The notes under the pieces: generated by a model | Databases searched by the model: none | Told to the model about the DNA's origin: nothing | What the model saw: only the letters and a program-made list of their open reading frames with translations | Origin: Candidatus Thorarchaeota archaeon | GTDB taxonomy: Archaea > Asgardarchaeota > Heimdallarchaeia > Hodarchaeales > Hodarchaeaceae | DNA: 32,000 nt | Assembly (NCBI GenBank): GCA_048882505.1 | Contig: JBHLRO010000001.1 | Location: 240,001 to 272,000 of the forward strand | Direction of reading: 5' to 3' | Part shown: piece by piece, positions 1 to 32,000 of the stretch | Position numbering within the stretch: the stretch's first letter is position 1 | Layout of the letters: every line of letters begins with the position of its first letter | Position numbers and translations under genes: made by a program

Positions 1-1
1 T

Positions 2-262
2 TTCACTCTTTTGAAGGAAAATCGAATTGCGGGGGCAGGAATTGATGCATGGTGGGTGTATCCAAAAGACCGGAATCGACCCAAAGATAATTTCCAGAAT
101 TTTCCATTCCACGAGCTTCCAAATGTCGTAATGACTCCTCATTTGGCTAACAAGACTCCAGATCGGATCAAAATTTCTCTGCGTGATACCATCGAAAATA
201 TTCTTCGTGTCTCGAGAAATAGACCTCCAATAAATCAGCTTAATTTGGAACTTGGATATTAA
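2..262 (+). CDS. D-isomer-specific 2-hydroxyacid dehydrogenase, C-terminal part (5' truncated by window edge)
   Basis: Frame is open from base 2 (FTLLKENRIAGAGIDAWWVYP...NVVMTPHLA). It matches the 'L..g.IaGAgiDV' and 'NV.MTPH' (catalytic His) motifs of the family. Confidence 0.85.
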   Translation, partial: FTLLKENRIAGAGIDAWWVYPKDRNRPKDNFQNFPFHELPNVVMTPHLANKTPDRIKISLRDTIENILRVSRNRPPINQLNLELGY

Positions 263-405
263 TGTGATATGAAATTGAAACGAAGGTGTTACATCAAGAT
301 GATTGAACCTTTGCTCTTGGATAAGGTATAAAAGAAACTTCAAGAACACGAATGAAGAAGGGGAATATCTCTCCTTGACTCGGGTGAGATGGCTGTTGAT
401 ACCAT

Positions 406-858
406 CTAGATATTCAATTGGGGATTCTCTTTGAATACTCTGGCGATTACATGTGTATTTGTTCTTTCGACACCGTCTATGTTCATAATTCTTCTCAAAA
501 TTCCATTGAATTCGTCTCTATCTTTTGCACGTGCGAGAATAAAGTAATCCACCGCCCCTAGGGCCCAATAAACCGCCCATACTCCATTTATTCGTGCAAT
601 TTGAGAACCTAAATCCTCAAAGCTGGGTCCATGTTTAGCGTATACTTGTATTATTGCATGAAAATCCATATGGAGCTTGATCGGATTTAAAATTGCTGAA
701 TATCCCTTGATTATACTCTCTTTTTCCAAACGTTTTACTCGATAATGAATAGTCGAGACTGGAGAACCGACCGAGTCGGCTAGCTCATGCAAGGAATGTC
801 TGCAGTCATTTTGAAGCTCTCTTAGAATTTTAAAATCTAGAACATCGAGTTTGGTCAT
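406..858 (-). CDS. Lrp/AsnC family transcriptional regulator
   Basis: N-terminal 'LDVLDFKILRELQNDCR.SL.ELA..VG...STIHYRVKRLEKE.IIKGY' HTH, followed by a C-terminal RAM domain ('G..DY...', 'GVERTNT'). Confidence 0.93.
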   Translation of the reverse strand: MTKLDVLDFKILRELQNDCRHSLHELADSVGSPVSTIHYRVKRLEKESIIKGYSAILNPIKLHMDFHAIIQVYAKHGPSFEDLGSQIARINGVWAVYWALGAVDYFILARAKDRDEFNGILRRIMNIDGVERTNTHVIARVFKENPQLNI

Positions 859-970
859 GTCTGGTTCACGCTCCTTATAAGTCTCCTGCTGATAAACTAT
901 ATCTACGGGTTTAATGAACTTAAAATTTTTATTTTTCTTTGCACACTGGCGTCAGATTTGATAACAAGCA

Positions 971-2308
971 TTAGGACAGATTCGGTGACACATCGTGGAT
1001 AGATTTCGTTTCAAGCATCATTATTGAATGTACGAGTTCCTTCACTTTTCGCTTTGGAATGAATTGTGAACCTGTACGAAGTAAATTCTCTTTTACCGAA
1101 TCAATTGCCAATGAAGGAAATTCGTCACCCTCAATCTTATATTTGCTTCCATTCTTCATTACGATTTCAATTGAGTTTGCGAAGCCTTCCATTTTTTCAT
1201 TGGCTTCGAGGTTGATTTTGGAAGCTATCGCACCGACTCTCCTATCGTGATAGTGATTTACTGTTTGTGGGGAAACGTCCCTATATTTAAGAGCGATAGC
1301 GCCTGCGCATGGCAATGACTTATAGGCTTGGTTCTTATTTACAAACGGCCCTTTATCGGCAATGTTCGTTTTAAGAGGGCCATCGGTAACCCTGGGGCCA
1401 GCAACTATCCGTACACTGTTGATTTCCTCAAAATTTAGATCATTTTGATTTGCTAATTTTACTATATTATTAATGACAGGCAAAATAGTAGTAATCACAC
1501 TGTAGGGCTTCAGAATAACCTTTGTAGTGTCGTAATTTCTTCCCAGATTCTGGGTCAGTTCATCAAGACCCTCCGGATTAACGTCAAGATAAGCCCTGAA
1601 GAATCCCCTATCTCCTTCAAAGGATTTAAGCGCACCGCTGCTACCCTTTCTTGCAATCAGAGCAGCCATCACCCCATTCTGTGCGGCAAGTCCACTTGTA
1701 AAAAGCCACTCCGATGTACCTTCTAACCAACACTGCATCAATCCAGAAGCTAAATTTGTAGCTAACGCTAGAGCATCCATGGTTTCTTCCAAATTCAGCT
1801 TCAAGATTTTGGCTGATGCAGCCGCGGTCCCAATAATCCCATAGATAGTGGTTCCTCTCCAACCACGTGGCCCGCTATAAGGTGCACAAATGTTTCCGAG
1901 CTGTAGATTAACCTCATACCCAGCAGTAATTGAAGTCAAAATATCTTTACCGTGTCTTGATTCTTGCTCTGCTAGAGACAGAACGGCAGGTATAACATGA
2001 GGACCAGGATGCAAACCCTTATAGGTATCTTCTTGTTGAACACTGTGCATCAATACACTGTTAGCAAAGGTAGCACCTAGCACTGACGATTTTTGGTTTT
2101 TTCCTAATATGGTTGAGTAACCACCGGTACCAAATTCCTTTTCCGCTAAGGATATGGCAATCTGTGATTCAGCTTCATTAATCCCGCAATAGCCAGTGTA
2201 CAAATGATGTAGAATCAATTCTTTGACTTTTTTAACTACATTTTGCGGTAGATCTTCATATGATAGAGCAGTTACGAACTTTCCAAGAGTTCTTATAATC
2301 GTGCTCAT
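971..2308 (-). CDS. MmgE/PrpD family protein (paralog 1, divergent)
   Basis: 'L.YEDLP..VV..VK..IL', 'A.FAN....H....EDT...LHPG...IPA.L..AE' and 'FEG..GF' family motifs. Start moved from 2335 to the ATG at 2308, which has a GAGGAG RBS upstream. Confidence 0.88.
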   Translation of the reverse strand: MSTIIRTLGKFVTALSYEDLPQNVVKKVKELILHHLYTGYCGINEAESQIAISLAEKEFGTGGYSTILGKNQKSSVLGATFANSVLMHSVQQEDTYKGLHPGPHVIPAVLSLAEQESRHGKDILTSITAGYEVNLQLGNICAPYSGPRGWRGTTIYGIIGTAAASAKILKLNLEETMDALALATNLASGLMQCWLEGTSEWLFTSGLAAQNGVMAALIARKGSSGALKSFEGDRGFFRAYLDVNPEGLDELTQNLGRNYDTTKVILKPYSVITTILPVINNIVKLANQNDLNFEEINSVRIVAGPRVTDGPLKTNIADKGPFVNKNQAYKSLPCAGAIALKYRDVSPQTVNHYHDRRVGAIASKINLEANEKMEGFANSIEIVMKNGSKYKIEGDEFPSLAIDSVKENLLRTGSQFIPKRKVKELVHSIMMLETKSIHDVSPNLS

Positions 2309-2331
2309 CTGTTTCTCCTCGGTTTCCGTAA

Positions 2332-3117
2332 TCAAACAACGGCCAAGCCATAGGGTTGTGTCAAAGCTCTAATTACCGATCCATATAAAGAAACTAGAGT
2401 ATAATCCCCCGTAACTCCCTTGATAACTGAAGCTCGCCTGATTTCAAGGCTAGCTCCTCCCCCTCTTGCATTAACCAACTGAATGGCATCATCCGAATCA
2501 GGATTCGCAATGAGCTTGGATTTTGTCCGTTCAAATCCTATACATGAAAGGGCTACGACTGCATGGGCATTTACGTTACGCGGAAATTGTGAGCAAGCAC
2601 CCCTTGTAGGCCCCTCATAAAGAACCGTTTCTTCCGTTATGTTTTCTTCAGAAAATTCATCAGTGAAACTAAAATCAATGTTTCGTGGGTGTTTCCAAGT
2701 GGTTACTTCAACTTCAATCAGAGTTTTCCTTGCGTCAAACAATCCATCCATACCAAGCAAGGCGCCATGAGGGATAAAAATCCTGGTTTTGTTTGCCAAG
2801 CTAATCTCAGTAACTGATTCGAGCAGTTTTTGATCAGCGAGCGCGGTAGCGGATAATATCATCATGTTATTCTTTTCTAGTATCAGTGGGGCATAGTCCT
2901 TCACGGCCCCAAAATCAGCCGCTTCTACTATAAGATCCACGGTTTGATTGAAAACATCTTCGGGGGTATCAAGTACAATGGATTTATCTAGCGAGTCAGT
3001 TTTCTCCGCCGAAGGTTCATAGACAAAACTCACTTCAATGTCTTTATTTTCTTGAGCTTTTTCGAAGAGATATGATCCGATTCTTCCAAAACCTACTAAA
3101 CCTATCATTTTTGGCAT
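2332..3117 (-). CDS. Aspartate dehydrogenase-like (NadX/DUF108) NAD(P)-dependent oxidoreductase
   Basis: Rossmann 'IGLVGFGRIG', 'DLIVEAA', 'S..AL.D', 'PHGAL.G.DG' and 'FP.NVN' motifs. Confidence 0.8.
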   Translation of the reverse strand: MPKMIGLVGFGRIGSYLFEKAQENKDIEVSFVYEPSAEKTDSLDKSIVLDTPEDVFNQTVDLIVEAADFGAVKDYAPLILEKNNMMILSATALADQKLLESVTEISLANKTRIFIPHGALLGMDGLFDARKTLIEVEVTTWKHPRNIDFSFTDEFSEENITEETVLYEGPTRGACSQFPRNVNAHAVVALSCIGFERTKSKLIANPDSDDAIQLVNARGGGASLEIRRASVIKGVTGDYTLVSLYGSVIRALTQPYGLAVV

Positions 3118-3138
3118 GGTAAATCACTGTTTATTGGC

Positions 3139-3170
3139 AGGTGTTAATTCTATGGATTATTATTACACCT
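3139..3170. other. Intercistronic stem-loop
   Basis: AGGTGT(T)AAT...ATTACACCT inverted repeat between the aminotransferase and the AspDH-like gene. Confidence 0.35.
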
Positions 3171-3187
3171 TCTGTCTTAAACTTCGT

Positions 3188-4465
3188 TCAACGGAGCGTT
3201 ACTTCTAGTATCTCGATGGCTTTATCAATGTCAGTTTTCTCTGTGATCAATGGGGGGCAAAATCTTAACACATTCTGATAAACACCTGCAGGAAACATGA
3301 GAAGTCCCATCTTAGCCATCTGATCGATTATATTCTTTGTTAGATTCCGTGCGGGCTTTTTTTTATCTTCAACTAGCTCCACACCTATGAGAAGTCCAAG
3401 ACCCCTAATATCACCTATGATCGGATGCGAGTCCTTTATTTCCCGAATTCTTTCTACCAGGTACATACCTGTCTTTCGCACATTATCCAGCAATTCTCGA
3501 CTTTGAATAGCTTCTATATTTGCAAGGCTTGCAGCGCAGGCAGCGGGATTGCCCGAGAAGGTTCCTCCACCTTTAAAATTTTCCATAACCGCTGAATTGC
3601 CAATGATAGCTCCAAGTGAAAGGCCAGAGGCTATTGATTTCGCCAGATAAAGGAAATCCACCTGAGCATTCCAATGTTCGATAGCGAACATCTTTCCAGT
3701 TCGTCCAATACCTGTTGTCACTTCGTCGATCGCCAGTAATATCCCATGATTCCTGCATAAACCAGCGAGACGGTCGAGATATCCATCTGGAAGAGGAATC
3801 ACCCCTCCATGTACCTGAACTGGTTCAATGAAAATAACCGCGACAGATTCAGGCGGAATGACTCTGGTGTCAAACTGATAACTGATAAAATCAAGGCATT
3901 CGAATTCGCAGTCTGGATATGTTTTACCGAACTGGCAACGATAACAATAGGGATACGGGACATGCATGATCCCTGGAACTTCGGAGACACCATATGTTCT
4001 CCCGTGAGGACTAGTATTTAGTGCTAAGGAGCCCAGTGATGTTTGACCATGGAAGCAGCCGAAATAACATATCACCAGAGGTTTTTTCGAATATTGTTTG
4101 GCCATTCTCATTACAAGTTCCGTTGCATCAGAACCTGTGTTACAAAAACCGACCTTTCCATGTGACAGCGTTCCAGGAGCAAGTTTCAGAAGTTTTTCAG
4201 CAAGTTCAATCCTTGTAGGATTCAACGTCCAACTGAATGAAGAGAAACCAGTTCGGTGAAGTTGTTGTTCGACAGCTTCCAAAATTGTTTTGGATCCATG
4301 TCCCAAATTACTGGTTTGTCCACCAGAGGTGAAATCCAGATATTTGTTCCCTTTATTATCTTTGAGATATACCCCATCGCTTTCTGTGATTATCAATGAC
4401 GGAAATCTGTACTTTCTCGCACAAGCTCTTTGATCTCTATCTGTCCAATTTTCGTTGTTTACCAC
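3188..4465 (-). CDS. Class III PLP-dependent aminotransferase (GabT/ArgD/racemase-like)
   Basis: 'YLDFTSG', 'FHGQT', 'FIEPVQ', 'DEVTTGIGRTG', PLP lysine in 'AKSIASG', 'GGTFSGNP' and 'LRFCPPL'. GTG start. Confidence 0.92.
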   Translation of the reverse strand: MVNNENWTDRDQRACARKYRFPSLIITESDGVYLKDNKGNKYLDFTSGGQTSNLGHGSKTILEAVEQQLHRTGFSSFSWTLNPTRIELAEKLLKLAPGTLSHGKVGFCNTGSDATELVMRMAKQYSKKPLVICYFGCFHGQTSLGSLALNTSPHGRTYGVSEVPGIMHVPYPYCYRCQFGKTYPDCEFECLDFISYQFDTRVIPPESVAVIFIEPVQVHGGVIPLPDGYLDRLAGLCRNHGILLAIDEVTTGIGRTGKMFAIEHWNAQVDFLYLAKSIASGLSLGAIIGNSAVMENFKGGGTFSGNPAACAASLANIEAIQSRELLDNVRKTGMYLVERIREIKDSHPIIGDIRGLGLLIGVELVEDKKKPARNLTKNIIDQMAKMGLLMFPAGVYQNVLRFCPPLITEKTDIDKAIEILEVTLR

Positions 4466-4515
4466 TGTTATAACCTAAATTCGCTGATTAACAGTATATA
4501 GGCCCCTCAAGAAGT

Positions 4516-4566
4516 AAAAAAAGAGAAAACCTTCTTCGAGACCTAGAGTCTCTCCGAAGGGTTTCC
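4516..4566 (-). terminator. Hairpin plus U-tract after the solute-binding protein gene
   Basis: The minus strand reads GAAACC-CTTCG-GA-GAGAC-TCTAG-GTCTC-GAAG-AA-GGTTTTC followed by TCTTTTTTT, about 10 nt after the stop at 4577. Confidence 0.6.
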
Positions 4567-4576
4567 AAAGAAGGAT

Positions 4577-6187
4577 TTAGGTAAAAGTGGCGCCTTCGTA
4601 GTGGATATCCCAGAAGTTCCCGGGGCCATAGATGATTCCATTAACGTTGGCTTGTGTGAACTGATACCATACTTCTCTCCAGGCAAAGATATTCGGCACC
4701 CATTCGGCCCACAGATCTTGAAGCTCTCCTAGGATTTCAAGTTTCCTTGTCTGGTTTGTAGTAGCGGCGGCCTCGTCTATCAAATCATCTGCATATGGAT
4801 AAATCGCTGCCATGTCGCCATCAATAGCATGCGAATATCCAGGACCCCATCCACCTGAACCCATAAAGTTCGTTGCCCAGTCATCGGTGTCTGGATAATT
4901 TGCCGTCCATGCCCACAGGTTTATCTCCTGAGTGGATGCTCCTTTATATTCATCTTTATATGCTCCGTATTCCTGTTGAACTATGGTTATATCGAACCCA
5001 GCGGTGAGCGCGCGTTCCTTCAGAAGAGCAGCTATATCAGGTTCTTGAACACCATAATGTGTCGGTGTAATATAGAGGGTTACGGCAACAGGCTCGGTTT
5101 GACCTGCGGCGGCAATTAGCTGTTTAGCCATAGTGGGATTGTAATCATAATTGAAAACTTTTTTGTAACCTATGTATTCGGGGGGGAGGAAACTATATTG
5201 TCGTTCACCATTTCCGCCTAGAGTGACGGAGATGATCTCATCATAAGGTATGGCGTAAGCGAAAGCTTGGCGCATTGTCTTATTATCAAATACATCCCAG
5301 ACACTGGAATTCATTTGGAAAGTAAACCAACGGCGAGAGGATGAAGAGCTCTGATCGTGTGAAGTTAACGCAGAGTTGTCTAAGAGGCTATCATAGTCCG
5401 CGACGTTTAATCTTCCATCTGTAGCATGGATGTCGCCTTGCTCGATTGCAAGTTTCATGGTACTGGGATCATCAAACTGAGTATAGATTAGTTCATCTAC
5501 GGTTAACTTGGCTCCTTCCTTAAGTTTCCACCAATCTCGGTTAGCCTCCATTACTACTTCGCTATCAGTAACCTTACTAACAAATTTAAATGGACCAGTA
5601 CCTACTGGATCATCATTTAGTTCATCAAGATTACTGGTGTGCTTTTCAGTGGCAGTTAGACTTGGAATAAAGGCCGCGATATGACAGAGCGTGTCTCTAA
5701 ACGCAGAATTCGGGCTGTTCAGCGTGAATTTGACCGAATAAGTATTTAGAACCTCAGTTTTATTTAGCAGCCCCTCCGTGAAAATATATGTAATTCCTTG
5801 ACCAATGTCAAACATTCGATCAAAATGGTCTTTAACAGAGCTAGCATTGAAATCAGTTCCATCGTGAAACTTGACTCCTTGACGAAGAGTGAATGTGTAT
5901 TCCAATCCGTTCGAAGAGACTGTGCCCAGATCAGTCGCTAAAACCGGTTCGATTTCGAGTGTATCGCCTTTGTAACCTAGTAAACCTTCGAACATAGCAT
6001 TAACCATGACGTCGTCTCCGCCTTGGACGTATTGAGGATGTGGAACTCTTCCAATCGCCACTGTTGTCCCAACTATTAGGGTTGTCTTCGTTGGCGGTGC
6101 GCTAAACATAAGAAAAGCTAGGCCACCACCAACCACAATTATTGCTATAACTACTAGAGCAAGAACTATATTCCTTGTTTCCGGCAT
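4577..6187 (-). CDS. dppA: ABC transporter substrate-binding protein, family 5 (DppA/OppA-like), N-terminal membrane anchor
   Basis: N-terminal TM helix, family-5 signature 'LATD...S.NGLEYTFTLRQGVKFHDGT.FNA..VK', 'PVGTGPF' and 'MRQAFAYAI'. Confidence 0.9.
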   Translation of the reverse strand: MPETRNIVLALVVIAIIVVGGGLAFLMFSAPPTKTTLIVGTTVAIGRVPHPQYVQGGDDVMVNAMFEGLLGYKGDTLEIEPVLATDLGTVSSNGLEYTFTLRQGVKFHDGTDFNASSVKDHFDRMFDIGQGITYIFTEGLLNKTEVLNTYSVKFTLNSPNSAFRDTLCHIAAFIPSLTATEKHTSNLDELNDDPVGTGPFKFVSKVTDSEVVMEANRDWWKLKEGAKLTVDELIYTQFDDPSTMKLAIEQGDIHATDGRLNVADYDSLLDNSALTSHDQSSSSSRRWFTFQMNSSVWDVFDNKTMRQAFAYAIPYDEIISVTLGGNGERQYSFLPPEYIGYKKVFNYDYNPTMAKQLIAAAGQTEPVAVTLYITPTHYGVQEPDIAALLKERALTAGFDITIVQQEYGAYKDEYKGASTQEINLWAWTANYPDTDDWATNFMGSGGWGPGYSHAIDGDMAAIYPYADDLIDEAAATTNQTRKLEILGELQDLWAEWVPNIFAWREVWYQFTQANVNGIIYGPGNFWDIHYEGATFT

Positions 6188-6219
6188 TAGAATATCTCCA
6201 AAAAGAGACCTAACATCTA

Positions 6220-6237
6220 AAAGAAGTTAACTTCTTT
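6220..6237. promoter_or_regulatory. Perfect 18-bp palindrome (putative operator) in the dppA/dppB divergent promoter
   Basis: AAAGAAGTTAACTTCTTT is its own reverse complement. It overlaps a TTTAAA TATA-like box (6235-6240) and lies 33-50 nt upstream of the dppA start. Confidence 0.55.
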
Positions 6238-6388
6238 AAAAGAGTTTCGAAGAATGTGTAAAAATATCTCTTTTTTTTGAATGTTATCGGAAAATGCATA
6301 ATAATATTCGAAAGTAATTTGCACCAATCGCAGAGACTTAATATTCTCTCGATGAACCCGATGCTAGAGAAACTAGGAGATTAATCAA

Positions 6389-7396
6389 ATGGGGTTTTAT
6401 CGTTATTTTGCGCTCAGATTGCTTTCTATGATAGCCATTGTATTTATATTACTTACGTTTATATTTTTTGCAATTCACATTCTACCTGGAGACCCTGTTG
6501 AAGCTTTGGTGGGCGAAAGCGCTAGTCAGGAATTCATCGAAAACCTGAGACATGATCTTGGCTTGGATAAACCCCTTCATGAGCAATATTGGGATTATAT
6601 AACCGGGATAATTACTGGAAATCTAGGTAGATCAATAATACTTCGAAATAGCGTTGCAAACTTGATCTGGGAACGTGCTGGCGTGACCATTCAATTAGCA
6701 GTAATGGCATGGATAGTATCGGTGTTTCTAGGAATTGCAGTGGGGCGATTTTCCGCATATAAAGAAGGAAAAGTAGAAGATCATGTCGTTCGATCCACAA
6801 CGTTATTTATGTATGCCATTCCAGTTTACGTACTTGGAATAGCATTCCAGTTGATTTTCGGGGTTTATCTCGATATTTTACCAATCTTTGGTACTAATAG
6901 TCCCTATGTTAGGCCCCCTAAGGTCACTGGCATGATTTTAATTGATACACTTCTTGCGGGAGATTTCCCAGGATTCGGAGATGCTGTTCTACACTTTGTC
7001 CTTCCGGTAATGTCTCTTTCAGCTTATTATATCGCGGTGACTGTTAGAATTACCCGCTCAGAAACAATTAAGGCGCAAAAAAGGACCTATTGTCTGCTTG
7101 CCCAAGCAAAGGGATTAGATAAGAAGGAAATTACCAATAAACATGCCTTCAGAAATGCCCTTCTCCCTGTTGTCACAATCATTGGCCTGCAAGCGGGAAC
7201 GTTACTCACGGGCTCGATTTTAGTAGAAACTGTATTTTCATTACGGGGATTAGGAAATCTGATCTGGATATCAGCATCTCAACGCGACTATATTCTTACA
7301 CAAGGCGTCGTTACCATTTTTGTGGTTATTACATCGGTCATCGGGCTCATTATCGATACTTCTTACTATTTTCTTGATCCAAGGGTAAGGTACTAA
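6389..7396 (+). CDS. dppB: Peptide/nickel ABC transporter permease (DppB/OppB)
   Basis: 'LPGDPV', 'LGLDKPL..QY..Y....G.LG.S', EAA loop 'A.AKGL...I..KHAFRNALLPVVT', 'VETVF...GLG' and 'DPRVR'. Confidence 0.93.
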   Translation: MGFYRYFALRLLSMIAIVFILLTFIFFAIHILPGDPVEALVGESASQEFIENLRHDLGLDKPLHEQYWDYITGIITGNLGRSIILRNSVANLIWERAGVTIQLAVMAWIVSVFLGIAVGRFSAYKEGKVEDHVVRSTTLFMYAIPVYVLGIAFQLIFGVYLDILPIFGTNSPYVRPPKVTGMILIDTLLAGDFPGFGDAVLHFVLPVMSLSAYYIAVTVRITRSETIKAQKRTYCLLAQAKGLDKKEITNKHAFRNALLPVVTIIGLQAGTLLTGSILVETVFSLRGLGNLIWISASQRDYILTQGVVTIFVVITSVIGLIIDTSYYFLDPRVRY

Positions 7397-7397
7397 A

Positions 7398-8303
7398 ATG
7401 GACAACAGTCTGGATCAAAGCCAGAAACCTGGTGGTGGGATCCGAAGGCTACTTATGGGTAGTCGAGTCTGGGATCTTTCTCGAAACGACCGAATCTCAT
7501 TCTTTATCGGCTTGGGGATAGTGTCTGTGATTATTTTTGTAACAATATTTGCTGATTTTATTACCCCGTTTTCACCTTTTGAAATACATGTAGAAGACCT
7601 GCATCTCGCACCCGGAATCTCATTCAAGTATTTATTAGGGACAGATTCTCTAGGAAGAGACGTACTCAGCAGACTGATACATGGAGCACGGGTCTCTCTG
7701 CTGGTGGGACTATCTTCAGTTATAATTGCCTCAGTTATAGGATCGTTTCTCGGAGTTCTTGCTGGCTATTATGGTGGATCCCTGGACAGACTAGTTACTT
7801 TACCCATGGATGCCCTATATTCTTTTCCAGCTTTTTTGACTGCTTTGTTGATTGTGGCCAGCTTAGGTACCAGTATGTTTTATCTTTCCCTTGCGGTAGC
7901 ATTCGGATTATTACCTAAAATCTATCGAACGGTCAGAAGCGCAGCTGTTGCTATCAAGGAGGAAGAATTTGTAGAAGCGGAAGTTTCACTTGGGGCCCGG
8001 GATAGTTACATTGTTTTTTATCATGTTTTTCCGCTATGTATCAATGTCTTGGTGGTAGTAATGACAATTAGTATTGCAACAGCGATCTTGAGTATCGCGG
8101 GATTGGGATTTTTAGGGTTGGGTGTACCAACTCCAACTCCCGAATGGGGAACTGATTTAGCCGCAGGACGTCCTAATATTCTTTCAGGGGTTTGGTGGAC
8201 CACCATGATTCCTGCGATCTTGATTTTTTTTACCGTTCTTGGATTCAACCTGGTAGGTGAAGGTATGAACAAGATCTTTGGGTCATCATTAGAGGAGATT
8301 TAG
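7398..8303 (+). CDS. dppC: Peptide/nickel ABC transporter permease (DppC/OppC)
   Basis: 'LLGTD.LGRDVLSRLIHGARVSL', EAA loop 'EEFVEA..SLGA', 'GLGFLGLG...P.PEWG' and 'FNLVGEG'. Confidence 0.93.
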   Translation: MDNSLDQSQKPGGGIRRLLMGSRVWDLSRNDRISFFIGLGIVSVIIFVTIFADFITPFSPFEIHVEDLHLAPGISFKYLLGTDSLGRDVLSRLIHGARVSLLVGLSSVIIASVIGSFLGVLAGYYGGSLDRLVTLPMDALYSFPAFLTALLIVASLGTSMFYLSLAVAFGLLPKIYRTVRSAAVAIKEEEFVEAEVSLGARDSYIVFYHVFPLCINVLVVVMTISIATAILSIAGLGFLGLGVPTPTPEWGTDLAAGRPNILSGVWWTTMIPAILIFFTVLGFNLVGEGMNKIFGSSLEEI

Positions 8304-8307
8304 AATC

Positions 8308-9276
8308 ATGTCAGATCTCCTCTCAGTTAATGATCTAAGAACCAGATATTTCACGGCTTCAGGGACGGTAAAAGCCGTAGATAGGTGTTCAATTAAATTA
8401 CAGAGAGGAGAAACACTGGGAATAGCAGGGGAATCTGGGTGTGGTAAATCTACTTTTGCGATGTCGATTCTAAGGTTGATTCAACCCCCTCACAAAATAA
8501 TCGAGGGGTCGGTAATATACAAAGGAATCGATATACTTAAGTTGACCGAGAAGGAGTTCCGAAAAATCAGGTGGGAGGAGATTTCATTAGTTTTGCAACA
8601 ATCGATGAACGCCTTGAATCCGATGCTCAGGATTTCAGATCAAATGATTGAACCGCTCATGATAAAGAGGATTACCTCTAAGGAGTCAGCGGAAGTCAAA
8701 GCCAGGAAGCTGCTAGAACTTGTAGGAATTAAGCCGGATCGTATTAACAATTATCCCCACGAATTCAGCGGAGGAATGAAACAAAGAGCGTTAATAGCTT
8801 TGTCATTGATTGCTGATCCAGAAATCCTCATATTGGATGAACCAACAACTGCTCTTGATGTAGTAGTTCAACACATGATACTTAAACTCATTAACGATCT
8901 TAAGAATGAAATGGGGTTATCTGTTATTTGGATAACTCACGACCTAGCGGTTTTGGCTGAAGTGTGCGATACTATTGCAATAATGTACGCTGGAAGAATT
9001 ATGGAAACTGGCACGGCAGAAGAACTCATCCTAAATCCCCAACATCCCTATACAAAAGGTCTTCTCGCTTCTTTCCCGACCATTGACCAGGTAGACAAGG
9101 AATTAGTATCAATCCCAGGCAGTCCACCGAATCTAATCAATCCACCGAAAGGTTGCCCATTCCATCCCCGTTGTAGCTCTGCAACTGATCTTTGTAAAAG
9201 AGAGCGGCCGATAGGTGAGACACTTCCAGATCGCGTTGATGGATATATAGAATGCCATAATTGGAAGGAAATTTGA
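8308..9276 (+). CDS. dppD: Peptide ABC transporter ATP-binding protein (DppD/OppD)
   Basis: Walker A GESGCGKS, signature FSGGMKQR, Walker B 'LILDEPTTALD', H-loop ITHD, and a C-terminal 'GCPFHPRC...C...C' Fe-S/oligopeptide domain. Confidence 0.94.
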   Translation: MSDLLSVNDLRTRYFTASGTVKAVDRCSIKLQRGETLGIAGESGCGKSTFAMSILRLIQPPHKIIEGSVIYKGIDILKLTEKEFRKIRWEEISLVLQQSMNALNPMLRISDQMIEPLMIKRITSKESAEVKARKLLELVGIKPDRINNYPHEFSGGMKQRALIALSLIADPEILILDEPTTALDVVVQHMILKLINDLKNEMGLSVIWITHDLAVLAEVCDTIAIMYAGRIMETGTAEELILNPQHPYTKGLLASFPTIDQVDKELVSIPGSPPNLINPPKGCPFHPRCSSATDLCKRERPIGETLPDRVDGYIECHNWKEI

Positions 9277-9279
9277 GCT

Positions 9280-10308
9280 ATGGTTAATAATGCGTCAGAA
9301 ACTCCTATTGTGGAAGCTAAGAATTTAAAAAAGTGGTTTACCTTAAAAAAAGGAATAAGCTCAACCTTTGGCATGTCCCAGGAGATAAAAATCCGAGCGG
9401 TAGATGGAGTCGACTTGCAAGTCCTTGACGGAGAAGTTTTCGGGATTGTGGGAGAGAGCGGATGCGGGAAAACTACATTGGGGAAGTTGTTAATCCGTCT
9501 CCTTGAACCTACTGATGGCCTCCTCAGTTTTAGGGGAACAGAGATCACCCACCTTTCGATGAAAGAAATGAGGAAATTTAGGAGAGAAATGCAGATAATC
9601 TATCAGGATCCGTTTAGCAGCTTACCTGTAAGATTTAAGGTAAGTAGGATCCTAACGGAACCCTTTCAAATTCACAAATTAATTTCTAGCAAGGCTGATG
9701 GTATTGAAAGAGCTTCTGAATTGCTAGAAGATGTTGGTCTAGTACCAACCGATGTATTTCTGGAAAAGTATCCCAACGAACTTAGCGGGGGTCAGCGCCA
9801 AAGAGTGGGTATTGCGAGGGCTATCGCCCTGAAACCAAAGTTCATTCTAGCAGATGAACCTGTATCAATGCTTGACCTCTCGGTTAGGGCCGAAATTCTT
9901 AATTTGATTCTTAAATTGAAAAAGGATTATGGACTTACTTTACTCCTTATAACCCACGATTTAGCCAGTGCGCAATTCATGTGCAACAGGGTTGCCATTA
10001 TGTATGTAGGGAAGATTGTGGAAGTGGGATCTGGAGATGAAATATTCAGCAAACCTTACCATCCGTATACGATGCTGCTGAAAGCCGCCCTACCCACACT
10101 TGACCCACGAACTAAGCATCACCTTTCGCAGCTTCCAACAGAGGAGGAAATTGCTAATCCTATTGATCTCCCACCAGGTTGTAGATTCCATCCGCGATGT
10201 ATTTATGCGCAAGATTTTTGTAAACGCAACGAACCAGAACTAAGAACGTATTTAGATAGAGAGGTTGCATGCCATGCCATAGGCGATTGGCTGCAACCAG
10301 AGGACTAA
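9280..10308 (+). CDS. dppF: Peptide ABC transporter ATP-binding protein (DppF/OppF)
   Basis: Walker A GESGCGKT, 'YQDPFSSL', LSGGQRQR, 'ADEPVSMLD' and C-terminal 'GCRFHPRC...C...VACH'. Confidence 0.94.
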   Translation: MVNNASETPIVEAKNLKKWFTLKKGISSTFGMSQEIKIRAVDGVDLQVLDGEVFGIVGESGCGKTTLGKLLIRLLEPTDGLLSFRGTEITHLSMKEMRKFRREMQIIYQDPFSSLPVRFKVSRILTEPFQIHKLISSKADGIERASELLEDVGLVPTDVFLEKYPNELSGGQRQRVGIARAIALKPKFILADEPVSMLDLSVRAEILNLILKLKKDYGLTLLLITHDLASAQFMCNRVAIMYVGKIVEVGSGDEIFSKPYHPYTMLLKAALPTLDPRTKHHLSQLPTEEEIANPIDLPPGCRFHPRCIYAQDFCKRNEPELRTYLDREVACHAIGDWLQPED

Positions 10309-10332
10309 CATAGCTACATAGGAGAAGGAAAA

Positions 10333-10809
10333 ATGGCAGAACCATATGAAAGTCAGAAAATTCCTGATCACTGGAATTCGTCTCCAAAAAGGGCGGTGTT
10401 ATGTAGAATTGTTGCAATTTCGGGTCTCCGGTTAAAACAGAGAGACACTTGGTTAATGCATCCTAGAACCAGAACTTTCCCAAAATTCGAGATAGCTGAA
10501 ATGACAATTACTGATGAAGAGCTAGCAAACCCAGGTCATCAAATAAACTCCGTACTGTATATCGGATTTTTGGAGGTTCAGCAGGGTGGCGTAGTTATTG
10601 CAGGAGACTCTGTTTCTATTTCAGAAAAGGAAATTGGAGTTGTAGGTGGTTTCAGTGATATTCATGAACCGAATCACCTTAATATCATGGTGAAGGGGAA
10701 CCCGGATATAATAGGGAAGTATATTACTCCGTACTCGGACGCTTCGGTTGTAAAACTGGATTTTAATGTTGAAGACGAAGTAGTTTTCGGTAGACATGCC
10801 AAAAAATGA
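10333..10809 (+). CDS. DUF6917-like protein of unknown function
   Basis: 'E...TDE...PG..IN.V.YIGF.EV..GGV...GD.V.I....IG...GF...H.PNH.NI' pattern. I recognise this from memory as the DUF6917 family. Confidence 0.6.
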   Translation: MAEPYESQKIPDHWNSSPKRAVLCRIVAISGLRLKQRDTWLMHPRTRTFPKFEIAEMTITDEELANPGHQINSVLYIGFLEVQQGGVVIAGDSVSISEKEIGVVGGFSDIHEPNHLNIMVKGNPDIIGKYITPYSDASVVKLDFNVEDEVVFGRHAKK

Positions 10810-10835
10810 TCATAGATAGCGGATGATGAATAGAC

Positions 10836-11924
10836 GTGTATTCCATGCCGATTTACCTAAAAGGATCTCATTATAATATCGGATACGAGCATGGCCAACA
10901 ACTATCAGAAACCATCCTGATGACAGTCGTACCTTTTATTGAGGAAGATATGCAGGAGAGCGGTATTAGCATGAAAGAGGGGCTATCAATTGCCAAAAAG
11001 TATGAATTACTTATTTCTAAAGATTATCCAGAGGTTATGGAGGAAACGAAAGGATTGGCTGACGGAGCTGGAATCGATTTCAAAAAAGCGCTATTGATTC
11101 TTTTCTATTGGGAAGTTCATGATACGGTTGAACAAAGCATTCCAGAATGTTCCTCGTTTGTGGCCGCAGGAGATGCCACAGTAGGAGGGGAGCCTATTGC
11201 CAGCCAGAACTCTGATTGGCCAAAAAAAATGATTGGTAGAGGTATTCCAAACGTATTCCACGTTTCCCCAAATAGCGGATATAGCTTCATAGGTAGAGGA
11301 CTCGCGGGAAATCTGGGACGAACCTCTGTTATCGGTTTTAATGAAAAGGGTCTTGGTTTTGTAGGTTCTGGTATTAATCAATTAAACGAACCTGGATTCG
11401 GTTTCCCTCCGTTGATACTGACAAGAATAGGTTTGGAGCGGTGTAGTACAGTAGAAGAATTCCTGGGATTGGTAAAGAGTATTCCTAGATGGTCTCATGC
11501 TGGAGAAAATGTAGAGATTGTAGATAAACATGGTAATATGGCTCGAATTAGCTTTGGATCAAGTAAGACCTTCGTGGTGCAAACGAAAGACCATTTCCTT
11601 GTGTCAACGAATCATTTTCACAATCAGGAACTTAGACATCTAGGTCCGGAAACTAAGGAATCATATCCGTCTTCATATGAAAGATATGACCGGCTAATCG
11701 ACCTTTTAAAGGCAAACTACGGGAAAATTGATCTGGAAGTTGCAAAGCAAATCATGAGTGATCACAAACATGGGAATAGGCCACCCGATGGAGGGAGCTC
11801 GATCTGCCGACATGGGAGTAAGCAGGAAACCATGGGAAATATGATTTTCTTGCCAAATAAAAGAAAATTCTGGATGTCCCAGGGAACCCCGTGTGGAGGA
11901 GACTATTCCGAATTCAAACTTTAA
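10836..11924 (+). CDS. Peptidase C45 / AAT-family Ntn-hydrolase
   Basis: 'GS.Y.IGY.HG', autoprocessing nucleophile in 'E|CSSF', 'QNSDW', 'G.NE.GL', 'TNHF' and 'S..RY.RL'. The start may be the GTG at 10836 or the ATG at 10845. Confidence 0.85.
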   Translation: MYSMPIYLKGSHYNIGYEHGQQLSETILMTVVPFIEEDMQESGISMKEGLSIAKKYELLISKDYPEVMEETKGLADGAGIDFKKALLILFYWEVHDTVEQSIPECSSFVAAGDATVGGEPIASQNSDWPKKMIGRGIPNVFHVSPNSGYSFIGRGLAGNLGRTSVIGFNEKGLGFVGSGINQLNEPGFGFPPLILTRIGLERCSTVEEFLGLVKSIPRWSHAGENVEIVDKHGNMARISFGSSKTFVVQTKDHFLVSTNHFHNQELRHLGPETKESYPSSYERYDRLIDLLKANYGKIDLEVAKQIMSDHKHGNRPPDGGSSICRHGSKQETMGNMIFLPNKRKFWMSQGTPCGGDYSEFKL

Positions 11925-11982
11925 GCCACAATAATCTCCTTACGCTTCTTGGGATACGAATGCCTGCAGATCTTTTGCAGCT

Positions 11983-13062
11983 CTAACTTTTCCATACTAG
12001 ACTAAAGACTCTCAATAGATTACCTCCCATTACTTTTCCGACATCTGTTTTCGAAAATCCTCGCTTTTCTAGCAAATTTGCTATCTTTGGTATGTCCCCA
12101 ATGCTCTCGAATCCCTTTGGATAATGAAATGCTATTTTTTTCCCGCCTAGATCTTGACCACCCATCCAAATGGCATCATGCTTTTCCTGCGGCCAATTTT
12201 CTAATAAATCGGGACCGATCCCGACGTGGTTAATTCCCACTAGGCTGATTATATGTTCGATGTGACGTATCATATCATCAATACAAGCATCGTTGTTTTC
12301 AGAAAGGAACATTGGCAAGGAATGGATTCCTATATAGCCACCATTTTCGCCTAGCTGATTAATAATATTGTCATCCAGGTTGCGCGGATGGCGGCAAAGT
12401 GCCTTTACATTAGAGTTTGAGGCAATAATGGGTTGAGAAGAGAGTTCAAGGACGTCCATGCATCCTTTCTGCGATAGGTGAGAGATATCAATTACCATTC
12501 CAATTCTGTTCATTTCTTCAACTACCTTCACGCCAAAATCACTTAATCCTCCGTTTGTACGATCCATGCAGCTGTCAGAAATCTCATTTCTCAGGTTTGC
12601 GGTCAAATTCATCTTACGGATTCCCAACCTATAGAATGCTCTCAATAAAGCAAGATCCCTCTTTATGGGCTTTCCGCCCTGGAGACAAAGGACTATTCCA
12701 AGTTTATTACTTCGTTTTAACTCTTCAGCCTCTTTTATATTGGTTATGATAGTTATTTTTTCATTGCTTTCTGTTTCTTCTTGAAACATGTAATCTATTC
12801 CGTCTAGGGCTCTTTGAAGGTAATCAGGATTTGAAAGTATACTCTTGATTGGAAAGGTTGTAAACATCCGTGTTTCTCCTCCAACATGATCACAAATTAG
12901 ATCGATTCCGCCCTTTCTTAACGAGGGAAGATGTCGTCTCTCCATTACCCTTTTTTCGCCCTGACTTCGTCTTTCTGCAACATCAATAAGATAATCAGTG
13001 TGAGATAATGCTGTGAACCCGGTAAATCCAGTTATATCAGTATTATCATTTATGAGACTCAA
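11983..13062 (-). CDS. Membrane dipeptidase (peptidase M19, amidohydrolase superfamily) with altered metal ligands
   Basis: 'HTD', 'GGLS.FG..VV.EMNRIGMVIDISH', 'HPRN..D' and 'HVGIGPD'. TTG start with an AGGAG RBS. Confidence 0.88.
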   Translation of the reverse strand: MSLINDNTDITGFTGFTALSHTDYLIDVAERRSQGEKRVMERRHLPSLRKGGIDLICDHVGGETRMFTTFPIKSILSNPDYLQRALDGIDYMFQEETESNEKITIITNIKEAEELKRSNKLGIVLCLQGGKPIKRDLALLRAFYRLGIRKMNLTANLRNEISDSCMDRTNGGLSDFGVKVVEEMNRIGMVIDISHLSQKGCMDVLELSSQPIIASNSNVKALCRHPRNLDDNIINQLGENGGYIGIHSLPMFLSENNDACIDDMIRHIEHIISLVGINHVGIGPDLLENWPQEKHDAIWMGGQDLGGKKIAFHYPKGFESIGDIPKIANLLEKRGFSKTDVGKVMGGNLLRVFSLVWKS

Positions 13063-13110
13063 ATTTCTTAACTCCTAGTTTCATTATGGGATCAATCACA
13101 TCCAACAACA

Positions 13111-14460
13111 TCAAATGGCTAGTAGTTCAGCTAGAAGTGAAACATCATCACAATTGGTAATCGATTCGACAAAGGAAGAGATTTCATCTACTGTATCTTT
13201 GCTGGCTACTCTAGATGCCAGATTCTTGAACTTGGCCCTAGTTTCTTCAATACTCATCCTTCTCGGATTTCTTACTATTCCACTCTCGAACCTTTGACCG
13301 TTTTTCATTTTGATTTCAACCCTCGCTGCTAAACGATGATCTAAACCAAGGTCATCCAAATCAGGATCTATGACAATATCTACTCGTTCCGCAATTTTAC
13401 GAATCCTTTCATCATCAATCTTTTTATTAGAAAACTGTTCAATCCCAACCACTCCATCTTTAAGTTTAACAGCTATAGCATAAGGCAGACTCATCTGGGC
13501 AGAATGAATGTTATCGTAGGTCATACCCACATCGTTCTTTTGTGCACCTCGCGTTGTGTTAACAAAAACGGTTTCGACTGATTCGGCAGCAATGTCGTTT
13601 GTATCAGTAATATCTGATAATGCATCTATTACGGCATGAAAGCTCGTGCAATTGGGATATTTCTTTAGAGCCATTTTTTGCATTTCATAAACCAGACCGA
13701 GACTTTCCGTTATTTTATCGATTTGGGGATCAGAAGAATGAGCCGTACAAAATCCACCTTGTTTCGATTCCAGAATATCCCTATATCCAGTTACACCATT
13801 TCTAGCAAGAAATGCTGCCATTATTCCTCCTTGGGCGGCTCGGGCATTAACCAGCCGTTTTGCTATTGCTTTAAAACCAAAAGTCAGCAAACCTCCGACG
13901 TAAGGGCCTGTGATTCCAATCGCATTAGTGGTTTGATCAGAACTAAGTCCTAAGATTTTAGCGGATGCAGCAGCCGCTCCGAAGGTGGAACATATCGCCG
14001 TTCCGTTCCATCCATGTAATACCGACCAACCGAGCCCGTTTCGAATCCTAATCGACACCTCCTGACCTGCAACAACAGCCTCAAGAAATTGGGTGCCGCT
14101 TACGCCCCCAATATACTCTGCGGCTGCTAAGGCAGAACTTACGACTAATGCCCCGGGGTGAATTCCAGTAGGAAAGTAAGTATCATCGAATTCAAAGGAA
14201 TTGGTGGCATTTGTATTTGCAAAAACGGCATTTACACATGGTAGCTTGACTCCATGGCCCCAGAGGGTTGCTTCCTCCCTTCCACCCCATTCTTTCAGAA
14301 GTTTAGCGAGAGTTCTTGCCCATGGTAATGTTGAACCAAAGAGACCGCACCCAATCATATCAAGAACATTATACTTTGCGGCTTGGACATATTCGGACGG
14401 GATCTCCGCAAGTTCTAGGTTAACTACCCACTCAGCTAATTGCTCACTAGCTGTTTTCAT
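13111..14460 (-). CDS. MmgE/PrpD family protein (paralog 2)
   Basis: 'A...VLD.IGC...GS', 'N...FEFDDT.....HPG..VV..ALA.AE', 'GI...ARAAQGG..AA.LA..G.TG' and 'K.YP.C...H'. Confidence 0.9.
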   Translation of the reverse strand: MKTASEQLAEWVVNLELAEIPSEYVQAAKYNVLDMIGCGLFGSTLPWARTLAKLLKEWGGREEATLWGHGVKLPCVNAVFANTNATNSFEFDDTYFPTGIHPGALVVSSALAAAEYIGGVSGTQFLEAVVAGQEVSIRIRNGLGWSVLHGWNGTAICSTFGAAAASAKILGLSSDQTTNAIGITGPYVGGLLTFGFKAIAKRLVNARAAQGGIMAAFLARNGVTGYRDILESKQGGFCTAHSSDPQIDKITESLGLVYEMQKMALKKYPNCTSFHAVIDALSDITDTNDIAAESVETVFVNTTRGAQKNDVGMTYDNIHSAQMSLPYAIAVKLKDGVVGIEQFSNKKIDDERIRKIAERVDIVIDPDLDDLGLDHRLAARVEIKMKNGQRFESGIVRNPRRMSIEETRAKFKNLASRVASKDTVDEISSFVESITNCDDVSLLAELLAI

Positions 14461-14472
14461 GAAAAGATGCCT

Positions 14473-14805
14473 CTAATCCTCAGATTCAGGATCCACTTCT
14501 TCTTTCGTTATTTCAAAAACGACTGGACGAGCTGCATCTGGACATGCATGTTCTATAACGCCTTCATTAGCCCATGGATAATCAAATCCAGAGCGCATGG
14601 GGAGGATCTTATACATCATGGTAGCTAGAGCACTGTAACATATTGTACCTTCTATCTCTCCCTCTTTGAATGTAATCTTATCCCCAGGTCTATAATATCT
14701 GCAGGGACCTTTTCCTGCTGTATCCTCGCCATTAAGACCGTGAACGGACTTTACAGTTGCAACAATATTATAGGTTTTGTACGGGGTTTTTTCTTTTTTT
14801 TCCAT
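14473..14805 (-). CDS. TIGR04076-like small Cys-containing protein
   Basis: 'V..V.....G.C..Y..GD', 'IC..A' and 'CPD...PV.FEI', the three-Cys pattern of this family. Confidence 0.7.
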   Translation of the reverse strand: MEKKEKTPYKTYNIVATVKSVHGLNGEDTAGKGPCRYYRPGDKITFKEGEIEGTICYSALATMMYKILPMRSGFDYPWANEGVIEHACPDAARPVVFEITKEEVDPESED

Positions 14806-14842
14806 TGTGTCACCTCATTCAGTTTTTTGTAAGGATTTTGGA

Positions 14843-15679
14843 TCATTCCACCTTGTATACACAGGCTAGATGCCTAACACACTGTGGGCATTGACCGTTA
14901 CATTCTGGCAAGCTTCCTGGAAGGCCGCTAGTTTGGGCTCCTTTGATATCCATCAGAATGCGAAAGATTTTTTCAGTTTCATCTTCTGAACCCTCAACGA
15001 CCAGTGTGGTTGCACCCTCCGCGCCCTCAATCCCTCCGGACGCGATTACAGTAGCCTTAACATCCGCAAGGGATATAATCGCCTCTTTTTCAGTTACAAC
15101 CTCACCGATTAAAGGGATTAATCCAACCGCTGCACCCATGGATTTATGGATTGAAATCCGACCCGATGCTTGCACTGCCTCTTTTATCGTCCCAGGTATA
15201 AGCTTCTCTAAACCGACTGCGATTATAACTTTACAGCCCTGAGAGGAAAAACCTGCCATCGCTTTCCCTGGATTATGTCCTAAAGGTGCTGCGGCCATCA
15301 TTGCCACGTTTCCATGGCTATCCAAAGCGTTAGCGCCAACAATGATTATATCCTCAGCTTGAAGATTAGCGGTCACCTTCTCTATATCCTTATCAATGTC
15401 CATTATTTCGTTCTTCTCCAAAAGAACGCAGTGAGGATGTTTCTGTCTTTCTAGGGCATTCATTGTTCCCCTTGGGGAAATTCGTCCTCCAATTCTCAAC
15501 GATTGACCAGCTAGTTGTTCAGAAATTGTCGAAACAGTTGTTCCTCCCTTTAGTAGCACTTTACCGTTAGCAAGCGCATATTTTACATCAGCTCTGGAAA
15601 CAATTGCTCTTGCAATGACCTGCTTGGCCTCTGATACAGTTAAAGTTACCTGGACTTTCATACCTGGATTAACTCTCAA
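14843..15679 (-). CDS. Conserved hypothetical protein (RpiA/CoA-transferase-like alpha/beta core inferred) with a C-terminal C-x3-C-x2-C-x5-C tail
   Basis: 'LTVSEAK..IA.AI', 'GGTT', 'GANA.D..GN' and 'VGLEKLIP' motifs, ending in 'CNGQCPQCVRHLAC'. An alternative ATG start lies at 15661. Confidence 0.6.
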   Translation of the reverse strand: MRVNPGMKVQVTLTVSEAKQVIARAIVSRADVKYALANGKVLLKGGTTVSTISEQLAGQSLRIGGRISPRGTMNALERQKHPHCVLLEKNEIMDIDKDIEKVTANLQAEDIIIVGANALDSHGNVAMMAAAPLGHNPGKAMAGFSSQGCKVIIAVGLEKLIPGTIKEAVQASGRISIHKSMGAAVGLIPLIGEVVTEKEAIISLADVKATVIASGGIEGAEGATTLVVEGSEDETEKIFRILMDIKGAQTSGLPGSLPECNGQCPQCVRHLACVYKVE

Positions 15680-15686
15680 ATCTTAA

Positions 15687-16685
15687 TCATTTTATTGATC
15701 TAGATACCCTAGCAATAGTCAGAATGTTGTTACCTGGGTAGGCCACAGGAGAAGCTGGTACACCCAAAATTGTACCGTCCTGAGGAGCATGGACCTCATC
15801 TAGAATATTGCCAAACAGATCGGTTATAGAAACAATATGATCCCCCTTTTTAACTTCCAGATTCAATTTACACTTTTCAGTCGGAATTATTAATCCTCCA
15901 TATCTACATTTCACATTAGTTCCTTCCAAGATCCCCCATTCATTGGCATACTTTGCAGAACCTTCAAGCATACCTAAATGTCTCAGTACGTTTTTCAGCA
16001 TGGTTTTAAAGCTTCCAACGTTATTCATGAGAGAGCCCGGAAGCCTATTGCTCGAACCTCCTAACTCTGCAATCACACAGGGGATATTTTCCTTTTCACA
16101 AGATACCAAGAGTGTATTGGGATGGCCACTTTCGTGTAATAGTTTCCATTCAGGGCCCATCCCTCTGGCTAACTCCATTGATTTTGGATCGTTACTTATC
16201 ATAACACGGTTTGTAAGATAGAAGAGACCTCCGCCACCGTGAAGGGATATAACCGTATCCATTTTTTTGACAATCCGATTGAAGTATGTATAAACAATCC
16301 TTTGAGACACTGAACCATTCTTATCACCAGGAAATAACCGATTCATGTCATAATTATAACGCTCGTCCGGATTACCTCTTGTGCCCGCCTCATACGCCCT
16401 AATATTTAGAACAGGGATGCCTACGACTGTTCCCTTTAATTCCTCAGCCTTTAATTCACTCATGAATTCGACAACAGCCACGGCACCCTCAGTTTCATCA
16501 CCATGGCAGCAAGCTTCAACTAGCAGAAGTGGCCCTGTTTCGGTGCCAGATACTACTGTGACTGGAATGCCAAATGGGGAGCCATCGGATCGTGTTGTGA
16601 TTGGTAACCAACCAAATTTCTTGGTTCCTCTTAATTCAATAAAATTTTCAAAATTTGAGATTTCTTTCACGTTTTTCGGCTCCAT
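15687..16685 (-). CDS. Succinylglutamate desuccinylase/aspartoacylase family (M14-like) deacylase
   Basis: Zn ligands 'HGDE' and 'SLHGG', 'D.NR.FPG', catalytic 'ELGG', and a C-terminal barrel-sandwich 'AP.DG' motif. Confidence 0.9.
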   Translation of the reverse strand: MEPKNVKEISNFENFIELRGTKKFGWLPITTRSDGSPFGIPVTVVSGTETGPLLLVEACCHGDETEGAVAVVEFMSELKAEELKGTVVGIPVLNIRAYEAGTRGNPDERYNYDMNRLFPGDKNGSVSQRIVYTYFNRIVKKMDTVISLHGGGGLFYLTNRVMISNDPKSMELARGMGPEWKLLHESGHPNTLLVSCEKENIPCVIAELGGSSNRLPGSLMNNVGSFKTMLKNVLRHLGMLEGSAKYANEWGILEGTNVKCRYGGLIIPTEKCKLNLEVKKGDHIVSITDLFGNILDEVHAPQDGTILGVPASPVAYPGNNILTIARVSRSIK

Positions 16686-18124
16686 TCGGTAATAATCTCA
16701 ATCGTTCGGATCAAACCTCTAACTGCGATTTTTACTCTTTCGGTTATTATATTCCCGTTGTTATCCAAATTCCCTTGACCCATAACTATAAATACGTTTC
16801 CGTCGTAGGAAAGAGGGGGACGTATCCCCATATTCCCCAACCCTATCTGAATCAGATTACTCCCAGAGTACATGTCCTCAATACTAAAAATTGGTATTCC
16901 GATGACGTCATCCTTCCATGTATCAACGTAGTTAACCTCCACAGCCGCTCCATTATATGACTTTGAAATATGGATTCCTTCTTCCATAACACTACCAAAA
17001 CTTGAGAATTCATCTTTTACTACACGATATAGCTCGTCAATCTTTTTTCTCATATCATCGGGGTTTTCCCTTAGTTTCGTTAGCGCAGCTATTTGTCCAA
17101 CTAATCCTTCTTTACCAGGGTCTACAGCTACATAGGCAGTCTTTCCATAGGAAGATGCAGTTCCTCTCCTAGCGCCGTGAAAACCCATTGCCCTCCGAAT
17201 GGGAATCATAACATCTTCTTTGCCAATTACCAATCCACTCGTCGTGGCCTCTACTGCTTTGTCCATACTGTAAAGAATGACATCTGCATTGATTTTTCGA
17301 ATATCAGTTCCAATAAAGGGTAATCCCCTAGCATTGTCGCATATATATGGGATATTATAATCCCTAGCAAGATGGCTATAATATTTCATTAGTTTGGGGG
17401 TTCCTTCCCCATCTTTTATGTGATATCCATAACCTATTGTATCATATCCCATGGAGGTTATACCTGAGAGTTTGTCTCCATGAATTTCTGCAACAGCACG
17501 AATCCTTTCAATCGCCAAATCTGGATCGACTGTGGTTAGCATTGGTATGGCATTATATTTAATGCCATGAGCTTCATATCTTGCTCCTTCAAGAGGAACG
17601 ATTATTGTCTCAACATTCGACAACCTCTTCCCTTGAACTCCCAATTCACCAGCAGTTACTCCTCTATCAGCAAAAAGATCACGATATTTTGGCGGAAAAG
17701 GCCTACCATATCCCCCCTGATGGTGAAGATGTCGTTCGTAAGGTGCGACATATGCTGCCCGATAATTGTCACCTCTACCTTGCATGGGAGGAGATACAAG
17801 CGTGTCAAAGGCAACCCAAAGCGCCGCCTCTGCTGTACTCATCGATGCTGCGTCGTAATTGTCTCCGTAAACATCCTTAACGAGATCTCGTATTTGGTCA
17901 ACAAGTGAAGCAAGAGATATAACTTTTCTACTGGCATCTTGAATTGCTTTAAGGACCTCGGCTGGTACAGTTGGGGGAGTTGCAGAACCACCGCCCAATC
18001 CTATATTGCCTTTAAGATCATCCGTTAATCCGATGTTTTCGGCTTCTTTTCTTATTTCAGAAAGTATTTCAAGAGTGTGCTTCTCAAGTCTTTGATACAT
18101 TCTGAACCTATGAGGTTGGGGCAT
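16667..18124 (-). CDS. Fold-type I PLP-dependent enzyme, SelA-like, uncharacterised
   Basis: 'ICDNARG' (DxA pyridine-binding motif) and 'YSMDKA' (Schiff-base Lys, like SelA-type S-x-D-K). Start moved from 18148 to the ATG at 18124 (AGGTG RBS). Confidence 0.65.
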   Translation of the reverse strand: MPQPHRFRMYQRLEKHTLEILSEIRKEAENIGLTDDLKGNIGLGGGSATPPTVPAEVLKAIQDASRKVISLASLVDQIRDLVKDVYGDNYDAASMSTAEAALWVAFDTLVSPPMQGRGDNYRAAYVAPYERHLHHQGGYGRPFPPKYRDLFADRGVTAGELGVQGKRLSNVETIIVPLEGARYEAHGIKYNAIPMLTTVDPDLAIERIRAVAEIHGDKLSGITSMGYDTIGYGYHIKDGEGTPKLMKYYSHLARDYNIPYICDNARGLPFIGTDIRKINADVILYSMDKAVEATTSGLVIGKEDVMIPIRRAMGFHGARRGTASSYGKTAYVAVDPGKEGLVGQIAALTKLRENPDDMRKKIDELYRVVKDEFSSFGSVMEEGIHISKSYNGAAVEVNYVDTWKDDVIGIPIFSIEDMYSGSNLIQIGLGNMGIRPPLSYDGNVFIVMGQGNLDNNGNIITERVKIAVRGLIRTIEIITEWSRKT

Positions 18125-18147
18125 ACACCTTCTGACTAAACTCGACA

Positions 18148-18157
18148 TTTATATATA
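18148..18157 (-). promoter_or_regulatory. TATA box of the leftward operon (18124 to 11983)
   Basis: The minus strand reads TATATATAAA 24-33 nt upstream of the ATG at 18124, within a roughly 110-bp divergent intergenic region. Confidence 0.5.
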
Positions 18158-18233
18158 CTATGTGATTCTTTGGAAACTGTTGATAATATTACAAGCAAAC
18201 TGGGAAAACATACGAAATTATCGGTGATACTTG

Positions 18234-19304
18234 ATGGATTATGCGAACAGCATGCTTGAAGTGATAGGAAATACCCCATTACTTAAACTCAATCGGATAG
18301 GTAAGGATTTGAAGGCGAACATCTTTGTTAAACTGGAACATCTAAATCCTAGCGGAAGCTATAAGGACAGAATGGCTTTGGCCATGGTTGAAGCCGCTGA
18401 AAGGGGTGAAACCTGGAACGGCAAGAAATTAAAACCTGGAGGTACCGTTTGTGATGCATCTGCTGGAAATACTGCTCCTGCTCTTGCATTTGTTTGTGCA
18501 ATGAAGGGATATAAGATAAAATTATGTTCTTACGCTCATTTTCTGCATTCAGAAGATAAGAGTAAAAGCGCCAGATTAAAAATCAGCTCCTCCTTCGGTG
18601 CTGACCATTATCCCTGTCCTCTTCCGAATGATAACATTCTGGATCAATTTGATGATGAGAAGGCAAGGAGATATGCGGTAATTATAGGCGGAAAACACCA
18701 CATGTATGAGATGGAGAAAGAAGATCCAGAAACCGTTTGGGTCGATCAGATATACAATGATGCGAACACAAAAGGACAGATGAGTATGGGAGAGGAAATA
18801 TACAAGCAACTTGACGGAAAAATCGATGCTTGGGGGGCATCGATTGGGTCAGGAGCGACTTTCCTAGGAGTTGCGACCGCTCTTAAAGGACACGCAGTAG
18901 AACCATACACATTCGGAGTTGTACCAGATGAGGGAACAAGCCTTGTTGATATTAGCGCAGGTATCATGGATAGCTCCTCAATGGGGCGCCCCCCATTACG
19001 AATGAAAATCGTGGAAATGTTTGGATTACATAAATGGATCACCGAGGATTCCATTGTCGAAAAACTATACAAAGCGGGATATCCAGACGAATGGTTTGGT
19101 GTAACACAAGAAGATGCCAGGGCGATGGCCCACAGGCTTTGTAAGGAAGAGGGAATATATTGCGGAATGTCATCTGGAGCCAATGTTTATGCCGCGTTAA
19201 AAGTAGCAGAAAGAATGGATCCAGGAAGCAATATAGTTACAGTTATAGTGGATCGTCGCGATAGGTATATGGACGAATTCCCAGAAGAAAAATACGTTGT
19301 TTGA
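18234..19304 (+). CDS. Cysteine synthase/CBS-like PLP-dependent enzyme (fold type II)
   Basis: 'IGNTPL..L', 'KLE..NPSGSYKDR' (PLP Lys), 'GSGAT..G' and 'EEGI..G.SSGAN..AA'. The ATG at 18234 follows a GGTGAT RBS. Confidence 0.88.
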   Translation: MDYANSMLEVIGNTPLLKLNRIGKDLKANIFVKLEHLNPSGSYKDRMALAMVEAAERGETWNGKKLKPGGTVCDASAGNTAPALAFVCAMKGYKIKLCSYAHFLHSEDKSKSARLKISSSFGADHYPCPLPNDNILDQFDDEKARRYAVIIGGKHHMYEMEKEDPETVWVDQIYNDANTKGQMSMGEEIYKQLDGKIDAWGASIGSGATFLGVATALKGHAVEPYTFGVVPDEGTSLVDISAGIMDSSSMGRPPLRMKIVEMFGLHKWITEDSIVEKLYKAGYPDEWFGVTQEDARAMAHRLCKEEGIYCGMSSGANVYAALKVAERMDPGSNIVTVIVDRRDRYMDEFPEEKYVV

Positions 19305-19335
19305 ATAACAATCAGGAAAAACGGAGATACATATA

Positions 19336-20505
19336 ATGCCAATAAACATGGATAGAGCAAAAGAATTAATGCAAAAGAATGAACTTGACGCCATATTAGC
19401 TTCTTCCCCAGAAAATTTCTTCTATGCCACCGACTTGTACATCCCTTTTGTCGATCGTTTTCGTGGATTCACTAGTGGCTTCGGGCAGTTTGCACTGATT
19501 CCATTTGAAGGAAATCCAACAATGTGTGTTACAGAACTAGATGCCGATTTAGCAAAAGAAACCGGGCGGATAGAGGATCAGAGGTTTACCAAGACGTGGG
19601 CATATTTCAATAGGGAAGAAGCGGGAAAAATACATACTTACCCCGAAACTGTTTCGGCCCTAGTTGATGTATTAAATGAAAAGGGGTTAACCGACGCCAA
19701 GATTGGATTTGAAGAGAAAGTGCTTCCAATTGCTGACTATAATCGCATAACAAAAGAACTACCGAAAGTTAGGTTTAAAGATGCCTCAAACCTGTTTCTT
19801 CAGGTAAGGGCTGTTAAAATTCAGGAGGAAATCAATCGGATGAGGCGAGCAGCTGAAATTTCAGTACAAGCTTTTGAGGCTGCCTTTGGTGTGGCTCGAG
19901 AAGGTGCCACAGAATCAGAATTCATGGGTGCATTTCAGCAGGAACTCATCAATCAAGATGGATATATCCACAAAGGATTAATTCATTGGAACTTGACTAC
20001 TGGTGTCCATTCTGCAACAGTAAGACGTGGGTGGCCACTTGATCATAAATTGCAGAAAGGGGACGTGATGAGATTTGACGGAGGCGCCATCTACAAAGGA
20101 TACCGTTGTGATATGGCTCGGGCCCGTATACTCGGATCTGCAACTGAAAAAGTAAAAAAGCTCTATCAGGCTCTTTGGAAGGCCGAGGAGACAATGATCA
20201 GCATGATCAAACCTGGGGTTCGTTTCTCAGACCTGTTTAAGGCTGGAATGAAAATTGTAAGAGGAACAGCTGATCCAAATTTCGAAAGAAAGCACTTGGG
20301 TCATGGTTTGGGCCTCATAACTGAGGAAGAACCCGTTATCGGGCCAAAAAACAGTTCATTCCTAGAAGAAAATATGGTTCTGTCCGTGGAAGTACCATAT
20401 TACTGGACCGGGGTTGGAGGATTCAACGTTGAAGATGTAGTACTGGTTACTTCTCATGGACATGAGATTCTTACTGCAGGATCCCCGAAGGACTTGGAAA
20501 TTTGA
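19336..20505 (+). CDS. Xaa-Pro peptidase (M24B, creatinase/prolidase N-domain)
   Basis: All five metal ligands are present: FDGG, RCDM, GHGLG, VEVP and VEDVV. Also 'R.VK..EEI..MR.AA.I'. Confidence 0.9.
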   Translation: MPINMDRAKELMQKNELDAILASSPENFFYATDLYIPFVDRFRGFTSGFGQFALIPFEGNPTMCVTELDADLAKETGRIEDQRFTKTWAYFNREEAGKIHTYPETVSALVDVLNEKGLTDAKIGFEEKVLPIADYNRITKELPKVRFKDASNLFLQVRAVKIQEEINRMRRAAEISVQAFEAAFGVAREGATESEFMGAFQQELINQDGYIHKGLIHWNLTTGVHSATVRRGWPLDHKLQKGDVMRFDGGAIYKGYRCDMARARILGSATEKVKKLYQALWKAEETMISMIKPGVRFSDLFKAGMKIVRGTADPNFERKHLGHGLGLITEEEPVIGPKNSSFLEENMVLSVEVPYYWTGVGGFNVEDVVLVTSHGHEILTAGSPKDLEI

Positions 20506-20510
20506 TATAG

Positions 20511-20921
20511 GTGATAAATATGAAATACGAAAGCAACTTCATCAAACCCAAAGTCAGCGAGGAAATTCCCCATCATGATAGCGCCGAAATGGAAAAAATC
20601 GGAGCCAATATGGTTTTACTTGACGATTCGTTGTTTTCCGGGGCAGGAGTCCGGATGACAACCAGGATTGTCCGAGGAGTGGTCGATGAACCAGAGGAGT
20701 ATGTAGAACTTCATACTCACGAAGTTGATCAAGTTTTCATCTATTTTGGCGAAGCTGACAATGAAAATTCATTAGAAGTGGAATTCAGATTTGAAGAAGA
20801 AGTTTATCGTATCAAATCCCCAACAACAGTATTTGTACCTAAAGGTGTTCCACACACTCAGAAGATCATTCGCGGGTCAGGGAGATATATTACACTTCTC
20901 AAAAAGGGAAAATATATCTAA
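20511..20921 (+). CDS. Cupin-domain protein
   Basis: 'HTHEVDQVFIYFG' and 'VFVPKGVPH' cupin motifs 1 and 2. Confidence 0.75.
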   Translation: MINMKYESNFIKPKVSEEIPHHDSAEMEKIGANMVLLDDSLFSGAGVRMTTRIVRGVVDEPEEYVELHTHEVDQVFIYFGEADNENSLEVEFRFEEEVYRIKSPTTVFVPKGVPHTQKIIRGSGRYITLLKKGKYI

Positions 20922-20970
20922 GCAGTAAGATCTGAGAAGTTAAACTCTATTTCCTAGCCAGACATGGTTT

Positions 20971-22398
20971 TCATCGGTTGTACTCATAAATTAAGGTACT
21001 GATCACTTTTTCATATTCCGCCAAACCTGAGACTGGGTATTTTCCTTTGATTACTGCGAACTCGTTTGGTCCATGGCTATGTCCTCCGAACCCTACACAT
21101 CCTGTGGAGAAAGGTAACTCAAGGGGAGGTTGATTGAATAACGATATTGGAATCGTAGCCAAAGAACTTGGCCAGACCTGGTACTTGATATTGTTGAGTT
21201 CATAGGAACGTATTAATGCCTGAGCAATATCACTCTCGATTCCTGTGTGACAATAATCGACAGCAGCGAGCTTTTGAACCTTAATGTCTGAAAAACCGTG
21301 TTTGATAAGATGCTGTCTAATGAGATCGAAAATACTCTCTGCCTTTTGATTGGGAATTAATCTAACCTCGATTTTTGCTTTTGCGTTGGAAGGAATAACT
21401 GCCTCTGGGCCTGGACCTGTGTAACCGCCCCATATTCCATCGATATTGATTTGGGCTGTTGAAAAAAGAAGATCTAAGGCTTTAAGGGGCGAATTTATAT
21501 CGGATAATAAATTTCCTACCCCCAATCCTTTCATGTAGGCATTTAAATCAAAGTTCTCTGCAAGGTTTTTCATCCCTTCCAAGAAATCCTTTGGCCGGGG
21601 TTCAATCTCATTGGAGAATCCCTCAATTATGACGTTATTCCCGTCTTTATCCGTCATGGAAACCAAGGCATTGATTAGATGCCATATTGGATTTTCCACG
21701 ACTGGTCTGTGCATGCTGTGAATTTCATGGTCGCTTGGCCCTCGCCCCCAGATCTTGCCAGACGCTTCTAATTCTAAGTATAATATACCTTTGTATCCTA
21801 GCTGAACTCTAGCTACCCCTTGCGCATTTTGTGAGGAAAAAGGCATATATAGGGCATCAGCTTGTTTCAACCATTCCCTGTTTGCATTTATGAAGTCAGA
21901 AAGATGAGGACTAAACATTTCTTCCTCACCATCAAAGACTACAAGCAGATTCAAAGGTAGATCGCCGTGGATTCGTTTTACGGAGTCAATAGCGTTCAGT
22001 ATACCAGAGATTTTCATTTTGTTGTTTACACCCCTTCCCACCAAGCAAGTACCGATTTTTGGTTTCTCAATTGATATTGCTTCGTATGGAGGATAACTCC
22101 AATCTGATTCCTCAACTGGATTCGAGTCATAGGCACCATATAACATCAGTGTCTTTTTGCTTTCGGGATTACTTGGACGCAATTCCCCAAACACGATTGG
22201 ATTTACGTCCTCGGCATATAGATCTACCCTTTGAAATCCGAGCTCGCGCATCCAATCCTGAATCAGGCCTGCGCATTTTTTTGTCCCGTAGCTGTTCACA
22301 GAAACACTGGGTTGTTTCACAAGATCTCGGAGTTTATCGATGTGCTTATCGATGCTTCTATCAATGAATTTCAGAACCTCATTTACCTTGATGTTCAT
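20971..22398 (-). CDS. M20/M25/M40 (ArgE/DapE-like) metallo-hydrolase with altered metal ligands
   Basis: 'GEEE..S', 'GYKG....EL', 'NIDGI.GGYTG.G...VIP..A.AK...RL.P.Q' and 'H.PNE'. ATG start at 22398 (ORF track uses the TTG at 22407). Confidence 0.88.
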   Translation of the reverse strand: MNIKVNEVLKFIDRSIDKHIDKLRDLVKQPSVSVNSYGTKKCAGLIQDWMRELGFQRVDLYAEDVNPIVFGELRPSNPESKKTLMLYGAYDSNPVEESDWSYPPYEAISIEKPKIGTCLVGRGVNNKMKISGILNAIDSVKRIHGDLPLNLLVVFDGEEEMFSPHLSDFINANREWLKQADALYMPFSSQNAQGVARVQLGYKGILYLELEASGKIWGRGPSDHEIHSMHRPVVENPIWHLINALVSMTDKDGNNVIIEGFSNEIEPRPKDFLEGMKNLAENFDLNAYMKGLGVGNLLSDINSPLKALDLLFSTAQINIDGIWGGYTGPGPEAVIPSNAKAKIEVRLIPNQKAESIFDLIRQHLIKHGFSDIKVQKLAAVDYCHTGIESDIAQALIRSYELNNIKYQVWPSSLATIPISLFNQPPLELPFSTGCVGFGGHSHGPNEFAVIKGKYPVSGLAEYEKVISTLIYEYNR

Positions 22399-22519
22399 TT
22401 TAACCAACCACGATCAAGTACAATTAGCAGAATATTTGTTACTTTCCATTTCGAGATAGAAATACATATCACGAAGAGAATTAAAATCAAGCATAATGTG
22501 TTAAACGCATAATCTCCAT

Positions 22520-23713
22520 TTAACTCTCATTCATGTTTTGAACATTCTTCTGAATGAAATTCACAAGTATTAAAGGAAAAACCATCAATAATGATGCCAA
22601 TTTAAAGAGATCAGGAATCGATACCGTTGTTGCCAATAATCCTCCCAAAACTGCTCCAATTCCCGAGCCAATGTTAAAGATTGTGGAAATGTATGCGGCA
22701 GTTACCTTTCTTGCATCCGGAGGAGAATGCTTCGCTAGCAAATTCCATTCGGAAACAACTCTTAAACCCAGTGAAGAACCAAAGATTACCATTACGATGG
22801 CTAAGGGGATGAATTCCGTCAATTCAGAAATCAGGTAATAGGCAAATGCGAGTATGCCAAAGGCGGTGAAAATGACGACTCTGTCATCTACAACATCCAC
22901 AAATTTCCCAACAGGAATTCTAAAACTCATATCTGTGGCACCCCTCACGCCAAGAAGTAAAGCTATTAGAGCTGGACTAAAGAGTAGAATATCCTCAGCA
23001 TAGAGAACGAAATATATAACAAAGAATCCATAGGTAACCGCGAAGGATAAACGTAAAAACGTCAATATTATTAGATTTCGTGAATTAGCAATGTGATTTA
23101 GAGATGAAATCAGGTTTCTTGATTTATTAGCTGCTGATCGATCCAGTTGTGTCATATTCTTTGAAACCATAAGAGGAATGAGACCGAAAATAGGAATGAG
23201 AGCAGCAACTTGAAACACTTGCGAGTAGGACATTAGGGTTAATAGAGATGAACAAAAAAATGGGCCTATGGTTATTGCTACTCCGTAAGAGGTAAGAAAT
23301 ATACCTAAGGTTTCGCCGGTTTTCCCAATGGGGGCGAATTCCTGCGTTTTTCCGATCGCGAGCGGAACAATAGCTGCGATCGAAACTGCGTGTAGTACCC
23401 TCAATGGGTAAAACCAAATAATCGATGGCAGAAGGGAATAAGAAAGTTGGCAAAAACTCTGTACTAGCGCTGATGTCGCTAATACGAATTTTGCACTTAC
23501 ACGTTCAGAGAGGAACCCGAGCGGAATCTTAAACAGCATCAAAGAAAAGGATAAAAGGCCAATTATCACACCCACCTCGAAAGTTGACGCTCCTTTGTTT
23601 GTAACGTACAACGGCAGTATTGGAACCGTGGTTTCAAACGCAAGGAAAACCGTAATAGACGAAAAAATTAGAATATAGAATTCTCGGGGATACTTGCCTT
23701 TTATCGCAGACAT
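22520..23713 (-). CDS. MFS transporter
   Basis: About 12 hydrophobic segments with MFS motif A variants 'G.LSERVS.K' and 'G..VD.VDDR'. Confidence 0.9.
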   Translation of the reverse strand: MSAIKGKYPREFYILIFSSITVFLAFETTVPILPLYVTNKGASTFEVGVIIGLLSFSLMLFKIPLGFLSERVSAKFVLATSALVQSFCQLSYSLLPSIIWFYPLRVLHAVSIAAIVPLAIGKTQEFAPIGKTGETLGIFLTSYGVAITIGPFFCSSLLTLMSYSQVFQVAALIPIFGLIPLMVSKNMTQLDRSAANKSRNLISSLNHIANSRNLIILTFLRLSFAVTYGFFVIYFVLYAEDILLFSPALIALLLGVRGATDMSFRIPVGKFVDVVDDRVVIFTAFGILAFAYYLISELTEFIPLAIVMVIFGSSLGLRVVSEWNLLAKHSPPDARKVTAAYISTIFNIGSGIGAVLGGLLATTVSIPDLFKLASLLMVFPLILVNFIQKNVQNMNES

Positions 23714-23767
23714 TTTACATCAAAAGAGTCCACTTATACACATATATTCAAGAGACGGTATTTTCTG

Positions 23768-24919
23768 TTATGAGGGTCCCGTTACGAAGAATGTAAGCTC
23801 CCCAGAACAAAATAAGCATACCGATACACCCTGTGTCTCCATAGTTGTGAAACAGGCTTCACAGATTGCACGAAAGCAGTTAGTACACTTATAGTGAGCC
23901 GAAGAAATCGAAATATTACCTTCATGTAGTTCGCAAACGATAGTGCTCGAGCCGAGAACTAATTTATCATCAGAGAGATCCCGGAGAGTGCCAGAGTTCT
24001 CTAGAAATCCGTTTATCGATTGTTGAGCAATCAACCGGACAACAATATCATTAATTAGCTCGATGGGAAGGTGTGTAAGTTTGGACAGTCTAGAAAGGCC
24101 AATTTCGTTTTTACCCTCCACATCGTAAAGAGTTGTAATTGTACTAAGGACAATGGATTCATTCTTGTCTATCGCGCGTTCACGCTTTCTGAAGGTCCAA
24201 TATCTCTTAGTCCTTTCTTTTATCGAAGAGAAAGACATATCCTTACCATATTCCTTGATATCTTTGAAAACCTGGGAAGAAACCTTCCTTAATCCAATAG
24301 CAGATAGATTTGCTTTCTGATTCTGGTAATAATCCGTTAAAGAGGATCGAACATTCTTTGACTGAAGTTCTAGCGGCTCCAAATCTTTTTGCTTGAATAT
24401 TCGTGGTACAGGAATTAAGCTGCTGCGACAAAAAGGACATTCGGCCAATTCCCCTTTCTGGTAGCATGCGGCACAAATGAATCGTAAACAGCGCTCACAT
24501 TGGAAATGCAATTCAAAAACAGAATGATCTGTTTGATCAACCTGGCAAAAATAGGTGTCTTGACGCAAGACCAAAGTATCGTCTTTAATAAAACCTTCGA
24601 TAAGACGAGTTTCAATAAACTCTTGAAGGATGAAACGAATATCGGCCTCCGGGAGATCTGCTTCTAGAGCCAGTTCAGGAATCGAAATATTTTCTCCAGA
24701 ATGGATTGAATTTAGCTTATTAAGAGCAAGGAATGTCCGTTTGATAGGATGAGAAGATAATCTGTACTCCTTATCGAAAGTCTGAAACTGATCGACTTCT
24801 CGTTGTACCATTTTACGAAAAGAGGCTTTTAATCTCTCAGTGTAACCCTGATTTTGGCCAGACATTTTTAACATCAATAACCGATATTTATAATCTGGTT
24901 TAGTTAGGAATAGCGCCAT
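23768..24919 (-). CDS. Tandem (PCI-type winged helix + C4C4 RING-like zinc finger) x2 protein
   Basis: Two internal repeats. Each has 'I.(I/L)..L.....LP...I..I....I....I.GF' followed by C-x2-[D/H]-x12-C-x2-C-x4-C-x2-C-x8/11-C-x2-C. Confidence 0.7.
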   Translation of the reverse strand: MALFLTKPDYKYRLLMLKMSGQNQGYTERLKASFRKMVQREVDQFQTFDKEYRLSSHPIKRTFLALNKLNSIHSGENISIPELALEADLPEADIRFILQEFIETRLIEGFIKDDTLVLRQDTYFCQVDQTDHSVFELHFQCERCLRFICAACYQKGELAECPFCRSSLIPVPRIFKQKDLEPLELQSKNVRSSLTDYYQNQKANLSAIGLRKVSSQVFKDIKEYGKDMSFSSIKERTKRYWTFRKRERAIDKNESIVLSTITTLYDVEGKNEIGLSRLSKLTHLPIELINDIVVRLIAQQSINGFLENSGTLRDLSDDKLVLGSSTIVCELHEGNISISSAHYKCTNCFRAICEACFTTMETQGVSVCLFCSGELTFFVTGPS

Positions 24920-24942
24920 TTATCAGGCTTTTATAATATTGA

Positions 24943-24976
24943 GTACGGGGACCTACTTCAGGATAAGATCCCGTAC
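24943..24976. other. GC-rich stem-loop just upstream of the PCI-RING gene
   Basis: GTACGGG/CCCGTAC 7-bp outer stem with an inner CCT/AGG hairpin. Confidence 0.35.
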
Positions 24977-25213
24977 GAAGTGATGTTTCCGCTTTTTTAA
25001 GTTTAATTGCTCCTCCGAATGAACTGTGCGTAAGCCTTCTTAGGAATTCAATGAAGATTATGACTGAGTCTGTTGTTACCATTTCATTAACCACTAATGG
25101 TCGAATTACGATATTCTTTTGCAGTTATGTCACCGATATGGGGGGTAGGACTCTTTTTTTGTACTTTTATAGATTAATTTTTGTGGATCATTGGGATAAA
25201 GCACTTCTATCGG

Positions 25214-25233
25214 ATTCACATATACATGTGAAT
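25214..25233. promoter_or_regulatory. Inverted repeat ATTCACAT-N4-ATGTGAAT (possible transcription-factor site)
   Basis: Perfect 8-bp arms with a 4-nt spacer, in the divergent intergenic region 24920-25339. Confidence 0.35.
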
Positions 25234-25339
25234 ACTAAAAACCAGGTCTAAAAGTAATTTCATGAAAGGTTTGAGCATCCGATAAAAAAAGTCTTGAAGG
25301 AGGCCCGTTAATCGTTAATAAAGAGGAAGAGAAATTCAG

Positions 25340-25477
25340 GTGTACTGTCCTCGATGTTTTACAAAGGGCCATCGCCGTAAAATGAAACCTTCCAAACGTT
25401 CGTTTCACAAACAAACCAAGTGGATTTGTAATAGCTGTGGTTTGGTAAAGATGCAGAAGACCTCTAGCAAAGAATAA
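25340..25477 (+). CDS. Small basic zinc-ribbon microprotein (45 aa), not in the ORF track
   Basis: Hand-translated from the GTG at 25340: MYCPRCFTKGHRRKMKPSKRSFHKQTKWICNSCGLVKMQKTSSKE*. It has two CxxC knuckles (CPRC, CNSCG) and GAGGAAG about 11 nt upstream. Confidence 0.6.
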   Translation: MYCPRCFTKGHRRKMKPSKRSFHKQTKWICNSCGLVKMQKTSSKE

Positions 25478-25589
25478 TCACCGAAATATTAAATTGTATA
25501 ATCACTTATCCTAGGATAGCACAGAAGGCCATGCGTGCAATCCAATAGAAACCTATGAATTTACAGTCACTAGAAAAAATAAGACATAG

Positions 25590-27668
25590 GTGTTAAATGA
25601 GGTAACTCCAATCTTGGATAATAGGAATAAAATTGGATGGTTCCAAAGAAAGGATCTAAAACCTCCCAAAGACCTTAAATCAGTATTTAAATCACTCAGA
25701 AATTATTTGGCCGGAAACCTAAAAGGCACAACTAGAGATGAAAGATTAGCAGAACAGTTGATTTTCCTTCTCTTCTGTAAAATACAGGATGAGATACAGA
25801 CAAAACAAGAAGAACCAGTTTTATTCCAATTACATCATCCTTCCAATATTACACTTGATGAAAGGGTGAAAAAACTCTTTGTTCACCTTAAAGATGCATT
25901 TCCAATCGCATTCGATGAGAAAGATAAAATTAATATCGATTCTTATAGTTTAATGCATTTAACCAAGGTATTGCAGCCCTTCAGCATTAGTGAGGCCAGT
26001 AGAGACTCAATCGGGGATGCCTTTGAGATTTTTTTGGGGCCTTCTCTACGAGGAAACAAAGGTCAGTTCTTCACCCCCAAGAATGTTGTAAAAACAATGG
26101 TTTCGATTTTAGACCCCAAACCAGGAGAATCAGTCATAGATCCCGCCTGTGGAACGGGAGGTTTCTTAATAGAAGTTATCAAACATCTTAAGGACGAAAA
26201 TAACAAAAAACCTACATCCTTACCTCCCATCGCCAATATTTACGGAATTGACAAAGATAGGTTCTTGGCAAAGATAGCCCGGCTTTATTTGATGATCCTT
26301 GGGGCGGATTACAATCCCATTTTCTGTGAAAACTCCTTAACAGATCCAAAAAGTTGGGGGCTCGAATTATCATCGAAAATAAAGCAAAACTCGTTTGATA
26401 TCGTAATAACAAATCCCCCTTTCGGATCGAAAATTTCAATAAAAAACCAGGAAATTCTCAATTCTTTTGAATTAGGTCATAGGTGGCAAAAATCTAAGGA
26501 TAAGGAATCTGGGACAATTAGATGGACGAAAACAGCATCGTTGCTCGATTCGCGACCTCCTCAAATACTTTTCATAGAATTAGCGCTTTCCTTACTCAAA
26601 GATGACGGCCGGTTGGGGATTGTTCTTCCGGATGGGATTTTTGGGAATCCAACTGATAGATACATTTTGGAATATCTACAGACACATTCTAAAATCCTAG
26701 GAATAATTAGTTGTTCTGCATTAACTTTTCTTCCCTTTACACACACCAAAACTAGTTTATTATTCCTCCAGAAAAAGAAAAAAGCCGAACCATACGATTT
26801 ATTTATGGCAATCGCGGATAACGTTGGCCATGACAAGAATGGCAAACCCTCATATAAATTGGATGCCTTTGGAAACGTTTTAGAAGATAATAATGGATTT
26901 TCAATTCTTAATGACGATTTCCCTGAAATTATAAGGCGGTTCAACTTGTTTACCAAAGTTAAAAGCCTTAACCATTCTCATCTTGGTTTCTCTTTTCCCT
27001 CTACCTCTCTCCGAAATAATATATTGATTCCCGAATATTATAATCCAGAAATCGATATAGAGTTATCAGAATTGGAGCGAACAGGTGATTACAAGCTAAT
27101 CACAATTGAAAGATTAGTGCTGGAAGGAATAATCGAAATACGGCGTGGTCATGAAATCGGATCAAAATTCTACGGAACCGGAGACATTCCCTTTGTGAGA
27201 ACCTCTGATCTGATAAATTGGGAAATCAATATTGATCCCAAGAAACAGGTATCAGAGGAGATTTATATGCAATACAAACAAAAACAGGACATTCGGGAAG
27301 GAGACATATTGTTCATTAGTGATGGAACCTTCCTTATTGGCAAATCTGCTATGATTACCAAAGAAGATACCAAAATAATAATTCAAAGCCATTTGAAAAA
27401 AATTCGGGCTATTAAGAGGAACTTTTTGGACGAGTACATTTTACTCTGGGCCTTGAACACCGAAATAGTGCAGAAACAGGTTAAATCAAAGACCTTTGTC
27501 CAATCAACAATATCTACCTTGGGAGAACGGATGTTTGAGCTGATACTGCCGATACCAAAGGCTCCCCAACGCCGTGACGAACTCTCACGTGAAATTAAGA
27601 CCATTATCGAACAGAAAATGAAACTCAGAGCTCGAATCCGGGCATCTCTGAATATTTCTAAGGTTTAA
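25590..27668 (+). CDS. N-6 adenine DNA methyltransferase (HsdM/type IIG-like, gamma class) fused to one HsdS-like target-recognition domain
   Basis: 'GQFFTP..VV', 'DPACGTGGFL' (SAM binding) and 'NPPF' (catalytic). The C-terminal 'IPFVRTSD...DILF...G..IGK.A..' region is TRD-like. Confidence 0.9.
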   Translation: MLNEVTPILDNRNKIGWFQRKDLKPPKDLKSVFKSLRNYLAGNLKGTTRDERLAEQLIFLLFCKIQDEIQTKQEEPVLFQLHHPSNITLDERVKKLFVHLKDAFPIAFDEKDKINIDSYSLMHLTKVLQPFSISEASRDSIGDAFEIFLGPSLRGNKGQFFTPKNVVKTMVSILDPKPGESVIDPACGTGGFLIEVIKHLKDENNKKPTSLPPIANIYGIDKDRFLAKIARLYLMILGADYNPIFCENSLTDPKSWGLELSSKIKQNSFDIVITNPPFGSKISIKNQEILNSFELGHRWQKSKDKESGTIRWTKTASLLDSRPPQILFIELALSLLKDDGRLGIVLPDGIFGNPTDRYILEYLQTHSKILGIISCSALTFLPFTHTKTSLLFLQKKKKAEPYDLFMAIADNVGHDKNGKPSYKLDAFGNVLEDNNGFSILNDDFPEIIRRFNLFTKVKSLNHSHLGFSFPSTSLRNNILIPEYYNPEIDIELSELERTGDYKLITIERLVLEGIIEIRRGHEIGSKFYGTGDIPFVRTSDLINWEINIDPKKQVSEEIYMQYKQKQDIREGDILFISDGTFLIGKSAMITKEDTKIIIQSHLKKIRAIKRNFLDEYILLWALNTEIVQKQVKSKTFVQSTISTLGERMFELILPIPKAPQRRDELSREIKTIIEQKMKLRARIRASLNISKV

Positions 27669-27715
27669 CTAAGTAGATCAATTCAGGAAGCGTTTTATTT
27701 GGGCAAGGACTTATA

Positions 27716-28339
27716 TCAATATTCGATTTTATCCACTGCTGTTTTTAAAAGAGCATAGCCTGAAGTATGTAGAGCATGGCCATGTGCGACTATTACTTTA
27801 GAAAATTGGTAATCAAGTAATTTTTTCATTGAAATACGGTGCAGCTTTGGATTTTCATTATATTGATCTGGCATAGGAGCTATTTCCCCTTCATTGGTCA
27901 TAAAACTATCTCCTGCTACTAACAACCCTGTCTCTTGATCTAATAAAGCAATATGGCCTTTCGTGTGTCCTGGAGTGTGGATAACAAGCAATCCTTGGTA
28001 AACCTGTTGAGTCTTTAGTTGATGATCTATTTTCACTCCCGTATCCTGTTTTATTCGCTTGGTTTCCAATTCATGACAAGCTATCTGAGCCATGGTTATT
28101 TCTTTCATTCTCTCTAATCCGCCCGTATGATCTCGATGATAATGTGTGATAATTATATTTGCTATGTCTTTTTCATGATAACCACAGGCCTTTATTTCAG
28201 AAATTAGATTTTTCGCAGTTGGGTCCGTTGCAGTATCAACAAGAACTAGACGAGAGGACGTTAATAGTGCGGTATGGCTCGTTGTTTCTAGTACAAAGGC
28301 ATCTGATCCAATTTTTATCAGCTTCAAACCAACTCCCAT
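27716..28339 (-). CDS. MBL-fold metallo-hydrolase
   Basis: 'THYHRDHTGG' (HxHxDH), 'TPGHTKGH', 'GD' and 'AHG'. Confidence 0.9.
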   Translation of the reverse strand: MGVGLKLIKIGSDAFVLETTSHTALLTSSRLVLVDTATDPTAKNLISEIKACGYHEKDIANIIITHYHRDHTGGLERMKEITMAQIACHELETKRIKQDTGVKIDHQLKTQQVYQGLLVIHTPGHTKGHIALLDQETGLLVAGDSFMTNEGEIAPMPDQYNENPKLHRISMKKLLDYQFSKVIVAHGHALHTSGYALLKTAVDKIEY

Positions 28340-28421
28340 TTTATGTGGACTGGGATATTTCCAAGAAATAAACTTCTATGGGCAGATTACTTCCTTACTT
28401 ATAGGTTTTGCCTATCACCTT

Positions 28422-28435
28422 CAATAGCGCTATTG
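28422..28435. promoter_or_regulatory. Perfect 14-bp palindrome upstream of the MBL gene
   Basis: CAATAGCGCTATTG, next to an ATAGG-TTTTG-CCTAT hairpin (28401-28415). Confidence 0.25.
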
Positions 28436-28468
28436 TTTATTGTGAAAAGAGTCTTAGCCAAATCAATT

Positions 28469-29284
28469 TTAGCGATCAAGGTACCTCACTAATCCTTCGT
28501 CACGTTGGGACGAAGGTTCTAAGTTTCTTAAGTGAATTCGATAATCCTTGACATTCTTTAGCTTACGCAGGCAGATTTCTCGATATTTGGAATCTATTTC
28601 AATTCCAACATAATCCCTTGCCATAAGTTTAGCGACAACGGCCACAGTTCCAACCCCCATAAACGGATCAAAGACAAGATCTCCTTTTTTTGATGCCATT
28701 GCTATAATGCGTTCGATCATTGCCATAGGAAGCTGACATGGATGGGGATCTCGATCCCTACGATGTCTGATTCGATGCAAATCAAACCATAGATCAGAAA
28801 TCTCGTTGGGTTGAACCGCTAAATCATTCTCTCTCTTCCGAATACACGAATTTCGTAAACAAAAAGTATCCTTTGCCTTGGTTAGAATCCTATTGAAGGT
28901 ATAATCAAGTGACTTCGTGTAATAGAGTAAACCATAATGTGCTGGCATGATTTTCCCACGAGGAACAGATAATGCATCCCAAACAATCCAACGCTGCCTG
29001 TACATTAATTGATCAAGGAAGATCGCATAGTACATACACCATTTCGGTAAATTAACCACAAAAATAGAACCCGTTGGCTTCAATATGCGATACAATTGGT
29101 ATAGCCATCTGTTACACCACTTAACATAATCATCTTCGTGTAAATCATCACGATAAGATGTGTACGCTTTATTTAAATTGTAGGGAGGGTCTGTAATGAC
29201 CAAATCTACGCTGTCAGATTTAAATTTGGGCAAAAGTTCTATACAGTCGTCCTGATATATTCGATTACGCTCTATAGCGAGCAT
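28469..29284 (-). CDS. Site-specific DNA methyltransferase, N6_N4 beta class (intact)
   Basis: N-terminal 'DLVITDPPYN' (motif IV), 'HPCQLP...ERII..AS..GDLVFDPFMGVGT' (motif I) and 'YVGIEID'. The ATG at 29284 follows an AGGTGAT RBS. Confidence 0.92.
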   Translation of the reverse strand: MLAIERNRIYQDDCIELLPKFKSDSVDLVITDPPYNLNKAYTSYRDDLHEDDYVKWCNRWLYQLYRILKPTGSIFVVNLPKWCMYYAIFLDQLMYRQRWIVWDALSVPRGKIMPAHYGLLYYTKSLDYTFNRILTKAKDTFCLRNSCIRKRENDLAVQPNEISDLWFDLHRIRHRRDRDPHPCQLPMAMIERIIAMASKKGDLVFDPFMGVGTVAVVAKLMARDYVGIEIDSKYREICLRKLKNVKDYRIHLRNLEPSSQRDEGLVRYLDR

Positions 29285-30170
29285 GAAGATCACCTGGGAA
29301 TGGAGTCAGTAATAGTTTAGAATCGGTATCGCAAGATAAATTTATCAGACGAGCTAGAAGCTGATCAGAAAACACCCCTGATGGGCTAGAAATATACTTC
29401 CATACGTCTGAAATTATAGCCCCGTTATGGTGAATGAGGTGTTTCTTGCCTCCATAATCTTTGATATTTCGGCCACAATATTCACACCGAAATGTTTCGC
29501 GTATACGGTTAATACGAAATCCTTTGTCAGTTTTGAGATAAAAAAGGGTTCCATTGGTCACTGAAGACAGACGTTTTAATACATCATCGTCATGATCAGG
29601 AGGGAGGATTTCGGCTTTACTTACCAACCAATACTTAAAATGCATAAACTTGTCCAGATATACTCCATAATATGGAAGTAGTTCTGGAGTAGAATGGATA
29701 AGGTAATTGCCCCTCTCATTTAAGATTCTGGTTACCTCTTTGATCCATTCTTTATGTGATTCAATCACATAGGATCGATCCGGGTTAGTTTTATACGGCT
29801 TATTTCTGATTCTTGGATCATAGGGAAAGAATGAAATACACGTATCGATAGAGTGTGATGGAAGCTTTTTAAGTTTAGGTAGGTTATTGCAAATCACAAT
29901 TGATTCTGGGATGATATTTTCAATGACAGAATCTGGTTGAATACGTTTTTTAAGAAATTCCTGTTTTACTGATTCATAATCTTGAATATTATATACGTTC
30001 AATACTTCGGATAATTTAAAATATCCTGTTTCTTGCAGAGGATTTGAAAGTTTATTCCCATCTCTATCATACTTGTTAATTAGGCCCGCTGCAATTTTGA
30101 GACGAATGTTTTCCTCTGTTCGATTGGTGATTCGAAACACGTCGGTCAATTTCAGAAATGTTTCTTTCAT
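29265..30170 (-). CDS. HTH (MerR/excisionase-like)-fused degenerate beta-class DNA methyltransferase
   Basis: N-terminal 'FLKLTDVFRIT......IR..I..G.I...YF..SEV' HTH. 'KKLPSHSIDTCISFFPY' aligns to 'SIDLI.TDPPY', followed by 'WIKEV.RIL...G', 'CEYCG', 'ISDVW' and a truncated 'LLTPFPG'. The ATG at 30170 follows a GAGGTGG RBS. Confidence 0.7.
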   Translation of the reverse strand: MKETFLKLTDVFRITNRTEENIRLKIAAGLINKYDRDGNKLSNPLQETGYFKLSEVLNVYNIQDYESVKQEFLKKRIQPDSVIENIIPESIVICNNLPKLKKLPSHSIDTCISFFPYDPRIRNKPYKTNPDRSYVIESHKEWIKEVTRILNERGNYLIHSTPELLPYYGVYLDKFMHFKYWLVSKAEILPPDHDDDVLKRLSSVTNGTLFYLKTDKGFRINRIRETFRCEYCGRNIKDYGGKKHLIHHNGAIISDVWKYISSPSGVFSDQLLARLINLSCDTDSKLLLTPFPGDLHARYRA

Positions 30171-30348
30171 GGAACCACCTCTACAATACTCATTTGGGAG
30201 AGGCATTTAACACAGTAAAAATCTCTCTTCTTATGATCCAAAGAATTAAACTGTGGCTTTAATAGATTGGCGGAAGATAATCTTGGGGGATTTGGATATA
30301 GAAATTCTTAATTGTTGATTTAAGAATCAATTTTTAGAGGTTAATTGG

Positions 30349-31287
30349 TTGGATTTGGTCTTAGGAGTGTCCAAGGGCATCTCACGTTTTATCAAACCTG
30401 ACGGTTTCGAATCCATTGAAAAGGTAATTGTCCCAGAATTGAATGCTATTGAATTTGGACTTTTAAACTGTACATTGGGTCGAACAGTCATTCCTGGAAC
30501 ATTGCCTTATCCTACAGAAGGTCAAGTGGCATCCATTTTATCAGTGGTTCCTGAAGCTTACCATAGAAGTGTACATGGGCCATATAGGATTAGTGCTACA
30601 ACGACTGATCCTAAGAAGCTTCGTTTCTCCAAATCTAATTTATCTGCAACCCTCAGAGTTGCTCAAGGACTTAAAGCAAAAACTGTAACCTTCCATTGTG
30701 GGAGTTTCAAACGTCGGTTTAATACAGAGCATATAAAGGGAGTACTCAAAGATTGGGAACAGAACAGGGTAGAAAAAGGCTTTCTACCACGTTTGGCACC
30801 TGAAGTTGGGGGAAAAGTAAATTCCTATGCAGATTTCTTTACTCTCGCGGAACTGGCAAGTACGATTGAAAATTTACTGATCACTTGGGACATCAGCCAT
30901 GATTTCGCACGTGGAGGAAATGTCACAACCGAAGCGGGGATTCTGAAACGATTAGAAGTATTAGACGATACTTTTGAGTTAAACTCTGAGAATCGCCTGC
31001 CTGTACACTTTAGTGGAATGGTAGTTGGAAAATCGGGAGAAAAACATCATACATTGCTTGACCATGGAACAGGAGTCCCTTGGCAGCTAGTTTTTTCTGT
31101 GTTAAAAGACCAAAAGTATCTAGAAAAGTTAAGCCTGATCTGTGAAAGTAAAATTCCTAAGAAAGAAAGACTCATGGGAAATGCCATCACTGATGCATTA
31201 CTGGTCAAGGAATTTTTACGCTCCAATGTTGTTGTTAAAGAATATAAAGGAAAACCAGGTTATTTGGATTATTATTTTTCTTCATAG
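30349..31287 (+). CDS. nfo: Endonuclease IV (AP endonuclease family 2, archaeal-type TIM barrel)
   Basis: 'HGPY', 'FHCG', 'PEVGGK', 'WDISH', 'HFSG', 'GEKHH' and 'ICES' correspond to the metal-binding motifs of archaeal Nfo-like proteins. Confidence 0.75.
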   Translation: MDLVLGVSKGISRFIKPDGFESIEKVIVPELNAIEFGLLNCTLGRTVIPGTLPYPTEGQVASILSVVPEAYHRSVHGPYRISATTTDPKKLRFSKSNLSATLRVAQGLKAKTVTFHCGSFKRRFNTEHIKGVLKDWEQNRVEKGFLPRLAPEVGGKVNSYADFFTLAELASTIENLLITWDISHDFARGGNVTTEAGILKRLEVLDDTFELNSENRLPVHFSGMVVGKSGEKHHTLLDHGTGVPWQLVFSVLKDQKYLEKLSLICESKIPKKERLMGNAITDALLVKEFLRSNVVVKEYKGKPGYLDYYFSS

Positions 31288-31410
31288 GATAATCATTGCC
31301 ATTTCCAGAAAGCCATACAAAGAGGATAAGCTTTAGAAGCGTTTATGAATACGAAACCTGGGTCGCTAACAAACTTTAATGTGATTTCTAATTCAAGGAT
31401 AGCGTGAAAA

Positions 31411-32000
31411 TTGATATTTCAGGTTGATCCTGTACTCATTGGTTTATTAACTTCAATTTTAACTGGTACAGCTGAAGTACTGATTCTAATGTTCGTTTTT
31501 TTGATAACCTTGTACAGATATTTTAAAACGAACTATATTCAGTTTCTGTATCTTTCCTTGGAATGGCTAGCACTGCTACTTTGGCAAGGATTTACAACAG
31601 CCTCGAACATTGTCTATTATAGCAATCAAGATCCCAGCATACCTAACCTGGCATCTGTTGATCTTGCAACTCTTCTAGGATATTTCGGATATTTTTCTCT
31701 TCTATTCGGTAGCATATTCTTAATCTTATTCGTTGATTCCCTCAGTCGAATGGGTGTAGATCCTGTCAAAGCGATTCTATACGGGATTTTTGTAGGATTG
31801 GGAGTTTATGCTGCTCTACTTCCAGGACAACAAGTTAAGTTCGTTTCAGATCTGACGTTTTACGTTTCTGCTGGATTTTGGGGGTTCCGAGCCATTTTAT
31901 GGACCTATTACTCCGCCCTATTGACCTTAAATTCCCCCAATACGGAAGTAAAAAGATACGCGCTGAGTACTTTTATAGGGTCATTCTTGGTTCTACTAAC
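31411..32000 (+). CDS. Multi-pass (probably 7TM) membrane protein, 3' truncated by window edge; not in the ORF track
   Basis: Open frame from the TTG at 31411: MIFQVDPVLIGLLTSILTGTAEVLILMFVFLITLYRYFKTNYIQFLYLSLEWLALLLW...FLILFVDSLSRMGVDPVKAILY... with about 6 hydrophobic segments before the edge. Confidence 0.75.
   Translation, partial: MIFQVDPVLIGLLTSILTGTAEVLILMFVFLITLYRYFKTNYIQFLYLSLEWLALLLWQGFTTASNIVYYSNQDPSIPNLASVDLATLLGYFGYFSLLFGSIFLILFVDSLSRMGVDPVKAILYGIFVGLGVYAALLPGQQVKFVSDLTFYVSAGFWGFRAILWTYYSALLTLNSPNTEVKRYALSTFIGSFLVLL

Follow-up and report, generated by a model that had tools for sequence, protein, structure and literature searches.

The ectoine/hydroxyectoine degradation cluster (DoeA, DoeB, DoeD, DoeC, DoeX; EutABC) combines M24, AstE/AspA deacetylase, class-III aminotransferase-fold, Lrp/AsnC and PALP proteins, and ectoine is taken up through Ehu or TRAP systems. 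In murein-tripeptide recycling (MppA-OppBCDF, MpaA, LdcA, YcjG, PepD) a family-5 solute-binding protein (SBP) operates with OppBCDF. Iminodisuccinate (IDS) degradation involves IDS epimerase and a C-N lyase, and cis-aconitate decarboxylase (IRG1/CAD) is a further reference point for MmgE/PrpD proteins. The staphylopine cnt operon (CntKLM, CntABCDF, CntE) brings a racemase, an NAD(P) dehydrogenase, a family-5 importer and an MFS protein together in one locus. Finally, anaerobic Bacillota and Spirochaetota carry an uncharacterised operon of DUF6917, RidA, SelA-like PLP, flavoprotein, B12 mutase-like and KamB-like genes, to which, among characterised systems, lysine 5,6-aminomutase KamDE and its reactivase come closest.

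The window analysed here, a 32,000-nucleotide stretch from a Heimdall-group Asgard archaeon, contains an island whose genes recall each of these systems, yet wherever a family of named function was matched, the score lies far under the curated cut-off. The island has all five family types listed above for the ectoine cluster, with scores well short of the equivalog cut-offs (DoeB 82.5 vs 402.7; DoeA 78.9 and 83.6 vs 613 and 575). Unlike that cluster, it has neither an aldehyde dehydrogenase nor a cyclodeaminase-type EutC, its uptake system is of Opp type, and it carries many extra genes. With murein recycling it shares the family-5 SBP with OppBCDF, an MpaA-related zinc-amidase fold (MpaA model, 16.8 vs 157) and epimerase/racemase functions, which in the island are predicted; unlike murein recycling, it lacks S66 LdcA and an enolase-type epimerase. 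One of its MmgE/PrpD proteins (PrpD2) is nearest by sequence to both CAD and IDS epimerase, at only 7e-37 and 1e-30 among solved structures (2-methylcitrate dehydratase, only 2e-6), and the C-N lyase partner is absent. The cnt combination of racemase, dehydrogenase, importer and MFS protein recurs, but no island protein was placed in CntL or CntM, and the hydrolase-rich content points to breakdown.

Gene content of the island

The island comprises 22 genes, from the Lrp gene (406) to the MFS gene (23713), in five transcription blocks of 5 leftward, 6 rightward, 6 leftward, 3 rightward and 2 leftward genes (Table 1); the original prediction had counted four. It had also included the ORF at 2–349, a 134-aa frame that belongs to no family and never adjoins Lrp in related loci, so the island start was set at 406. 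Otherwise nearly every family named in that inventory was confirmed by Pfam or NCBIfam, exceptions including a second NAD(P) oxidoreductase and a cupin. Only the AspDH-like oxidoreductase is supported, as the other candidate, a 278-aa protein, has no Rossmann signature. The supposed cupin (136 aa) matches no Pfam or NCBIfam family, its motif having been recognised by eye only; the gene is conserved after M24 in L006, L010, L021 and L026. The island contains no thiolase, aldehyde dehydrogenase or CoA-linked pathway-finishing steps, and downstream metabolism must therefore lie elsewhere.

Table 1. Genes of the island, with coordinates in the window
Feature	Position	Strand	Evidence and remarks
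Lrp/AsnC-type regulator	406..858	-	HTH_AsnC + AsnC_trans_reg; last gene of the leftward SBP operon
MmgE/PrpD paralog 1, 454 aa	971..2335	-	MmgE_PrpD_N 180 bits; C domain under cut-off
AspDH-like NAD(P) dehydrogenase, 261 aa	2332..3117	-	Asp_DH_C 63.6 bits + NAD_binding_3
Class-III aminotransferase-fold PLP enzyme, 425 aa, candidate racemase/epimerase	3188..4465	-	Aminotran_3 322 bits
Family-5 SBP, 536 aa	4577..6187	-	SBP_bac_5 247 bits
OppB, OppC, OppD, OppF (two permeases, two ATPases)	6389..10308	+	BPD_transp_1 x2; ABC_tran + oligo_HPY x2
DUF6917 small beta-barrel protein, 158 aa	10333..10809	+	PF21891 103 bits
C45 Ntn-type autoproteolytic hydrolase/acyltransferase, 362 aa	10836..11924	+	NF040521 192 bits vs cut-off 85; Pfam AAT
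M19-fold protein, degenerate metal site, 359 aa	11983..13062	-	Peptidase_M19 294 bits
MmgE/PrpD paralog 2 (PrpD2), 449 aa	13111..14460	-	N + C domains over cut-off
TIGR04076 family small protein, 110 aa	14473..14805	-	TIGR04076 50.6 bits vs 33
278-aa protein, unnamed family, eIF2B/RpiA-like fold (model)	14843..15679	-	C-terminal C..C..H..C motif
AstE/AspA-family zinc deacylase, 332 aa	15687..16685	-	AstE_AspA_cat 77.8 bits
SelA/DgaE-like fold-type-I PLP enzyme, ~485-493 aa	16667..18148	-	weak TIGR01437, 1.3e-9; first gene of leftward operon
CysK/CysM/CBS-like fold-type-II PLP enzyme (PALP), 357 aa	18231..19304	+	PALP 195 bits
M24 metallohydrolase (Creatinase_N + M24), 389 aa	19336..20505	+	Pfam
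136-aa protein, possibly cupin	20511..20921	+	HxH...PxGxxH
M20-fold protein, degenerate metal site, 478 aa	20971..22407	-	M20_dimer over cut-off; Peptidase_M20 19.9 vs 24.6 bits
MFS transporter, 397 aa	22520..23713	-	MFS_1 105 bits

The closest solved relatives of the SBP are HbpA (5e-36), GsiB/YliB (1e-32), AgaA (1e-29) and DppA (3e-29), and the NCBIfam ranking runs GsiB, DppA, NikA and then, far weaker, CntA. HbpA, GsiB and DppA bind glutathione and di-/tripeptides. The OppBCDF genes are separated by only 1–4 nt, and their orthologs are 62–79% identical in all related loci; other Opp systems are present in the same genome. MFS and M20 are inherited together in L021 and L026, which carry PALP, M24, a 139-aa protein, MFS and M20 on a single strand.

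Five amide-hydrolase families had been predicted. Catalytic residues are kept in three of them: Cys105 of the C45 protein is invariant in 10 orthologs; H61-x-x-E64, H149 and E207 of the AstE/AspA-like protein (best NCBIfam match DoeB at 2.6e-23, far under cut-off) are invariant too; and D248, D259, H322, E352 and E365 of the M24 protein, which among solved structures comes nearest to Xaa-Pro dipeptidases (3e-33), would be its catalytic residues, judged by their prolidase-like spacing. The other two have lost most metal ligands. Compared with Sco3058, the M19 homolog has the bridging E replaced by Q, one H by A and another by N, and its HxD-equivalent motif reads I-C-D (H-S-H in paralogs on contig C6); 7 orthologs carry every one of these changes unaltered. 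The M20 homolog, aligned with Sso-CP2 (9e-49), has A for H, N for the bridging D and P for E, while keeping the EE pair and the last H, again invariantly in 4 orthologs. Two of the five are thus probably not hydrolases, which makes the number of amide bonds cut uncertain, and the loss of ligands in proteins that are under purifying selection points to a role other than classical dipeptide hydrolysis.

Among the PLP enzymes, the class-III protein has as best solved relatives Ala/Ser racemase (4e-77), Ile 2-epimerase, amino-acid amide racemase and ACL racemase; GABA aminotransferases rank behind by a modest margin (263 vs 217 bits). The SelA-like enzyme has more than 1000 homologs and is 54–57% identical to proteins of Bacillota and Treponema; the copies in Asgard islands group as a single clade (support 100/100). 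The CysK-like enzyme matches CysM (1e-39) and CBS (6e-33) in the PDB, and its orthologs are 83–85% identical. Catalytic residues are retained in both, with an invariant YSMDK lysine in the former and Lys44 within SYKDR plus the ASAGNTA loop in the latter. The AspDH-like protein, whose gene is overlapped by that of MmgE/PrpD paralog 1 by 4 nt, falls under the cut-offs of all AspDH equivalog models (136.5 vs 267), and its orthologs of at least 54% identity occur in island-bearing genomes only. The two MmgE/PrpD paralogs are 28% identical.

For the DUF6917 protein, the AF2 model (pLDDT 93) gave no clear match in structure comparison; an HxPNHxN motif is conserved from Asgard archaea through bacteria. 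Cys34, Cys56, His86 and Cys88 are conserved in the TIGR04076 protein, and elsewhere (L111) a gene of this family adjoins genes for an Amidohydro_1 protein and an ABC importer of Liv type. The 278-aa protein, which likely starts at Met7, has no Pfam match and no PDB sequence match and belongs to a family of 634 cluster representatives. In its AF2 model (pLDDT 91) this supposed oxidoreductase folds like eIF2B subunits and ribose-1,5-bisphosphate isomerase (VIA Z 8.4–9.4 over 137–157 residues) and like RpiA (Foldseek probability 0.99). Its bacterial relatives sit with Asp/Glu-racemase-family genes and peptide transporters, and family members are fused to AroM in P0139 and P0157.

Distribution and rearrangement in Asgard archaea

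The original prediction had described the locus as a self-contained island and proposed that scattered homologs would speak against it. We searched 301 Asgard genomes, and the homologs are not scattered. Island-type orthologs of four markers (AspDH-like, DUF6917, 278-aa and SelA-like) coincide in eight genomes (G000, G016, G064, G132, G157, G167, G191, G249), and a ninth with fragmentary contigs (G259) has three of the four, the AspDH-like gene being the one not found there. Where one contig holds both ends, the markers span 15–27 kb. With the queries used, the gene set was not found in about 290 of the 301 genomes. Of the 301, 12 carry DUF6917; within its own genus, 22 genomes were searched and 2 have it, one of them the window's own.

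Complete gene order is retained in L010 (~96% identity) and in L005/L012, L006 and L026 (51–85% identity), and the Lrp ortholog holds the same position in L004, L005, L006, L010 and L021. In the Hodarchaeales contig L021 the entire second half is shifted as a block across Lrp, with M20 and MFS kept, while in L011, L014 and L015/L017 the genes are reshuffled and still co-located. The C45 gene reaches up to three copies in Thor-type loci. Across the Heimdall/Hodarch and Thor lineages, block inversions and reshuffling have left the set complete, and the description as a self-contained island is strongly supported. The gene arrangement is far beyond chance, since other genomes contain these genes as a unit too. 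Identities of 50–70% between lineages argue against a single recently transferred fragment. A second locus in the window's own genome, on contig C6, repeats an Lrp-PrpD-Opp-SBP5-M19(x6)-MFS pattern.

Chance juxtaposition of unrelated operons without a common function is scarcely credible in light of this distribution. It could appeal to the five separately oriented transcription blocks and to another Hodarchaeales contig (L003), where the Lrp-to-C45 half stands alone before unrelated genes; yet a second Hodarchaeales assembly with identical first-half genes has the second half across Lrp (L004/L021). Even though the loci are rearranged, the markers co-occur and co-localise near-perfectly in 8–9 genomes from at least three lineages, which already contradicts such a juxtaposition.

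Proposed function and alternatives

We consider it somewhat probable that the co-inherited set at 406–23713 is catabolic and acts on a small carboxylate-rich peptide or N-acylated amino acid with at least one non-standard residue (D-configured, diamino or branched-dicarboxylic). "Unknown amino-acid/peptide derivative", as the substrate was originally described, is still the right level of statement. The best reading of the sequences is import, deacylation, stereo-inversion and deamination. The GsiB/DppA-like binding protein and OppBCDF would import the compound, and the MFS protein may move it or a product. Amide bonds would be opened by the C45 Ntn hydrolase, the AstE/AspA-type zinc deacylase and the M24 hydrolase, all with intact catalytic residues, the M19- and M20-fold proteins perhaps serving in binding or a different chemistry, for instance. 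The class-III PLP enzyme, from a racemase-rich clade, would invert stereocentres; the two IDS-epimerase/CAD-like MmgE/PrpD proteins might do so too, or alternatively decarboxylate or dehydrate a polycarboxylate product. Nitrogen could be removed by the SelA/DgaE-like enzyme with DUF6917, the CysK-like PLP enzyme and the AspDH-like dehydrogenase; the SelA/DgaE-like step would be of beta-eliminating lyase type, because RidA accompanies the pair in bacteria. The Lrp protein would turn the set on upon an amino-acid product.

The original prediction offered two models, and the one invoking D-amino-acid-containing or cross-linked peptides is slightly favoured. It draws on the class-III enzyme being nearest to racemases and epimerases, on the SBP being nearest to HbpA, GsiB and DppA, on the racemase-family and peptide-transporter neighbours of bacterial 278-aa relatives and on a DAP-dehydrogenase-like gene in the bacterial operon; its argument from M19 as an L-Xaa-D-Xaa dipeptidase is undermined by the lost metal site. 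The other model, catabolism of N-linked aminopolycarboxylates, opines or carboxylate metallophores, is possible but unlikely, and so is its proposed route of family-5 import (possibly metal-bound), epimerisation or decarboxylation by MmgE/PrpD and oxidative C-N cleavage by the AspDH-like enzyme. The presence of two MmgE/PrpD paralogs, the better conserved being CAD/IDS-epimerase-like, fits this chemistry, as do the opine-binding AgaA (1e-29) and NikA/CntA-type models among the SBP matches, weak MFS matches to rhizoferrin and staphylopine exporters, a CysK-like match to the SbnA family (6.5e-39) and a PrpD gene again beside an Opp system on contig C6. However, HbpA, GsiB and DppA binders outscore these models for the SBP, CntA (77 vs 800) and CntE (17.9 vs 235) stay far under cut-offs, Pfam/NCBIfam placed no island protein among the C-N lyases of fumarase/aspartase type, the FAD opine oxidases or the opine dehydrogenases, and five amidase-fold proteins plus a racemase-clade PLP enzyme would not be needed.

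General scavenging of common L-peptides from detrital protein, by an ordinary Opp system, assorted peptidases and amino-acid catabolism, appears improbable. The dipeptide- and glutathione-binder-like SBP, the Xaa-Pro-dipeptidase-like M24 protein and the Lrp-type regulator agree with it, but a housekeeping peptide system would not be as rare and patchy as this set (DUF6917 in 12/301), nor does it account for conserved uncharacterised families and two ligand-less pseudo-peptidases, and the genome has further Opp systems. That the island makes, exports and re-imports a small metallophore, by analogy with the cnt operon, is very improbable: racemase-like PLP, NAD(P) dehydrogenase, SbnA-like PALP, family-5 importer and MFS are indeed combined, but Pfam/NCBIfam placed no island protein among nicotianamine-synthase-like proteins, NIS synthetases, ATP-grasp enzymes or NRPS ligases, which leaves the island with no evident step that forms bonds at the expense of energy. 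Five hydrolase-fold proteins point to breakdown instead, and RidA and the FCD/GntR regulators beside the bacterial pair typify catabolic operons.

The DUF6917/SelA-like pair in bacteria

In 77 bacterial loci DUF6917 is present 66 times, 61 of them with the gene at most 700 nt upstream of the SelA-like gene; 10 of the 11 loci without it end within 1.5 kb upstream of the SelA-like gene. DUF6917 and the SelA-like PLP enzyme are therefore an almost obligate pair in anaerobic bacteria (66/67 informative loci). Among the neighbours are genes for a KamB-like reactivase and a B12 mutase-like protein, RidA (29 of 77 loci), FCD/GntR regulators and often a DAP-dehydrogenase-like gene. On one Treponema contig the operon adjoins NagZ, NamZ, LdcA and M14 genes.

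The same two families link this operon to the island, with PLP enzymes 54–57% and DUF6917 proteins 32–36% identical. In the island, unlike in bacteria, the two genes lie 5.9 kb apart in separate operons, and the Opp importer, PrpD paralogs and amidases that surround them are absent beside the bacterial operon except in L057. The island also lacks RidA, the flavoprotein, the B12-binding mutase-like protein and the KamB-like reactivase, and with the last two partners missing the pair's step may differ between the domains. The Asgard island and many anaerobic bacteria have in common an unstudied DUF6917/SelA-like enzyme pair.

Gene content and borders of the island

Open reading frame listing and family scans bear out the predicted count of 22 genes. 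The divergent and convergent arrangement also stands, with five transcription blocks rather than the four originally proposed (see the table below; SBP5, family-5 solute-binding protein; PrpD1 and PrpD2, MmgE/PrpD paralogs; PALP, CysK-like PLP enzyme; class-III PLP, PLP protein of class-III aminotransferase fold). Gaps inside the blocks are mostly 1–112 nt. Two overlaps occur, of 4 nt between the PrpD1 and AspDH-like genes and of up to 19 nt between the AstE and SelA-like genes. The left border was moved inwards from position 2, since the minus-strand ORF found there has no family match and never lies beside Lrp in related loci; it is probably not a gene and falls outside the island. It overlaps the 3′-end of an ORF on the plus strand that encodes at least 256 aa and enters at the window start (G000:C1:239231 onward, G000 being the window's own genome). 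The distance from NurA to Lrp is ~1.6 kb.

Positions and gene content of the island, its flanks and other loci discussed in the text
Feature	Position	Direction or strand	Content
Island	406–23713		22 genes
Block 1		leftward	SBP5, class-III PLP, AspDH-like, PrpD1, Lrp
Block 2		rightward	OppB, OppC, OppD, OppF, DUF6917, C45
Block 3		leftward	SelA-like, AstE/AspA, 278-aa protein, TIGR04076, PrpD2, M19
Block 4		rightward	PALP, M24, 136-aa protein
Block 5		leftward	MFS, M20
Gene for 278-aa protein	14843–15679	leftward	
Gene for 136-aa protein	20511–20921	rightward	139 aa in relatives
ORF at window start	2–349	minus	134 aa in full
Right of island	23768–30206		PCI-domain protein; lower-GC stretch (37–38%)
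Bacterial locus L057	10001–11437		SelA-like without DUF6917
Locus L105 (G000 contig C28)	5907–8369		820-aa radical-SAM protein
Locus L111	10001–10336		TIGR04076 gene
Second Opp locus (G000 contig C6)	78299–96838 (L109:4299 to L110:3838)		PrpD, OppBCFD, SBP5, six M19 paralogs

The assembly carrying the window amounts to 4.3 Mb at 94.6% completeness; among named records it comes closest to a 'Candidatus Heimdallarchaeota' MAG (~96% protein identity), followed by Hodarchaeales MAGs (62–79%). The GC content of the island is 41.9% versus 41.1% for the genome (81st percentile among 23-kb windows), and GC composition over such windows carries no sign of recent transfer. In the closed congener G009, ~300 kb separate the flanking HerA and PCI genes, which in other congeners fall on separate contigs; no empty insertion site could be defined in congeners from these flanks. 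The few public sequencing runs that contain this stretch are all DNA metagenomes, of which one may be its source, with no RNA run among those listed. The lower-GC stretch to the right of the island encodes an N6 DNA methylase, an MBL-fold protein and two N6_N4 methylases, and looks like a variable restriction-modification region.

Co-inheritance in Asgard archaea and a related bacterial operon

The island had been described as self-contained, a view that scattered homologs would contradict; this scatter is absent, and the markers recur together across Asgard genomes and loci. Among the fetched loci with DUF6917 or SelA-like relatives, the whole gene order is kept at 51–85% identity in L005/L012, L006 and L026, and at ~96% in L010. 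On a Hodarchaeales contig (L021) the second half sits across Lrp, moved as one block with M20 and MFS retained: M19 through SelA-like, then PALP-M24-139aa-MFS-M20 on a single strand. L011, L014 and L015/L017 (Thor-type and others) have reshuffled genes, duplicated DUF6917 and up to three copies of C45, the set staying within ~25 kb. L015/L017, the Thorarchaeota contig JAWOEX010000032.1 (G064:C22), has its two DUF6917 copies separated by 13.7 kb; it also carries three C45 paralogs, and its importer lies on the opposite side.

Four markers were searched for in 301 Asgard genomes. DUF6917 was found in 12 of them, and island-type genes for the SelA-like (≥59% identity), 278-aa (≥62%) and AspDH-like (≥54%) proteins in 10, 9 and 8, respectively. 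All four coincide in G000, G016, G064, G132, G157, G167, G191 and G249, spanning 15–27 kb wherever one contig holds both ends; G259 has three of them on fragmentary contigs. Within the window's genus, 22 genomes were searched and DUF6917 was found in 2, of which the window's own is one, absence from a MAG meaning here that the gene was not found in those searched. Because the 301 genomes are mutually related, these co-occurrence counts overstate statistical independence, and the case for a single unit rests more firmly on preservation of the set through several distinct rearrangements. Two paralogs are unlinked to the island: a distant relative of the 278-aa family (27–41% identity), present in 105 of the 301 genomes, and a 42%-identical SelA-like protein common in the genus. 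The neighbourhood of the latter on contig C28 gives no functional hint; ~1 kb upstream of it lies a radical-SAM gene (L105) split by a LAGLIDADG-domain intein.

In bacteria, we surveyed three contigs (L018–L020) and 77 bacterial-type metagenome loci (L028–L104). The usual order is DUF6917, sometimes RidA, SelA-like, sometimes a flavoprotein and a 465-aa protein, then a ~80-aa protein, a ~600-aa protein with a KamE/OraE-like B12-binding N-terminus and a KamB-like reactivase subunit. Of the 77 loci, 66 contain DUF6917, which in 61 lies at most 700 nt upstream of the SelA-like gene, and 10 of the 11 loci lacking it end within 1.5 kb upstream of that gene. Other recurrent neighbours are FCD and GntR regulators (21 and 13 loci), a DAPDH_C-type dehydrogenase (15) and an Orn/DAP/Arg decarboxylase (7). 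This DUF6917/SelA-like operon is an orphan, widespread in anaerobic bacteria. In a Treponema contig (L020) it lies beside the cell-wall recycling genes NagZ, NamZ, LdcA and M14. L057, the only informative bacterial locus with SelA-like but without DUF6917, continues with a family-5 SBP and OppBCDF, like the Asgard island.

The island shares DUF6917 and SelA-like, 5.9 kb apart, with the bacterial operon; none of its ORFs is assigned to B12-binding or KamB families by Pfam or NCBIfam. A search of the 94.6%-complete genome gave generic corrinoid-domain matches only (26–28% identity over ~100–140 residues); the KamB model has no match, as was also the case in the control search. SelA-like homologs number more than 1000, and Bacillota and Treponema proteins are 54–57% identical to the island's. 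In the tree, the Asgard island copies group together with 100/100 support; their clade has a long stem and joins bacterial clades in a polytomy, and the genus paralog falls far outside. This topology would fit a single acquisition or origin of the gene within Asgard archaea.

Enzymes, importer and orphan families

The M19 homolog matches its family by fold (294 bits) and departs from it at the binuclear zinc site. M19 dipeptidases carry H-x-D, a bridging E, H, H and a substrate His; the island protein reads I-C-D, Q, H, N, with A for the substrate H. In the alignment to Sco3058, Gln takes the place of the bridging Glu, Ala that of the substrate His and Asn that of the second beta-site His; against the six paralogs on contig C6, Ile replaces the first His of the H-x-D/H motif. 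The metal-site substitutions are invariant among orthologs, and the His that the island protein still has is Gln in 7/7 of them. The M20 homolog scores 19.9 against the 24.6 cut-off of Peptidase_M20. M20 enzymes use H, a bridging D, E, E/D and H as ligands; relative to Sso-CP2 the island protein has Ala for His, Asn for the bridging Asp and Pro for Glu, again invariant in orthologs. Judging from these positions, the conserved M19- and M20-fold proteins are not classical metallodipeptidases. The original argument from M19 for L-Xaa-D-Xaa cleavage falls, because the metal ligands on which it depended are lost.

Three other hydrolases retain their expected residues. By motif and spacing, M24 has the ligands D248, D259, H322, E352 and E365 (spacing 11/63/30/13, versus 11/64/29/14 in Pyrococcus prolidase). 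AstE/AspA (77.8 versus 25 bits) has H61-x-x-E64, H149 and E207 invariant in 8 sequences; in this family H-x-x-E...H provides the zinc ligands and Glu is catalytic, and residue roles in M24 are likewise those established for its family. C45 scores 192.4 against a cut-off of 85 (NF040521), with the putative nucleophile Cys105 invariant in 10 sequences.

PALP retains Lys44 in SYKDR, and the Lys of YSMDK is invariant in the SelA-like family. The SelA-like protein stays far below the lyase models (TIGR01437, 37.4 versus 385.3; DgaE, 29.3 versus 600) and a PDB sequence search with it gave no match; it is only a distant relative of DgaE/SelA-related PLP lyases. Complex prediction for SelA-like with DUF6917 gave a score of 0.00, which counts neither for nor against their pairing. 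The class-III enzyme is below the racemase equivalogs (LeuMetRace, 289.6 versus 800; Ala/Ser racemase family, 270.7 versus 639), and its top PDB matches are racemases and epimerases, making racemase identity a lead and not a membership. The AspDH-like protein contains Asp_DH_C (63.6 versus 27) and does not reach the NadX equivalog (best 136.5 versus 267); it is a divergent member of the L-aspartate dehydrogenase fold. The Rossmann motif is all that it has in common with the bacterial DAPDH_C-type dehydrogenase. For PrpD2 the nearest solved relatives are CAD and IDS epimerase.

The 278-aa protein had been taken for a second NAD(P) oxidoreductase. It is not Rossmann: its model (pLDDT 91) matches eIF2B subunits, ribose-1,5-bisphosphate isomerase and RpiA at Z 8.4–9.4, and a PDB sequence search gave no match. 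The family is mainly bacterial (634 cluster representatives). Bacterial relatives are fused to or adjoin AroM (L025, L107, L108) in clusters with an Asp/Glu-racemase-family gene, DUF917 (S-Me-THD), DUF1177, an OPT/ECF transporter and a PucR regulator, another orphan cluster for a peptide or amino-acid derivative. S-Me-THD is missing in L108, and an M20 gene is sometimes present in these clusters. Since the SelA-like/DUF6917 and 278-aa families sit apart in bacteria, the island joins modules of different bacterial orphan catabolic clusters, all of which revolve around amino acids or peptides.

DUF6917 is a small beta-barrel; Foldseek found no match in the PDB, and the best VIA match (Z 4.4), uninformative as to function, was to EF-Tu-domain-2-type barrels. 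A literature search returned no papers on DUF6917; TIGR04076, DUF917/DUF1177 and KamB came up only in passing. A word-based homolog search with TIGR04076 retrieved Asgard-type relatives only. In L111, a 65%-identical TIGR04076 gene stands outside any island, between a Liv-type ABC importer and Amidohydro_1 and near CN_hydrolase, isochorismatase, cupin and cyclase genes; TIGR04076 may serve more generally as an accessory to clusters for amide breakdown.

The importer is of Opp/Dpp type, with SBP, two BPD_transp_1 permeases and two oligo_HPY ATPases all above Pfam cut-offs; the nearest relatives of its SBP are HbpA, GsiB and DppA, and AgaA follows closely. A second locus of similar theme lies on contig C6. 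There, Lrp/AsnC and polysaccharide-deacetylase-like genes are followed by a minus-strand block, 328aa-PrpD(477 aa)-OppBCFD-SBP5, which faces six tandem M19 paralogs and an MFS gene. Unlike the island M19, these paralogs still have candidate metal ligands (HxH, E, H, H and D) where the family binds its metals. This locus repeats the pattern, and the pairing of PrpD, M19-fold and Opp genes therefore recurs in this genome.

A candidate catabolic route and its alternatives

The island resembles several named systems. The pattern of M24, AstE, class-III, Lrp and PALP families recalls the ectoine degradation cluster, which was rejected on scores below equivalog cut-offs (DoeB, 82.5 versus 402.7; DoeA, 78.9 and 83.6 versus 613 and 575) and on missing DoeC and EutC; family scans of 406–23713 revealed no aldehyde dehydrogenase (DoeC). 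Transport and amidase types are those of murein-peptide recycling, and the PrpD paralogs provide a likeness to IDS and itaconate-type enzymes. Staphylopine-type cnt proteins score low (CntA, 77.2 versus 800; CntE, 17.9 versus 235), with no island protein assigned to CntL or CntM families by Pfam or NCBIfam. On sequence scores and gene content, the island fails to qualify as any named system that it resembles, and we found no literature on it. It behaves like a catabolic regulon dedicated to a particular substrate and equipped with an ABC importer of its own. That the genes form one unit is well supported, and several of its parts are orphan families.

We propose that the GsiB/DppA-like importer would bring in a small carboxylate-rich peptide or N-acyl amino acid, whose amide bonds could be opened by C45, AstE and M24. 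Stereocentres might then be inverted by the class-III enzyme and perhaps also by the PrpD paralogs, which could alternatively decarboxylate or dehydrate a polycarboxylate. The SelA-like/DUF6917 pair would carry out a beta-elimination-type deamination; an enamine or imine product is supported by RidA, which often partners the pair in bacteria. The CysK-like enzyme and the AspDH-like dehydrogenase may take off further nitrogen, or sulfur, and Lrp would sense a product.

A more far-reaching reading would make the island a B12-independent route by which archaea feed on the debris of bacterial cell walls. Stem peptides of peptidoglycan, or related D-/diamino-acid peptides, would be imported and stripped by C45, AstE and M24, their D-centres inverted, and a diamino-dicarboxylate (e.g. 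diaminopimelate) deaminated by a new two-component PLP enzyme, SelA-like plus DUF6917, which anaerobic bacteria would run with an undescribed B12 mutase. Taken jointly, these elements make up a reading that we regard as unlikely. Catabolism of an aminopolycarboxylate, opine or metallophore, which retains the PrpD evidence but would have to proceed in an island without a C-N lyase or oxidase, is rather unlikely. Generic peptide scavenging agrees with the SBP and M24, yet fits neither the rarity of the set nor its orphan families, and seems distinctly improbable. A cnt-like cycle of biosynthesis, export and re-uptake is very unlikely, no bond-forming enzyme having been identified in the island, and chance juxtaposition, contradicted by the co-occurrence data, is scarcely credible.

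Asgard archaea of sediments are believed to subsist on organic detritus, and few defined substrate-specific systems are known from them. The 22 genes of the island form a sharply bounded unit, are inherited together and include a dedicated importer and regulator; within this unit, six little-known families (DUF6917, the orphan SelA-like PLP enzyme, TIGR04076, the eIF2B/RpiA-fold protein, ligand-less M19 and M20) share one context. This context is linked to a widespread B12/PLP operon of anaerobic bacteria, and a substrate found for either system should illuminate the other. If the cell-wall proposal is true, it would identify what a widespread but orphan operon of bacteria acts on, and Asgard archaea would gain a defined necromass niche.

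Follow-up and report, generated by a model that had tools for sequence, protein, structure and literature searches.

The protein P0001, encoded on the minus strand of the 32,000-nucleotide stretch analyzed here (C1:240001-272000, hereafter the window), consists of two tandem modules, each with a PCI-type winged helix followed by an eight-ligand RING-like zinc finger, and we regard this architecture as established with high confidence. In our judgement the chances are about even that P0001 works in the archaeon's ubiquitin-like system as an E3 of the RING type or as a ligase adaptor. New in the present analysis are the recognition of P0001 as the shorter, stand-alone sister family of a paralog encoded in a ubiquitin operon and a lineage-wide picture of the finger. 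The host genome is 4.3 Mb in size with a completeness of 94.6%. No description of the P0001 protein family was found in the literature.

The longest open reading frame, taken from the list of frames and their translations, encodes 383 aa and spans 23768-24919 (minus strand, stop codon included). The true coding sequence is probably 23768-24865 (minus strand), giving 365 aa from M19, because nearly all homologs begin in the alignment at the M19-equivalent position (MS..., lengths about 360-381 aa), the ESM Atlas record of P0001 likewise begins at residue 19, and a TATA-like box, TTATAAAT, can be read at 24886-24893 (minus strand), about 25 nt 5' of the M19 ATG. The position of this box suggests that the mRNA is leaderless or carries a short leader. 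The 365-aa product has a computed pI of 6.4 and a computed mass of 41.8 kDa. When the whole protein was searched against PDB with phmmer, only a chance match to L30 was returned; NCBIfam gave nothing meaningful, the ESM Atlas contained no usable feature match for P0001, and an Rfam search of the window had no match.

The two halves of P0001 are homologous (residues 75-168 against 269-375, 31% identity, E 1e-13). The order of helix, winged helix and eight-ligand zinc finger occurs twice, with a basic linker between the modules. Forty-one homologs were found at 46-96% identity, the named ones coming from Heimdall-, Hod- or Promethearchaeota, and among the 22 aligned homologs each of the sixteen candidate ligand positions is either invariant or conserved to at least 90%. 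A preliminary description of this DNA had proposed two repeats of a PCI-like winged helix and a C4C4 RING-like finger joined by a basic linker. The internal alignment, the 41 homologs and the conserved ligand positions indicate that the repeats are not a chance pattern, and the two winged-helix strings that had been quoted lie at residues 78-111 and 273-306. The finger spacing that had been given is exact, with C125-x2-D128-x12-C141-x2-C144-x4-C149-x2-C152-x8-C161-P-F-C164 in finger 1 and C329-x2-H332-x12-C345-x2-C348-x4-C353-x2-C356-x11-C368-L-F-C371 in finger 2, and an aromatic residue does follow the third CxxC pair in each (Y153 and F357).

All parts of the protein are encoded on the minus strand. 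From the N-terminus, AF2 models and charge delimit basic helices (residues 19-74, 24698-24865, net charge +5), the second of which packs on the first winged helix. This winged helix, WH1 (residues 75-120, 24560-24697), is PCI-type and acidic (net charge -7) according to the module model, VIA-align and charge. It is followed by RING-like finger 1 (residues 121-171, 24407-24559), which was delimited by conservation and profile hits. The linker (residues 172-250, 24170-24406) is basic, as had been proposed, with a net charge of +10; it has low pLDDT in the AF2 model and conserved residues in the alignment. The PVPRIFK motif (residues 170-176), which spans the boundary between finger 1 and the linker, is nearly invariant, and Y197/Y198, G209, S214, D220 and R244-K245-x-E247 are conserved within the linker. 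A long helix and the second winged helix, WH2 (residues 251-322, 23954-24169), were placed by the best Pfam PCI stretch, the internal repeat and AF2, and RING-like finger 2 (residues 323-378, 23786-23953) by conservation and profile hits.

PCI domains are represented in Pfam by PF01399, which matches P0001 at 28.2 bits (cut-off 22) in two stretches, the best being residues 260-306. Only profile positions 29-73 of 84 are matched, and these correspond to the winged-helix half. In the AF2 models one or two helices precede each winged helix, and the PCI helical-repeat subdomain is absent. The full-length AF2 model was mediocre (pLDDT 67.6, with linker residues 174-226 below 50), so module 1 was modeled separately (residues 56-176, from a 68-row module alignment; pLDDT 92, pTM 0.75). 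This model was compared by VIA-align with 48,161 PDB representatives and with the top 1000 matches of Foldseek. The best matches were UFL1/DDRGK1 (8b9x_B, Z 10.1, rmsd 1.4 Å over 62 residues), DDRGK1 (8c0d_E, Z 10.0, 1.3 Å over 59 residues) and CSN2 (9efq_B, 26% identity, Z 9.6, 1.9 Å over 61 residues), followed by TREX-2 (Z 8.6-9.1, about 2.0 Å), the proteasome lid (Z 8.8-9.0, 1.8-2.2 Å), PCID2 (Z 8.2, 1.4 Å over 57 residues) and eIF3 (Z 8.0-8.5, 2.1-2.4 Å). Likeness to this set of PCI-type and UFL1/DDRGK1 winged helices thus lay mainly at Z 8.2-10.1 with rmsd 1.3-2.0 over about 60 residues, and generic DNA-binding wHTH proteins reached about Z 8.4 or less. On the models, the winged helices of P0001 are PCI-type and not full bipartite PCI domains. 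The PCI domain of the preliminary description therefore stands for its winged-helix half, with PF01399 over cut-off and structural matches, but not for the helical-repeat half. Unlike PCI proteins, P0001 has a wing that passes straight into a zinc finger.

The ligases of Asgard archaea have been scored through the UFL1 InterPro entry (Hatano 2022, PMC9192718). The UFL1 family model PF09743 had no match on P0001 at E up to 10, and a scan of the whole genome found its sole match at another locus (C13:53314), the operon paralog described below also being without a match. Membership of P0001 and its paralog in the UFL1 family was rejected for this reason, and the likeness is one of winged-helix fold only.

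The surface charge of the winged helices is relevant to a reading of P0001 as a winged-helix transcription regulator with zinc sensor or dimerization domains, controlling a downstream acetyl-CoA cluster. WH1 as a whole is strongly acidic (family median -8), and a charge of -3 was computed for its "recognition" helix (family median -4); for WH2 the family median is -3, and its recognition helix has -1 (family median 0). Judged by charge, such surfaces are not DNA-binding-like. Weak structural matches to MarR, Fur and TFE were obtained, and the JGI label of one ortholog is "predicted transc..."; however, the Atlas shape search reached no TM above 0.53, with generic wHTH and TFE rows as its only results, the winged helices match PCI-type domains best and not DNA-binding types, and the zinc sites of TFE and Fur have four ligands instead of forming eight-ligand fingers.

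Gene neighborhood also bears on the regulator. The usual ortholog locus has a divergent AP_endonuc_2 gene, sometimes an ABC transporter, and then the WH-RING gene, followed downstream by AcetylCoA_hydro-GNAT, an ADP-forming acyl-CoA synthetase and a DRTGG protein. In about 11 of the 16 ortholog loci that are informative, the WH-RING gene shares the strand of this acetyl-CoA cluster and lies directly upstream of it, as a regulator of the cluster might. The linkage is broken in the window, in a 96%-identical relative (G061) and in L012, though, and the upstream AP_endonuc_2 gene is equally conserved. In the window and G061, the downstream genes are instead MFS, M20, a 136-aa ORF and M24, and a methyltransferase/MBL block of about 5 kb lies between the WH-RING gene and AP_endonuc_2. 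Because both flanks are conserved, the neighborhood looks like synteny within one genus-level group and not like an operon, and it was set aside as functional evidence. We consider a regulatory role for P0001 improbable. None of the 18 loci examined has a ubiquitin gene beside P0001 or its orthologs; the neighbors are metabolic or transport genes. That the P0001 gene never adjoins ubiquitin genes counts against the E3 reading.

Zinc fingers of the P0001 type can be recognized beyond its orthologs. Searching 1.84 billion representatives with a profile gave 89 proteins. In most of them the similarity is limited to the finger (about 50 residues, usually C-terminal) or to a single module of winged helix and finger; the named proteins among the 89 are all from Heimdall- or Hodarchaeales. 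Seven Cys are invariant in 123 non-redundant fingers, and R146 is found in 116 of the 123. The ligand-2 column (third residue after the first Cys) has Asp in 71 fingers, His in 29, Cys in 21 and other residues in 2. A column all but confined in this way to D, H and C has the signature of a metal ligand, and D128 and H332 are therefore taken as the eighth ligands. At the level of sequence, both fingers of P0001 fit eight metal-ligand positions with RING-type spacing.

A finger profile built from the 123 fingers was searched against PDB sequences, and the best 60 matches were mostly RING fingers and then FYVE fingers. The first was the cellulose-synthase RING 1weo (E 7.6e-5, positions 6-54, with the Asp column on Cys2), ahead of TRIM32 (1.1e-3), TRAF3 (1.8e-3), NOT4 (CNOT4, 1e4u; 4.9e-3), RNF4 (about 7e-3), aS34 (8e-3), MAT1 and BRE1 (0.011 each), RING2 (0.016) and p44 (about 0.02). 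The preliminary description had likened the fingers to the C4C4 RINGs of CNOT4 and p44; both are indeed among the hits, but the best match is instead the C4C4 RING of cellulose synthase. With the eukaryotic C4C4 RINGs (cellulose synthase 1weo, Pfam zf-UDP; CNOT4 1e4u; TFIIH p44) the P0001 finger type shares eight ligands, the C3-x2-C4-x4-C5-x2-C6 spacing, the aromatic residue after ligand 6 and a full-length, in-register profile alignment. It differs from them in that ligand 2 is Asp or His, the finger is duplicated and fused to a winged helix, and their Pfam models are below cut-off on P0001. The Pfam RING models were all below cut-off on P0001 (Prok-RING_2 16.2 bits against 22.4), which counts against the E3 reading. 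Sub-threshold matches to zf-C2HC5 (2.6e-3), Prok-RING_2 (0.012) and Prok-RING_4 (0.03) were seen, and these three recur among 78 remote relatives.

Published criteria for RING-like binuclear treble clefs include a last ligand that immediately precedes the C-terminal strand (PMC4506424). Finger 1 in the module model has a strand to C125, a hairpin, a strand to C141, a turn with C144, a strand to C149, a helix with C152, a loop, C161-x2-C164 and a strand at residues 167-171. This predicted order fits the layout of such treble clefs (PMC4506424), and judged by the model the fingers may coordinate zinc as a cross-brace (ligands 1, 2, 5 and 6, and ligands 3, 4, 7 and 8). In Foldseek, the module model matched RING1B over 58 columns (rmsd 2.5, 26% identity) and aS34 over 56 columns (rmsd 2.2). 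VIA-align gave aS34 a Z of 7.0 over 60 residues, its lists being otherwise filled by winged-helix matches. Neither the full-length nor the module model had a Foldseek match in PDB at E <= 1e-3, and E-values above this level count against the E3 reading.

The top Foldseek match of the module was Nse1 (7dg2_A, E 6.7e-3, probability 0.99, 139 columns), which is also among the matches of the full-length model. Nse1 is the SMC5/6 kite subunit with a C-terminal RING, and like P0001 it has a RING-type finger immediately after a winged helix. On this basis P0001 might serve an SMC complex as a kite subunit that combines winged helices with a RING, which we consider very improbable. The Nse1 match has an rmsd of 11.9 Å with the domains differently oriented, and about 150 residues separate the winged helices of P0001, which carry one finger each and do not form the contiguous tandem pair of a kite core. 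There is no SMC or kleisin gene in any locus examined, and archaeal kites lack a RING in an SMC survey (bioRxiv 10.1101/2024.01.07.573240). Nse1 does bear on the earlier proposal that P0001 joins modules normally found in separate proteins; this was overstated, since Nse1 also pairs a winged helix with a RING and a 588-aa tandem paralog is encoded in a ubiquitin operon.

The protein aS34 of the Saccharolobus 30S subunit (PDB 9fhl chain a) resembles the P0001 finger in having seven Cys and one other ligand, but it is a stand-alone ribosomal protein of 72 residues without a winged helix. Its authors describe it as a two-zinc, seven-Cys protein restricted to Thermoprotei and liken it to RING E3 domains (PMC11698992). 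That the best structural match of the P0001 finger is a ribosomal protein and its best solved sequence match the cellulose-synthase RING counts against the E3 reading. The same two matches favor P0001 as a non-catalytic scaffold or adaptor, whose fingers and winged helices would serve only for protein contacts or oligomerization, or for docking on a large RNP such as the ribosome with the linker on RNA. A role in protein contacts or oligomerization has been proposed for the cellulose-synthase RING, which to our knowledge is not an established E3, and both aS34 and UFL1/DDRGK1 dock on the ribosome. A scaffold would also agree with the best winged-helix matches, which are scaffold domains, with the positive charge of the linker and the N-terminal helices, and with the ubiquitin-free neighborhood of P0001. 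We consider this role possible but on balance unlikely. Scaffolding alone does not explain the RING-typical hydrophobic and Pro positions found across the family, and the closest paralog of P0001 occupies the place expected of an E3 in a complete E1/E2/Ubl/JAB operon.

Canonical RING fingers contact E2 enzymes through a hydrophobic residue between ligands 1 and 2 and a Pro in the last knuckle. Among the 123 fingers, I, L, V or M lies between ligands 1 and 2 in 119, Pro is present in the last knuckle in 84, and Tyr or Phe follows ligand 6 in 98. Finger 1 of P0001 keeps all three RING-typical positions (V127, P162 and Y153). Finger 2 keeps L331, but Leu replaces Pro and its last knuckle is C-[LIVM]-[FY]-C.

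Asgard archaea encode ubiquitin systems, as the preliminary description had pointed out, and genes for E1, E2, Ubl and JAB are present in this genome, so that the earlier proposal is not refuted by a lack of ubiquitin-system genes. It has four UQ_con matches and three ubiquitin-fold matches, which were counted as three catalytic E2s plus a UEV-like protein, and as Ubls. The catalytic Cys is kept in two of the three E2 sequences read; the third (247 aa) is UEV-like, without the Cys and with a long extra C-terminal region. Contig C18 carries, in order, JAB, E2, an unknown gene, Ubl, E1 (ThiF), a small zinc-ribbon protein, P0132 (588 aa), Band_7 and EAP30, and the same operon is found on two unrelated metagenomic contigs, with P0056 and P0119 as counterparts of P0132. 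P0132 has a PCI match and two fingers of the P0001 finger family, and both of its modules align in the same order with those of P0001 (25% identity over 285 aa, E 5e-14). In both proteins finger 1 has a C-Q-x-D start and an x8 loop, finger 2 has an x11 loop, and the Pfam PCI match falls on WH2. P0132 differs from P0001 in that it is longer at the N-terminus by about 340 residues, has a further zinc ribbon between its two fingers and has a finger 2 that starts with C-x2-C, and it lies in the ubiquitin operon, where the P0001 orthologs never occur.

A maximum-likelihood tree of 45 modules placed module 1 of the short and long families in one clade (support 94/99). This clade, the colinearity with P0132 and the recurrence of its operon count in favor of the E3 reading. 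The second modules of the short and long families were not grouped, which counts against it. Complex prediction for finger 1 with two Zn and the operon E2, run for one combination without matched controls, gave a score of 0.00, which we count neither for nor against the E3 reading.

Of the 22 genomes in one family- and genus-level group, 18 have a full-length ortholog of P0001. None was found in the class outside this family, the single match there being weak and partial (E 2.6e-6). The finger profile matched 16 of 16 genomes of this Hodarchaeales group, with 4-15 copies each, and two of 234 other sampled genomes of the phylum. Going by these searches, the orthologs and the finger type are confined to one Hodarchaeales family. 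Other genes of the host genome join the finger to a WD40 propeller (705 aa), to TPR arrays of 434 and 125 aa, to an LVIVD-repeat protein of 852 aa or to double zinc ribbons. Fusions to WD40, TPR and LVIVD proteins are the usual build of RING E3s and count in favor of the E3 reading. Cultured isolates of Hodarchaeales have been reported (bioRxiv 10.1101/2025.02.26.640444).

The same genomes have 2-8 Pfam zf-RING_2 matches each. Twenty-eight translated zf-RING_2 matches are C4H2C2 fingers with the same C3-x2-C4-x4-L5-x2-L6 spacing. When the finger profile was compared by hhalign with 27 Pfam-positive zf-RING_2 domains of the same genus, 7 columns were aligned with a probability of 38%, and this lack of a full-length alignment to RING-H2 domains counts against the E3 reading.

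In the proposed mechanism, P0001 is a soluble protein of about 42 kDa, belonging to one Hodarchaeales family, with two tandem modules joined by a conserved basic linker. Each module begins with a helix that leads into an acidic winged helix of the PCI/UFL1 type, and the wing is followed at once by a binuclear RING-like treble-clef finger with the consensus C-x2-[D/H]-x12-C-x2-C-x4-C-x2-C-x8/11-C-x2-C. Finger 1 may recruit the charged E2; the case for it is that the hydrophobic residue between ligands 1 and 2, the aromatic after ligand 6 and the C-P-x-C knuckle are all kept. Substrate or a partner might be bound by the winged helices and the basic linker together with finger 2, the more degenerate of the two fingers, or these parts might pair with finger 1. 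By analogy, a single chain whose PCI-type winged helices bear both an "active" RING, finger 1, and a degenerate one, finger 2, would resemble heterodimeric RING pairs (RING1B-BMI1, BRCA1-BARD1) or the WH-RING cores of ligases (cullin WHB-Rbx1, Nse1). With 4-15 sister fingers per genome on WD40, TPR and other scaffolds, this could represent an independent, lineage-specific radiation of RING E3s in the archaea closest to eukaryotes, a wider reading that we hold to be rather unlikely.

Ubiquitin systems are known in Asgard archaea, and their ligases are poorly defined. If the P0001 family is inactive as a ligase, it would still illustrate cleanly that archaea use a RING-like fold as a scaffold. 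If the family is active, the E3s of Hodarchaeales would go beyond one operon-encoded protein and amount to a small radiation of RING-type ligases with an Asp- or His-containing C4C4-like finger, one of them a duplicated WH-RING unit. Active P0001 would also provide a tractable, soluble 42-kDa test case for the pre-eukaryotic origin of E3 diversity and of WH-RING ligase cores.

The WH-RING gene (window 23768-24919, minus strand) encodes P0001, a protein of two tandem modules, each a PCI-type winged helix with a RING-like finger. In most orthologous loci, this gene and AP_endonuc_2, the divergent gene upstream, adjoin or have only an ABC transporter between them. In the window, a block at 25590-30206 sits between the two genes, and it encodes an MBL-fold protein along with a 692-aa N6 DNA methylase and a pair of N4/N6 methylases. 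Window GC falls to 0.37-0.38 from approximately 24000 on, and the methylase/MBL block is common to the window and G061, a 96%-identical relative with the same altered gene layout. The block is probably an inserted restriction-modification-type island.

A conserved cluster of three genes lies 3' of most WH-RING orthologs (L009:9227-14458, and likewise at L010, L011, L013, L071, L073-L075, and L078). Its genes encode an AcetylCoA_hydro/transferase-GNAT acetyltransferase fusion and an ADP-forming acyl-CoA synthetase, along with a DRTGG/AAA_26 protein. The genome under study has a copy of the cluster at another site (C4:241868, 40% identity).

The remainder of the window is a predicted amino-acid and peptide utilization region (971-18148), carrying two MmgE/PrpD genes and a series of further ORFs, two of which match an ABC ATPase. 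Enzymes encoded there are aspartate dehydrogenase, a class-III aminotransferase, M19 dipeptidase, and an acyltransferase of the AAT family; the region also has genes for an SBP_bac_5 peptide-binding protein and an AsnC regulator. Pfam returned no family for the 493-aa ORF at 16667-18148 (minus strand) or for the 136-aa ORF at 20511-20921 (plus strand), the latter being 93% conserved in G061.

A 787-aa ORF located 5.5 kb past the window end has a Pfam PCI match above cut-off (C1:277543-277722, 28.8 bits). Close to one WH-RING ortholog, a 771-aa protein (L010:403-2718) has a faint PCI match. In the whole genome, PF09743, the model of the UFL1 family, matches only an 807-aa ORF on another contig (C13:53314-53763, L115); this match is marginal (20.4 bits, 24.2 with neighbors), and its locus differs from that of the operon E3 candidate.

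The genome contains a complete ubiquitin-type operon on contig C18 (L034:961-10092), which begins with JAB, E2, a 263-aa gene, Ubl, and E1. Next come genes for a zinc ribbon of 116 aa and for a tandem WH-RING protein of 588 aa, the latter a colinear paralog of P0001. The gene for the 588-aa protein is followed by Band_7 and then by an EAP30 (ESCRT-II-like) gene, and the operon is conserved at L083 and L084. Contig C11 encodes a 247-aa E2-fold protein (L004:1432-2175, C11:37231) that retains HPN, has no catalytic Cys, and carries a long additional C-terminal region; it looks like a UEV/Vps23-type protein.

RING-like fingers of the Asp/His-containing type seen in P0001 number approximately 16 in this genome. 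Fusion partners of this finger here include a WD40 propeller, TPR arrays, an LVIVD-repeat protein, and double zinc ribbons (L082:1078-3192, L021:1384-2688, L081:506-3061, and L080:1114-2778). Pfam zf-RING_2 matches number two to eight per genome across the genus-level group that holds the orthologs (L085-L114), including C30:751 and C14:83286 in this genome. The 28 translated matches read C-x2-C-x12-C-P-x-C-x4-H-x2-H-x3-W-x6-C-P-x-C, and their C3-x2-C4-x4 spacing equals that of the P0001-type finger.

Follow-up and report, generated by a model that had tools for sequence, protein, structure and literature searches.

An overlapping pair of Asgard genes that most likely encodes a pseudo-dimeric orphan methyltransferase with one non-catalytic subunit

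Two overlapping genes on the reverse strand of the window (the 32,000-nucleotide stretch of Asgard archaeal DNA that we analyzed) are probably the two halves of a single pseudo-dimeric beta-class DNA amino-methyltransferase (MTase). Taking the sequence and the structural models together, the most likely reading is an obligate pseudo-dimeric orphan MTase that has been split into two translationally coupled genes: the upstream one (29265..30170) encodes a non-catalytic partner of 301 aa, which we call P0001, and the downstream one (28469..29284) an intact enzyme of 271 aa, P0002. An earlier note on this DNA had proposed such an active/dead heterodimer, and conserved pairing, fused forms with the same domain order, a predicted complex, purifying selection and indel-free assemblies all speak for it.

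P0002 is a beta-class N6/N4 DNA amino-methyltransferase. It matches Pfam model PF01555 at 2e-44, with 152.5 bits against a gathering cut-off of 26.7, and motif IV precedes motif I in the chain, with DPPY at residues 32–35 (29180..29191, reverse strand, as are all features described here) and the SAM-binding loop FDPFMGVG at residues 205–212 (28649..28672), so that its initial description as an intact DPPY/DPFMG MTase holds. In an alignment of 62 relatives, D32, P33, P34, D206, G210 and G212 are invariant and Y35 is nearly so. The nearest solved relatives are M.MboIIA (1.6e-27) and M.BceJIV; PADLOC labels both proteins of the pair only as Type II methylases. Purifying selection acts about equally on the two genes (dN/dS 0.168 for P0002 and 0.155 for P0001).

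P0001 carries a predicted winged helix followed by a truncated, degenerate beta-class MTase-like domain. By fold and sequence similarity it is a PF01555 homolog, with a single-sequence Pfam match that is weak and falls below the cut-off (E 5.6e-4, 20.4 bits vs 26.7; profile positions 9–181 of 221). BLASTP relates it to P0002 at 9e-12, its family profile finds M.MboIIA at 9e-13, and the best Foldseek matches of its model are M.MboIIA, CcrM and M.BceJIV (9e-11 to 1G60). As a beta-class enzyme, however, it is deficient in both motif IV and the SAM motifs I–III. The segment aligned with the DPPY of P0002 reads FFPY (residues 114–117, within SFFPY at 113–117; 29820..29831). Beyond it, CEYCG (229–233) and KDYGGKKH...ISDVW (237–257) make up a CxxC...KDYGGKKH...SDVW block (residues 229–257; 29400..29486), a TRD-like loop with a possible zinc site. 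The fold then terminates at a relic of motif I, LLLTPFPGD (residues 286–294; 29289..29315): the chain ends seven residues past PFPGD, directly after strand beta-1, and motifs I–III are absent. The FFPY replacement, the CxxCG insert, the KDYGGKKH...ISDVW segment and the degraded LTPFPG ending had all been picked out from the letters of this gene beforehand, and each is indeed in place. Our AF2 model of P0001, built on a 71-sequence alignment (pLDDT 83.9) and superseding a poor one built on 11 sequences (pLDDT 58.8), has no strand beyond residues 285–288.

These features recur too consistently to be accidental: all 71 aligned relatives share the degenerate motif IV, the CxxC...D[WY]GGK block and the truncation point, and in none of the 71 does the motif IV column of the alignment hold a canonical [DNS]PP[YFW]. 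C229, C232, D238, G240, G241, K242, G250, D255 and W257 are invariant in the 71 dead-domain sequences, and the CxxC...KDYGGKKH...SDVW block is the most conserved one across all of them.

The N-terminal part of P0001 (residues 1–80; 29931..30170) is predicted to be a MerR/excisionase-like winged helix-turn-helix. In the AF2 model, residues 1–77 have a pLDDT of about 90 and form helices at 8–15, 19–27, 53–59 and 65–77 and a strand at 50–52, and residues 1–62 of the ESM Atlas model match MerR, HTH_17 and AlpA models with TM-scores of 0.5–0.6. The first 90 residues gave no sequence match in Pfam (even at E 5), NCBIfam or the Atlas; the HTH that the earlier note had assigned to this gene, although invisible to Pfam, is supported by the predicted fold and these structural matches. 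A second possible ATG lies at 30206, with the start at 30170 favored by the homologs. Ahead of the operon, the window and five relatives have short imperfect inverted repeats, but none is common to more than two closely related loci, and so no conserved operator for the winged helix can be claimed.

The same two domains also occur as one protein. In about 48 of the bacterial and archaeal loci that we fetched, which span many bacterial phyla and include some archaea, they form a fused chain of ~590 aa (~560–620) in which the dead domain precedes the active one (for example Aliterella atlantica, L080; Komarekiella, L071; and Gracilibacillus kekensis, L060). A search for fused full-length homologs and for conserved pairing, which the earlier note had put forward as a check, thus found both, and the bacterial forms with identical order lend weight to its suggestion that the pair could be a fissioned single-chain pseudo-dimer. 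In our tree, the dead domains group together (SH-aLRT 100), as do the active domains (99), and since each of these two clades contains split as well as fused forms, the partnership arose once. By these clades and by its motifs, the window pair belongs to a family of pseudo-dimeric, dead-plus-active beta MTases. Two quick trees disagree on fission versus fusion: one placed the Asgard active domains, with weak support, beside a few fused forms, and the other placed them outside the main fused clade (SH-aLRT 96). A mobile-element origin was rejected: the fused form is absent from the plasmid and phage collections, in which no record covers at least 80% of the query. The literature that we searched contained no description of a fused or split dead-plus-active beta methylase family, and nothing relevant on a prokaryotic dead/active beta pair or on GGYRCC methylation.

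Normally, this family supplies the methylase that is cognate to a BanI-type restriction enzyme: of 50 bacterial and archaeal loci (the fused forms plus a few split or cut ones), 39 have a BanI-family endonuclease gene next to that of the MTase. The Asgard module, by contrast, is not a BanI-type Type IIP restriction-modification (R-M) system in the five genomes examined. The BanI-family endonuclease model (PF24447) matched nothing in the genome to which the window belongs (94.55% complete), nor in four other pair-bearing Asgard genomes, whereas a positive control genome matched at 1.9e-146, and the module here is therefore an orphan, accessory methylase. In agreement with what had first been noticed, no nuclease adjoins the pair in the window, where the neighboring genes encode an MBL-fold protein, a sugar-phosphate isomerase/AP-endonuclease-2 TIM barrel and a gamma-class MTase. 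All 16 related Asgard loci for which enough DNA was available retain the pair. Within one genus, 12 of 22 species have the module, at differing chromosomal sites, and its absence from about half of the genus implies that it is dispensable. A gamma-class MTase of 631–650 aa follows the pair in 11 of 17 Asgard loci, but we rejected it as a third component: the window's own genome has that protein on another contig (C19), beside UvrA and a geranylgeranyl reductase and without the pair, and the 692-aa gamma MTase of the window is unrelated to it. As the gamma MTase is separable from the pair, the linkage reflects synteny rather than a three-part system.

The predicted complex of P0001 and P0002 is supportive of pairing, though only that. 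It scored 0.88, as against 0.00 for the best of three controls; 58 of 80 solved complexes attain this mark, compared with 2 of 110 mismatched pairs. Its runs agreed in at least 92% of contacts, with a partner pLDDT of at least 82. The predicted interface sets residues 80–101 of P0002 against residues 162–185 of P0001 and includes part of the CxxC...KDYGGKKH...SDVW block. Because it joins homologous segments of both chains, the arrangement would be pseudo-twofold. In the broad family, conservation in the dead domain is higher at the interface than elsewhere (0.54 vs 0.41, p 0.0016); in the narrow Asgard alignment it is not. Modeling the complex was among the checks suggested at the outset, and its outcome favors the pair over the controls; however, since homodimers of relatives have been solved (M.MboIIA, M.RsrI, CcrM and M.BceJIV), the prediction may have passed in part by likeness to them, and the score would not discriminate against a P0002 that also homodimerizes and works alone.

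In the split pseudo-dimer that we favor, P0002 would transfer the methyl group, as it has the sole SAM pocket and the sole catalytic motif, and the product would most likely be N6-methyladenine or N4-methylcytosine in a short DNA site. P0001 would not bind SAM in the usual way, given its degenerate motif IV and the absence of strands beta-2 and beta-3 and of motifs I–III. It retains the helix–strand segment that beta-class enzymes use for dimerization, along with a full, highly conserved version of the TRD-like loop that P0002 has in reduced form. P0001 would then stand in for the other monomer of a conventional homodimer and supply part of the DNA-recognition surface, and its winged helix may add DNA affinity or repress its own operon. 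The two genes are probably co-transcribed, and translationally coupled through an overlap of 11–38 nt with an internal Shine-Dalgarno-like motif; such coupling would favor equal amounts of the subunits. The ancestor of the module would be a methylase of the BanI-type Type II R-M systems, whose two halves are one chain.

We give a smaller share of belief, roughly that of an outside chance, to a dead subunit that is a detachable specificity or targeting factor. On this view, the recognition sequence would depend on the TRD-like loop of P0001 and on nothing else, the winged helix would direct methylation toward specific loci, and the system would serve epigenetic regulation rather than defense. 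If so, it would be an independently evolved prokaryotic counterpart of METTL3–METTL14 or MTA1–MTA9 in an Asgard archaeon.

Slightly less probable again is that P0002 is a self-sufficient homodimer and that P0001 acts mainly as a transcription factor, analogous to controller proteins, with the dead domain serving only its own dimerization or sensing. Consistent with this, conservation within P0001 peaks in the winged helix when the Asgard family is taken by itself (0.78 vs 0.70), and the solved relatives of P0002 are homodimers. In one bacterial relative (L092), moreover, the dead domain bears an XRE-type HTH, which is the fold of R-M controller proteins, and lies in an operon with a DpnII-family nuclease. 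Most family members are, however, fused and have no HTH at all, implying that the dead domain is kept for some reason other than DNA-binding regulation. The family-wide conservation also sits in the interface residues of the dead domain and in the TRD-like loop, and the modeled complex places that domain on the dimer face of P0002.

The junction between the genes bears on two further, much less probable explanations. The genes overlap by 20 nt with the downstream gene in the +1 frame, as read in the earlier note. The overlap (29265..29284) runs from the P0001 stop codon TAA at 29265–29267 to the P0002 ATG at 29282–29284, and a Shine-Dalgarno-like AGGTGAT (29289–29295) lies within the last P0001 codons, 4 nt before that ATG. 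The same frame offset is found in 16 of 16 Asgard loci, nearly all with overlaps of 11–38 nt, and in most of the 16 a GGAG or GGTG motif arising from G[ED] codons precedes the ATG by 7–12 nt. A programmed +1 ribosomal frameshift within the overlapping stretch, by which the cell would also make one fused chain, might be suspected from this constant offset and from the existence of fused homologs with identical order, but we think it improbable. A constant offset is already expected from descent, because overlapping genes change frame with difficulty; the correctly spaced ATG and Shine-Dalgarno-like motif in most loci fit ordinary re-initiation; we saw no conserved slippery motif; and other split relatives (L044, L066 and L095) have an offset of +2 with a 4-nt, ATGA-type overlap. 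Less credible still is that P0001 is a recently decayed pseudogene or that a sequencing frameshift has split what is really a single gene: the weak Pfam match, the lost motif IV and the truncated C-terminus might suggest it, but it is ruled out by the low dN/dS of P0001, by the same anatomy in relatives at 39–89% identity and in 71 relatives overall, and by contigs from three studies (four runs) in which a check of the junction at contig level found no indel, and joining the frames would in any case yield a non-canonical methylase, because the P0001 part already spans motif IV to motif I. Contigs of two relatives also bridge the junction without gaps.

To our knowledge, fixed active/dead pairs have so far been described only in eukaryotes. 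The present family shows the same outcome in prokaryotes, and its natural fused and natural split forms offer a simple system for probing the contribution of the non-catalytic half. According to one proposal, dimerization is obligatory for beta-class amino-methyltransferases, with one subunit responsible for catalysis and the other for holding the DNA (PMC7544214). The family also represents an apparently undescribed methylase architecture that is tied to BanI-type restriction enzymes, and in the Asgard case an R-M methylase taken over as an orphan, with a putative DNA-binding head of its own, in a close relative of eukaryotes. The pair is not an ancestor of the eukaryotic m6A writers.

Among known systems, the fused BanI-associated methylases are the closest to the Asgard pair, sharing its dead and active clades, the N-to-C order, the loss of motif IV, the truncation after beta-1 and the CxxC...D[WY]GGK block. 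The Asgard pair differs from them in comprising two overlapping genes, in its predicted N-terminal winged helix, in lacking the C-terminal HNH_repeat tail and in having no BanI-type nuclease in the genomes examined. M.MboIIA (1G60), CcrM (6PBD), M.BceJIV (8URK) and EcoP15I Mod2 have the fold of both P0001 and P0002, and the predicted Asgard interface uses equivalent segments of P0001 and P0002. In CcrM and EcoP15I, one monomer catalyzes while the other contacts DNA (PMC7544214, PMC6787082, PMC4490356). The subunits of such homodimers are identical and each is able to catalyze, whereas in the Asgard pair the division of labor is genetically fixed, P0001 lacking motif IV and the whole SAM-binding half.

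In METTL3–METTL14 and the ciliate MTA1–MTA9, a paralog with an eroded motif IV is needed for substrate binding (PMC7544214). These too pair a catalytic subunit with a paralogous one whose motif IV is eroded, and the ciliate complex involves extra DNA-binding proteins, comparable to the winged helix of P0001. The parallel with METTL3–METTL14 drawn in the earlier note stands as an analogy but not as common family membership: no MT-A70 family appears among the Pfam matches of the pair at E up to 0.1, and Foldseek matches to MT-A70 proteins are weaker (1e-6 vs 1e-10). METTL14 also has a complete fold, whereas P0001 is without strands beta-2 and beta-3, and the Asgard pair is of independent origin, from a bacterial-type R-M methylase. 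MTases of the SsoII/EcoRII type have N-terminal HTH regulators; these enzymes and the R-M controller proteins resemble P0001 and the L092 protein in that an HTH is tied to a component of the modification enzyme. P0001 differs from the SsoII/EcoRII type in that its predicted HTH is MerR/excisionase-like and is borne by the non-catalytic subunit of an orphan system.

The genes at 28469-30170 (minus strand) are a conserved, selected and translationally coupled pair, one encoding a dead and the other an active beta-class methyltransferase (MTase), with fused homologues and loss of the nuclease. The downstream gene (28469-29284, minus strand) encodes P0002, a complete beta-class enzyme of 271 residues that matches PF01555 at 2e-44, carries the motifs DPPY, HPCQLP and FDPFMGVG, and has M.MboIIA and M.BceJIV as its nearest solved relatives. 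Its upstream partner P0001 (301 residues; 29265-30170, minus strand) matches the same beta-class amino-methyltransferase family below threshold (E 5.6e-4, 20.4 bits, cut-off 26.7) and only over profile positions 9-181 of 221. P0001 has FFPY at the motif IV position and a CxxCG...KDYGGKKH...ISDVW block, and it ends 7 residues past LLLTPFPGD, which is the beta-1 strand plus the SAM loop's first glycine. A 20-nt stretch is shared by the two genes, the downstream one being in the +1 frame and having AGGTGAT 4 nt upstream of its ATG; all of the sequence features that the earlier note had read from the two genes and their overlap were thus found at the locus.

P0001 homologues that include its N-terminal domain come solely from Asgard MAGs, labelled Heimdall-, Hod-, Hermod-, Odin- or Promethearchaeota; a 400-genome survey of the phylum placed them in one GTDB genus and family, in 12 of the genus's 22 species. 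Conserved pairing, which the earlier note had suggested looking for, is evident: an intact DPPY methylase lies immediately downstream in 16 of the 16 related Asgard loci with enough DNA. In one Asgard subclade the pair is flanked by genes for a geranylgeranyl reductase and a gamma-class methylase, whereas in the window's subclade it occupies another site, and the window's own genome retains the reductase–gamma-methylase site without the pair there. Because the flanks differ between subclades, the pair behaves as an accessory two-gene module.

Several neighbours were recorded along the way. In the window, a 692-aa gamma-class N6-adenine MTase (NPPF; 25590-27668, plus strand) is convergent to the pair; it has a long C-terminal specificity-like region and hits the MADS MAD2 model with an E-value of 1e-93, although its 314 bits fall short of the 720-bit cut-off, and it is not orthologous to the 631-aa gamma MTase found downstream of the pair elsewhere. 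A 207-aa metallo-beta-lactamase-fold gene (27716-28339, minus strand) lies between it and the pair, an arrangement also present in the close relative L009. One or two paralogous ~345-aa proteins with no Pfam or PADLOC match (loci L003 8647-10810, L006 8639-10807 and L096 9306-10319) come directly after the conserved gamma MTase in a number of the genus's genomes, the window's own among them (contig C19). Divergent from and upstream of the pair on one Hodarchaeales contig is a 461-aa RRXRR plus HNH protein (L005 3016-4401, minus strand), absent from the other loci.

The dead-partner profile, searched against 1.84 billion representative proteins and 185,579 species genomes, recovered many proteins of ~560-620 aa, and these are the fused full-length homologues that the earlier note had also proposed to seek. 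In these proteins the dead domain of P0001 makes up the N-terminal half (motif IV absent, the same CxxC...D[WY]GGK block, and a stop right after beta-1), the C-terminal half is closely related to P0002, and many of the chains end in an HNH_repeat tail. Members come from many bacterial phyla and a handful of archaea, among them a second Asgard family, in which 3 of 5 genomes have fused MTases of 587-592 aa (L090 4572-6335, L091 3335-5113) without an adjacent nuclease; in the tree, these nest in the main fused clade, away from the split Asgard forms. A canonical motif IV is missing from all 71 dead domains in the alignment. A joint tree places the dead domains in one clade (SH-aLRT 100) and the active domains in another (SH-aLRT 99), and therefore the partnership arose once, with split and fused forms as variants. 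Single-domain DPPF enzymes with the same CxxC block fall between the two clades. Loci L021-L038 (for example Helicobacter brantae, L022) encode single-domain active MTases of ~300-340 aa, most with DPPF and CxxC...DYGGKK, and enzymes of this type may be similar to what the dead domain evolved from. Bacterial split forms also exist (L044, L066 and L093), and a Thermodesulfovibrionales MAG (L092 3146-5847) provides a second, independent HTH fusion onto the dead half: an XRE-type HTH is fused to a dead domain (336 aa) that overlaps an active MTase (254 aa), with a convergent DpnII-family endonuclease. The Asgard pair adds a new form to the fused dead/active family: split, orphan and equipped with a winged helix.

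At 39 of 50 bacterial and archaeal loci, the MTase gene adjoins a ~340-aa gene of the BanI restriction-enzyme family PF24447 (E 1e-65 to 1e-147), which in nearly every case lies immediately upstream and on the same strand; thus the MTase family normally serves as the cognate methylase in a Type IIP system. PF24447 has no match in the window's genome, which is 94.55% complete, or in four other pair-bearing Asgard genomes, two of them single-contig chromosomes, while a cyanobacterial positive control matched at 1.9e-146; the module is therefore an orphan methylase in these archaea. BanI cuts GGYRCC, and the classical BanI methylase is a C5 enzyme. Judged from the DPPY motif, m6A would be the favoured product of the MTase family, with m4C also compatible.

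AlphaFold2 confidently models P0001 from a 71-row alignment (pLDDT 83.9) as a small domain of helices and a beta wing (residues 1-77), followed by a methylase core that ends after strand 285-288 and is closest to M.MboIIA, CcrM, M.BceJIV and M1.HpyAVI. Residues 1-77 of the ESM Atlas model resemble MerR/HTH_17/AlpA winged helices (TM 0.5-0.6); no sequence-family match was found for this domain. A metagenomic protein of 87 aa, P0051 (E 1e-23 to the family profile), is a stand-alone version of it, and therefore the domain is modular. The predicted complex of P0002 with P0001 residues 85-301 scored 0.88, compared with 0.00 for the best of three controls, with 58 of 80 solved complexes attaining the mark used, as do 2 of 110 mismatched pairs; across three runs, contacts agreed to at least 92% and partner pLDDT was at least 82. 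The prediction supports binding, although the pass may reflect likeness to solved homodimers of relatives. Homologous segments are paired in the predicted interface (P0002 80-101 with P0001 162-185), and the dead subunit's CxxC/GGKK loop lies against the active subunit's reduced C..R..C..R loop. In the wide alignment the dead domain is better conserved at its interface residues than elsewhere (0.54 vs 0.41, p 0.0016), a difference not seen in the narrow Asgard alignment.

We propose that P0001 and P0002 are the two halves of an obligate pseudo-dimer. P0002 would carry out catalysis and P0001 would stand in for the second monomer, supplying the larger recognition loop; its winged helix would add either extra DNA contacts or autoregulation. 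A rival is that P0002 is self-sufficient and P0001 a regulator. Another is that a +1 frameshift produces a fused chain. The +1 offset is common to 16 of 16 Asgard loci, with an overlap of 11-38 nt in nearly all. In most of them GGAG or GGTG, spelled by the relic motif-I G-E/D codons, lies 7-12 nt upstream of the ATG, and therefore the dead gene's last conserved codons are also the active gene's ribosome-binding site. Joining the frames would not yield a normal methylase, because the upstream part already spans motif IV to motif I. A pseudogene or sequencing error is excluded, and the pair is neither: the indel that the earlier note had wanted checked at the junction is absent, as are any others in 28400-30300, from assembled contigs of four public runs from three studies, although the window's DNA may itself derive from one of these runs. 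In two diverged relatives, contigs span the junction gap-free (816 nt with 13 substitutions, 994 nt with 95). Compared with the L009 orthologue, which is 89% identical, the dead gene has a dN/dS of 0.155 and the active gene one of 0.168.

We found no description of a prokaryotic dead/active beta pair in the literature searched, and the module offers a clean natural system to test why beta-class methylases require a second subunit. The division of labour proposed for the P0001–P0002 pseudo-dimer is like that in the CcrM and EcoP15I Mod dimers, and METTL3-METTL14 and MTA1-MTA9 are likewise fixed active/dead pairs (PMC7544214). The split module is accessory and restricted to a single genus, and the eukaryotic writers do not descend from it. 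Whereas METTL3-METTL14 and MTA1-MTA9 belong to MT-A70, the P0001/P0002 type evolved separately, in PF01555.
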